Positions 1-64,000 of a stretch of 64,000 nt of DNA are shown piece after piece. How positions within the stretch are numbered: the stretch's first letter is position 1; every line of letters starts with the position of its first letter. The position numbers and the translations under genes were made by a program. Source of the DNA: Phaeosaccion multiseriatum (lineage: Eukaryota; Protista; Ochrophyta, other classes); assembly GCA_965112735.1 (NCBI GenBank), contig OZ218957.1, positions 3,348,001-3,412,000 on the forward strand, written 5' to 3'. Below the pieces are notes generated by a model. It searched no databases. It saw only the letters and a list, made by a program, of their open reading frames with translations, and was not told the DNA's origin.

Positions 1-230
1 GGTCTAGTTTTGGCCCCAAGTTGCAGCTCCGATACTATGGTGCTGTGTTTTTGATGGAAACCTCTCACTCGCCAATGTCTTTGTGTGGTGCGCCGAATGG
101 GAAAGGGATACTGCGCTTACGGCTGCGGCTATTACGGGGTAAAAGTAGCGACATGATTGCTTGAGGAACAGGCAAAGAGAGCTTTTGAAATAATGTTGCT
201 TCTTGGTGCCGCTCACACGTGCCAAACAGG

Positions 231-846
231 CGGATCCAGAGGTTAACGACCCGGTGGGGGAGGAGGAGGAGGAGGAGGACGAAGGAAACAGTGGCGGCGA
301 GGATGAGGTGAGTCCCACTCCTGCCCCCTCTGCAAGCAGAAGCCCCGAGGAGTACGTGTATTGCTGAAGACTAGCCCCGTGCCTTCGTCATCGGGCTGCG
401 CCCTCCTGCTTCTAGAGAGGGCTTAACCAACGCTCAGTGCCCGCTATGTCTCTCCCCTCTCTGTGCTTGGCGACTCCGTACGTGTACCTCTTCACTTGAA
501 GCAACAGCAGGACGAGGACTCGGAGCAGCAAGACGACGAAGAGGACGACGACGCATCGGGAGCAGTAGCAGGAGAAGAAGACAACGATGATGATGATGAT
601 GATGACGATGATGATGACGACGATGAAGACGAGGGCGCTGGGGACGCACCTGGTCTGTCCGACTTGTATAATAGAGACTTTCAGGGAGACGACGAGGAGG
701 ACGAGGAGGACTACGAGGGAGACGAAGGAGGGGGGCCTGCCGGGGACGAAGACGAGGACGAAGATGATGACGACGAGGATGACGACGATGAAGACGAAGA
801 CGACGACGCCCCACCGCCAGGGAAGAAAGCGAGGACGGAGGACTGA
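231..846 (+). CDS. 3' exons of an acidic nuclear protein (ANP32/LANP-like acidic tail with C-terminal NLS); 5' part lies upstream of the window
   Basis: Exon ~231-307 (ADPEVNDPVGEEEE...) ends at GTGAGT. The final exon is D/E-rich, with 'GLSDLYNRDFQGDDEEDEEDY' resembling the ANP32 tail, and ends in the basic NLS PGKKARTED* at 846. Confidence 0.5.
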
Positions 847-1587
847 GGAATGTCAAGGCGCCGACTTCTGACGACCACGTGCAAGCAATGCGATCGATTG
901 GTCGGCGGCACAGGGGAGGGGGGTGAAACGTTGGGCAGCAGAGAACAGCAGAGCCCCTCCTTGCGGGATACACCGAACAAAACGTTACAGAACATGTACA
1001 AAGAAAAGGGAAGGCACAAAAGCATTGTTCCACATCTGCGCGGAAGGGATGATGGAGCCTCACACGTGCAAGCAATATATGTTTGAAGTTATTTTAATTT
1101 TAAAATTAAAAGGAAGGCCAAGTGCAGGAGGAAAGGGGGAAGAGAACATATTGACATACTGTAGGTAGTACTTCGTAGTACTTGGCATGGGCATCGAGCC
1201 TCAAGAGAGCCTTACGTACGACCCTCCCGCTTGTTGAAGAGAGCTTGCAAGCTCGTGCGTGCGTCGATGAGTCTGTCAGCAGATCGATAGCTTGTCAGTC
1301 TCCAGCTGGCATATATTTTGCACAGAAGGCCTTCCCTTCCCTGACGGCAATCAACTGTCGCTCTCCCAACGAAATGAATAAATGAACGCTAAATGAATAA
1401 ATGAACACTAAATACAATAGGAGGGACCTCCGCGCGTGAAAGCCCATACATCGACCCCTGACGTGCTATCGACGCATTCTCGATAGCACACGCTATCGGC
1501 CGACGGCGATGGCAGATAGCAGATAGCACAGGAGGGGTGTCGCTCACTAACACGCACGCAAGCACACACGCACACACGCACACCCAC

Positions 1588-2634
1588 TCAGCTGAGGTAG
1601 AACTTGTGAAGCTCCTTCATGTGTCTTCGCTGCGGCTGAGCGGCAGGGTGCCACTGCTGCATCTGCAGCCCCATCAAGCGGACGTCTGCTTTGGTGAGAG
1701 GGGCAGGACCGCCACCACTAGTAGCTGCCATCTCACCACCACCAACAGCAGCAGCACTGCCAGCAGCACTACCAGCTGAAGCCCCCGCGGCACCCCCCGG
1801 AGCAGCAGAAGCGCCGTTTGCCTTGCGCCTGCCGAGCGGCAACAAGGCGGCTAGGCAGAGGACGACGGAAGTGTCACAGCCGGAGCCACACACGACAAGC
1901 GCATCGAAGGGTCTAGTTGCGGTGCAGCTGCTGCTGCTGCTGCTCCTGCCGCTGCTGCTGTCCGTAATAGTCCTTCGTCCACAACGGTCACACACGCCAC
2001 CAGGACCACCACTACCACCACCATTACCACTACCACCACTACTACCAACACCACCATCACCAGTGACCTCGCCTCGCCCCGAAGTCTTGTTCAGAAAGGC
2101 CAAAGCCTCGGGAAAGATTACATCCTGCCAAATGCGGGCTTTGTTGGCTCTCTTACCGTTGTTGAGGCAAAGGTGTAGGAAGGGCCGATGCCGAGCACTG
2201 GCCACAACCTTCGGCAAGGCCTCTTCGCCGCAGTACAGGACGGGGGCGCACAGGGGGCAGGGCCTTTGGCAGCAGCGGCAGCGACGATTCTCCATGCCTT
2301 CTTTATGGCCCCCTCCACTTCCATCTGTAACCTCACCGCCACCAGGACCGGTGTCCTCCTCCCTGCGGTCGCTGCAGCTGTTCGTACCACCAACGGCTGT
2401 ATCATCAAGTGCGGCTGCCGCTCCTTTGGCTCCACATGCCTGACAGGCCTGGAGGAGGGCGGAAACGGACGCCACCGTCAGCCCCGTGTCCCCGAGGGGG
2501 CACCACACGGCAGGTGCTGAGAACACCTCCAGAGAGAGGGAGGGAGAGAGACAAGAAGCACTTGCTGTTGTTGATGCGGTCGTGCTTGCAATGCCATTAG
2601 AGCTATCCTCTCCGTCCTCCTGCTCCTCCTCCTG

Positions 2635-2671
<37 letters not shown>

Positions 2672-3535
2672 GTCGCCAACTCCTGCAGCTGCGGTTGCCC
2701 CCTCGTGGTGACGGAGTGCGCCGCGACCACAGCCGCCACCTTGGCATTGAGAGCAATGGCGTTACGTTACAGGGTCATACGGTTACATAGGGGGGCGTGT
2801 AGGGTTCGGTGTAGAGATTTAGGGTTGCTGTTACCTTGGCATTGAGAGCAATCGGGCAGTCCAGCGAGAGAAGGCTCTCGGCGTTGGTCCAGAACATGCG
2901 CGCGGTGAGTCCACGGCACCACATCTCCTCTGAGGATATACACACATACACACACATGGATACATGCACACAGCAGATGGATAGACAGATGGGTTGATGG
3001 ACAGATGGATAGATAGACATATGGATAGATGTATAGATAGACAGATGGATAGACAGATGGATAGATCGACAGATGGGTAGACAGATGGATAGAAAGAAAG
3101 ACGGAAAGATGGATAGATAGACAGATGGATAGGTAGACAGATGGGTGGATAAACAGATGGGTAGATAGACAGATGGATAGAAAGAAAGACGGAAAGATGG
3201 ATAGATAGACAGATGGATAGGTAGACAGATGGGTGGATAGACAGATGGGTAGATAGAGACATGGATCGAAAGACAGACGGATAGACAGATACAGTTTAAG
3301 AGAGATGGGGAAAAGGGAGAAGGATGAATGGGGCTGGATGGATCGGACTCAGACTAATCAGGGTTTAGTTTCAGTTTTCAGCTTACGTGACCTTATCAAT
3401 ATCGAACGCCACCATGATAATGGGACCGATGTCGAAGTCAGAGGTTAGGAGAAGTAGCAGTAAGTCAGTAAGTGGATGGATATCGATCGTATGACGCGAT
3501 GCGCACAAGACTGCTACACGCCACCTGTCAATGGG

Positions 3536-3574
<39 letters not shown>

Positions 3575-5940
3575 CAAGAGATCGATCAGTCACTTGCCGC
3601 ACATACACACTTCATTTCGCACTTGCCATCGTCGCCAGCGCCTTGTATGTATGTCCAACTGTGCCGCTGGCGGTGATCTGGACTCCGCCAAGGGGGGGCA
3701 AGAGGGAGCAAGGCGGCCGGGGGGGAGGAAGCGAGACGAGAAGGTAAGAGTAGAGTATGTAGGAAGGGTGTCGGAACACCAGTCTTGACTACACCGCGAA
3801 GATGGGGGAGGGGTGTGGGGAGAGGAGAGGAACGTGCCCCCGAGCGGTAGTCATGGTGTAGTCATGATATCCCTCCCTCCTCCTCTTGGGAGTAGGCCAG
3901 CACCCCCAAATTAGCCCCCCCCCCCCGCCCCGCCTACACCACTTGTACCATGCCAGTCCGTACGCACGCACGCACACCAACAAGCTCAGCCACGCGCACG
4001 CCCACACGCACCTTTTCTGCAGACTGGCTCGCTTGCCGAAACACAGAGGACGGGTAGAAAGGCCAACACGGAGGGGTCGGCGGCAGGCAACATTCCCTCT
4101 ATGAGGTTGCTGTCCGCCGACAGCCACACAGGGCGGAGGGGCTTGTGCAGGAGAGGGGCGAGCTGGCGCTCCAGGGGGGCACGCATGGGTCCCAGACCTT
4201 CCAGAAAGCCTGGTGGAGGCGGACGGAGGTGCTAAGTCAGTCAAGCTCCAATGTTTGGAGAGAACAAATGTTCAAGTGTTGCGTGTGCGTTGAAGAGTGT
4301 CATGGCAGTCGACTTACGGAGGAGGAGGGAGAGGAGAAGGAGGAGGACGAGGACGAGGAGGACGAGGAGGAAGAGGGGGAAGTAGCAGCAAGGCCAGAGA
4401 GCAAGAAAGCAACAGCAGCAAGCAAAGATGCCTTTGCCCTTGACGAACAAGACTGATGATGACACTCACCGCCCAAAAGTCCCCCCCTTCCCCTCCCCTC
4501 CACTCCCCTCCCCTCTCCCCCACCCAGTCTCGGATCGTGGCCTTGAGCGCTCACCGTCCATTCTCGCTTCAATTTGATCTCTGACGGACGGAGGTATCCA
4601 AGGCGGAAGTTGCACGGACTCCCAGTCGTCCCCTGCATCCTCCCTCTCCTCCTCCTCTACCTCCTCCTCCTCCTCCTCCTCCTCCTCCTCCTCCTCCTCC
4701 TCCTCCTCTTCCTCCTCCTCCTCCTCCTCCTCCTCCCCCTCCCCCTCCTCTTCCTCCTCCTCCTCCTCCTCCTCCTCCCCCTCCTCCTCCTCCTCCTCCC
4801 CCTCCTCCTCCTCCTCCTCCTCCTCCTCCTCCTCCCCCTCCCCCTCCTCCTCCTCTTCCTCGACGCCTTCCCTTCCTACTCTCCCCTCACGTTCCTTCCC
4901 CTTCCCCGCTTCCAAGCCTTTTCGTTGGAGCGACCGAACCCTCCTCCTCCCCCTCCCCCCCCTCCCCCCCCTCCAGCTGCTGCTACTGCTACTCCTACTG
5001 CGGCCGGTCTGAGCGATCCGATTGAGCACAGCGCACCAGATGGGAACTGTGGCGTTGAAACTGTCTGGAAAGCGCTTGCCCCTCTTGGTGGAGTCCACAA
5101 GGAAGACGCCTCTTCAGTAGAGGTAGCGAGAGAGTAACGGAAGAGAGGGAGGCAATGAAATAAGTCAATGAGTGATGTACAGTGTGTGAGACAAGGGCAC
5201 TGAGAGAAAGGGGGGGCGTATTGGCGCATTGTACCAGGAGGAGGAGGAGGAGGAGGAGGAGGAGGACGAGGAGAAGAAGAAGAGTGAGCATCAATGATAT
5301 GCAGGGCAGGCTTGGAACCGTCTCCCTTACCCGCTTCGAGCTGCGGCCTCTGCCACATGCAGATTCAGTCGAGCATAGCTGAAGCTCTGTGGGTTGATGG
5401 CGAAGGAGGGGAATGGAAGGGAAAACGAAGGGTGGGTGGAGTCGATGAGGGCATAAACGACAAGGAAGACGGAGAAAGCAGTGAGCAAAGCGCGCAACGC
5501 ACCCACCCACCCACCCACCCACCCACCCAGTTGCCGTGATGCCCGTCTCCGGACTTGAAGGTACAAGAACCGTCCCAGTGGCTGCGGTACCACACACCGT
5601 TGCGGAGATTGGCGAACACGGGGTAGCGGCAGCCTTCACATCGGTACAGATCCAGCACATGAGACACGAACTGCAGAGACAAGTGGGGAGATAGGAGGAG
5701 TTGTTGGCTGAGAGCATGCAGGGGTAGGACAGGCGCGTCTCGCTCTCTCTTTTGAAACTGAGCTTCGAGCTTCTTCCTCACCTCGGCGTCGAGGGAAATA
5801 GACTTCAGATAGTTGGCGAGAGATTTCCTCTCCTGCTGCTTAACCTTGTTTTCGAGCCTTCTGATGGAAAACTCATTGGACAAAGTGCTACTTTGGGCAC
5901 CTTGCATGGAGAATCCCTCGATCTCCGCCAGTTTGGCCAT
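1588..5940 (-). CDS. RIT1: Initiator tRNA A64 2'-O-ribosylphosphate transferase (Rit1), multi-exon, with C-terminal DUSP-like domain
   Basis: Rit1 motifs across exons: YPVFANLRNGVWY...FKSGDGH..NW|SFSYARLNLH, VDSTKRGKRFPDSFNATVPIWCAVLNR, EEMWCRGLTARMFW, LVVCGSGCDTSV, and QPQRRHMKELHKFY at the C-terminus. Confidence 0.9.
2975..3290. repeat. GATA/GACA/GATG tetranucleotide satellite in a RIT1 intron, with an ~88-bp higher-order duplication
   Basis: Direct reading; the block agaaagaaagacggaaagatgg recurs at 3091 and 3179. Confidence 0.85.
4640..4860 (-). repeat. (GAG)n microsatellite encoding a long poly-Glu tract in a RIT1 exon
   Basis: (CCT)n on +, in frame with the DSTKRGKRF exon (ORF 4466..5098). 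Confidence 0.85.
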
Positions 5941-6336
5941 TGCGAAGGCGTGTCAGCTGATTAATCTTTCTTTTCTTTTCATGTCTCCACACTCGATTCC
6001 ACACTCTCAACCTGTTGTTGTCATGTTGGACACCCACGTGCCAATTGTGACCGGATGGCACTGGATGTCCTTGTCGCTCGTCAAGTTTGAACACTCACTT
6101 TTTTTTTCCTTTGTCCCTTCCGCCAGAAGCAGCCGGAGAAAGAGTTCGTTTAAAGAGATACTGCAGAGAGAGGACAGAGACACACAGGGAGGGAGGAGGT
6201 GAGTCCAGGAGAAGCGTAGACAGCCACGGTTGCTCTTCCAGAGAAACTTTAACCTTCAAACTCTTCCCCTTCCCCCACTTTTGTTCCCTCTCTTACTCCG
6301 CTCTCCTCCTCGCCCACCCCCCTTCCCCCCCCAGCC

Positions 6337-7490
6337 ATGCCTATGTTCGTCGTGAAGCGCGACGGGCGAAAGGAGAACGTGCAGTTTGATAAGATCACTG
6401 CCCGCATCAAGAAGCTGTGCTACGGCCTGAACGATGACTATGTTGACCCCGTGATGATCTCCCAGAAGGTAAGAGCGAGGGCGGGAGAAGAGCGGGGACG
6501 GGGGGAAGCAGCGCGCAGAGAGAGAAGCCCTAGCCTTAGTTGCATCGCGCTGGTAGTGGTTGGCCTTGTAGGCAGTCTCGGCTGGTACTGTGTGGTGGGA
6601 GATGCAGGCGGGAATTTGAATCGGGCACCATGGCGAGAACCCCGTCAAAACAACAATGCTGCAGTAGTAGTGTAAGTACAGTAGAAGTATGTTGACTGCA
6701 ACAGGGTGATCCCGAGGCTGAAAGAGTGTGGAGGACCAGCGAATGGCGACGGCAGAGACAGGCTGTGGACAGTTTTGAGAAAGGTCGGGCAAGGGAGAGG
6801 AGAGGGGGAGGTTGTCTCTCCCCTCCACCCACGCACCACCCCCCTTCCCCTTCTCCTTCTCGCGAGCCTGAGCCCTTTGTCCTTTCTCTTCCGGTCCTTC
6901 CTCCCCCAAGGTGATCCAAGGAGTATACCCCGGAGTGACCACGTCGGAGCTGGACGAGCTTGCCGCGCAAACCGCCGCCTACATGGCCACCAGACACCCC
7001 GATCTCTCCATCCTCGCGGCCCGTATCTCCGTGAGCAACTTGCATAAGAACACCTGCAAGGTCTTCAGCGAAGCCATCGAGGCTCTGCGCCACTACAAGC
7101 ACCCCAAGACTGGGGACCCCGCCCCGCTCATCAGCAAGGAGGTGTACGAGTGTATCCTGCGCAACAAGGACAGGCTCAACAGCGCCATCATCAACGATAG
7201 GGACTTTGACTACGACTACTTCGGGTAAGGGTTTGTGTGTTGTTGTTGTTGTTGCTGGTCACAGCTGGCTGACGCTGCCTGTTTCCCCTCACCCCCTGGC
7301 CCCTGACAGCTTCAAGACTCTGGAGAAGAGTTATCTGCTGCGGATGGACGGACAAGTCGTAGAGAGACCTTCCCACATGGTGAGCAGGGGAGGGGACGGG
7401 AGAACGGAGATGGGAGGGATGGTAGTGGATGTGCGAGAGAGAATATTCAGGGACGGACTTGATGACCTTAGCGTTTGAGGCATCCCCTCA

Positions 7491-7557
<67 letters not shown>

Positions 7558-10500
7558 GCCTACCACCCCCCCCTTTGAGTCGGTCCCGCCCATGCCGCTG
7601 CTTGCCCCTCCTTGCGTCGCACCTCTCTCCTCTCTCCTCTCTCTTCTCCCGTCCTCACCCTTCTCCTCCCCCCCCTCCCCCTCTACCATCCACTGCCATG
7701 CCTTGCATTGACATCCTCCCCCCTCCCCCTGCCATCCACTGCCGTGTGTCTATCTACCTTACCCTCCTCTGTGCTCTGACAGATCATGCGAGTGGCTGTG
7801 GGCATTCACATGGACGACATCGACAGCGCCGTGGAAACATACAATCTCATGAGTCAGAAGCTCTTCACACACGCCACCCCCACTCTCTTCAATGCAGGCA
7901 AGTCGAAACTCTCTCTCTCTTCTCTTTGTCTCGTCTCTCTTGTGTGTACAGCTCCCCTCTCTCTCTCTCTCTTACACACACTTAACACACACGTGGTGCG
8001 CCACCCCACCCTCTTTAACGCAGGCACCCCTCGGCCGCAGCTCAGCTCGTGCTTCCTTCTTAACGTCAAGGTGAGAAGGCAGAGAGTGTTAACTGACCCG
8101 CCTTCCGCCACTCCCTCACCCAACACATAACCAAACGCCCACCCATCCCCGCCCACTTATTTGCTTGACTTACTCACTTCCTTCCTTCCTCTCCCTTCCT
8201 TCCTTCATTCCTTCCTTCCTTCCTTCCTCCTTCCTCTCTCTTCCTCCGTCCCTTCCTCCGTCCCTTCCTCCGTCCCTTCCTCTCCCTTCCTTCCTCTCCC
8301 TCCCTCCCTCCCTCCCGCCCTCCCTCCCTTTCTCCGTCCCTTCCTCCGTCCCTTCTTCCCTCCCTTCCTTCCCTCCCTTCCTTCCCTCCTTCCTTCCCTC
8401 CTTCCTTCCTTCCTTCCGTCCTTCCTGGCCTTCTCAGGAGGACAGCATCGAGGGCATCTATGACACGCTCAAGCAGTGCGCGTGTATCTCCAAGTTCGCA
8501 GGGGGCATAGGCATCTCCATGCACCACGTTAGGGCCACGGACAGGTAGGTGCAGGTGTTGGTGATACAGGGGGGGGGGGCTGGGGGGGGGGAGGGCACAT
8601 ATTCTTGGGGCACACTTCTTGGGCACGGCACATATCTCCTCTCCTCCCCCTCCTCCTCCTCCTCCTCCTGCTGCTCCTCCTCCTCCTCCTCCCCCCCCCC
8701 CCTCCCCCTCCTCCTCCTCCCCCTCCCCCTCCCCCTCCTCTTGCTCCTCCTCCTCCTCCTCCTCCTCCTCCACCACCACCACCTTCCTCCTTGCCAATGA
8801 ACTGAAACTGTGAACTGAGCTGTCCAGTACCTGTGATCTGTGACCCGTGATTTTTGCTTATTTGACAGTTACATCCGCGGCAGCAACGGGACCTCCAACG
8901 GCATCGTGCCCATGCTGCGTGTGTTCAATGACACGGCTCGCTATGTGGATCAGGGGGGAGGCAAGCGCAAGGGGAGCTTCGCCATATACCTCGAGCCCTG
9001 GCACGCGGACATCTTCGCATTCCTGGACCTGAGGAAGGTGAGTGGGCACTAAGTCAATGGGGGGTGGTACTAAGTCAATGGGTGGGTGGTACTAAGTCAA
9101 TGGGTGGGTGGTACTAAGTCAATGGGTGAGTGGGGGTGGATGGATGCTGATGTGGGTGTGTGACGGTACACACCATCCCCATCGGCCCCTCCCTACTATG
9201 TCAGTAAATAACCCCACACTACATCCCGCTGTCCTCATGGGTCTCTCCTCCATATACATCAGAACCACGGAAACGAGATGGAGCGAGCCAGGGACTTGTT
9301 CTACGGACTGTGGATTCCCGACCTCTTCATGCAACGGGTGGAGCAGGACGGGGATTGGAGCCTGTTCTGTCCGAACGAGGCCCCAGGCATGCCGGACACT
9401 CACGGGGATGACTTTGAGGCGCTGTACACAGGGTATGAGGCGGAGGGGAAGGCACGGAAAGTCATCAAGGCGAGGACTTTGTGGCAGGCCATCGTGGATT
9501 CGCAGGTGAGGGAGGGAGGGAGGGAGGATGGAGGGGAGGGAGGGAGGGAGGTGAGGAGAAGGATGGAGGGAGGGGGAAGGGAGGGAGGGAGGGATGGGCT
9601 GGGTGAGAGGGAGGGAGGGGGGAAGGGAGGCATGGGTGGGTGGGCGGGAGAGGGAGGGAGGCATGGGTGCATTGGCGCGTCAGCTCAGCGATGTCGCTAC
9701 CGATTGATCTGGAACTAAACTCAAACTCAAACTCTCGCTCTCATGACATACCATGACCCACAGGTGGAGACAGGCACTCCTTACATGTTGTACAAGGACG
9801 CGTGCAACAACAAGTCCAATCAGAAGAACCTCGGCACCATCAAGAGCTCCAACCTCTGCACCGAGATCCTCGAGTACACGGACCCGGGGGAGGTGGCCGT
9901 GTGCAACCTCGCCAGTCTCAACCTCAGGTTAGTACGGCAGTTGGTGGTACGGCAGTTGGTTGTTCCGTTGTGTGTTGTGATATTTGTAGGCTTTGGGTGT
10001 GGGTTAGGGTTGGGGTTATTATGGGTTTGCTTGGGAGGGAATGACCCAACTACCCAACCAAACAACCAACCAACTCCTCTCTGTTTGACACACGTTGTAT
10101 ATACAGCGCCATGGTGAAGACCACAGATGTCGGCCCTCCCACCTTCGACCACGACCTGCTCAAGAGCATCACCAAAGTCGTCACCAAGAACCTCAACAAG
10201 GTTAGTATGTCAGTGAAAGGGGAGGGAGGGAGGGAGGGAGGGAGGAAGGAGGAGTGAGAGAGAAAGGGGGGAAGGGAGGGAGGGAGAGAAAGGAAGAGGG
10301 AGGAGAGATGCTCAGTACGAGTAGTGGCAAATAAGGCGCTTCTTGACGACACGGCAATGATGACTACACCTTTCAAGTGGGAATCTCAGCGAGCGGGTCT
10401 GTAGTGGACGCCGCTTTGAACTCAATTCAGGTCCAAGTCCTCCTTAAAGGGGGACAGGCTGAGTCTTGTCGCAATTGGAGCACGTCTGTTCTTCTCCGAG

Positions 10501-12237
10501 CAATTAGGCAGACAGAGAGAGAGAAAGAGAAAGAGCCTTCTCCCCCTCTCCCTCCCTCCTTCCCTTTGTGTCATTTTCTCTCTCCCTTCCTCCAGCCTCA
10601 CCCTTTGTGTACCTCATTCCCTCCCGCACCCTCGCTAGGTGATTGACGTCAACTACTACCCCGTGGATGAGGCACGTTACAGCAACATGCGCCATCGCCC
10701 CATCGGCATCGGCGTACAGGGCCTGGCCGACTGCTTCGCCCGCCTGCGCGTCCCCTTCGACTCCGATGAGGCACGCACCATCAACAAGGATATCTTCGAG
10801 ACCATGTACTTCGGAGCCCTCGAAGCCAGTTGTGAATTGGCGGCCAAGGACGGCACCTACGAGACATACCCGGGGTCCCCTGCCTCCGAGGGCTTGCTCC
10901 AGTTCGACATGTGGGGGGTGACGCCTTCCTCCGGCCGCTGGGACTGGGCAGGCTTGAAGGAGCAGATTGCGCAGCACGGCTTGAGGAACTCGCTCTTGTT
11001 GGCGCCCATGCCGACGGCTTCGACGGCCCAGATCTTGGGCAATAACGAGGGCTTTGAGCCTTTTACCTCCAACATGTACAACAGAAGGGTGTTGGCGGGG
11101 GAGTTTGCGTGTGTCAACAAGTACCTGCTCAAGGACCTGGTGCGTGAGGGAGGGAGTTGGTGATACGGACACAGGGATGGAGAGAGGGAGTGAGGGAGTG
11201 AGTGAGGAAGGAGAGGAGAGGAGAGGGGAGGGGGAGGGGAGGGGAAGCAAGCATTCCAGTGGAGATGAGGATGAGCGATACAACTATACTCTCTGAGTGC
11301 CCCATCCCTTACCCCTGCCCTAATGCCCTCAACAATGAATGCCCCCTCGCTCTCTTAGGTGGAGCGCGGTCTGTGGAGCGACAGCATCCGCAATCAGGTC
11401 ATGGCCAATGGAGGGAGTGTACAGGGCATCAGCGGCATCCCCAAAGACATTAGGGACCTCTACAAAACCGTCTGGGAAAGTGAGTGTATCGTACCGCAGT
11501 TGGAAGCACAGCAGTTGGTAGTACAGCAGTCACTCACCTACCCTGCCCTGCCCTGCCCTGCCTTGCCCATACACCTGTACCTTTCCCTAACCCTTACAGT
11601 CAGCCAGAAGAAGCTCATCGACATGGCCGCCGACCGAGGGGCCTTTATCTGCCAGTCGCAAAGCCTCAACATTCACATGGCGGACCCAACCCACGGCAAG
11701 CTCACCTCCATGCACTTCTACGCCTGGAAGCAGGGCCTCAAGACCGGCATGTACTACCTGCGCACACGGCCCCGTGCAGACGCCATTCAGTTCACTGTGG
11801 ACCAGGACAGCCTCAAGCAGGTGTGTGTGTGTGTGTGCGTGTGTGTGTGTGTGCGGGTATGTGGGCATGGGTGTGTGTGTATGTGTGTGTATGTGTGTGG
11901 GTGTGCGCTTGCGTGTGCGTATGCGTGTGGGTATGTGCGTGTGTGCGTGTGTGCGTGTGTATGTGTCGGTGTGTGCGTGTGTGTGTGTGAGTGTTGATTG
12001 CTGATACGTACCCCCATTGGACTCCGTTGGACTCCCTCGTCCCTGGGCAGACAGACGCTGAAACCCTAGAGGCCGTTTGGTGCTCACCCCTCCTATCCAC
12101 TCCCATCCACTGCCATCCCCCCATCCACTGCCACCCACTGCCATCGCTGCCCCTTCCAGTCCAACAAGGAGAACGCAGCGGCGGCCGCCTCGGAAGCGAA
12201 GTACGAAGACGAGGACTGCCTCAGTTGTGGGGCGTGA
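6337..12237 (+). CDS. RNR1: Ribonucleoside-diphosphate reductase large subunit (class Ia R1), about 14 exons
   Basis: ATP-cone [22 protein letters not shown]; [17 protein letters not shown]; [19 protein letters not shown]; [12 protein letters not shown]; VCNLAS; [12 protein letters not shown]; [15 protein letters not shown]; [10 protein letters not shown]; last exon 12160-12237 SNKEN...DCLSCGA* with the terminal CxxC. Confidence 0.98.
9047..9132 (+). repeat. 22-bp tandem repeat (tactaagtcaatgggtgggtgg) x4 next to an RNR1 5' splice site
   Basis: Direct reading; the array ends in a second ggtgagtggg identical to the donor context. Confidence 0.85.
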
Positions 12238-12299
12238 GCGCTTGCGTGCGTGCGTGCGTGCGTGCGTGAGTGCTCAGCACCACCCACCCCCCTTCTCAT

Positions 12300-13300
12300 A
12301 TCCTCGCTTGGAAGAGAGTCAAGAGTAAAGGACTCGTCGTTACCTCCCCAAGGAGAAGGAACATCTGAGGGTGGGCAGGCTCCATTCCCATATGCCTCCC
12401 ATGATGGGAGAGGAATATGGGCATGCAACAGATCAGGAGCTGTCGTAGAGCTGTCCCAGAGCTGTAGTATGAGCCGACGAGAGAGACGGGTCAGACCCAA
12501 GGGGGCTGTGTCGAGCCCTGACAGCAAGTGGCAGCCGAAGGACGAAAGCCGCGCATGCCTGACCTGACCCTCCGTAAAGGGGTGAAGGGGGATGTACGTA
12601 TGTTGTCCTCTGTGCTCCATGTAAAAACAAATCAAAGCAGTCCTCTTTTGAATTACAAGGGGGGGTGATCGGAAGACTGATCTTCTCCAAGAGTGGCACA
12701 ATTCTTGCCACGCCCTGCGCTTGAAGAGTTCGTGCGAACATCGACAGCAAGCCCTCCTTTACAGTACGAGATACTTTTTTCGTCCTGGCTCAGATAGGAG
12801 CAGGAATCACCTCATTCAGTTACCTGTGAGGAGTGGGTGAGGCGAAGTTATGGTGGGAGTCTCTTGGGGTCGACGATGAGGGACTCCTTCCTTGACACGA
12901 GTTGGTTGGTAGGTTACGGGAAGAAAGAGAGGTATTCGCAGGTGTCACCATGCAACGTGTTGAAGAGCAGGGGAATTGGCGTGGACCTTGACATCGTAGC
13001 GGGTGTGCTCATCCCTGGTGGCGTCGTCCTCCGGAGGAGCGAGGAGCTCCATCAGGCTTGTGTCCATCCGTAGTAGGAGGAGGATGATCATGGCGTGGGG
13101 TCGGTCCATGGAAGTGACGGGTGAGGAAGTCGAGCTATGTGCCCAGGTGTTGTCTCTGGGTCCATCCATGCCGGTGTAGGGCCCAGTGGAAAGAACAGGT
13201 ACGCTCGTAGCGGCTGCGGCCATGGCTTCATGCATCGCTGGCAGAGAGACGTCAAGCAGGCTCATAACCTGAGCTGGAAACCCCTTAATCAATCCTTCGC
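12300..13300. other. Non-repetitive intergenic segment between convergent RNR1 and PPR genes; possible decayed gene or mobile-element remnant
   Basis: Complex sequence with short interrupted minus-strand ORFs (12093..12701, 12945..13292); no recognisable domain. Confidence 0.2.
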
Positions 13301-13332
13301 TCTACGTAATATTAGGTGTATAATCATATAAT

Positions 13333-16300
13333 CTAAACTGAAAACCCGTTCCCATCGTCGATGCCGTCTTCGAGCATCGTCTGAGTGAGTCTCTCGGCCT
13401 CTGCCAGCAGCCCATCCCTGCTACACGCCTCCCTGACAAGTTGGTACGATGTGAGGTTGACAAGTCGTCGCCAGCGCATCACCGCCAGCAGCCGCAGAGC
13501 TTCCTTCACGCTCCCGGCCTTACAACAGGCCTAAGAGGGAGGGGGAGAGGAAGAGAGAGAGGGAGAAGAGAAGAGGGAGAGAGAGAGTGAGAATCAGAAG
13601 AGGGAGGGAGAGGAAGAATATAGAGGGAAGACAGAGAAGAGAGAGGGAGAAGGAGAAGGAGAAGGAGAAGAGCGAGGGAGAGGGAGAGGGAGCAAAGAGA
13701 GGGAGAGGGAGAAGGAGAAGGGAGAGGGAGAGGGAGAGGGAGAGGGAGAAGAGAGGGAGAGGAAGAAGAGAGGGAGAGAGAGAGGGAGAAGAGAGGGAGA
13801 GGGGGGGTGTACGTGAGAGGTGAAATGAGTCGCGGTGTGAGTGCGTGTATGAGCGTTCTCGTGCAGGGTGCTTGGGACCGAACAAGCAACAGCAAGGACA
13901 AGAGACGAGAGATGGGGGGAGCACCCGACCCCGCAAGGCTTGACCTGAAACTGAAAGTGAAATTGAAACTTCAACTGCACACCCAGCCTGTCCACCTCAA
14001 AGTCCAACTCACCATGAGGGCGTTGTTGACGTGTACGGTGTTGAGTGCCACACGCCTCTCCTCCATCTCCTTTAAGAAGGCGAGAGCGGATGGAGCATCG
14101 CCTCCCTGTGTGTGTGTGTGCGTGTGTGTGCGTGCGTGGCAAGAAGGAAGAAGGAGAGGGAGGAGCGGTGGGTGAGGGCGGAAAGTGAGAGTTTGCGTGT
14201 GCGCTTTCCCGGTTACGCATACCGGGAGAGAAGAGAAGGAGAAGACTAATAACTTCCCAGGCAGGTAGGCAAGCTCGCCATCAGTCCTGTCAGTCCTCCC
14301 CTCTCGCCTTCTCTCGCCGACACACCGCGGGTACCCTCACACGTACCTCTGCACACGCCGCGAGGGCGGTATTGAAGGTGACGAGGTTGGGTCTGAAGCC
14401 CAAGTCCTTCATGTGATGTACGAGCTCCACCGCCTTGCCGCACTCCCCTACCAGCCTGCATGCATCAATGGCGGCGCTGTAGCACCTCACATTCGGCTCG
14501 GGAAGCCTTCCTCCTGCTGCTGCTCCCCCTCCTCCCCCTCCTCCTGCTGCCCCTCCCCCCCCTCCGCCTCCCCCTGCCGCTACTGTCCCTCCTGACTCTC
14601 TTCCTCCTCCTGCTGCTTCTCCTCCTCCTGCTGCTGCTGCTGCTGCTTCCCCTCCTCCCTCTCCCCCTCCCATCCGCGTGCCCACCTCCATCTCCGCGAG
14701 CAACTCGAGTGCTTTGTCAAGCATTCCCGCCTTACCGCACGCTGCAATGGCCGCACTGTAGGTGTGTACGCTTGGAGCGATGCCCGCTTCGTTCCTCATC
14801 TCCTCCAGAAAGCGCAGAGCCCGCCCTCCTTCGCCGGCGTTGCCACACGCGTTGATAATTGTCGTATAGCTGACACAGTCGGGCCGAATCACCACACCAC
14901 CACCAGAGTCGTTGGACCACCTCCTTCTCACCCCTCCTGGCCTGCTGCCAGCACTGCTGCTGGCGGCTCCTGTGGTGGTGCTACTACCCCCACTATTCCC
15001 GGTGCTCGAGCTTTCCCTGCCCTCCTCCCTGCCCTCCTCCCCCTCCTCCTCCTGCTGCTGCTGCTGTTGTTGTATCGCCAACTGCTCTCCCTCTCCCTCT
15101 CGCCCAGCACCTCCCCTCTTCATCTCCTGAAAGAGCTCCAAAGCCGTATCGAGCTCGCCCACCCTCCCGCACGCATCCAGAAGTGCGTTGTACAGCACGA
15201 CATTCGGCCTCAGCGACCCTCTACCCACCGCCGACCTACCTCTCACGATCATCTCTCTAACGTGATACACCAAGTCCAAAATCAACCCACCTTCCTCTGT
15301 CTTGCCCAAGGCCATGGCCACCGTACTAAAACTCACAGCATCAGGAGGGCAGTCTTCCAGCACCTCCATCCGCATAAGCAGCTTGTAGGCGTCTCTAGAC
15401 CGCCCCAGCTTCCCATACGCCTGCAACACAGTGTTGTACGTCACGATGTCCCTCTTTGCCTTGCCGGCTTGACTGGCCTGTGACAATCCCTGGTAGAGCT
15501 GAATCACCTCTGCGTACCTCCCGGCCTTGCAGCAAGCAGACATGGCGGTGTTGAAGTTGACGATGTTGGGCGTAATGCCCCTCTGCATCATATCCCTCAA
15601 AAAGCCCAACGCACGCTGCCAATCCCCCGCCAACCCACACGCGTTGATGACGATGTTGTAGCTCACCACCGATAGCTGAGTCGGCGACGCGCCACGAGCC
15701 CTCCTCTTTGCCCGTTCTGCTGCAGCAATCGCAATACCTCCTCCCCGGCCTGCCAATATCGGACGTTCGCGAGCCCCAGCCCCAGTTGTTGGTCCTGCTG
15801 CCCCCCCTCCTCCTGCTACTCCACCCCCTCCTCCTGCTGTTGCTGCTACTCCTCCTGCTCCTCCTGCTCCTCCTGCTGTTGCTGCTACTCCTCCTGCTCC
15901 TTCTGCTCCTTCTGCTCCTCCCCCTCCTACAGCCGGGACCTTCTCGCCCAAATCCCTCAGCATCAGTTCCCACACATGCATTGCCTTGCTGTGCTGCCCT
16001 GCCCTCGCACACGCATCCAGCACAGCGCAGTAGCTGAACGGGTCCAGCATGGTCTCAGGTTTGAGACTGTGACTCTCCCAGGTGCGTCTGCGGCAGTCCT
16101 GCAGCAGCGCCAGCGCCCCTCGCCAGTTGCGACAGCGGCCCAGAGCGGCCATCGCGGCTCCGAAAATGAACGAGTTGAGTGGCAAAGGAGACAACGGAGT
16201 GGGTGAGGCCAGCGGCGATCCTATCCCTTCTCCTTCTCCTTCTCCTCTAGTCTTCGTGCTCTCCTCATGCTTCAAGCTGCTGCTGCCACTGTCGCCTAGC

Positions 16301-17568
16301 ACGTCGCTGCTACTGCGAGTTGTAATCCTGTCCCTTCCTGTTGTGCCCCCCCGTCCTCGAGCTACTGCTGCTGCCCCTGCTGCTGAGTCGCAAAATGCCG
16401 TGTACCGGCCATCGGTATCGATGCCTGCCTTTGCATCTTGCAGCAAGGTGTACACACGATGATAGGCTTCTTCGCTACTGCAGCCTCGAATCTGCTTCAG
16501 ACTCTCCACCAGATGCATCTGGCGGGTGTGGTTATTTACAGGCCATCCTCGTCCTCCTCTGCGTGGCCCTCCAGATCGTGCTCCTCCCCATGCTCCTCTT
16601 CCTCCTCCTTGCCGCGATTCCTGCTGCGGCCGCCGTTGTGGCCACGGTTGATACGGCTTATGCTTCTGGAGCACTTCCCCACGTTCCTCCCTACCTCTCT
16701 TCCGCCCTACCCTGCCTTGGCGGGGTATTGAGGGCGGCCGAGCCCCCTGCTGCTGCTTCTGCTGCTGCTGTATCACCAACGGACCCCCCTGTTGCACCCC
16801 TTCAGGTCCAGTTCTGCTGCTGCTACTGCTGCTTCTGTCTGTGGCACTGCTTCCCTCTCTGTCCGACACTCCCTCGTTACTCGCGACGACGGCCTCGTCA
16901 CCGCGCGTATAGGGACCATGCCCCCCGAAGGCAGGAGGAATGCGTGGAGAAGATTTGATCTCGTCGTGAAGCAATTGCCGCTTCTCATACGGCTGCTGCG
17001 CCTGCTGTTGTCGCTGTTGCTGTCGCTGCCGCTCCTTCTCCCCCCCTTCTCCCTCCTCAAGCACATTCAGCACGCTCTTCTCCACTATCTTGCCACTATA
17101 TCCGAGACTGCTGCTCTTCGTGCTCTGCCCACTATCGTCATTGCGGCTTTCCTTGGTCGTTGTCGTCGTTGCTGTCGCCACGTTGTACCTCCTGCTCATT
17201 CTACCTTCAACCCTGCAAGCATTGTCCACTCCCAGCTCCGAAGACCGTACAGATAGAGACTCATTCCTTAGCCTTCTCCTGCGTGAACCTCTCCAAGGAG
17301 ACAAACCCCCGGCGCTGCCACTGCCGCTACTACAAAGGAAGCTGGCATGATGACGAAGATGACCACCACATCCCTTCTTCCGCGCTGTCGTGCTACCACC
17401 GAGTCGTGCCACTGATGGGGGCTCTACTTTTCGGGCTGGCGCTTCCCCTTGAGCACCACCAGCATGCCAAGAACACACTGGGAAGAGCATGCTCTTGCTG
17501 CGTATGCCCCTACCCTGTTTGTTTAGACCACAGAGCTCATTTCGTGTGGCCTTCTCTTGCTTCAGCAA
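13333..17568 (-). CDS. Pentatricopeptide repeat (PPR) protein; large first exon plus two short 3' exons; start codon uncertain
   Basis: Many PPR motifs (VVSYNIVINACGLAGDWQRALGFLRDMMQRGITPNIVNFNTAMSACCKAG etc.). The 3' exons read GGDAPSALAFLKEMEERRVALNTVHVNNALM|ACCKAGSVKEALRLL..., with TAG at 13333. Confidence 0.92.
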
Positions 17569-17778
17569 ACCCCTGACGAGGAAGCAACCAAGCGCATGCT
17601 TCCTGCCAACTCATGGCCTCATCTTCCTCATCTTTGTCTCTTGGTGTCACTGCAAGTGCTGATGAACGCGTCTAGCGCCCAGCTGTGAGTGGAACCCCCA
17701 GGGGGGGGCGGAGCTACAACACGTTGGCTTGTCCCCCCGAATCAGCACAAAGCACACCAAGCCTTTTAAGCTTTTTCC

Positions 17779-20732
17779 ATGCAGCAGCAGCTGCTGAGGC
17801 GGGAGGTCGTTTTAGTGCTGTCGTTTGTGTCCCTCCTTTGTGTGCGGGGCTTTCTAGGAGGAGGAGGGGCATCGGGTGGGCCCAAGTGGAGGGTCCCAAA
17901 TGGAGAAGCAGCAGGACCAGCTCCAAAGTCAGCCGTAGTAGACCCGATAACTTGCAGTCGCTGTGGGATACCGCCCAGCCGCAGCTTTAGCAGCAGAAGG
18001 GCAAGGCGAAGGCCAGCACTGGCCATGGCGTCAACCGCAGGGGAAGAGAGGGCGACGCCGTCTCCGCCTCCCATCTGCTGGACGATTGCTGGCAGCGACT
18101 CCGGTGGAGGAGCCGGGATACAGGCCGATCTTCAGGCAATGCATGCACTCGGAGTGCACGGCTGCAGTGTCCTTACGGCCTTGACTGCGCAGAACAGCCG
18201 CGCGGTGACTAAAGTCGAGTATTGCAGTAATGACATGATCCAGGCCACAATGGACGCTTTGCGAGAGGACCTTCCCCCGAGGGTGGTGAAGCTGGGCATG
18301 CTGGGGAGGACAGACGTCATGCGAAAGGTCACGGAGGGGTTCTTGAAGGACTTTGCCGCGACTAACCCAATCACGGGAGGGGGAGAGGAGGAGGAGGGTG
18401 ATGGAGCTGGAGCTGGCGTGCGAGGCAAGATTGTTTGCGATCCTGTCATGGTGAGCACGTCAGGCTCGAGCCTCATGGACGAAGAAGCGGTGCAGTACAT
18501 GGTGGAGAACATCCTGCCTCTCGCGGAGGTGGTGACGCCAAACTTGCACGAGACCGAGAAGCTACTGGGGCGGAGTCTGGACGGCGCGTCTGCAGAGGAG
18601 ATGGAAGAAGCGGCGCTGGAGCTCCTGCGGCGCTTCAGCTGCAAGAGCCTCTTGATCAAGGGCGGCCACACCACGACTACCTCCGGTGGTGAGGCAGGCA
18701 GCAGCAGCAGTGTGGCGCAAGACTTTTGGACGGATGGCACGCAGAAGCTTTGGCTCACGGGCCCGCGTGTGGACAATCCGAACACCCACGGAACAGGCTG
18801 TACGCTGTCCTCCGCCATCGCCGCGTGTCTGGCCCAGGGCTACGACGTCCCTGACGCTCTCGTCATTGCTAAGGCCTATGTCAGCCAAGGCATCGAGGCG
18901 GCCACTCAGCTAGGGGCTGGACCGGGCCCTGTGGCACACACCTGCTGGCCGTGCAGTCCAACCGTCATGCCCTGGATCACGCGCTCCTCCAAGGCTGGAG
19001 TGGCTGTAGTGGGTGGTGATGGTGGTGGTGGTGTGGCAGGCCGGCTGGCCTTCGCCCCCTGCCATACAGAGTGGGGCTTGTATCCGATTGTGGAGACGGC
19101 GGAGTGGGTGGGGCGTTTGGCCAAGATGGGGGTGAGGGACATTCAGCTTCGAATCAAGGGTGCCAGCGACGAGGAGGTCAGTAGGGAAGTGGGCAAGGCA
19201 CAGGCCCTCATTGACGAGCACGCAGCAGCAGCAGAAGGAGAATCGAGGCTGTGGGTGAACGACTTTTGGAGGGCGGCAGTGGAGCACGGCACGTACGGAG
19301 TTCACATTGGACAGGAGGACCTGCAGGTACGTGAATTTGTCAGTAGCTTCGAGGGAGGGAGGGAGGGAGGGAGGGAGGGGGGGGGGTAAGGGAGAACCTA
19401 GGTCAGCAGGGCAAGTAAAACAAGTTGTGTTCTATCCTCTTTCTATACTCTCTCGATATATCTCTGTCCCTCTCTTCTCTCTCCTTGTCCTTTCTCTCCA
19501 TCTCTTTCTCTCTCTTCCTGTCCGCCTGCCTAACCGAAAGAGGATCACCTCTTACCGCAAGGGGCTCGCCTCTGGTGCTGTCGTTGTTCTTACTCATGCC
19601 ATCGGATGTCGTGTCGGTTTCCGCCCCTCCTCTTTGCTTTGCTTTGCTTATCCAGAAAGCAATAGAGGAAGAGCAAGAGAAGGGGGAAGAGGGCAACGCT
19701 CTCTCCGTCTTGGCGGCGGCAGGGATTAGACTCGGCCTAAGCACGCACACATACGCAGAGCTCGCCACGGCCCTGGCCCTCCGCCCCTCCTACATTAGCT
19801 TGGTGAGTACTCTCTGTATCTTTCTCTCTCTCACCCTCCGCCCCTCCTACATTAGCTTGGTGAGTACTCTCTATATCTTTCTCTCTCTCACCCCCCGCCC
19901 CTCCTACATTAGCTTGGTGAGTACTCTCTATATCTTTCTCTCTCTCACCCCCGCCCCTCCTACATTAGCTTGGTGAGTACTCTCTATATCTTTCTCTCTC
20001 TCACCCCCCGCCCCTCCTACATTAGCTTGGTGAGTACTCTCTATATCTTTCTCTCTCTCACCCCCCGCCCCTCCTACATTAGCTTGGTGAGTACTCTCTG
20101 TATCTTTCTCTCTCTCACCCCCCGCCCCTCCTACATTGGCTTGGTGAGTACTCTCTATATCTTTCTCTCTCTCACCCCCCGCCCCTCCTACATTAGCTTG
20201 GTGAGTACTCTCTATATCTTTCTCTCTCTCACCCCCCGCCCCTCCTACATTAGCTTGGTGAGTACTCTCTGTATCTCTCTCTATATCTTTCTCTCTCTCA
20301 CCCCCCGCGCCTCCCCTCCTCTCTCTCACATCCTCACCCTCACCCTCACCCCAACCCTCACACCCTCACCCTCATCCTCACCCTCACCCCTGCCAACCTC
20401 CTCCTCCTCCTCCTCCTCCTCTCGCTCCAAAACACAACACACAGGGCCCGGTCTTTGCGACGCAATCCAAGCAAGTGGGCTTCGCACCGCAGGGCCTACT
20501 CCAACTCAAGCGCTGGAGGGGGCTGGTGGGAGTACCGCTCATTGCCATCGGAGGGATCACGCTGGAGCGGGCTCCGGGCGTGGTGGAGGCGGGGGCAGAT
20601 GGAGTGGCGGTTATCAACGCCATTACCAAGCACGGGCAGGACGATGAAGCGGTGCTAGAGGCGGTGCAGGAGTGGCAGGAGACGCTGGTAGCAGCCGCAG
20701 CAGCAGCAGCAGCAGTTGGTGGTACAGGATGA
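17779..20732 (+). CDS. thiDE: Bifunctional hydroxymethylpyrimidine-phosphate kinase / thiamine-phosphate synthase (ThiD-ThiE fusion), probable bipartite plastid targeting
   Basis: ThiD motifs: TIAGSDSGGGAGIQADL, VKLGML, DPVMVSTSG, TPNLHE, LIKGGH, NTHGTGCTLSSAIAA. ThiE motifs: [53 protein letters not shown]. Hydrophobic N-terminus ends in VRG-F. Confidence 0.95.
19779..20310 (+). repeat. Tandem array of 9 x ~57-bp units, each consisting of the exon 3' end (RPSYISL), a GTGAGT donor and the intron start
   Basis: tacattagcttggtgagtac at 19791, 19848, 19905, 19961, 20018, 20075, 20132 (one substitution), 20189 and 20246; no spacers. Confidence 0.95.
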
Positions 20733-20895
20733 TACATACAGTTATGTTCGGCTCTGTTACCGACTTGTAGTGAGCCCAAACCTCTCAAATCTACGACACG
20801 CTGCTGGTGCGTGTCTCTCTTACTCTCTCTCCCTCCCTCCCTCCCTCCCTCGGCCCGGCCAGTCCTTCCCACACACCTACCCCCACATCTCCTTC

Positions 20896-21875
20896 TCACC
20901 CCCCCCCCTTGCCCAGAAGCTCATCATACTGCCTTCCCACCTCCTCAAGCTGGTAAAGCTCCAGCGGCTCAAAGTAGGTGTGCCCCAGCAGCTGCTTCAG
21001 CGTCACGACTTGGTCATTCAGCGCCAGACAGCTGCTGTCAGCTGTGATTCCACCGCCGTCTCCTCCTCCTCCAGACCCGCCTCTCCTGCTCCGTCGCCTC
21101 ATGCCCTCAACCAGGAGCCCCCGCGCCTTGCAGCAGCGAATCACACCTGTCAGCATTGGACTCACCCTCGCTCCCCCCCCTCCTTTGCTTCGCCTGTTGG
21201 TCCTTCTACCACTCCTACCGCCGCCGCCAATGTGCACACAGATGGGAATGACCCACTCACGATCCTGACTCCCCACCCCCCGTCCACTGCCATCCACCCC
21301 TTTCCCTTCCCCTCCCCTGGCCCCAAGCAATGGGCAGCGAAGTTCCCCCTCGCCGGCCCGCAAGCCCCTGACGGTTACACTCCAAGCACCACCGCCACCG
21401 CCGCCGCCGTCGGACCTCCTCATGGGTCTCCGAGTCGGCTTGTAGGGCACTTCCACGGGCACCACTTGCACTACTCTGCTGTCATTGCTCCTTGTGGTCG
21501 TTGTGGCCGTTGATCTGCCTCTCCCACCCCCACTCTTGTCGTCGTGGGACACTTGCCTCCCTGCGCCGACGCACTCTACAATCGGCCCTCCATGCTCTTC
21601 GCTGCGGCTGCTCCTGCTGCTGCTCGCGATGAGCCAGGTCGTGTAGTGCTGTGGTGACGCGTGCCCTCCTCCTCCTCCTCCTCCTCCTCCTCCTCCTCCT
21701 CCTCCTCCTCCTCCTCCTCCTCCTCCTCCCCCTCCTTCTGGTAGGGGCGGGAGGACGATGTCCACCGTCTCCCCCTCCTCAAGGTCGAGTCCTTCCGCCG
21801 CCTCGCTAAGCGGAACGGTCCTGACTCTCTCGCCCTCCCCCCCCCCCCCACCCCCTCCTCCTCCTCCTCCTCCTC

Positions 21876-21906
<31 letters not shown>

Positions 21907-24900
21907 TCTTGACATCGCCCCCCACTTCCCCCTTCTTGAGCAGCTGTCCTGACACCGAGGATGTCCTCTAGTAAGGCAGCGAAATCTGCCGACAGCTCTG
22001 CGTCTCTGTCCTGAAAGGCCGTGAGGGCCGCAGGGTCGGATGCAGCGATGACGGGCCCCAGGGAGAGAGCTCCAAGGTGCAGTTTAGTGCCTAGCAGCAG
22101 CAGGAGGAGGAGGAGGAGGAGGAGGAGGAGCAAGAATGAGGAGGAGGAGGAGGAGGAGGAGCAGGAGGAGGAGCAGGAGGAGGAGCAGGAGGAGGAGCAG
22201 GAGGAGGAGGAGGAGGAGGAGGAGGAGGAGGAGGAGGAGGAGGAGGGGGAGGAGGAGGAGGAGAAGCCAGTGGATGGAGGAGGTGGCTTGTCAGTCTCGC
22301 ACCATAATGGCAGTCTTAGCTCCTTCTCATCCCCCCACCCCCCCGGCCCTTCATCCTTCACTTGTCAATCACTATCTCTCTGACTCACCTCTGGCCGCCA
22401 CCATCACGTTGCTCAGCGAGACCCCTTTGGTAAAGGAAAAGGTGCTCTGTTCCTCAAGCTGAGCAAACCCCGCCAGCAGCAGTCGCGCCCAATGTCTGAA
22501 CAGCACAGATTGCTCAGGCACGCACCCTCCTCCTCCCCTACCTGCATTCACGTACCGACTTCTCCCCTTGGCGCTGCTGTTACTACTGTATGACCAACTG
22601 CTGCAGCTGCTGCTCCTACGCATCTCCTCCAAGACGAGGCTAAGCGGTCGGGCGGGAAGCATCTCGTAGTAAAAAAGAGTGTGCTCCGGGTCTCTGTTAC
22701 TCACACCACACGCTCGAGGCACCGCCGTGTGACGCCACATGGCAGCAGCAGAAGCACTACCACTACCTCCTCGTCCTCCTCCGACCCCTGATCCGGGGCC
22801 TATCCCCATGGCGAGTTGGTGATGCGCGTGGTAGCACCTCCAAATGGCATCCCTGGCAGCGAAGGGCGTACCGTCTTTCGGCACGGACACCACAACGATG
22901 GGCAGCTCCGGTCCCTGCTTACCAACATCCCCAAAGGCCTTGGCACGGAGGAGAGAGACGCAGGCGGGTAGGGAGATAGGTAGGTAGGCACGTTGGGAGG
23001 AAGAGAGGGGGGGGCGGGCGGAGGAGAGGAGAGGAGAGAGAGGCAGGCTGTGAGAGAAGGCACCGACCGAAGAGGTGACCACTCTACCCCACCCTACCTT
23101 ACCGAGAAGAGGGAACACAGACCCCGAGCCATGAACGAACCGTCAGGGGTGTCAGCGGTTAACTCACCTTGTGGACACTGATACCGAACCTGTCTGCGTA
23201 TCCCTGAGCGAAGCCCCACGCGTCGTGTAGCCGCTTGCCGCCCCTCCCCAGGGGGGCCGAGGCAGAGCTGTCCCCCGGGGAGTGCACCACTTGCACCTAC
23301 CCAAGGGGGGATGGTGACGTCAGTGTGGACAGTTCGGGTCAGAGATATCAAGTGTTCGTGCAGTCAATCCTTGGGTCCTTTTGGGGCAGAGAAAGCTTTT
23401 CGGTTGCTTGCATGCTACTTGCGTGCAGGTATCAAACAAACACAGACACACACACACCCTCATACTCTCTCTGGCTCTCTCTGCCCCCGTCTCTCCTCAC
23501 ATACACACACGATTACATACTTATTAGGTTAATACCCAAAAGTAAGAAAGTAAGTCAATCATGTACTTCCTCTCCCCTCTTACCCTGTGCCTAGCGCTGC
23601 TCCTCTCCAGCAGGGCCATGTTCTGATGCTGCCACAGCAAGGGGTTGGACAGGTGGGGAGGGGGGCTTCTCTCGTAACGGTTGGCCAGGAGACTCTGTAC
23701 TCGACTGACATTGACCAGTCCCTCCTGGCGGGCGGCCTGGATGGATGGGGAGAAAAAGGGAGGGGAGCAGGCAGGCAAAAGAAAGAGAGAGAAGGTTGAC
23801 AAATTGAGCGGTGATCTATCTTGGAGGTAACAGGAAAGCAACACAAACGATGGAGCTCAATGAGCCAAGAGAGAGACAGAGGGGGGGGAGAGAGATAGAG
23901 AGAGATGGAGAGAGAGAGACAGAGGGAGAGAGAGAGAGATGGAGAGAGAGGGAGAGAGAGAGAGACTGATATCGATACACAAAGGTTGCCTCCCCCTCGA
24001 GTCAGGTCAGTCGCTCACTCTCAGCTCGGCTCGGCCCCACCCTCCTCACCTCTGCCTTGAGGTCCGCGAGAGCTTCTGCCTGCTTCCTCTCGAAGAGGTG
24101 TAGCACCTCCATGAGCTGCCGCGTCTGAGTGGCATCGAAGCTGTCCACCTGACATTGCATACATGGCATTGGTTGGGAAGCACAGATTGGTTGCGTCAGA
24201 GTGAGGAAAGGCCAGGCCGGGCCAGGCCAGGCAAGGTCAGGCGTGAGCGAGAGAAGGATAAACATCTACTCGCTGGCACCATGCGTTCGTTAAGTATGCT
24301 GCCGGCTCTACACTGGCTCACTGACCTGCCACGCATCGAGAAGGCCGTCCATGTTCTGCAGCTGAGCGACAAGGTCATCTACACAGGCGTCCACATCGGC
24401 CGACAGGGCAGGAGTGGTGAGGTCCACCATGCAGGCTTGCAGCTGAGAGAGCGTCACGCGCGGCTCCGAGGGCCGTCCGAAGGCATTAGCTCTGTACCAC
24501 GTACACACACACAGAGAGGGGGGGGAGAGGAAAAGTGAGGGAGAGACTTAGATTTGAGGATGATGAGAGGGGTGGCAAAGGGGAAGGGGTGTATTGGAGT
24601 GAATCCTATGCAGCGTCCACTACCGCAACGCAACGTTCATTTCCTTCTTGTACACCGAAGGTGGTGTGCTCATCCACCCGGTAGCTCTTCCTCGCGACTC
24701 ACCCCCTTATAGCCTCGTCCCACAGCCTCTGCAGCTTCAGCTGATGCCCCTCTTGCGTGACGAGCCCTTCCCTGGCCAGGCTCTCCGTGAACATGCCCCA
24801 CTGCTCATTGCTGGAGATGGCCGCCTCTTGCTGCTTCTTGCCATGGCGTTGCTGCCCGTGTAAGGAAGGCCTTGCCTCTGCCGCCAACTCGAATAGGTCA

Positions 24901-24917
24901 AGGATCGGGTCCTTCAT
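20896..24917 (-). CDS. Hypothetical multi-exon protein, with a possible degenerate kinase-like segment
   Basis: ATG at 24917 (MKDPILDLFELAAEARP...), spliceable coding-like exons, and the segment LFYYEMLPARPL...LFRHWARLLLAGFAQLEEQ...VSLSNVMV. The 3' end is uncertain. Confidence 0.55.
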
Positions 24918-25116
24918 CGTTTCAGCCGCTGAAAGCCCCAGCTAACGGAGCAGCGGGCGAACAAAACGTTACTTTTAGGGCAGATGGCAGCCGACGGGGA
25001 TTGTCGTAAGCGCCAGAAGTGGAGGTCAAAACACAAAAACATTGAGTCTCTGCGCACGGCAGGAGCAAAGGAGTAGGACCTCCCTCTTCCCTCCCTCTGA
25101 GGAGAGAAGACAGGCA

Positions 25117-28100
25117 ATGAGGCGGCAAAGGACGCCGTCCTCCGCAGACATGCGCCAAGACCAACGGCAACGGCCTCGCCCTCCGCTCCACCCTTCTTCC
25201 TGCTCTTCTTTAGCTTCCTCTCGGCCTCTCTTCTCACCAAGATCATGCTCGAGGTATCGATCCTGCTCGCGGCTCCGCTCCTGCTCGACGAGTGGTTGCA
25301 GCAGCAGCAGCTGCAGCAGCAGCAGCAGCAGCAGCAACAGCAACAGCAACAGTCACTCCGTGGCTTGTCGCGATGGCAGTAAGTGTCTTCAAAGGAAGCT
25401 GCTGGTGGCCGGAGTAGCCGTGATGATGGCAATGCCTCTCGTAGACTCAGCATCAATCCACAGCAGGGACTACCAGAACAGCAATAGCAGAGGGGGGGGG
25501 CTCATGAGCGGCCTCAGCGTCGGCATCAGCCGCCTCACGGGAGAGGCGACGCGGCACTTCTTTAGTAGTCGTCGAGAAGCGGCGAGGAAATGGAAGCAGG
25601 AACAGACAGAACGAGAGGCTGAAAGGGACAGGGAGACTGAAAGAGAGGCCTCCTACCGCGGCGGCGACGGTAACGACGCTGCCGCTGCGACAGCTGCGGC
25701 TGCTGCTGCAGCAGTTGAAGCCGTCCACAAGTCAATACTGGAAAGCATGATGCGAGGCTCCGGTGGCAGGATCAGCGAAAGGGAAGCGGCCGCATGTGCT
25801 TCTGAGCATAAACAAAGCTTCGTCGGCGGCGGCGGAGAGGGGGAAAGTCCTGGCGGAGGACGCAACAATATGCTCGGGTATGCTATATCACCAACTGCTG
25901 CTGGCCATCGGGGCAGTAGTACGGCCACTGCCCATGATGGCTTGGGGTCCGATAGTGGTGAACGCAGCAGCCCCCCAGATGGTGATGGGGCAGATGGGTC
26001 CGGCACCGCCAGAGATGGTGCGGGCAAGGGGGACGACGACGAGAGAAGTGACCCAGAGGAGGAGGAGGAGGGGGAGGAGGAGGAGGAGGAGGAGGGGGAG
26101 GAGGAGGAGGAGGAGGGGGAGGAGGAGGAGGAGGAGGAGGAGGAGGAGGAGGAGGAGGAGGAGAATGGAGGGGATAAGGAGGGTTTCCGAGAAGAGGGGG
26201 AAGAGAAGGCTGGAGGGGGCCTCAGCGCGAAAGGTGGGAGTGCTGATGCGGATGAAAGTATTCGCAAATTCTGCGGTGGTGCTACGGGCGCCAGGAACAT
26301 CACCAACAACAGTGATACTACAGTGGATGGAAAGAGTGGGAGTGACGAGGACGAAGGCTTCCGGGTGGAGGAGGAAGACGAGGGCGATACTGGGCACCCT
26401 CTAGACTTGCAGGGGGATGGCAATGGTGATCAACGAGAACGAGGGGATGTACAAAGGGAGGAATGGAGGTACCACCACCACGACGACAACGAGCAGGAGG
26501 AGGAGAAGGAGGAGGGGGGGGTTGGTGTGCGGTTCGGCGATGGCAAGAAGGAGGATGGAGAGGAAGCCAACGTGGATACCGCGTGGGAGGGGTCTGCATC
26601 AGAAATGGAGGGCCACTCACCGGAAGGAGCAGCAGTAGCACCACCAGCAGCAACAGTTGGTGATACAGTAGTAGCAGCAGCAGCTGGTGATACAGTAGCG
26701 ACATGGCAAGGGGAAATATTACTTGACCCACAGAGTGCTCCGGAGTTTGGGGCTCCTGCAGGTCCTCTTGATAGTATGGATTACGATGACGGAGAGGAGG
26801 AGGAGGAGGTGGAGGAGGACGACGACGACGAGGAGGAGGAGCAGGAGGAGCAGGAGGAGCAGGAGGGAGAAGAGGTAGCAGAGGAGAATGGGCTAGCCGA
26901 CGGGAGGGACGGTGTTGAAAGACCGACCGAATCAGCAGTGGGGTCAGCTCCGGCCCCTCTGGAGAGAGGGATAGACGAGGCCCAGGAACAACATGTTGAA
27001 GACGTGTTACCCGCAGCGACTGCTACTCCCGCTGCTGCTACTCTGACTACCTCCACCACCACCACCACCACAGGAGCGGCCTCTTCAGAGCAACAGGTCG
27101 AGGATGGCGCAGTTGTGGTAGAGTCTGCTGTTGCAGAATCGGTGGAGTCCGTTGCAGAATCGGCGGAAGAATGTGGCGACGGTCATTCATGGGGGGGCTC
27201 GGAGGAAGCCTCCTTGACTTCACTGGACCCGTTCGGAGGACATGGACCTGAAACTGCGAGTGAAATGGGAAGTGACGGTATGTCGAGAGACGATGATAAG
27301 GAGGAGGAGGAGGAGGAGGAGGAGGAGGAGGAGGAAGAGGAGGAGGAGGAGGAGGAGGAGGCGGAGGAAGAGGAGGAAGAGGGGGAGGAGGAGGCGGAGG
27401 TCGATAAGAAGGATGAAGAGGGCCGCCAGCAACGAGAAAGGGTGAAAGACACCGCGGGAGAAGGAAGCAGAAATCGGGGTGGCGTTTTTGTGGCCGATGC
27501 GGAGAGACGGAGCAGCGTCCGTGAGGATCACGCGGAGGAGGATGATGATGAGGAGGAGGGGAGGGAGGAAGCGGAGGGGGGGGAGACAGGGCAGCAGGGG
27601 CGAACTCCTACCACCACCGCACACACCAGGGCAAGGACAAGGGGAAGGGGAGTGAGGGGGTCTACCTCTACTGCTGCGGCCACTGCTGCTGCCCCTTCTG
27701 CTGCCATCTCTGCGGGGACAGGCACGGGCAAGAAGAGGGCAAAGGATCTCAAGAGGCTCCTGCAAGAGCTCGAGGACAGCGACTACGCAGGGTAAGTCAT
27801 TAAGGGCTTGCAGTTTCAGCTTCAGGGGCAGAGCTTTGGCTCACTTGTATCTCCTCTGTCTTCACCGCTGAATACACCGCCTCTTCGGGCGGTCCTCTTT
27901 CCTCTTTGCGTCGGTTTTTTTGGCCTTCTGCCCTTCGATGCCATCCCTCATTCAACGAGCTCCTCCTCTTCTTCTTCTTCTTCTTCTTCTTCTTCTTCTT
28001 CTTCTTCTTCTTCTTCTTCTTCTTCTTCGTCTTCTTCTTCTTCTTCTTCTCTTTCCTTCTTCGCTTTCTCAGACTGAGTGGCAGGAAAGGAGGCCCCCGC

Positions 28101-28908
28101 GGCAGCAGGCGGCCTCGCTTAAGAGGGACCAAAGACGGCAGAGGAGGGAGAGGAGGAGCAGGAGGAGGAGGGGGAGGAAGAGCAGGGGTAGGAGGAGGAG
28201 GAAGAGGAGGAGGAGGAGGGCGGAGTATGATGAAGCCCACCACCACCGGCCAGGAGGAGCAGTTGCTGAAACAGCAGCGCCCCCCCCCTCCCCCGCCGCC
28301 TCCTCCTCCGCCCCCACCTCCCCCGGCCTACCTGCAGAGCGACAGCATGAGCATGGGAAGTGGCGGGTGGGACAGCATGGGGAGTGGCGGGTGGGATAGC
28401 ATGGGGAGTGGCGGGTGGGATAGCATGGGTGAGGAGGTGAGTGACTGAGTGAATGAGTGACTGACTGACTGGCTGACTGGCTGACTGACTGACTGAGTAG
28501 ATGCAGGACGCGGGTGGGTGCGTGCGCGCCTACGCCGGTTTTGATCTGGCTGGCTGGCTGGCTGACTCTGTATGTCTCTGTCTCTTGTCTGTCTGTCTGC
28601 CCCTCTGTTTCTCTGCCTGTCTCTCTGTCTACCCGCCTCTTTGTCTCTCTGTCCCTTTGCAGTCCTTCCTTTCTGTTGGCGACTTTTCGTCCGAGGGTGG
28701 CGGGTGGACCTCGCTCGGGGGAGACGCCACCGGAGAATTCACAGATGGCACGGACGGCGGGGCCAGTGAGGGAGGGGTGGAAGAGGGTCATCCTTACCCC
28801 TATCGAGTGTGGCTGACACAGCAGTACCGCCTCCAGCAGCAGCTGCAGCAGGGGAGGGAGCAGATTCGGCAGCTCCAGGAGCAACAGCAGCAGCAGCACA
28901 TGTACTAC

Positions 28909-28940
<32 letters not shown>

Positions 28941-29313
28941 TCAGCAGCAGCAGCACTATCAGCAGGCGCAGCAGCCAGCCGGAAGTAGCGCTTACGGACC
29001 AGGCCAGCCTCCACCCTCTGCCTGGGGAGGGGGTGTGGGGGCGGTGAGGAGCTCTGCGGGCTTCAAGGTCCTGGCCAGTGGCACCAGCAGCGCCGCTGGA
29101 GTGGCCAGCAGCGCCGCTGGAGTGGGTCCCCAGCAGCAGCAGGATGGGGCCGGGGTCGGCGCGCAGCTGCTCGGTCAGGCGGGGCTGCCGCAGATGGCAG
29201 CAGATGGCAGCTCAGGGCAGCTGATGGAGGAGGGAGCGGGGGAAGGAGAGGCTCTCCTCTCATTCGGTGAGTAGTGGGTACGGTACCCTTTGCCGGCGGC
29301 GGGGGATAATGGC

Positions 29314-29347
<34 letters not shown>

Positions 29348-30690
29348 CCCTTTCCGCAATCAACACCCATCCCAATCCCATGCATTTGGGTTTCCTCTTC
29401 CACTTCACATTTAACAACCCTTGTCATCCCACTTGGGGGGGGGGGGGGGCTATAACAACCTATGCACTGAACCTTGTCCTCTCCAACCCCAAAACCTGCA
29501 ACCGTTACGCAAGCGTTGCGTGTCTGTCCCGAGACTCACATCTCTTCCCTTCCCTCCGTCTGTGTACTCAATTCCCCACGCTCCTCTCTTGTCTGCCCCC
29601 CTCATCTCCTCTCCCACCTGCTGTGCTGTGCTGTATCACCAACTGCTCCACTGTTCTACGCGGCGCTGCACACCTTTTCTCTTCACCGCAGTGGCGCCTC
29701 AACCTCGTGTCCTTCCAAGCTTCGACGTTGACTACAGGTACGTGTGTGTGTGTATGTGTGTATGTAGGCATGTGTGTGTGTGGGTGGGTAGGTGTGTCTG
29801 TGTGGATGATTCTGTGTGTGTGCCTGGGTGGATGTGTCTATGTGCCTGTTGTTGTATGTGTGAGGGTGGGTGTGGCTACGATAACGATGGGTGAAAGAGA
29901 GTGGCGAGGGTGAGGGTGAGGGTAGCGATGGCGGTGGAAGATAAGCCGGGAGAGAATGCCGCACAGAGCGAGGGGTTTGTTTGTTGCTGTTGTTCGCCTC
30001 CTCGCCTTGTGTCCCCCTCCACCTATCCATCCTCTTCACTCACCCCACACCCTCTCCCCCTCTCTCCTGCCCTCTCACTCTCTCGCTCTCTCCCTCTCTC
30101 TCTCTGTGCACCTGTCGTACCTTCCTTCCCATCCCATTCCTGCCATCTGTGATTTCAGTGGCAAGATTCTGGACCACTCTCTGTACCAGGATACCAAGAC
30201 GAAGCGTATCACCACTCGCTCTGTGCTCAGGCTCGGCGGTGTGGGCCTCATCTGTACCTTGGGAGCCTTTTTGTCCGTTTCCCCACGCAACGCGCCCTGG
30301 GAGGTGGGTGTGGTGTGTGGGCGCGTGCGTGTGTTGGCCACTCTTTTTGGCTCTGCCTGCTCTCCACTCTGACCCTTTCCCTCTGTATCTCCTGCCGCTC
30401 TGTGTGTGTCTCCTGCCGCTCTGACCCTTTCCCTCTCCCATTTCTCCACGCGCCCTGCCCCCCGCCCCAATAAAAACAAAAAAAAAACGAACCGAACGGA
30501 ACCGAACCCCAGGCCTACATGCCGCTCTTCCGACGTAACCTGGGGCTCCTTGGCGCGTCCCTCATCGGCCCCTTCCTCATCTCGCTGGTGGTGTACGACG
30601 GCAGCAAGGCCAATGTCAACGCCTTCATCACCGTGCTCACCTTCTCCTTCACGGGGGGATACCTCGCCACTCTGGCCATGGAGATCGTGC

Positions 30691-30743
<53 letters not shown>

Positions 30744-31661
30744 AGTGTGTGTGTGTGTGCGCGTGTGTGAAGGGCATGGGTGTGCGTGTGGGTGTGGGTG
30801 CGTGTGGGTGAGCATGTGGGTGCATGCGTGGGTGCTCACCCCCCCATCTCTCTCTCTCTCCCCCTCTCTGAACAACCAACAGGCCACGTTCTACTCACTG
30901 GCCGTGTACGCCGCTCTGGAGCCCTCCGTGTTCGACCTGTGCCCCAAAGTGCCTGTCCTGCACCTCCCGTGGATAGGCCTTGCCCAATACGGGTATAGCA
31001 TCAAGCCCGTCACCTCCTTCATTGCTGACTTTGCCATCTTCTGCTTCGGAGCGCCCATCATAGAGGTCCGTCGGTGGTGCTCTGACATGTTGGTATCATG
31101 GTCGTGAGTTGTGATCAGCGATTGCCATCTGTGATGTGATTCGATGTGTCCACCGCTCTGCCGCTCTCCCTCCCCTCATCTTCTTTTCTCTCTTATCTCT
31201 TTAGTATCTCTGCCAACCTTTCTCCACTGCACTCAGTCACCTCCCTCCCTCCCTCCCTCCCTCCCTCCCTCCCTCCCTCCCTCCCACTAAAGGAGGTAAT
31301 GAAAGTGTGGATCACGAGGCATGTGGGTGCGCTTCCCCCTCGCAAAGAGGCAGCACTGGCAGCAGCAACAACAGCAGGCGGCCAGATGCCCAACAACGGC
31401 CAGCAGATGCCCAACATCCCACCACCCACGCATGTGCACACGTACCTCGTTTACGTCATGGGTGCTGCGCTGGGCCTCAAGGCAAGTCGAGGAGTTGGAC
31501 GGGAGAACAAAAGTCGACGTCGACAAACAATGTAGACTGGGTCAAGAAGAGAAATCGGCGGCCCTAAACACTCAACCAACCGGTCTCTCTCTCTCTCTCT
31601 CTCTCCCTTTCTCTCTGTGTGTGTCTGTATCTCTCTCTCTCTTTCTCTCTCTCTTTCCCTT

Positions 31662-31697
<36 letters not shown>

Positions 31698-32053
31698 CCT
31701 TTCTCTCTCTCTCTCTTTCTCCCTTTCTCTCTCTCTCTCTTTCTCCCTTTCTCTCTCTCTGTGTGTGTCTGTATCTCTCTCATCTCCCCGCCCGCCCGCT
31801 GCGCTGGCGTTCGTGTGTGCTTTGCTTTGCTTTGCTTTGCTTTGCTGACTTACTGTGCTTTGCTTTGCTTTGCTTTGCTGACTTACCGCAGGCGGCGGAC
31901 AATGCGAGAAGAGTGCTCCTTTTCACAAGGTCCGAATCGCAACACAGAAACAGAAATCATCAACTGCTGTGGACTATCACAATGTCACAATGTCGATTCT
32001 AACCAGAGCTCTCGACTTGTTCTTCTTGTGGTTGTTGTTGTTGTCGTTGTTCC

Positions 32054-32096
<43 letters not shown>

Positions 32097-33381
32097 CTTG
32101 TTCTTGTTGCTGCTGTCCTCCCTTGGCATGATGGCGCAGACCCGAACACCACAAGAAGCTTCTCTTCGCCTTCCTCAGAGGCTTTTTTCCCCTCCCGGAG
32201 CTCTGTGCGGGTGCGTGTGTGCGTGTATGCATACATCTCGGAGCATTTCTTCCTCTCCCTCCCTCCTCCCCCCCCCCCTGTCCCTGTCCCCCCCTCTCTC
32301 TCTCTCTCTCTCTCACCACTCACTCACCCACTCACCAACTCCCCCCCCTCCCTCCTTCGCCTCTTCCCTGTGTACATCCACTGCCATCCAGGCCTGACTG
32401 CCATGGCTCTGGCTCGCAAGGAGATCCTTGGCGAGAAGCTTTCCTCCTTTCGAGTGTTTGGGCTGGCCACGCTGCTGCATGCCTGGGTCAATTTCAGAGT
32501 GAGTACTAGGGAATGGGGTCAAGGGTATAGGGTATGGGGTATAGGGTATGGGGTATGGGGTATGGGGTATAGGGCATGGGGTATAGGGCATGGGGTATAG
32601 GGTATAGGGTATATGGTATGGGGTATGGGGTATGGCTATGGGGTTTGGGGTATAGGGTATGGGCTATGCGGTGTGGGGTATGGGGTTTGGGGTATGGGGT
32701 TTGGGGTATGGCTATGGGGTTTGGGGTATGGGGTTTGGGGTATGGGGTTTGGGATATGGGGTTTGGGGTATTGGGTATGGGGTATGTGGGGTATATACAC
32801 CCACCCACGCACCCACCCACCCACCCACGCCCCCCCCCCTCACACGCACATACACACCCACGCACCCACAGGGCCACAAGCCCATGTTCAAGTGGCGCTC
32901 GGACAGCCCCTGGAATGAGCTGCAGATGCAGGCGTGGGTCTTCCCCAGGGGGGCGTCTCTGGGCAAGCTGCTGATGAGGGGCTTCGGATCTCTGGTGTGG
33001 ATATCTGTGGTGCTCAAGGTGAGCGAGAGGGGCCAAGGAGGAGAGGCTTTCATCGAGAAGGAAGGAAGAGAGGGGCCTGATTGAGGGGACAAGAGGGTAC
33101 AGCAGAGGCCAGGCGATGAGAGGTCAGGCCACGGTAGGCCAGCTGGTGATGCAGCCCGCCAGTAGGCCAGCTGGTGATGCAGCCCGCCAGTCCTCCGCGG
33201 GTGTTGTTGATGATGATCGTATGTTGTCATCCGTTCACCTCTACCTCATGAAAGCAGCCGGGGTTGAGTTGGGTTGGGTGTGGGGTGCGTCGCGTCAGGT
33301 CGGTCCTCTCCCCGAAACCCCCTCTTACCGTCTCCGCCGCCCCCTCCATCTCGCCCCCTCTAACCGCCTCCGCTTTCCTTG

Positions 33382-33415
<34 letters not shown>

Positions 33416-33687
33416 CTCTGGCTCTCCTCTCTCTACCCTCTCCCTCTCTCTCTCTACCTCTCTTCCTCTGGCTCTTCTCTCTCTTCCCTCTGGCTCCCTC
33501 TCCCTCCCTCTCCCTCTCTCTCTCCCAGGTTCTGGCCCAGGTGATCCAGACGTACTGGCGCCTCAACCGCCTGCACAACTCGCACTTACGCCAGCAGATG
33601 GAGACCCGGAAACCCATGCCACCTCCCCCTCCCCCTCCTCCGGTGGGGCCCTCGGTTGTAGCACCCCCTCCTCTCCCTCCCCGGTAG
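25117..33687 (+). CDS. PrsW-like glutamic-type intramembrane protease family protein with a very long acidic, low-complexity N-terminus
   Basis: Spliced C-terminal multi-TM region with GAPIIE|EVMK (EExxK motif), GAALGLK|AADN, RGFFPLPELCA and LLHAWVNF (HxxxN motif). Confidence 0.7.
32513..32790 (+). repeat. G-rich heptamer satellite (TATGGGG/TTTGGGG/TATAGGG)n in an intron
   Basis: Direct reading; G4-forming and telomere-like. Confidence 0.9.
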
Positions 33688-35075
33688 TGGGGCAGTCAGG
33701 CGGGAGTCAGGACAGGACGGCAGGAGGGTTTGTCGCCCCTCCTTCACGCGCCGTGGCTGACATTAAGTACATGTACAGGTTTCTGCGGCTGTGCCACTGG
33801 CTGGTTGGGGAAAACAATGCCACAGCGTCTTTGTCGAATAGAATTATTCATGTTTTTTTTGTGTCGTTGTTTTTTTCGTTTTTCCCTCCAAATTGTTTTT
33901 GGTTGCCTAAGAGTAACGCTACATTCAATTGATTGTGCCGCCGAAGGAGCCGAAGTCGGCGCTGTGTGGCGGCTGTGCTGCTCCTGTGCCTCTGCGTCTT
34001 CCTTACTGTCTCATCTGACTCCCGCTGGGCCTGCTCGGCCTCCCTGTCTTTGTGTGTGGAATACGCTTCGCATGGAAGAAGGACCCCCCTTTGGGGAGGG
34101 ATTTGAATCATCGACGTCGCCCTCTCTCTCCGTTTGTTCTCTCCTTCTGCTGCTGTGGTTCGGCGGTTTGGCGGTAAGTGTTACCGAGGCTTCTTCAGAG
34201 CTACCTCGGTCGTTCCCGTTCGGCTGTTCGGTCCTCCTCCTTAGTCTGTGCGTTGAGTACGGTCGGCACGGAGGGAGGACCTTTTTCAGCCCAGCATTTC
34301 AAATCGTTTGCGCCCTCCCCTCTCCGTTTGCCCCCCTTCCGCTGCCGTACTACTGCAAGTTGGTGGTGAGTGCTGCCGGGGGTTCGTCTGTGCGTTCGCT
34401 TCGGTGCTGCTTGGTGGGTTGGCCCTCCTTCCTCCATGCGTAGCACACGGGGGGGGCGGGCAGGGAAGAAAGTTCTCCTTCTTTCCCCCTTCCTCATGCC
34501 GATCGGTTACTGCCGTTGCCTGTGACCATGCAGGTCGCCCGTGGGTGGTACCCAGCCTTCTTCAGTGTCGTCTCTCGTGTTCCTGCTGGTCAGCTTCGTC
34601 CTCCTTCCTCTGTTCATCGCACACGGCTGGCCCGGACGGAGGAGCTCGTCGGGACGGAAAGTTCAAGTCTTGGACGTCAGTCTCTGCTCCGGTCGGTACA
34701 TCGACGTGCTGCTTTGGCTGCGTAGCTTGCCTGTGAGGGCTGCTATCAATGCCGCGAAGGAGGCGTGACCGGCGGAGCGCTCAGAAGGAGGAGATACTGG
34801 CGGAGATATTGAGGAAGATTGGGGAGCTACTGGCCGGTATCATTGTCCTGGAGGGGGTCACAGATGAAGTGTTTGACGCGTACGAAGCGAGGATTCGGGA
34901 TCTGGTGTCCAGATACACCCTCCTTGGGGGGGGGGAATAATAGAAGAAAGAAATTGAAGGACCAGCCTAACGGACCAAAGCGCCTACGCAACAGCGCACT
35001 TCATCGCTCTGAGCTGCCGATGCCCCTCTCTCGGAGAGAGGATATGCAGAGAGAGTCGGCCCTGGACAAGGTTAT

Positions 35076-35177
35076 CTGACTACTGATTACGGCCGGCGCA
35101 GCCGGCCTGATTACTGATTACAGCCGGCCTGATTTCTGATTATGGCGCCAGCCGGGTCTGATTATTATTGATTACAC
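35076..35177. repeat. Degenerate tandem repeat of CTGATTACTGATTAC-GCCGGC units
   Basis: About 4 units carrying about 8 TGATTA-like words, roughly 400 bp upstream of the PPR-SMR start. Confidence 0.7.
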
Positions 35178-35563
35178 TGTTTAACCTTGTCCAGCCGAAG
35201 AGAGGGATATTTTTAAGTGCCATCTGAGAGGGATGTGCGAAGTTTCGGAAGTCAAGGAAAGTGGAGCTCGACATTTCCTCGATATTGTCTGAGCTGTCCG
35301 CGGCCTGGTGGCTCAACCCGACGTTAAAGTGGGGAGGATGAGGTGAAGGCAGGGTAGAACAAAGCAGTGTGTTGGCTCCTCCTTTGCGGCTCCCTTACTT
35401 CCCGTCCTTGAGGAAGTAGCTCTGCTGCTGCTGTACTCATCAGGCCGAGAAGGCCGAACTGTGGTGGCACTTCAGCCCCCGTTTCCCTTTCTCATTCTTG
35501 AAGGCAGCGCGAGGAAGAAGCGCACTCTTGAAGGCAGAACAAGGAAGAAGCGAAGGAAGGAGC

Positions 35564-38500
35564 ATGGGCTCTTTTACGGGCCTAGTGTTCCTTCCTGTGT
35601 TTTGCCTCCTCTCCCTGTTTCCCCTTGTGCTCGTAGCATGGAGCATAGGCTTTTCACCAAGAGCGGCGTATAGAGAGCGACCAAGCAGAGGCGGGTATAG
35701 AGGGCAGACAGCAGCAGCGGCAGCAACAGGAGGGGGGCGGGGCCATTACACAAGAGAATTCTTCATGGGCACGCGACGGAGAGGGGTGCTCATGTCTTCT
35801 GCTGTTGCAGTGGCAGGTATGAGGAGGGGGAAGGGCAGGTTGTCCCAGTGTTTTTTCGAGGCAGAGTCGTCTGTCGAGCAAGTGGTGGCCTCCTTGGCGA
35901 ACGGGAAGGGTGTGCTAAAGCCGCCATCTATCTCCTGATATGCTGGCTGCTTCCCACATCATCGATCCATCGCATGTGACAAAAGGTTGTCTCCATGTGT
36001 GCGTGCGTGCCCACCACTCACGCTCAATAAATACTAAACCTTCTTCCCATTCTCTGTCTCTCCTCTCTCCTCTGTGCAGGGAAAGCAAGCACAAAGGAAG
36101 GAGAAGGCGGGGGGGCGGGGAGTGGAGCAATAGACAAGTTCAATGACGGGATACAGCGCTTTGCGGCCGAGGGGTCGTACCAAAAGGCCGTGCTGCTGCT
36201 GAGAGAGATGTGGAAGAAGGGGGTGGCGGGGAATGTAAAATCTTACGCCTACACCATCTGTGCACTTCGCAAGGCGTATCAGTTCGACGCCGCAGAGTCG
36301 CTGACGAGGTGCGTGAAAAGGGCCGCGGCGGTGGAGGGGCAACAGAAGGCAGCAAAAGGCAGTAGTGGATGGGAGGAGGTGCCAGGACAGGACGACTCAT
36401 CGGCATCGATATCGACATCGATATCGATGTTGTGTGCATGTTGTGGGGAGCCGTAGTGAAGAAACTAGCCTCGAGGAAGGGCAGCGAGGTGAAGACAAAG
36501 AGGAAGGCATCTGCTGGCCTCTCACGAAAACGGAGACTGAAGAGGAGATGGAGGGAGTGGATGAGAATCGACTCAGAAGTGGCAGCTTGTACCCTATGTT
36601 TCACTCCGCCGCCGCTTAGGAATGCATGCATTAACGCCGCCTCTTTTCCCCTCCCCTGTCTGTCTGTCTATCCCTCTCTCACAGAACAATGTTCGAGGTT
36701 TGCATGCCCAACGATCTGTACACAGAGCACGCAGCGGCAGACCCCGTGTCGCCAGAGTTCAGTCAGACCGCAAGGGTGTTTGCGCTGCTTCTGTGCATGC
36801 GAGAGGACAGCCTAGGTGTGTGAGTGTGTGCGTGTGTGTGTGAGGGAGAGGAGAGAGTGGGGTGTATATATATATGTGTGTGTGGTCGTACCAGTAGGCG
36901 AGCGATAGAGCACCAGTTGCATTACTGACGGCCTGACTGATGCTAACAAAAATGGAAGTCTGAGGGAAAGGATACTTACTACGTAGCACTACATGTGGTA
37001 ACAAATGCCGTTCCTTTTCATCCTGTCCTGCGCCTCCGGGTTCTCCGCCTCCTCTTCCCTCTCCACCTCCCCTCTCATCCTCTCCCCTAACCCATCCTTT
37101 CCCTTCCTCCTCCCTCTCTCTCACTCCTCCACTCCCTCCTCACTCCTTACCCCTCTCCCCCTCCCCCTCCCTCCTCCCCCATATGCCTCCACTCCCCCCA
37201 GAGCCCAACTCGGACACCATCCGTGCTGTGCTGAGTATGTGTGCGCAAGAGAGACTTTGGGACACATCCTTGCTCGTGCTCGAGCACGCGGAGAGGGAGG
37301 GGGTGAGGACAAGCGGCTTTGTGTACGACGAGGTCATTCGAACGCTTCAGGACCATGACTTGAACCCAGTGGCAGAGATTATATATGAGAGGGTGAGTGG
37401 GAAGGTGTGTGTGAGGGTGTGTGGGAGAGTGCGTGTGTGATTTGAGTGAGGGGGAGCGGTGTGAGTATGTGGGGGAGTGGGCGAGTGGTGCGTGAGTGTG
37501 TGTGTGTGTGTACGTGTGTGTGTGTGTGTGTGTGTGTACGTGTGTGTGTGTGTGTGGGTGGATGGGTGGGTGAGTGAGTGGGTGGGTGGGTGAGTGGGTG
37601 GGTGGGAGAGTGGGTGAGTGGGAGAGTGGGTGAGTGGGAGAGTGGGTGAGTGGGTGGGAGAGTGGGTGAGTGGGTGAATGGGTTAGGGAGTTATGTGAGT
37701 AACTGAGGGAGTGGGTGAGGGAATGTGAGTGGTGCGTGAGGGAATGTGCATATGCGTGTGGGTGGGGAGGTGGGTCGGTGGTTAGGTGGGAGAGAGAGTG
37801 AGTGAGTTACGTGAGTGAGTGATGTGAGTAAGTGAGTACGTGCGTGAGTGAGTGTGTAAGTGAGTGAGAGCGTGAGTGAGGGAGGGAGGGAGTGGATGAT
37901 GGGTGAGTGAGCGGCAGTAGAAGAGGTCTTTCATCTCATGCTTACATCCTCTCTCTCCCTCCTCTCACCTTCCTACTCCATGGCCCCTCGACCCCCCCCT
38001 CCATTGACATATGGACAGGCTCTCGCTCGAGGGCTCTACAACCCGCATAAGATGGGAGCAAACTTCCTCGACCTTCACAACATGTGAGTTGGAGTGTGGG
38101 TTTTGAGTTATGAGTTGTCAGTTGTGAGTTTGCATCACCCCTTCCTCAACAGTGACACTGCCCCTCCTACGAAAAGGCCTACTAAAGAAAGCGAAACTCA
38201 AACTGAACCTACTGTTGGCAATGTGCATGCATGCTCTCTATTCTCGATGCTTCGCCCAACAACGCTCAGGACGGCGCCCATTGCCTTCTCGGCAGTGGAG
38301 TCCGCCCTCTCAGACATGATTAGACTGCCATCTTCCCGCCCACACTACAATCCTGATTCAAGCGATGGAGCCCCCCTGGGAGTCATCACGGGGGCAGGGA
38401 GGCACAGCGATGAAGGGGTGGCTGTGATCAAGCCAACTGTGATTAAGCTGCTGAATGACAAGGGTGTCAAGTGGCAGCCGCATAAGGTGAACGATGGGCT

Positions 38501-38903
38501 TGTGCAGATCTTTGCGGAGGATGCGCAGCAGTGGTTGGAGGACATGGGGGTACGGAGACAGAAGGACGGAGGAGGAGGAGGAGGAGGAGGAGGAGGCGGG
38601 GGAGGAGGAGGAGCAGGAGGAGGAGGAGGAGCAGGAAGAGTAGGGGGAGGAGCAGGAAGAGTAGGAGGAGGGGGAGGAGTAGCAAGAAGAGGAGGCGGAC
38701 GAAGAGGCGGCGGCGGCGGAGGAGGAGGAGGAGGAGGAAGAGGTGAAGGTAGAGAAGGAGGGCGAGGAGGGAGAGGACGACGACCACGAGGAGGACGAGG
38801 AGGAGGAGGGGGGCGGGGCGTGAAGGGACCGAGCCCCGGAGGTCATGTATATAGCGTATCAACTGAAACTGAAACCAAGCGTTACAATCGTATCATGTAT
38901 TAA
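35564..38903 (+). CDS. PPR-like + SMR (small MutS-related) domain protein with signal peptide and RGG/Gly-rich tail
   Basis: Signal peptide MGSFTGLVFLPVFCLLSLFPLVLVAW. PPR-like segments KAVLLLREMWKKGVAGNVKSYAYTI and TIRAVLSMCAQERLWDTSLLVL. SMR motifs LDLHN..., GVITGAGRHS and NDGLVQI. Confidence 0.8.
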
Positions 38904-39113
38904 ATGAACACAACCTTTCAATTCAGTCGCAGCGGCATGGATGTGGATGGATGAGGGAAACTGACTGAATGAGAGACTCAATATTGAGACCCAACCCCTC
39001 ATACCCTCACTCCTCTAGCTCAATCAATCAAAAGGTCCAGCAAAAGGTCAAGCAAGAGGTCAAGCAAGGCAAGAAAGGAGCGACACTTGTTCCCATTGTG
39101 TCGGATGTTTTCT

Positions 39114-39838
39114 CTACTCTTTCCCCTTGGGCGGCGCCAGCCCTCTCCTCAAGAGCTCAATCTCGTTGAGGAGCCCTTCGAGCCCCCCCCTGGGTCCGAG
39201 CACGTCCTCCTGCCACTGCCTCCAGTCCTCCCCCTCTGCCTGCAGATCCGCCAAGCGGAGCAGCATAGCCTTGCCGGTCCTGCCCATATGACTGCTGCTG
39301 TTCTTGCTGCCGCTGCTCTCGCCAACCCCCCCCAAGCCCACTCCTCCGCCTCCGTCTGCCTCGCCTTGCTGGTCTGGACAGTCCCCATGTCTGTCACCAC
39401 ATTCACCATGGTCGTCGCCAACCCCGATTCTGTCTTGGACCTCTCTGTTCTGCATCCTGCTACCAGGCTGCTGCTGATGCTGCTGCTGTTGTATCACCAA
39501 CTGCTGCTGCGTGTGGAGCTGATTGCTCCTCTTGTCGTCCTCCAGCTCTGCCAGAGAGATGTGCAAGGCCGCCAGCTCCGTTCTGCCCGAAGCGTACTGC
39601 GCACTCCGCTGCTGCCACTCCAACAACAGCGACTCTATGGCCAACAGCTGGCATCTCAACTGCCCCTGCGTATCCGATTCAGCAGTTGGTGGTACAGCAG
39701 TCTGTGACACACATACACCAGTTGGTGATACATCCGCCTCCGCCCTCCTTGCCGCTTCGTTCTCCCTCGCCTCCTCCCCAGGCCCGCCATCAGCACCACC
39801 CTCTCGCCGCCACCGGTCCTGTTGCGGCTGTATCACCA

Positions 39839-39871
<33 letters not shown>

Positions 39872-42800
39872 GCCACTTGTCGATCCCGTGAGACTGAGGA
39901 GGAGCAGACGTGTCCTGCTCTTGCGGGGGAATGTCCATCACCCCTGGGACGCTCTCCTGGACATGAGGAGGAGGAGGAAGAGGAGGAGGGGACTCCAGCA
40001 CCCCCTCCCCTCTGCTGCTGCTACCGCAACTATTGCGGCCGCTGCTGCTGCTGCTACTACCGCTGCGACTACTGCCACTGCTGCCGCTGCTACTGCTAGT
40101 GTGGGTGCCCCTGCTACTGCGGCTTTCACAACTGCCGCCGGATCTCCCGCTCCTGCTGCTTTCCCTCCTGCTACAGCTGCGGCTGCTGCATCTGCTGCAA
40201 CTGCTACTCCGTGTTTCCTTCCTCATGCCTGCGCGTGGCCTTGGTTGCCTCTCCGGGGACCCACTGAAGAAGAGCCGTGTCTCCTCCCCGCTCTCCCCAT
40301 CCACATGGCCAATGAAGATCCCTCTCTCCTCCCCGCTCTCACTATCAACATGGCCAAGTCCAAGTCGGTGTCTTTGCTCCTCGTCAGCCCCCCCCCCTCC
40401 TCCTTCCCCTCCTCTGCTGAGCCCCGCCCACGCCCCTGCGCCATCATCGTCATCATCATCCTGATCCGTGTCATGATCAGAGCCCTCATCATGAGCAGTT
40501 GGTGATACATCAGCAGCATTCGTGCAGTCGTTCCACGCCGTCGACAAGTGGCCTCGAGACTGCTGCTGCTGCTCCTGTTGTATCACCAACCGCTGCTGCT
40601 GCTGCTGCTGCTGCTGCGTCCTCTGCCGGCTTCTCCCCCCGCCGCTATGCTCGAAGGCGCTACCGTCACACGAATGCAAGCGATTGAGCTCATCGACTAT
40701 CCAAGAGGGCAGCACTGACCCTGATCCTCCAGCCCGGCTGTGGCGGTAACTATAAGTCGCAGGCGATGCATCGCCCGCCCCATCCACTGCCATCCCCCCG
40801 CCCCCCGCCTTCTCCAGGAGCAGCTCCAAGGGCCGTCGCGGCTGCTGACGCCCCCCCCGCATCGTTGTACAGATGCTGCTGCTGCTGCTTCGCTCACCGG
40901 CGTAAGTACTGGTATCGACAGCAGCACCAGTAGTAGTTGGTGATACAACAGAAGCAATAGGGGCAGTAGCAGCAGCATCTGTACGACGAGTAGAAGAGAT
41001 CCGTTCCGCTGTATCACCAACTGCTTCTTCCGCCACCCCTCCTCCTCCTCCCAGCCCTCCTCTCGCAGGGTGCGGGTGGTACGATGGCAGCCGATGGCGT
41101 GGGGAGGGGAGCGGGGCGAGCGGAGGCGGGGTGGGAGGAGGGGGCGGGAGAGGACGACGCGGGGGCCGTGCAGCAGCAGCACCTGCAGCGGTTGGTAATA
41201 CACCAGAGCTGGACACGGCACCACCCCTCCCGCCCAGCGGATGGTACCAAGGTGGGCAAGAAGAAGGAGAAGAAGAAGAAGCGAAACGCCAGTCTGAAGA
41301 TGCTCCTCCTCCCGCCGCCGCTGCTGCTGTATCACCAACTGCTGGTGGTGCTGGTGGTGGTGGTGGCTGTGGTGGTGGTGGTGATGGTGGCTGTGGTGGT
41401 GGTGCAGCGAAGGAGGACGTCAAGAGGAAGAGCGAGTCCCTCGGCATCGATGTCGAAGTCGATGTCGAAGTCGATTGCCCTCGAAGGAGCTTGCGGGCCC
41501 TTGCAACTGCCCTCCAGTGACGCGCATAGAAACCCACCCTCTCCCACAGATGGCGTACACCCCGGGCCTGACAGTTGGCGGCACGTGCGATCCTTTCACG
41601 CTCCTGAATGTCTACCGAAGTGGCCCATCTATCAATCGGCCGATACAGCGCAGCAGGTGCGGGGGGGGGGGGAGCGTAGGAGGGAAGGAGATTAGGGGGG
41701 AAGGGAGAGCGAGGAGGGAGAGAGGGGAGGAGGGAGAGAGGGGAGGAGATTAGGGGGGAAGGGAGAGCGAGGAGGGAGAGAGGGGAGGAGGGAGAGCGAG
41801 GAGGGAGAGAGGGGAGGAGGGAGAGAGGGGAGATGGACGTGAGGAGGTTTCGTTCAATCAAGACAGAGAGCAATTTCACTTGTTCGTCTGTTTCTTGTTT
41901 GTGTTTGTCTGTTTGTCTGGCCCCTCTTCCTCACCCACCCACGCACGCACCCACCCACGCACCTACCCACCCACGCACGCACCCACCCACCTACCCACCC
42001 ATCCATCCATCCACGCCATCCACCCACCCACCTACCCACCCACCCACCCACCCACCCACCTACCCACCCACCCATCCACTCACTCACCTCGTGGCTCCCT
42101 CCGTGAGCAGGGCTGTGCGCCTCCACGTGGCGGCCCTCTGCGCCCTCCTCCTCTTCCACTTGCAGCGTTCCGTGTACCACACCAGAGCACGCCAAGAACG
42201 GCGCTCGGTCTGGATCTTCCACAGCCTATGGGGACGGGGAGAGAGGGGGAAGGGAGGGAGGGGGGAGGGGGAGGGAAGGGGGAGGAGGGGGGGGGGGAGG
42301 GGAAGCGGGGGAGGCGATCGATCGCATGAGGTCAAAAGGGTGAGAAAGAGGGCAGCAGAGGACAGGTGTATGTTTGTAAGCAGGCAGGCAGGCAGGCAGG
42401 CAGGTGTCTCTTTCCTCTAATCCTTGCTTCCTTCCTACCGTGTTTCCCCCCCTCCTGCCTGCCGTATTTCCCTCCTTCCTTCCTCCCTCCCTCCCCTCCC
42501 CTCCCCTCCCTCCCTCCCTCCCTCCCTCCCTCCCTCCCTCCCTCCCTCCCTCCCCTCCTTCCGCCCTTCCGTCAGCTTCCTGATACTCACCGGAGGGCAG
42601 TGCAGAAGTCCTTCCTTGCTTGTCGACACGCCTGTGTGGCCAGGAGCATTCCCCGGAAAGCCCTCCTCGCGCACACGAGCTCCGCATGCACCCGGGCCCT
42701 GTCGCTCTTCCTCCTCTCCTCCCGCACCTCGCCCATATGCCCCTGCCACGCCGCCCACACCCTCCAAGACAGTTTCATCTGAGCGTGACCACGGGCCCGC

Positions 42801-45800
42801 AGAGCTGCCACGTGTCGAACAGCCTGCTTCTGATGCCACTCGACCCAGCGGGGGAGGGCTCGTTGCAGGTGTTTGAGGGCGGTGGTGGTGGAGAAGTTGG
42901 TGATACGGGCGGTGGCCACTGCTCGGCGCACTCCGGCGGCTTGAGCGGTGCTGTGCCAGCTCTGTTGTGTTGTGGGAGGGAAAGAGGGGGGGAGGAGGTA
43001 GGGGGGGGGGTGAACAGAGTGAGAAGAGAGAGAGGCAGAGAAACAAGAGAGGGAGAGGGAGAGAATCAATGACTGAGCAGAGAGGTTAGGAGTAGGGGAG
43101 GGAGGAGGGAGGACAGACAGAGACAGGGAGGGAGGGAGGGGGGCAAACAGAGAGGGCGCAAGGAAGGCGGAGAGAGAGGGAGCGAGAGAGGGGGGAGAGG
43201 AGGAGGGGAGGAGGGGCGTTGTACGCACGTGAAGGAGCATCTTGCAGCTCCGCTCCTCCATCTTGTGTAAGCTCCGGGCCTCGTCCCTGCGGCGGAGGGC
43301 TCGGGAGGCAGAGAACGCTCTCCAGCCCAGCAGACTCTGACAAGGGCACAGATGGCACAAGATGGAGTGCGCGTGTGATGGAGGAATATGGGGGGGAGAG
43401 GGGGAAGGCGAGTGAGTGAGTGAGTGATGATGAGCAGCGCGAGTCCTGACACCCCTCACCCCTCTGTCCTGACACTCCTCACCCTCCGTCCTGACACCCC
43501 TCCACAACCCTCTGCTCTCCCCTCACCTTGCCCTGCCCTGCCCCCCGCAGAGCTCTGTCCGCAGAGAGCATGGCCGCTCGCTCCCTCACGCCCCCCCGGG
43601 TCAACCCCCTCCATCGCTGCATTGCTTGCGTCAAGGCCCAGCACCGCTCCTGCAGAAGGGCCAATTCCTTCGCCTCGGCCAAGCTGCTCGCCCTCTGCGT
43701 CGCCCCTCTCCACCTCCGTAGGACAGCAGCCTTTCTCCCCCCCCCTCCTCCTCCCCCTCCCCACCTTCCTCCTGCTTGGTGCCTCCCTCCTCCTACCGTA
43801 GGGCATGCCATCACAACACCATCACCCGACGAGGCGTCTGCATCAGCAGAGCTCACACCCTCCCAGGCGCCAGCACCCCCCCCCCCCCCGTGTACGCGTA
43901 TTTGCTCGCCCCCCCCATCGCCCTCCCCCTCCCCCTCAACCTCAACCTCATGCTCCACTTCTTCATCCTCGCAGTCGCCAGCAGCGGCATTCTCATCATC
44001 ATCACCATCATCATTGGGGTGCCTAGTCAAGAACCCTCCTAAACTCCCTCCTCCTCCTCCTCCTCCTCCTCCTCTTGGGGCGACAATACCGAGCCCTTCC
44101 TCCCCGCCTCCCCACCCCCCCGCCCACCCTCCTCCCCAACCTCCTCCTCGGGCCCGCACCTCGTCGATCGCCCTAAGCCTTGCGTGCTTCTCCACACGCT
44201 GCGCCACATACCCACTCCAGCGCTCAAAGACTTTCCGAGTCCGCGGCCGCCCCACCCTGCGCCGGTCCTGCCTGGGTCCAACAAAGTCGTCAGTCCAGCG
44301 CCTCCACACCCTTGCGAGGCACGTGCGACGGGCCACTCCCGCAGCGCCCTCCATGGCCTCCCTCTCGCTCCTCTCCCGGTGCAGCACATCCACCCAATTG
44401 GCCCAGCATCGGGTCTGCAGCCCCCGAGCCGCCCATGCTTGGGCAGTCTGTTTCCCTCTCTTGTGGCGCTGCTTCCTCTCGTGTGCGCATCTCCATGCCT
44501 CCCACCCCCTCTCCAGCCCCCTGCGTGCCCACCCCCTCTGCGCGCACCGCTCCCCGCGTACTAACTTGTCCTGTCGAGCGTCCACATCAGCGCGTAGAGC
44601 AGAGTGTGTTCGCCACTCTCTCACGCCCCTCCTTGCCAGGTGTCCCTCCCACAGCCGAGCGCAGGCCAGGGTCCTCTCTCGCTGCCCCGACAGGCTTCTC
44701 GTGCGCGGCAGCCACATCCCAAAGGCCGCATGTTGTAACCGTCGCCGCCGCCTCCGGAGCCCTAACAACGTCCTCTGTCGGCAAATGGCCCCCTCAGCGG
44801 CCACTCGGCGCCACCTCTGGAGCAGCATGCACGTGGATGCGGACGCGGTCACCATTGATGCGATGAGTACGCTACCCACTCGACGAGGATGCCCTTTGGT
44901 GCGCGTCGTCAAGTGCCATCTCCCCTCCGCCCCTGCCGCTGCCCCTGCTGGTGCTAGCATCCCGTCTTCCTTGCTCTCGCTCTCCCCCTCCCCGGAGACG
45001 CCCTCCTCCTCCTCCTGCTGCTGCAGCGGCTGCTCCTGTACCATCAACTGCTGTGGCGGTGGCTGTTGCTGCCGGACACGGGTCAGCCCTCCTCCGGCGG
45101 CCTTTATCGCTATCGCCTTGCGGATCTGACTCCTCCCATGCCATGCCGAGAGGCTTGACCTCATCAGTCTGCGGGCAGGGCAGGGCATCCCATTTTAGAG
45201 AATACATCCCTCTAAACTCCTCTCCCTCCCTCCCTCCCTCCCTCCCTCCTTCCCTCCTTCCCTCCTTCCCTCCCTCCCTCCCTCCTCCTCACTCACCTCA
45301 TGTAGCAGTGGTGGTCTCCCTCAGCCCCCATGTCCCTCTGCTCCGCCCGCCGCAGGAGCAAACCCTCCAGCGCCCGCATCGCTCGCACCTTCCCGTGGAT
45401 AGACCAACACCAACAGGCGTACGGACAAAGGGCAGCAAGTTTCGGTTTCAGTTTTTAGGTTGGCAGCAAATGATTGTCGACCAAGAAGAGGTCGATCGAA
45501 TATCGAATATCGAATATCGAATATCGAATATCGAATGCTTCAGGCTCTTCTTGCCTACCTTGCCCGCCCTTCGGTGCCACTCCTCCAGCCGCTGCCTCTC
45601 CCCCTCGCCGTGGCGTTTCACCACTGTGTGCATGGCCAAGGCGACGAAGCAGCGTCTCGTGAGCCCGCCCGCCCACCGCTTCAGCGCCCTTTCGGTCCTC
45701 TCCCGGTGGGCCTTGTGTCCCCTCACGGCCTGCCTCCAGCTCTCCAAGTGCCGCTTCAGGGCACTCCGCTGGGCCGCTGTGGCCGTGGCTGTCAGAGGTG

Positions 45801-46528
45801 TCAGGCTAGTCAAGGCCTTGGCCTTTTCCTGTGCTCGCCGTTGCAGCCGGCTATGGCAGCTGAAGCGTAGCCACTCGCGCAAACACGCCGACCCGCACAC
45901 CCTCAGCCGCTGCCGAGAGAGGGTCCCTTCTCTCTGCCGAACGTTCTCCGGCTGGCGACGCCTAACTCGCTGAGAGGCGTGGACAACTAACCCGTGCAGC
46001 CCCCTCTGCTGCCGCACGAAGTCGTGGTGCCCGTGAGCGGCGACCTTCAGGCGAAGGGCAGTCCATCTGTGAGATTGAAGGCACACACAGCAGGCGAGGT
46101 GGTGGGACAGAGCGAGAAAGAGGGGACAAAGGGCACCACAAGCCACAGAAACAAGTGAGTGAGTGAGTGAGTGAGTGAGAAGTCAGTCCAACGCGCCGGG
46201 GGGTGGGTGGGTTGTACCATCCATGCAACCCAAATCACTCACTTAGTTCTTCCTTCCTTCCTTCCTTCCTTCCTTCCTTCCTTCCTTCCTTCCTTTGTTT
46301 CTTCCTTCCTTTCTTGTACGACTGAGTCTCACCTCGACTGGGAAAACAGCTTCCACCCGCGAAGCGCTTTGCTCGTCGCCAGTACGGGTGCCAGTCTCCT
46401 GGCCAGCAGCAGTGAGAGGGCCTCCTTTGCGAAGTGCTTCCATTGGGCCACAACTCGCACTGCCAGCTCACGCCTTCGCTGCTGTCGAGTAGTCGCTGGT
46501 CCCTGCAGTATCACCAACTGCTGCTCCT

Positions 46529-46559
<31 letters not shown>

Positions 46560-47480
46560 TGCGTGGGGAAGGGGGGGGGCGTGGGCCAGCGAGACACCGT
46601 CGCTGCTGCCGCTTCGCCTTCGCCTTCGTTCCCTGCTGCTGTCTCCGCCAGCCTCTTCGCCTCGCTGCTGTTGCGGCTGATGCTTTTCCCTCTTGACAAA
46701 CAAGACTCTTGCCTGGTCCAGGCCCCCACCAATGCCGCTGCGAATACCCTCACTTGCCATACTCGCCTCATGGGTCCCTGCTGCTACTGCTGGTGCTGCT
46801 GCTCCTGCTGCTTTCCCTCCTTCTGTCCCGGACTGGACCGATCCCCCCCCCCCTCCCCTGACGGCTCCTGAAGCCTGTGATTGCCGGTACCCTGCTGCAC
46901 GGCGAGGGGGGAGGCCGGAGGGGGAGGCATACGAGATGGAGACGCGAGGCCTTCCATCTCCATCAAGGGAAGACCCTCGCCGCCTCTGCTGCTGGTGATG
47001 CTGCTTCCTGGCAGATGCGTTTGCGGGGGAGAAGCTTCGATGAGCTCTCCCACCACTACCGCGGCCTTCTTCCGTACGCACTCCGCCACTCCCTCCTCCT
47101 CCTCGTCCTCCTCGGCGAGGCGGCCCCTCCCCCCGGTCTTGCCGTCTCACCTTGCTGTCCGCCTCTTTCATGCGAGCCTCCACTCGTCGCGTCACCTCAG
47201 CAACCACCGCAGACACGCTTCCTGGCTCTGTTGCTGCTACTGCTGCTGCTGCTCCTCGCTGGGCAACTCCAGTGGCTTTCGCTCCGGGTGCTCCTGGTGC
47301 TTCTGTTTGTGGCGACGCAGTGGATGCAGTTCCTGCTACACCTGCTGCTACTGCCGTTGCCGGCCCTGGCTGCAGACGTGGTGCTTCTGCCCGGGGCATC
47401 GCAGGGTCCTGGGGGCAGTCGAGGCAGAGTTGCTGGGCTGCCTCCTCAACTTGTGCTCTCGCCGCGCCGGCCCACCCTTT
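39114..47480 (-). CDS. Sfi1-like centrin-binding repeat (centriole/SPB) protein, multi-exon; start codon uncertain (47399-47629)
   Basis: Numerous Trp-anchored helical repeats fitting A-x7-L-x3-F/L-x2-W-R/K: ARRGLERGWEAWR, LQTRCWANWV, LARVWRRWT, RKVFERWS, AAVLRRWR, LKRHLESWR, SKALRGWK. C-terminal coiled coil. Confidence 0.7.
45496..45537. repeat. (ATCGAAT)x6 heptamer repeat
   Basis: Direct reading. Confidence 0.9.
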
Positions 47481-47629
47481 TTAGGTCAGGGCTTAGTCTC
47501 CGGGCCGAGAGGGCCCATCATAAAGGGTACAGAGGCAGTGGCCACAAGCAGTCCATGTAGCATCTGCTTCTCTTTCAGGCTGCTGGAAGGTGTGATCGTG
47601 AGTTCAAATGGAGGCAGATGGCACTCCAT

Positions 47630-47743
47630 GGATCGCCGTTGGGTTTTTCGATTTTTCTCGCTCGAGATCTCAAGACAGGACAGCTCAGGTGTCTTGGATA
47701 TCGATCTTGGCGGCTTTGCCGCTCCACAAAGGAGAGCCTGGCG
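47630..47743. promoter_or_regulatory. Candidate compact bidirectional promoter between the Sfi1-like gene and MPS1
   Basis: Divergent starts. The spacer contains an MSA-like CCCAACGG (revcomp of ccgttggg, ~47636), TTGGCGGC and a caagaca...tgtcttg stem. Confidence 0.4.
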
Positions 47744-50700
47744 ATGATGGGCGACAAGGAGAACGTGGCGATTCCTCTGCGAAGAGCAACAGGGGCTGCT
47801 GGGCATCCAAATGCCAAGAAGAGCCTTGGTCCGAGAGGGGCCGGCCTGTCCTTGAAGGCGACTCTGGGCACGCCTGCCAGGGCCTCTCTCAAGAGGGGCC
47901 TAGAGGAGCAGCATAAACAGGTAAAGCAGGGCAGGCATCTTATGGTCTCTATTCATTATCCGTATCCATCTGCATCTCTTCTCATGTGTATCTTGCCTGA
48001 ACCTCTTTCCCTCTTCAGAAAGCGATGCTGCCGCTCAGCCCAACCAGTCCTCTGGCGTTGAACGTGGACGACATTCTCTTGGGGGACAGCAGCAGCAATA
48101 GCGGTAGCGATGTTACCGCGGAGTACCGTGGGCAGCAGCGCTTTCAGCAGCATCTATCTCAGTCCGGCCCCATGTACTCTGATGCACCCGTCGGGGTGCC
48201 CCAGCAGCGCCCCACAAAGGCACCATCGTCATCATCGTCATCGTCATCTTTAGTCGCCTCGGCCACGACACCAAAGCCAGCGGGAGCGAGAGTTAGCATG
48301 GACATTAGTCATATTACATCGTGGTCACCTACCAAGTCTCGTGAGAATGGCTGCAGACAGTCGGCAGCTGCGGGCGCTGCAGTAGCCAACAGAGACAAGG
48401 GGAGAGTAGCTGCTGCAGGCCACAGAGGGAGGGGCGGAGAAGTAAAAGCACTAGCAGCGACCGCAGCAGTGGGCAGCCGCGGCGGATTCAAGACTGCAAC
48501 GAAGGCCGCGTCTTCTTCCCTCTCAGCGTCTTCTTCTCTTCAAACTGCCCCACGGGTTCGACCCCGCATGCTGGGTATCGGAGGGGGTCCATTGAGAGTG
48601 GGAGAGGCCAAGGAGGGAAGCGAGGACAGCGACAACGATATCGGCGATGAGGATGATGAGGATGAGGATGTCACCGCAGACGCGGGGAACGGACGTCACC
48701 CACCCCCGCCCTCGAACACACCCACCTATCGAAGCTCCTTCCACTCCTCCTCCTCCTCCTCCTCCTCGTCGTCGTCCTCTTCCTCCTCTCCCTACACCGA
48801 GAATGTAGATACTGGTGGTGGTAGTGGTGTGAACGATGTGAGGCCCTTTGCGCTTCCGTCGGTGGAGGAGGAGGTCCGTCCGACTGCCCCACTGTCTGTG
48901 ATTAGGGAGAGCACTGAAGGAGAGCGAGAAGCAGCAGCAGCAGCAGCAGCAGCAGGAGTGGAGCTCGGAGGACGACGACGAGGAGGAGGAGGCAGAGGGG
49001 CTCTCAGGGCAAGTGCAACTTCGTCGGCGACCCCATCAGGAGGAGGAGGAAGACGAGGCAGCACTCTCGCCCGTGATTCGCATCCAGCTGTGCCCCCCCC
49101 CTCCTCCTCGCTCTCGTCCTCCTCTGCAGTTTTAGCTTCAGCCCCCTCCTCCGACCTATACCCGTCTGAGCATTCAGCGGCTCCGAGCACTGGAGGCGTC
49201 AAAGCTTCTTCTGGCAGAGGCAGCGGCGCGCCGAAAGCTGAAGCGGCAGCAGCTCTATCAGCGAGCGGCGTGGGAGGAGAAGGAGGAGCAAGGCGAGGAG
49301 GACGAGGAGGAGAAGGAGGGGACACTCAGAGGAAAGACGTGGAAGCACAGAGAAGAGCAACAGCAGAGCTGCTTTTGGACACGTCTGTGGAGAGTGACTT
49401 GAGCTTGGGCCTGACGGTTGGGGGCATATGGGGCATCCCCGCACGGCCGATGGTGCTCCCTCCCGTAGGAGTAGAGGAGGGTGACGGGCATGGGGATGGC
49501 AATGGACGGAGTGTCGAGGACAGCGATGGCAACGATGCTGACCACGCCCCGCACCCTGCCGTAGTCAAGCGTCTGTTGTCCGAGGGCGACCTATCGACGG
49601 CATCGGCAGCAGTTGGTGATACTGCAACAGCTCGAGGAGGAGGAGGAGGAGGGGAGGGGAGAATGGAGCGCGATAGCGCAGGAGAAGCGCCGACAGCAGA
49701 AGCAGCAGCAGTTGGTGGTACGGCAGCGGCGGCAGGGCAGGAGCATGACTGGTTAGATCGAATTGATCGGATCCGCCGCAACAGCAACACGCTTGCGAAT
49801 CTCCCTACCCACCTCCACATTCAGCCCACCGCACACCGCCAGCTGGAGGCGTCCCACAGCAGCAGTAGCAGTCCTGACACGAGGCTGAGCAACAGCAGAA
49901 GCGCAGCTGGCGGTTACAGCAACAGTCCCGAGCGGAGACCACTTGCAAGTGCAAGTACAAGCAGCAGTCATGACCCAGCCAACATCAACGCCAACATCAA
50001 CGCCAACATCAACGCCAACATCAACGCCGACATCAACAACACCAGTCGCGCCCAGAACGGCGACCATGGCGACAGCAGTGACCCCCGCCGTAGCCGTAGC
50101 CAAAGCCGCAGTTACAGCAGTGCGGAAGGTGCTGGTTGTAACGGCGATGGTAACGGTCATTCGGAAGCGCTTGATAGGCATAGAGCCGGAAGTGAGGCAG
50201 GAGGAGGAAGTCCAGGGGGTCGGAGCAGCTTCGGCAGCAGTAGCAGCACCACGGGGGGGGAGGGAGGAGGCGGGGTGACAGTGGGGAAGAAATTCAGTAG
50301 CCGCAGCAGCAGCCGCAGTAGCAGCGGCAGCGGAAGCGGCAGGAGGAGGAGCAGCAGCAGTGATGAGCATTTTTTCGGAGGAGGAGGAGGAGGAGGAGGA
50401 GGAGGAGTGTCTGAGAGGGACGGCAACAACAGGCTGGCGACAGCAGAATTCCGGCACGTCTTCGCGCCGCACAACGTCGTGGTGGTCAACGGAAAGAGCT
50501 ACGTTAAGATGGGCCTCATCGGGAAGGGGGGGAGCAGCAAGGTGGGTGCGCGCGTGCGTGCGTGCATGCGTGCGTAGGGGGGGGGTAGAGAGATTGATAG
50601 GCCTATGGACTGATAGATTCACCGCTTGCCCGTCTTGTCCATCTGTTGACCCGCCCTGTACCACCAACAGGTGTACCGCGTGCTATCCCCGGACTGCTCC

Positions 50701-52656
50701 GTGCTGGCACTCAAGAAGGTGCAGCTGGAGAGCGGCGACACGCAGGCCCTCCACAACTATGCCAATGAAATTGGTACGTACGCTACTTACAATACGGACA
50801 CTTTTCTCTCTCTCTCTTCTCCCTCTCTCTTTCCATCCCTCTGTCGCTTTTTCTCTTCATCTCCCTGTCGCGCCCCCCCTAGGTGCTCCTCTGTGTCTTT
50901 CCGTATCGTATCGCCCAAATGTAACCGTCCCTACCCAAATGTAACCGTCCCTACCCCGTCTGTCTGGTGTTGTGCGTCCGTGTCCTGATATTATGTGCCC
51001 CCCTGCCCATCCCCTTACCCTTCCTCTACCCTCTCGTCCCCTCTCGTCCCCTCTCCTATCCTCAGCCCTTCTGCAGCGCCTCCGCGGCGACCCTGCCATC
51101 ATTGGGCTCGTGGATGCCCAAGTAGAGGAGGCAAGCGGCACCATACACATGGTCATGGAGATCGGGGAGGTGGACCTGCACAATCTACTCCAGGTGGGTC
51201 AAGGGTTGTGTGCCAGGGTAGAAGGTGTCAGGTGTCAGGTGTGAGGTGTCAGGAGGCAGGCTCACCCATCACCCCCCGCCCCCCAACCAGGCCAAGAAGA
51301 GCGAGGGGCAAGGCATCGCTGGACAGCAGCGGCTCCCCTCGGGCCTGAGCCCCAACTTCGTTCGCCTGACCTGGCAGCAGATGCTCACGGCGGTGCGAGC
51401 CATGCACGAGCAGAGAGTGGTACATGGCGACCTCAAGCCTGCCAACTTTGTCTTCGCCAAGGGGGTGAGTGAGGGAGGGAGTGAGGGAGGGAGGGAGGGA
51501 GTGAGTAAGTGAGGGAGGGAGGGAGGGAGGGAGGGAGGGAGTGAGTGAGTGTGTGAGTGAGTGAGTGAGTGAGTGAGTGAGTGAGCAAAGGGTTCGGGTG
51601 GGGTGGGGTGGAGGTGAGCACACGACCACACACGCATGCACTCACACACACTCAAGAGAGAGAGAGAGACATACAAAGAGAGAGGGACAGACAGGAGACA
51701 AAAGCATACGTAACGTCGTACTGATTGATTCATCTTGGGGAAGAAGGAAGGCATGCGAGACATGCACCCGCCTCAGCTCTCTCTTACTCTTAAGCATCGT
51801 TATTAGCACCCTGTTCCATTAGTGCTTCGTTTGTTCAGTATCCGTGAACCCCCTTCCCTTCCTCTGCCCTCTCGCCCCTCATCCCTCATCCCTCTCCGAT
51901 TCACTCATCCACAACCCGCTCTTGATGACTTACTCATCGAAGGTGCTGAAGCTCATCGACTTCGGTATCGCTAAGACCATCAACAACGACACGACCAACA
52001 TCTCCAGGGAGAGCCAGGTAAGTCAGTGGGGAAGTGGGTGCGTGCGTCACAGATGCCAGTGGGTGCGTGGGTGCGTGGATGCATGGTTGCTTCCTCCTCC
52101 TCTGATGTACCGACCAATACCGATGCTTGCTTAGCGTCTCTCTGCCCCTGCCCTCCTCTGCCTTTCTTTCCCTTTGCCCTCATGATGGCGCGGTGGTTTG
52201 ACGGTTGCTTCCTCCCCTTCCTCCTCCCTCTTTCTCTCCCCCCCCCCCCTCCCCCCTCCCCCACCCCCTACCCACCCAACCACACCACTCACAGATGGGC
52301 ACTCTGAACTACATGTGTCCCGAGGCCCTCCTGGATACGGGCAAGGGACAGGTGGACCCCCGCACCGGCCAGAGGGGACAGCTTATGAAGCTGGGCAGGG
52401 CATCAGACACCTGGTCACTGGGCTGCATACTCTATCAGATGGTGTACGGACACACGCCCTTCAGCCATCTCAGATGGGTTCACAAGCTGCAGGTAGGTGT
52501 GGTTGGGTGTGGTTGGGTGTGAGGGTTGGGTACTGGGATGAGTTGTTGGGTTGGACTTGGGACTTGGGCAACTGCAACTGCAACTGCAACTGCAACTGGG
52601 AGGGAGGGTGGGGGGGATACACGTGTATGCGCTGTGGCCACACAGTGAGTGTGCAC

Positions 52657-52687
<31 letters not shown>

Positions 52688-53170
52688 GCATTGTCTCTTG
52701 TGGCGTCTTGACTGTGTGAAACGCTCATCCCTTCTTTTTCTCTGAAGGCTTGTTTCAATACGTGACACTCTACGCTGCCTACCTATGCAAACATGTCCTC
52801 ATGCTCGTCCGCGATCATCTTACGTATCCTCTTACGTATGTCCCCTCCACCCCTCCTCCCACCCCCACCGCCCCATCATTTCTTCCACCTTTCCTTCGTT
52901 GTCTCTTCCTTCCATCCCTTGCCATTCACTCAGGCCATTGTGAACCCCCAGCACGGTATCGAGTACCCGTCTCTTGCAGCACAGGACCCCTCACTGCTGG
53001 CGACGATGCGTCTTTGTCTGCAGAGAGATCCCGCCAAGCGCCCGGCCATCGACGGAGAAGGAGAAGGAGGAGGAGGAGGGGGGGGTCTGCTTGCACACGC
53101 CTACCTCAACCCCAGGGGCGTGGCTTGCAACCACCCTAGTCACCAGCACCCTCAGCACCCTCAGCACCAG

Positions 53171-53201
<31 letters not shown>

Positions 53202-53440
53202 CAGTGGTGCCTCTGTCGGTGGTCAAAAGGATCATCACCGAGGTTGTGAAGGTGGTTGGGGCCGGACCACCCCCAGCAGCACCAGCAGCAGCAGGAGAAG
53301 AAGAAGAAGAAGAAGAAGAAGGAGGAGGAGGAGGTAGCAAGGACGTCACGCAGTCTGTATCGCCGGCAGAGGAGTATGAGGAGGCGGTGTGTAAAAAGGT
53401 GCTGCTCAAGCTTCAGGGGCAGGGGCAGGGCAGGCACTGA
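47744..53440 (+). CDS. MPS1: Dual-specificity mitotic kinase MPS1/TTK
   Basis: [96 protein letters not shown]; N-terminal KEN box (MMGDKEN). Confidence 0.95.
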
Positions 53441-54108
53441 CAGGCCTCACTCACGCCCAAGAGACAGGGGGAGGGAGTGACGCCTCAAGTAGGAGTTTCC
53501 GTTTCGGTTTCAGTTTATTTGTTTATTTACATACTAGACCTTATCGTTCCCGAAGGTCGATATGGACGTATGCGTGAGAGTGCCAGTCTTGCTTATGAAG
53601 TGCGAGGTGTGAGCTCACCACGTGCGTTCGCACGGGGCAGTGCGGCGCAGTGGAAAGAGCTGCTGTCGGAGCTTCAAGGCCGCGCAGGAGAGGCGTATGG
53701 GCATGTGAAAAGAGGGGGGGGGGGGCAACACTCAACAGTAAGAGCCTGCACGCCGCCCCGGCAAAAGCCCCAGCAGCGGAGACAAGGAGGAGAGACCCAT
53801 GGCACAAGGTGTTTGTTTCATGTACAGAAGGCATTTCTTCGACTTCGAGACAGAGCCTCCTCTCTTTTCTGTGCTGCCCCTCAGGCACTAAACCGCCTCC
53901 ATCGGCCCTTGTGCTGCGATCCAGCAACTCCGCTCGGGGAGCCGCAGAGGATAGACTTGACTGCCTCCAAGAAAGCGAGCACCGGAGTAGGAGGGGGGTC
54001 CGTCCGTCTGTCGACATCAGCCCAGAGCGCATGTCCTCTGAGCATCTCTTCAGTAACACCAAGAGGTAACTCGGCCCTACCTGGGTCAGCTCAAGCCCCA
54101 TTCCGAGG

Positions 54109-55485
54109 TCAGTCTTGTTCTTCTGGGCAGTCGCAGGGGTGTCCGTTAGCATGTATCCACTGCTTCATCTCCTTAAAGGGAGCATCAGCCCAGTCCTCCC
54201 ACGATTGCCAAGCCATACCTGACCGGAACTGTGGGCAACAACTGCTGTCCCAGGGACACATGATCTCCTCCGAGCGGAGCCATTTGAGCACAGACAGGCC
54301 CTTTTCGTGACCAGTTGCCCACTCACAGACTTGTTCATCCCACCTGAACAGCTCCCGTGCGTTGGCGTGCAGCCACTGCAGCACCTCCAGAGTACCACAT
54401 TCCCCGGCCGCCCACCCCGCGCACGCTCTCCACCTGTCATAATCCCCCTCTTGTTCCGCCTCTTGTTCCGCCTCCATCTCAGCCCTGACCTTGGGATGAT
54501 GGAGCACCCATTCCACCACAGGAATACGCCCCGATTCAATAGATCCTTGCAAAAGCCCATGATGAAATGGCGCGTTCATCTCGTCTCCGAGCAGCCATTC
54601 CACCAACTCCAGCTTCCCCTGCAGAGCTGCTTCCTCACACACACTTTCATCCCACGGGCACCTCGGCTTGTCTGGAAGGACCCTTGACCGGAGCCACTTG
54701 AGCACACTCCGACTGTGGTGCTCGTTCCTCACTGCAGCGGTACACGCCCCCTCATCCCAGGGACAGCCCATGTGATGGAGGGCCTTGCACACGTCCACAT
54801 CTCCATGCAGAGCAGCGGCCATGAATGTTTCGACTGTAAGCTCGTAGCCGTGCCTCCTGGCCCAGTACAAGCGCTCCACGGACGCCACTACACTCGCCTG
54901 ACTTGTCTTAGCTGGGTGCGCAACGATGTAGTAGCCCCTCCACGCCTTGCACACCGTCGCGACGAAGGCGTACTCCCCCTGCCCCACGAGCTCCATCACC
55001 ATTCCATAAAGCTCCTTCATACCAAAGGCCTTTGCACAGCCGCCCCTGCCAGGAAGGGAAGCTCGGCGAGAGGGCGCACGAGCTTCTGAATCAGGAGGGC
55101 GACATCCGCCATCTCGTGCGCCTCCTTTGGAGCCCCACTGCTTTCGTTTGGTGCCTCCCCTTCTGTCTCCCCCTTTCATCCCCTCCTCTACTTCTCCATC
55201 GGAGTGGTCGAGGCTACGGTTTCTGGGGGCTTCTGACGACTGTACTTCGAGGCGGAGGAGGAGCAGCTCCCTCTCCCTCTCGTGAGCCTTCTCTTTCGCC
55301 TTCTCGTTCAATAGCTTGGACTCCCTCTCCCTCGCGGCTTGGAGGTGCGCAAGCAGCGCCTTCCTCACTTCCACCTTCTCACGATCCGCTGTTGCTGCTG
55401 CGGCTCCCAAGCTCAGCCCCAGGTAGCTGCCCTGCCCGCTTAAGGCCTTCTCTACTGCCGCGATGCTCCCCCGTATGTCCTCCAT
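54109..55485 (-). CDS. Intronless ankyrin-type repeat protein (CPWD family) with F-box-like segment, paralog A
   Basis: Repeats AALHGDVDVCKALHHMGCPWDEGAC, RCPWDESVCEEAALQGKLELVEWL, GTLEVLQWLH and CPWD; F-box-like LYGMVMELV...FVATVCKAWR. Confidence 0.85.
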   Translation of the reverse strand: MEDIRGSIAAVEKALSGQGSYLGLSLGAAAATADREKVEVRKALLAHLQAARERESKLLNEKAKEKAHERERELLLLRLEVQSSEAPRNRSLDHSDGEVEEGMKGGDRRGGTKRKQWGSKGGARDGGCRPPDSEARAPSRRASLPGRGGCAKAFGMKELYGMVMELVGQGEYAFVATVCKAWRGYYIVAHPAKTSQASVVASVERLYWARRHGYELTVETFMAAALHGDVDVCKALHHMGCPWDEGACTAAVRNEHHSRSVLKWLRSRVLPDKPRCPWDESVCEEAALQGKLELVEWLLGDEMNAPFHHGLLQGSIESGRIPVVEWVLHHPKVRAEMEAEQEAEQEGDYDRWRACAGWAAGECGTLEVLQWLHANARELFRWDEQVCEWATGHEKGLSVLKWLRSEEIMCPWDSSCCPQFRSGMAWQSWEDWADAPFKEMKQWIHANGHPCDCPEEQD

Positions 55486-55860
55486 GGTTTGGGAGTTTGG
55501 TAGAGTCCGGGGGTTGGGGGAAGTGGAAGAAAAGACGAAGAGAGAGAAAGGACTTGATAGGAATCACCTAAGAAGCTGAATGTGTGATTGTGGGTCCATG
55601 TGACTCTGTGTCTCCGGCCAGTGCTATGTTCCCCCTGAGAGAAAAAAAAATGATGCCATCTGAAGAGTAGGTACATATCACCAACACGTCAACTTCCCCG
55701 ACCATCTCATCCATCTGATCACGGATAGACGTTCTCGGTTCTCGGTGGTATTCTTAAACACAACCCCCACTTCACTCTCCAGCCTTTTCTCTCACTCAAA
55801 CATACCTCCCACCCACAGCCAAGCGTAGTGAAACTGGAAGGAAGGAAGAGGGAAAGGAGA

Positions 55861-57396
55861 ATGGAGGGCAGCACGCTTAACGGAGCCGCGAATGCGGGAG
55901 GGGGCGTGACGGGCGAGAGTCAAAAGCCTGGGGGAGCGCGGGGGGTTCTTCCGCGAGGCTGCACCCGTCTACGCAGCAGCGGACCCGCGGCATTGATACT
56001 GGTTGCCGGCCGTATTCCGAGCAACAAGGCTCTGTGGGGCGTGTGCAAGGAGGTCGACCAGGTAACCTGCCGCGTATTGGAGATCAACGCCGACATGCCC
56101 CGTGCTGTCCAGTCGCGTATGCTGGGTATGCTGAAGCGGCAGCAGCAGCAACAGCGGGAGGAGATTCATCGCCTTGCTGCCGCTTCTTCTCCTCCCGCCT
56201 CCACCCAGGGAAGAGGTGTCGGGGAAGGGTGGCGGCAGCCCGAGATGGTGGGGACAACCACGCAGCTGGATCCAGCGGGCTCCTTTCGCGTCACGGCGGT
56301 GCGCCTCGGCCTCCAGAGGGGGTGGGGAGGGGGGGAATCTGTTGATGGCGCTCTCGCTACGAAAGTGTTGGCACTGTTGCCGCTCTCGGTCAAGCGTGTG
56401 CGTTTCTCTGGGTACGTCTATCCATGCAGCCCTGTTGCTATACCCGACGGAGTGGAGGAGCTGGAGTTTCCATCGTGGTCAAAGTTCTCCGGCCCTATCG
56501 CTCTCCCGGACTCGCTGAAGAAGATCACTTTTGGCACGGACTTCAGGGCTGATTTAGAGTTACCAAGCTCTCTGGAGGAGTTGAAATTTCCATCTTTCTC
56601 GAGCTTCGACAAGTCAATCGTCCTCCCTTCCTCGCTCAAGAAGGTCGCTTTTGGAAAACACTTCAATCAGACTGACTTGGTGTTACCAAGCTCTCTTGAG
56701 GAGCTGGAGTTTTCAGTGCAGTCAAAGTTCGACAAGCCAATCGTGCTCCCTTCCTCGCTGAAGAAGGTCACTTTTGGAAAACACTTCAATCAGACTGATT
56801 TGGTGCTACCAAGTGCTTTGGAGGAGCTCACATTTCAACCCAACTCCAGATTCAACAAGCCGATTGCGCTCCCCTCCTCGCTGAAGAAGATCGCTTTTGG
56901 CGAAAAGTTCAATCAGGCTGATCTGGTGTTACCGTGCTCTCTGGAGGAGTTGCGGTTTACATACCATGATAAGAGCTCGGAGTTCAACATGCCAATCACT
57001 CTCCCCTCCTCCCTCAAGAAGATCCGTTTTGGTGAGCACTTCGACCAGCCTGGTGTGGTTTTGCCAAGCTCTCTGGAGGAGTTGGAGTTTGTGCCTTACT
57101 CACGGTTCAACAAGCCAATCGTCCTTCCTTCCTCGCTGAAGAAGGTCACTTTTGGCCATCGATTCAATCGGCCTCTGGTGGTTCCTTGTGGTGTGGAGGA
57201 GCTCAAGATGGGGCACTCTTTCTGCTGCCCGCTGGACCTCCCGGCCTCTCTGCAGACGCTTACGCTGGACTGTACTCACAAATTCCCTCCTGTGGAGGGT
57301 CTGCCTGCTGGGCTGAAGAAGCTCAAGGTTCACAGGACATGCCCGCTGCCTGCACTTCTACCCGACGGACTGGAGGTGACGTATTTTAGGTATTGA
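55861..57396 (+). CDS. Intronless FNIP-repeat (LRR-like) protein with a possible N-terminal F-box-like segment
   Basis: About 5.5 tandem 41-aa (123-bp) double units, LPSSLKKVxFGxxFNQxDLV / LPSSLEELxF....FxKPI; N-terminal ALILVAGRIPSNKALWGVCKE. Confidence 0.88.
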   Translation: MEGSTLNGAANAGGGVTGESQKPGGARGVLPRGCTRLRSSGPAALILVAGRIPSNKALWGVCKEVDQVTCRVLEINADMPRAVQSRMLGMLKRQQQQQREEIHRLAAASSPPASTQGRGVGEGWRQPEMVGTTTQLDPAGSFRVTAVRLGLQRGWGGGESVDGALATKVLALLPLSVKRVRFSGYVYPCSPVAIPDGVEELEFPSWSKFSGPIALPDSLKKITFGTDFRADLELPSSLEELKFPSFSSFDKSIVLPSSLKKVAFGKHFNQTDLVLPSSLEELEFSVQSKFDKPIVLPSSLKKVTFGKHFNQTDLVLPSALEELTFQPNSRFNKPIALPSSLKKIAFGEKFNQADLVLPCSLEELRFTYHDKSSEFNMPITLPSSLKKIRFGEHFDQPGVVLPSSLEELEFVPYSRFNKPIVLPSSLKKVTFGHRFNRPLVVPCGVEELKMGHSFCCPLDLPASLQTLTLDCTHKFPPVEGLPAGLKKLKVHRTCPLPALLPDGLEVTYFRY

Positions 57397-58407
57397 GTTG
57401 AGGTGGAGAGTTTTGTGCTGCGCACGTGGGGAGAAAGCTTGATCAACACGACGTCAACACGACCTGAATGGCACCACCACCGCCCAGCATCGCTCGCCGC
57501 GGCGTTCTCGCTATTCGTCTCCATCATGCGCAACCGAGGCGACATTGTGTGGCAAGAAGGTGGAGACAAGCAAGCTACGCAGAGCGAGCACCGCACAAAG
57601 CCGTGCGTCGCTGGGAAGGAGACGAGACGACACAGGAGGACTGCGGGGATGAACCTAGGAGGAGGGAAGGAGGGGGCGATTCCGCACATCCACGCGGGAG
57701 AGGGCTGGGAACGCAAACGTGGGCGAAGCAGTCGCGTGGCGGGGGAGGAACGTCACGAGACAATGACCGGACAGGGAAGGAGTTACCCTACTTACAGCAC
57801 TAAGGGCCGCGTAAGAATCAATCAAACTTGAGCAGTGGCGACCTCGGGAGCGCTCAAAACAAAGCATCGTAGTTGAACTTGCCCAACTCGGGGTTCAAGA
57901 GCGAACCCAGGGGGGTCAGATTTGTCTCCCCCCACGGACGGGAATGTGCTTGTCGAAGGTGTGGTGCAGTGTACATCTTGCGCTTGCGGTGAATAACAAG
58001 GAATGAGACCAGAGAGTAGGAGCGGGTGAGCCGTCCGTCAAATACGGCAAGTGTACTTGTTTAAGTCACTTCACTGTATATATATACTATACTGCCTTCC
58101 GAGGCCTTCCGAGGCCTTTGAGTCCCGCCTATTGAGTGGAGCCCAACCCCCCGTCCTCGCCACAGGGTTTCCGTTTCAGTTTCCGCTTGCGAGTCCGACC
58201 CCAGTACGCACACTCCGAGACTCAGAGTGGAGAGGCTGAAAGGTATTGCCCTGCTCGAGATCATCCTCATCCGGGCATGCCAGTGATACCGCCTTCGGAG
58301 ATGGAAACACAGCACCAACTGTTCCATGTTAATCGTTCGCCGCTGAGTCCCTCCCTCCGCCTTTGTCTCACAGTCCGAGAAGTCACACACCGTCCCTTGC
58401 TGCTTCC

Positions 58408-59635
58408 TCAGTCTTGGCAGTCACACGGGTGTCCATTGGCGTGCACCCATTGCTTCATCTCCTCAAAGGCGACAGGGGCCATGTTCCACCTTGCACCCAG
58501 GCGGTCTTTCAGCTTCTGTGGGCATGCCCAGCTGTCCCACGCACACAGGACCTCCTCTGATCGGAGCAATTTCAGGACAGAGAGACTCTTGGCGTGGTAC
58601 ACCGCATGATGACACACAATTGCATCCCACCTGCACAGCTCGCGTGCGTTGGAGAGCAGCCATTGCAGCACTTCTAGACTGTCAGCTCGGGTCGCCCAGT
58701 AAGGAGCCGACCTCCACCTGCTCTGCTCCCCTACCGTCTCCATCTGAGCCCTAACTTTGGAGTTGTGAAGTACCCACTCGATCACAGGGATACGCCCTGA
58801 CTGAATAGACCCTCTCAAAATGCAAAACTCAAATGGTGCGTTTGCCTCGTCTGTGAGCAGCCATCCTAACATCTCCAGCTTCCCTTGCCGAGCTGCTTCC
58901 TCACACACCCCTTTACTCCATGGGCACCTCTCCTTGCCGGGCAGGTCCTCCATCCGCAGCCATTGGAGGATGTTCAGTCCATGCCTCTCATTCCTCGCAG
59001 CAGCCTCACATACGCTAGGATTCCAGCCACAGCCCATCCGGTGAAGAGCCCTGCATATGCCCAAATCTCCGTCTTGTGCCGCAGCTCTAAACGTCTCCAC
59101 ACCCAGCTCATACCCGCACTTCCTGGCCCAGCTCAAGCGCTCCACGGACTCCACCACACTCCTGACGTATGTTGCCTTGGCTGGATACATGTGTCTGTAG
59201 TGTTCGTTCCACTCCCTGCTCACCACCCCTACGAAGAAGTTGTGGCCACCACCAGTCCACTCCATCACTTTGCTCAGCAACACAGCCTGAGCGAGGGCCT
59301 GGTCACAAGCTTCGAAGGTCCCACCCTCGCTTCCCGCACTTGCGGCAAGGGCGGTGAGGTCAGGAGCAGCTGCCACGCTGGCTGCTCCTCCTCCTCCTCC
59401 TCCTCCTCCTCCTCCTGCTCCTCCTCCCCCCCCCCCCCCCTCCTCCTCCTCCTCCTCCTCCTCCTCCTCCTCCTCCTCCTCCTCCCCCTCCTCCTCCCCC
59501 TCCTCCTCCTCCTCCTCCTCCTCCTCCTCCTCCTCCTCCCCCTCCTCCTCCTCCTCCTCCTCCTCCTACCACCCGGGGGGATTCGGTGGGTGGCGCTGGT
59601 CTTTTGCTGCCCTGCTTTCGGTCCGGTCCCTCCAT
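58408..59635 (-). CDS. Intronless ankyrin-type repeat protein, paralog B; apparent +1 frameshift in the C15 run at 59426-59440
   Basis: Colinear with paralog A (SVERLSWARKCGYEL, RCPW..VCEEAA.QGKLE, EMKQWVHANGHPCDC). The ATG at 59635 is 1 nt out of frame with ORF 58408..59376. Confidence 0.8.
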
Positions 59636-59858
59636 ACCTTTCAATCAGTCTTTTCGAAGGCAGGAAAAAAGAAGAGAGGAAGAAATTGAAGAGAAAAATG
59701 CAAAAATGAGAAACAGGAATTGTGATAGCTTTGGTGATACGGTGGCAAAGGGTTGGCAAACACTCCATCAAATATCAAATATCGGCCTTCCAACCTCCAA
59801 CAAGGGGATCCCTTGGCTTTCTGGCTCAAGATAGCCGCGCACAGCCTATTGCGGTGAT

Positions 59859-62800
59859 ATGGCATGGCGATGGAACTTGCGTTGGACACTCAGGCGAAGG
59901 CGGCGAAGCCTGATGTCCACCCATAGGGCGGCTGACCAACCCACCGCTGCCGATGCTGGGCTTGTGGAAGAGCTCTGTTCTTTGAGTTTCCAACTACGAG
60001 CAACAGCCTCAGCAGCCCCAGCACCGGGTGTGCAAACAAGAGGGAGCAGCAGAGTATGGGGCTTGCAGCAGCGGAGAGGGTTGGCAGGGCAAGCAAGGCA
60101 TGCACCACCCCCGCCACCACGAGCAGCACCACCACTATCATCAGCAGCCCATGCGATGACACTTGAATCATTGCAAGAGGAGCTGGCTACCTTGGGTAAG
60201 CAGTCTCAGTGGAGGGGTGTGGCTCCCTTGCTGGTGAAGGCCAAGGCAGCTGGAGTGCCACCAAGCCTGGCGGTGTATAAATCAGCTCTGTCAGTCTTAG
60301 CAAATGCTGGACGGTGGAAGGGCTGTCTCTCGCTGCTGGATGAGATGCGTCGCACGGGCACGATACCACCCGACGTCGAAGCGTTTACTATTGCGCTGCA
60401 GGGGTGTCGAGTTGCTCGACGGAAAGATGAGCCCCCACGTCTGCAGCGGCATGTAGCGGCAACAACATCTCCTCCACTAGCACCATCATCATCATCATCG
60501 AGCACAGGGGCCATCGCCAGGGACGGTATGAGCGCCGAACGGATGCAGTTCGAGATTGCCTTGGTGGCACTGTGGAGCGTTGCCGAGGTGCGGCAGCGCT
60601 TGTCGGAGGGGGCGGGGCGCACCTCCATCGTCGGTCCCGCTGATGGTAGAGTGACAGAGACGGGAAGAAGCAGCAGCAGTAGCGGCCCAAGGAGCCGCGA
60701 AAAGGGGGGAAGTAGTGGGAGGGCGGCCGGAGGAGGAGGAGGAGGAGGAGGAGGAGGGCGGCATGGTGGGCCCAAAGAGACGGAGAGGGCGACGAGCGGC
60801 GGCAACAGTGCTCCCTGCGCCCAATCGCTCTACGCCAAGGCCATGGCTGTGATGAAGGAGGTGAGGATGGCGGAAGTGGAGCAGGTGGATATGGACGCAT
60901 TTATCACTGCCGCCTCCAAACTGAGTCAGTCGCAGCACTTCGACGTCGCTGCTGCCCTTCTTGACGTTGCGTTTAGGCGTAACCTCACCCCCAAGCAGAC
61001 GCAGCAGTTGGTGATACAGCAGGAGAAGATAGATGGTGTGGAGGAGGCAGCAAAGGGGGGGGGGGGAGGGGAGGAGGAGAAGGAGTGGGGCACGATGAGC
61101 GCCGCTTTGTATACCACCGCCTTGGACGTGTACAGCCGGGCGGGGCAGCACGCGTGCTCGGCAACGCTCCTCAAGCAGATGCGGCGTCAGCAGGGCATGT
61201 CCATTCCTGATATCGCCATCTTCAACACGGCACTCACGGACTATGCAAAGGCAGGGGAGGTGGACATTGCCCTTCGCTCACTGCAGGATTGGAAGCGTGA
61301 CGCGGTGGCGACAGCGGCGACATCAGCAGCAGCCGCAGAAGGGGGAGGTGGAGCAGCAGTAGCAGCAGCAGCAGGAGGAGGAGGAGAAGGAGGAGCAGCA
61401 GGAGGAGGTATCGTGGGTCCAACTCTGGTCTCCTACAACATCGTCATCAATGCGTGTGCCAAGGCGCGACGCCTCACCCCTGCCCTCTCCCTGCTGCAGG
61501 AGATGCGCTCAGCACGAGCCCTTGGCCCAAGCAATGCGGTCCGGCGTGATTTGTGTAGCTTCAACTGCGCGCTGGACGCATGCGGCAAAGTAGGAGCCTC
61601 TCGAAGGGCGCTGGAGCTGCTGAGGACCATGAGGGAGGAGGATGGGCTGACGCCTGATGTCAAGTCCTACACCGCCGCAGTGGTGAGTGGTGTGAAAGGG
61701 AGGGGAGGGGGAGTGGAGAAGAGGGGAGGGGAGTGGACTGGACTGGACTGGAGTAGTCGAGTGGAGTAGAATGGAGTAGAGGGAACAGGAGTGGAGTGGA
61801 AATGAAGTGGAGGACAGGGGAGGACAGGACAGGACAGGGGAGGGGAGGGGAGGGGAGTGGAGTGGGGGTAGCGTGACCACAACCACAGGGTTCTCTCTCG
61901 CCCTCTGTCTCTCTCTCTCTGTCCTTCTCCCCATCCCTCTCTCTCTCTTCCTCCCTCCTCTCCTTCCCCCCCTCTCTCTCGTCTCCAAAGCACGTGCATC
62001 ATCCTTACATCCTTTTTGTGTGTGCGTGTGTGCGTGTGTGCGTGTGTGCGTGCGTGTCTCCCCCCTCCCCCCCCTCTACGAAGGTATCATTCATGAAGAG
62101 CCCCCGAGGCACTTGTTCAGAGGAGAGGGCGGCGGAGGCCGAGCGATTCTTGGGGCTCCTTGACGAGATGAAGTCCAGACTGCCGCATTGGGATCGAGTG
62201 CGTCGTCAGGCAGAGGCATATGGGGGGGAGGGAGGGATCGAGGGAGGGGGGCGCGGAAGGAAGGAAGGAAGGAAGGCAGTTTATCGCCATGTCGGGCGAA
62301 CGCCAGGCGTGCTGGTGGTGGCAGGGGATGTATTTGCTGGGCAAGAGGAAAATTGGCTTCGCCTGTCTCTCCCTCTCTCTCTCTCTCTCGATATATGTCT
62401 ATCGATCTGTCGGTCTGTCTGTCTCTATCTGTGGGCACCTTTGAACCCGCTTTTACCTCGTTAGCCCTGCGTGGCATCGCGCAGTTGCAGCAAATACTGT
62501 TTCCCTCGCCCTCACATCTTTTCTCGTTGTGCTGCTCTTCCCCCCTCTTCTCACCTCCCGAACCCATTGTTACTCACACCCTTTGCAGTCGTGCTTTAAC
62601 GCTGCGGTGGCGACGTGTAACCGCCACGGACTGTTTAGCAAAGCGATGGAGCTCCTCGATGGGATGGAGCAACAGGGCCTGCCCCACAACCTCTACCACT
62701 ACCAGGGCCTCACGCACTCGCTGGTGGAGCTCTCCTCCACATCCTCGCTGACGGATCCGACAAGCCCGACAAGTGGCGGAAGTAGCAGTGGCGGTAGTAG

Positions 62801-63178
62801 CAGTGGTGGTGGTGGTGGTGGGCACGGCGAGACTGCCGTGAATCTGCTTCGAACCATGCGTGAGCGAGGGGTGATGCCGGACTCCGCCTGCTTTGTCAAT
62901 GTGATGAAGTGTTGCAGCAGAGACGGAGACGACGACACCATTCTCCAGCTGCAGGAGGAGGCAAGGAGAGAGGGGGTAGCGTTGAAGGAGGTCACAGTGG
63001 CGACGACCATATTGACGGCTTGTGGGTACGCCACGGACGGGCGGAAGCTGCTGAGACGGTGGTGCGAGTTGAGGGGGGAGGGGGGGGGGCTCAAGGGGGC
63101 CGTTGCTTCTTTCTGCGTCTACAGCGCGATGTTAGGCGCTCTGGGGAAGTGCCAAGAGAAGGCGAAGGGGGCGGCAGC

Positions 63179-63216
<38 letters not shown>

Positions 63217-63928
63217 CAGCACCAGTTGGTGATTCAGAGGAGCCGCCCCTGTCGCCAAGTGAGCTGCAAGACGCCATGGACAAAATTTACGCGGAGGGCG
63301 TGTCTCAAGGGGTCATTCTGCACTGGCTCGCTAACGAGGACAACGTGTAAGTGTCGGGTAGGAGTGGGCCGCAGAGTGTCTGAGTGGGCATGAGTGGGTG
63401 TGAGTGGGCATGAGTGGATCTGTCTAGCACTCGTGCATTGCTGCTGTTGTCCTACTGTTGTCCTAGTGGTGGGTAAAAGGCGGAGACCTCGTCGAAAACT
63501 GAAACTCTTGCCTCCTCTCTCCCTCCCCCCTCGCGTCCACCAGACTGGACTTCCATGAGTTTAACCTCCCGATGGTGAGGGCGGCACTCCGATACGTACT
63601 GAGCGGAGGGGGAAGAGGAGGAGGACTAGGAGTAGGAAGGGGCGATGGCCCCACCACAGATGACAGCATACAGCAGTTGGTGCTACAGCAACAAGGGGAG
63701 CAGGGGAAGCTGACCATTGTGACAGGCAAGGGGCGACGCAGCGACTCGGGAGAGAGCCTTCTGCAGCCCCAGACCCTTGTCTGTCTGCTCGAGATGGGCC
63801 TCGCTGACGTTCGGACGGTGAAGGACAATGCAGGTCGAGTGGTGGTGCGCGTGCCAAGGAGAGTGCTCCCGTGTGAAGCAGGCCCTCAGCAGCAGGAGCA
63901 GCAGCAGTTGGTAGTACAGAAGCAGTAG
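59859..63928 (+). CDS. PPR-SMR protein, multi-exon
   Basis: PPR motifs (LVSYNIVINACAKA, SFNCALDACGKVG, PDVKSYTAAV, PDSACFVNVMKCC); last exon SMR motifs LDFHEFNLPMVRAAL...LTIVTGKGRRS...NAGRVVV; stop at 63928. Confidence 0.9.
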
Positions 63929-64000
63929 CAGACTAGCTAGGCACAAGGCGGTTTTCTATTGTTGTTTACATGCAAACGCTACTTCTGTGGGGGATGAGGA

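Follow-up and report, generated by a model that had tools for sequence, protein, structure and literature searches.

The window, meaning the whole 64-kb stretch of DNA analyzed here, contains a mapped ribonucleotide reductase (RNR) gene with 13 introns, PPR and kinase genes, an ankyrin/FNIP block at 52–59.7 kb, and several further long open frames. Running through genes at about one copy per 2–4 kb is an 11-mer, GTTGGTGATAC, with 17 exact copies (8 on the plus strand and 9 on the minus strand). It is accompanied by six copies of GTTGGTGGTAC, hereafter the GGTAC variant, and by about ten more variants with 1–2 nt changes and the same flanks as the main word. An earlier, sequence-only reading of this DNA had reported the 17 and six sites, and every coordinate proved correct. 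Its variants at 11514, 15072, 22588, 25885, 26683, 41191, 45038, 63225, 63676, and 63907 are likewise real and have GCA...AGC flanks in common; 55675, which it also listed, has no such context and is probably a chance match. The copies are as follows.

2384–2409, minus strand: GGTAC variant (2384–2394) with a degenerate unit CTTGATGATAC (2399–2409) 15 nt upstream, in a 392-codon open frame, read AVGGT.
8557–8567, plus strand: exact copy, RNR intron 6, sense, starting at +13.
9940–9950, plus strand: GGTAC variant, RNR intron 9, sense, +13; a degenerate unit lies 15 nt on at 9955–9965.
11156–11166, plus strand: exact copy, RNR intron 11, sense, +17, within (AGGG)n.
11499–11524, plus strand: half-degenerate unit GTTGGAAGCAC, then the AGTAC variant 15 nt on, RNR intron 12, sense, +20 and +35.
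15072–15082, minus strand: sense one-mismatch copy, read QLAIQ, where a low-complexity loop separates PPR repeats.
16770–16780, minus strand: exact copy in the PPR open frame of the 15072 copy, PLVIQ, at a CAG tract edge.
20715–20725, plus strand: GGTAC variant at the downstream end of (CAG)6.
22588–22598, minus strand: one-mismatch copy, right flank AGTAGTA in common with 26656.
25885–25895, minus strand: one-mismatch copy, antisense in a 938-codon plus-strand open frame, ISPT.
26656–26693, plus strand: tandem duplication of an exact copy and, 27 nt on, a one-mismatch copy, in the VGDT frame.
29633–29643, minus strand: exact copy in a non-coding-looking context.
39491–41339, both strands: cluster of ten copies (39491-, 39685+, 39721+, 39830-, 40498+, 40580-, 40936+, 41011-, 41191+, and 41329-) in one 938-codon minus-strand open frame, read QLVIQ, AVGDT, or VSPT.
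42896–42906, plus strand: exact copy, antisense in a minus-strand open frame whose composition is ordinary rather than simple, ARITNFS. The frame terminates at a GTGAGT donor near 42590.
45038–45048, minus strand: two-mismatch copy with typical flanks.
46508–46518, minus strand: exact copy downstream of (CAG)9, QLVIL.
49612–49622, plus strand: exact copy in the low-complexity, N-terminal stretch of an exon that continues into a kinase glycine loop, AVGDT.
49711–49721, plus strand: GGTAC variant in the same kinase exon, AVGGT.
50658–50668, minus strand: GGTAC variant, antisense to the kinase gene, at the end of intron 50542–50670.
61007–61017, plus strand: exact copy within a second PPR gene, in a loop, read QLVIQ.
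63225–63917, plus strand: three variant copies in sense, at 63225 (within a third PPR open frame), 63676, and 63907.

GTTGGTGATAC is the top non-low-complexity 11-mer of the window and the sole dispersed, non-simple word family of its size there. Dinucleotide shuffles predict 0.01 copies each of GTTGGTGATAC and GTTGGTGGTAC; for GTTGGTGATAC, a Markov-3 model predicts 0.05 and a Markov-5 model, for which the window itself was the training set, 0.4, so the enrichment first reported survives a high-order check. The order-7 model alone gets near the observed count, and such a model has learned the word. One-mismatch copies number 16 against 1.5–4 expected and are outnumbered by exact ones; matches at 22815, 28902, and 59730 are probably due to chance. 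As had been noted before, the ankyrin/FNIP block holds no exact copies. The frequency of the word thus does not follow from local k-mer composition, as it would for an ordinary microsatellite or low-complexity by-product. An artefact or chance origin (adapter, assembly error, or by-product of microsatellite composition) draws on the window's general richness in simple repeats and nothing beyond, and we consider its probability close to negligible. The copies lie inside genes whose reading frames stay open, and the copy-rich stretch, as distinct from single copies, recurs, at word shares of 0.94–0.97 and 0.64, in contigs of runs that represent two samples and two studies. We know of no common sequencing adapter that resembles the word, and adapter or assembly error is an unlikely source. 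A search of the literature and of known families returned no match for it, and the searchable databases contained no close relative for comparison. Overall, the word is a genuine micro-repeat, dispersed and lineage-specific, with a fixed 11-bp core and a natural spacing of 15 bp.

The translations first reported for the exonic copies (QLVIQ, AVGDT/AVGGT, and VSPT/VPPT) were verified and joined by ITN and YHQ. The word is therefore carried by five reading frames and both strands, as well as by mapped introns, which rejects a peptide motif and bears out the earlier conclusion that the constraint lies on the nucleic acid rather than on the protein.

The conserved unit is the 11-mer, and its edges are sharp whatever the context. 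The consensus context is AGCA-core-AGCAG, but in about half of the copies neither side shows more than one CAG unit. Several lie in G-rich or ordinary sequence, where conservation is confined to the 11-mer; there is no CAG homology at 8557, 11156, 39721, 42896, or 50658, nor to the left of 16770. In 27 of 33 copies, the strand carrying the word has purine-rich flanks (p=3e-4). CAG runs flank the word on that strand, and at least two CTG units never do. The sequence-only reading had described a 9-nt insert in CAG runs bounded by a CAG target-site duplication. As written, that description fails: the word occurs in seven of 28 perfect CAG tracts, flank duplication is not demonstrable around any copy, and left and right 4-mers disagree in copies without consensus flanks. 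Its broader option of a putative templated micro-insertion at simple repeats fits the data best.

Introns in the window start strongly G-rich and end strongly C-rich, and the word follows this polarity. Splice-site proximity, another claim of the first reading, was verified at 8557, 9940, 11156, and 50658, with 11514 added. Four of the 13 RNR introns contain a sense copy, 13–35 nt past the donor (+13, +13, +17, and +35). All four copies thus fall within the first 35 nt (p=2.8e-4), a placement tighter than the introns' G-rich half that hints at targeting or function. Conversely, the kinase intron at 50542–50670 ends in the reverse-complement word followed by the acceptor AG.

Such placement invites the view that the word is a selected cis-element, in which GTTGGT-RR-TAC would be a putative protein or small-RNA binding site on DNA or pre-mRNA, for example for a splicing or R-loop/chromatin factor acting just past splice donors, and would owe its abundance to selection or motif-biased repair. 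The sharp edges, the excess of exact over one-mismatch copies, and the concentration of changes at the central purine pair (seven of about 13 genuine one-mismatch copies differ at position 8) all agree with a binding site, as do the donor-side RNR copies and the ratio of ten sense copies to one antisense in Pfam-supported genes. However, long open frames contain 25 copies, of which about eight are antisense (five of these in one gene), and nine of the 13 RNR introns do without the word. Moreover, a few point mutations cannot turn CAG repeats into the word, so a copying step would still be required. We therefore regard a selected element as possible but on the doubtful side.

Described repeat classes were also tested, and none accounts for the word. 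Beside 41711–41748, the window gave no Rfam match at gathering score and no tRNA, and a known structured RNA or tRNA-derived origin was accordingly set aside. A 5'-truncated non-LTR element or SINE was rejected on two grounds: copies never extend past the 11-mer save for generic CAG units, with no truncated half-copies found in the window, and about 35 open frames compared with Pfam yielded no reverse transcriptase or transposase domain. RNR introns 6, 9, 11, and 12 have nothing but the word in common along their length, which eliminates an introner element as such.

Remnants of DNA transposons or introners, with the word as a terminal inverted repeat or an excision footprint of intron-creating elements, would explain sense copies near donors and an antisense copy at an acceptor. 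They would also explain the word/reverse-word pairs 75–140 nt apart at 39.4–41.4 kb, where orientation flips in eight of nine neighboring pairs. Yet the interiors of these pairs are unrelated and coding, within one continuous 938-codon open frame, and show no flank duplication; this also excludes a MITE or cut-and-paste transposon, and the window contains no inverted-repeat elements with a shared interior. Furthermore, the four word-bearing RNR introns carry no reverse copy at the other end, and the majority of copies stand alone. Known superfamilies leave excision footprints that vary and are shorter than the word. An origin from such remnants is, in our judgment, improbable.

Two accounts of how the word is written into DNA deserve closer comparison. 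In the first, a dedicated agent, either a reverse transcriptase/telomerase-like ribonucleoprotein or a nuclease-polymerase pair, would use a fixed template with AGCA...AGCA ends to write one 12–15 nt unit onto 3' ends at simple-repeat breaks. The consensus AGCA-core-AGCA(G) resembles a template bounded on both sides by an alignment repeat, neighboring units are exactly 15 nt apart at three places, and fixed length, absence of truncated copies, and fixed orientation relative to the repeat strand would all be expected. On the other hand, the AGCA ends are missing from some copies, the window contains no candidate enzyme or template, and local clusters of sub-variants with linked flank changes are unexpected from a single master template. 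A second word poses a further difficulty, since it would require more templates. GATGGCAGTGGA, unrelated to the main word, has 13 matches in the window at no more than one mismatch versus 0.68 expected, and is also located in G-rich simple sequence. One one-mismatch sense copy lies at +39 of RNR intron 3 and antisense copies lie late in RNR introns 3 and 13, a pattern partly like that of the main word. We consider a dedicated agent rather doubtful. The similar behavior of GATGGCAGTGGA argues for a general copying process instead of a one-word machine.

The second account, which we tentatively prefer while placing it somewhat short of even probability, is a self-propagating micro-repeat, copied from its own earlier copies while simple repeats are repaired or replicated, and then filtered by selection. 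The word would multiply at the DNA level with no enzyme of its own. Breaks or stalled forks in simple repeats would be repaired with short patches copied from existing copies, by template switching or synthesis-dependent strand annealing, and primed by the GCA/AGC or G-rich flanks common to thousands of loci. In-frame copies may then persist in low-complexity coding loops, sense copies in the purine-rich donor side of introns, and antisense copies in the pyrimidine-rich acceptor side; copies would be lost from conserved domains and from the single frame that reads a stop codon.

New copies seem to derive from older ones, as seen in recurrent sub-variants (GGTAC six times and AGTAC twice), adjacent units (15 nt apart at three places, with a 27-nt tandem pair at another), flank triplets common to neighbors, and the cluster. 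Non-consensus right-flank triplets are shared by nine pairs of neighbors less than 5 kb apart versus 2.8 expected (p=0.0016), and ten of 33 copies fall in one 2-kb stretch with 13% of the CAG hexamers (p=0.008); both statistics are post hoc and could partly stem from local repeat composition. Fixed strand polarity relative to flanking repeats likewise counts for copying. Against it, the word is absent from 21 of 28 perfect CAG tracts, and the window contains no further recurrent island embedded in CAG. In addition, conservation of the 11-mer alone, with sharp edges, is closer to what a fixed-length insertion or a selected site would leave than to the product of homology-driven copying.

If the self-propagating reading is true, the word represents an undescribed kind of repeated DNA, 11–15 bp long, present about once per 2–4 kb, and devoid of transposon hallmarks, whose copies reach protein-coding exons of unrelated genes. 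Simple repeats could then serve as carriers by which very short sequences spread in a eukaryotic genome. The word would also offer a handle on sequence exchange between loci by simple repeats, on the building of low-complexity protein regions, and on the origin or working of this alga's strongly polarized introns.

Finally, several known systems resemble the word in part. Like microsatellite interruptions, it divides CAG runs without loss of phase, extending poly-Q or poly-A by a few residues; by analogy with interrupted repeats in general, it probably stabilizes CAG tracts. Known interruptions are point variants that originate independently at each locus (e.g., PMC4102424), whereas here one 9–11 nt heterologous block recurs at unrelated loci, also outside CAG tracts. 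SaTar MULEs of guayule and rice are small, microsatellite-targeted transposable elements of the Mutator-like class (PMC5907723). They and microsatellite-targeting non-LTR elements share with the word a dispersal of copies at simple repeats, but the 11–15 bp unit has no terminal repeats, flank duplication, or coding partner in view. Introners, which are transposon-derived introns, occur in aquatic protists (PMC9860276). The word resembles them in lying at intron ends with polarity, sense past donors and antisense before an acceptor; however, introners are whole introns alike along their length, and here a short word alone is common and most copies are exonic or solitary.

Telomerase, which adds interstitial telomeric repeats at breaks, provides a precedent for one short templated sequence at many chromosomal sites. 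Those repeats form arrays, whereas units here are single, and the word is unrelated to TTAGGG. Lastly, the DNA uptake sequences (DUS) of Neisseria and Haemophilus, cyanobacterial HIP1, and Chi are over-represented bacterial words, and the description of a DUS/HIP1/Chi-type word (exact, short, strongly over-represented, on both strands, and across frames) applies here. Bacterial words are similarly exact at 8–12 nt, occur about once per few kb on both strands and in several coding frames, and include some inverted pairs. The variant GTTGGTGG is one base off Chi (GCTGGTGG), probably by coincidence. HIP1 is palindromic and the present word is not; its host is a eukaryote, and it is tied to simple repeats and the purine-rich strand. 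We know of no DNA uptake system in this host and of no machinery that recognizes the word. At its boldest, the comparison suggests that the alga has its own eukaryotic version of these words: a dedicated templating or repair system would actively write the 11-mer into simple repeats on their purine-rich strand, a factor would read it just past splice donors (e.g., helping splicing or restraining R-loops where simple repeats saturate the genome), and with at least one further word it would form a genome-wide, intron-polarizing vocabulary, a possibility that we hold to be fairly unlikely.

The 11-mer GTTGGTGATAC, hereafter the main word, has 17 exact copies in the window, eight on the + strand and nine on the - strand, and its GGTAC variant, GTTGGTGGTAC, has six; the coordinates that the sequence-only reading assigned to both sets are all correct. 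Dinucleotide shuffles predict 0.01 copies per word. The enrichment persists when Markov models are fitted to the window, with 0.05 copies expected at order 3 and 17 observed against 0.4 expected at order 5; the order-7 model alone nears the observed count, having in effect memorised the main word. One-mismatch matches number 16 against 1.5-4 expected, and the 31 two-mismatch matches are close to background. The mismatched matches at 22815, 55675, 59730 and 28902, where the usual context is absent, are probably chance. By frequency the main word tops the non-low-complexity 11-mers of the window, of which it is the sole dispersed non-simple word family of its size. Contigs from sequencing runs on two samples and in two studies contain the copy-rich stretch, and the proposition that the word as a whole is artefact or chance is scarcely credible.

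Alignment of all copies yields the consensus (GCA)n-AGCA-GTTGGTGATAC-AGCAG-(CAG)n, within which the conserved unit is the 11-mer. Outside a CAG context (8557, 11156, 42896, 39721, 50658 and the left side of 16770), similarity ends sharply at both 11-mer edges, and half-copies are essentially missing from the window. Variation is centred on the two central purines, which read GA in 17 copies, GG in six, AG in two and AA, CA or GC in one each. One tandem pair has a spacing of 27 nt, and in three places adjacent units lie exactly 15 nt apart:

2399/2384, - strand: adjacent main-word units, 15 nt apart
9940/9955: adjacent main-word units, 15 nt apart
11499/11514: adjacent main-word units, 15 nt apart

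No flank duplication or terminal repeats could be demonstrated at the copies. No domain of a transposase or reverse transcriptase accompanies the main word in the roughly 35 open frames compared with Pfam, and no Rfam family or tRNA is tied to it (scans of 1-41700 and 41760-64000). We consider an origin of the copies as remnants of a transposon or introner improbable.

The main word had been described as an insert inside CAG runs. That link is real but looser than claimed: a copy lies within 12 nt of 7 of the 28 perfect CAG tracts of four or more units (25%), roughly every second copy is flanked by no more than one CAG unit per side, and at the 4-kb scale word density is weakly related to CAG density (Spearman 0.48, p=0.06). 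Polarity, on the other hand, is strict. The repeat beside the main word is CAG on the word's own strand, and CTG runs of at least two units never occur there; more broadly, for 27 of 33 copies purines predominate on the word's strand across the 80 flanking bases (p=3e-4). A position at the downstream edge of CAG repeats is a trend only.

Introns display the same polarity. The ribonucleotide reductase (RNR) large-subunit gene was mapped at 6337-12237 (+); Pfam Ribonuc_red_lgC matches its exons (1.7e-63), and removal of twelve of its 13 introns leaves a continuous conserved protein. In four of these introns the main word lies in sense, at +13, +13, +17 and +35 of the intron, and none of the 13 contains an antisense copy or one at any other position. 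The chance that four random copies would all start in the first 35 nt (3,526 nt of intron) is 2.8e-4, with orientation uncounted. A reverse-complement copy, directly followed by the acceptor AG, closes intron 50542-50670, the first one mapped in the protein kinase gene at 48-53 kb (+). The pattern of words after donors and complements before acceptors is borne out on the 14 mapped introns (6469-12160 and 50542-50670). All of these are polarised in composition: they are rich in G directly behind the donor and in C ahead of the acceptor, and the GC skew is +0.46 for their first 80 nt but -0.52 for their last 80 nt (Wilcoxon p=1e-4). Given this polarisation, the intron rule for the main word is one instance of the purine-strand rule. 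The G-rich half alone would nevertheless place donor-side copies farther from the donor than they are, and a putative binding or splicing motif under selection is a possible, if doubtful, explanation.

The first and last thirds of the mapped introns are often paired in predicted folds, with no general excess of stability over shuffles; the exceptions are 10201-10638 (z -4.5) and, in the kinase gene, 50542-50670 (z -2.7). RNR intron 7 contains, at 9048-9133, a 22-bp tandem repeat bearing GTGGGTGGTAC, one base off the GGTAC variant, three times between +23 and +67. RNR intron 4 (7898-8023) is a GC-AG intron; the sequence at the end of its upstream exon recurs in the intron's final 16-20 bases (ACTCTCTTCAATGCAG / ACCCTCTTTAATGCAG), as would be expected of intron gain by local duplication, or of insertion with a long flank duplication. 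The exon end and 5' splice site of a thiamine-biosynthesis gene (HMP-P kinase/TMP synthase; ...PSYISL, then GTGAGTAC) recur in a 57-bp tandem repeat at 19777-20282 (8.9 copies, 97% identical), so that the gene is followed by its donor junction nine times in tandem. As a general donor extension, GTGAGTAC does not hold in this window.

Exonic copies sit in low-complexity stretches, and none in the window falls in a conserved domain. They include the following:

15072, 16770, 61007, 63225: main-word copies in loops between PPR repeats
49612, 49711: main-word copies in the N-terminal part of the kinase exon, which continues into the glycine loop
39491-41339: 938-codon open frame with 10 main-word copies

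Where Pfam supports the strand of the gene, 10 copies are sense and one is antisense; with long open frames added, the ratio is about 17 to 8. The copy at 42896 is antisense within ordinary coding sequence of a minus-strand exon, and the donor guessed upstream of it was wrong. Exact copies are indeed absent from the ankyrin and FNIP genes, as first noticed by eye, with none in 52000-59700. This block of ankyrin and FNIP-repeat genes is poorer in CAG hexamers than the greater part of the window and includes two ankyrin paralogues about 72% identical (54468-54895 and 58734-59161).

The main word also has recurrent sub-variants. Among neighbours within 5 kb, 9 pairs have a non-consensus right-flank triplet in common where 2.8 would be expected (p=0.0016), and 39.4-41.4 kb holds 10 of 33 copies yet 13% of CAG hexamers (p=0.008), although these statistics are post hoc and local composition could partly explain them. 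Within the 10-copy cluster at 39491-41339, orientation flips in 8 of the 9 pairs of neighbours (p about 0.02 for random orientations), and convergent word/reverse-word pairs lie 75-140 nt apart in one continuous open frame. We reject the reading of these pairs as hidden introns or MITEs, because the frame is uninterrupted, the reverse word is never followed by AG and the interiors bear no relation to one another. Flank sharing and clustering fit local copying from existing copies, both direct and inverted; template switching that linked a CAG arm with a nearby CTG arm would generate the inverted ones. Self-BLAST of the window returned no paralogous pair with and without the main word (41711-41748, which sits within a G/A-rich 29-bp tandem repeat, was masked).

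A second, unrelated word, GATGGCAGTGGA, is likewise enriched in the window, with four exact copies and 13 matches at up to one mismatch against 0.68 expected, in a context of G-rich simple sequence:

7418; 7689-7735; 12096-12145; 21283; 32377; 40783: second word GATGGCAGTGGA

RNR intron 3 carries a one-mismatch copy in sense at +39 and antisense copies 40-95 nt ahead of its acceptor, and the last 65 nt of RNR intron 13 carry about four antisense copies. Since this word points the same way, a machine serving one word only seems less likely than a general process. A dedicated templated inserter is accordingly unlikely, though the exact 15-nt spacing and sharp edges of the main word speak for one. 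As the best reading we tentatively favor, at somewhat less than even probability, a process in which existing copies are templates for short patches copied while simple repeats are repaired or replicated, with selection acting afterwards. The readings are partly compatible, and a word spread by copying could, near donors, have acquired a use as well. Explanations other than those listed here are very improbable.

Beyond the window, word-index searches and a full HMMER search revealed no close protein relatives, the best of the distant matches being 53-54% identical (Ectocarpus, Tribonema) and none above 54%, a result that puts the organism within the ochrophyte algae; an exact protein look-up of eight open frames gave no match. 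Metagenome (20-mer) and viral (16-mer) scans returned mostly single-copy matches in low-GC DNA, plus four viral loci with two copies; no CAG or simple-repeat context surrounded them, and we judged them to be unrelated or chance. In the literature, the main word as a sequence retrieved primers only, and topic searches retrieved nothing equivalent. Its likeness to a tRNA primer-binding site (TGG...), for which no tRNA or LTR link emerged, and its likenesses to a 5' splice site minus one base, the U6 ACAGAG region and Chi are unsupported leads. Of the described classes tested the main word fits none, and it is a genuine, lineage-specific, DNA-level dispersed micro-repeat.
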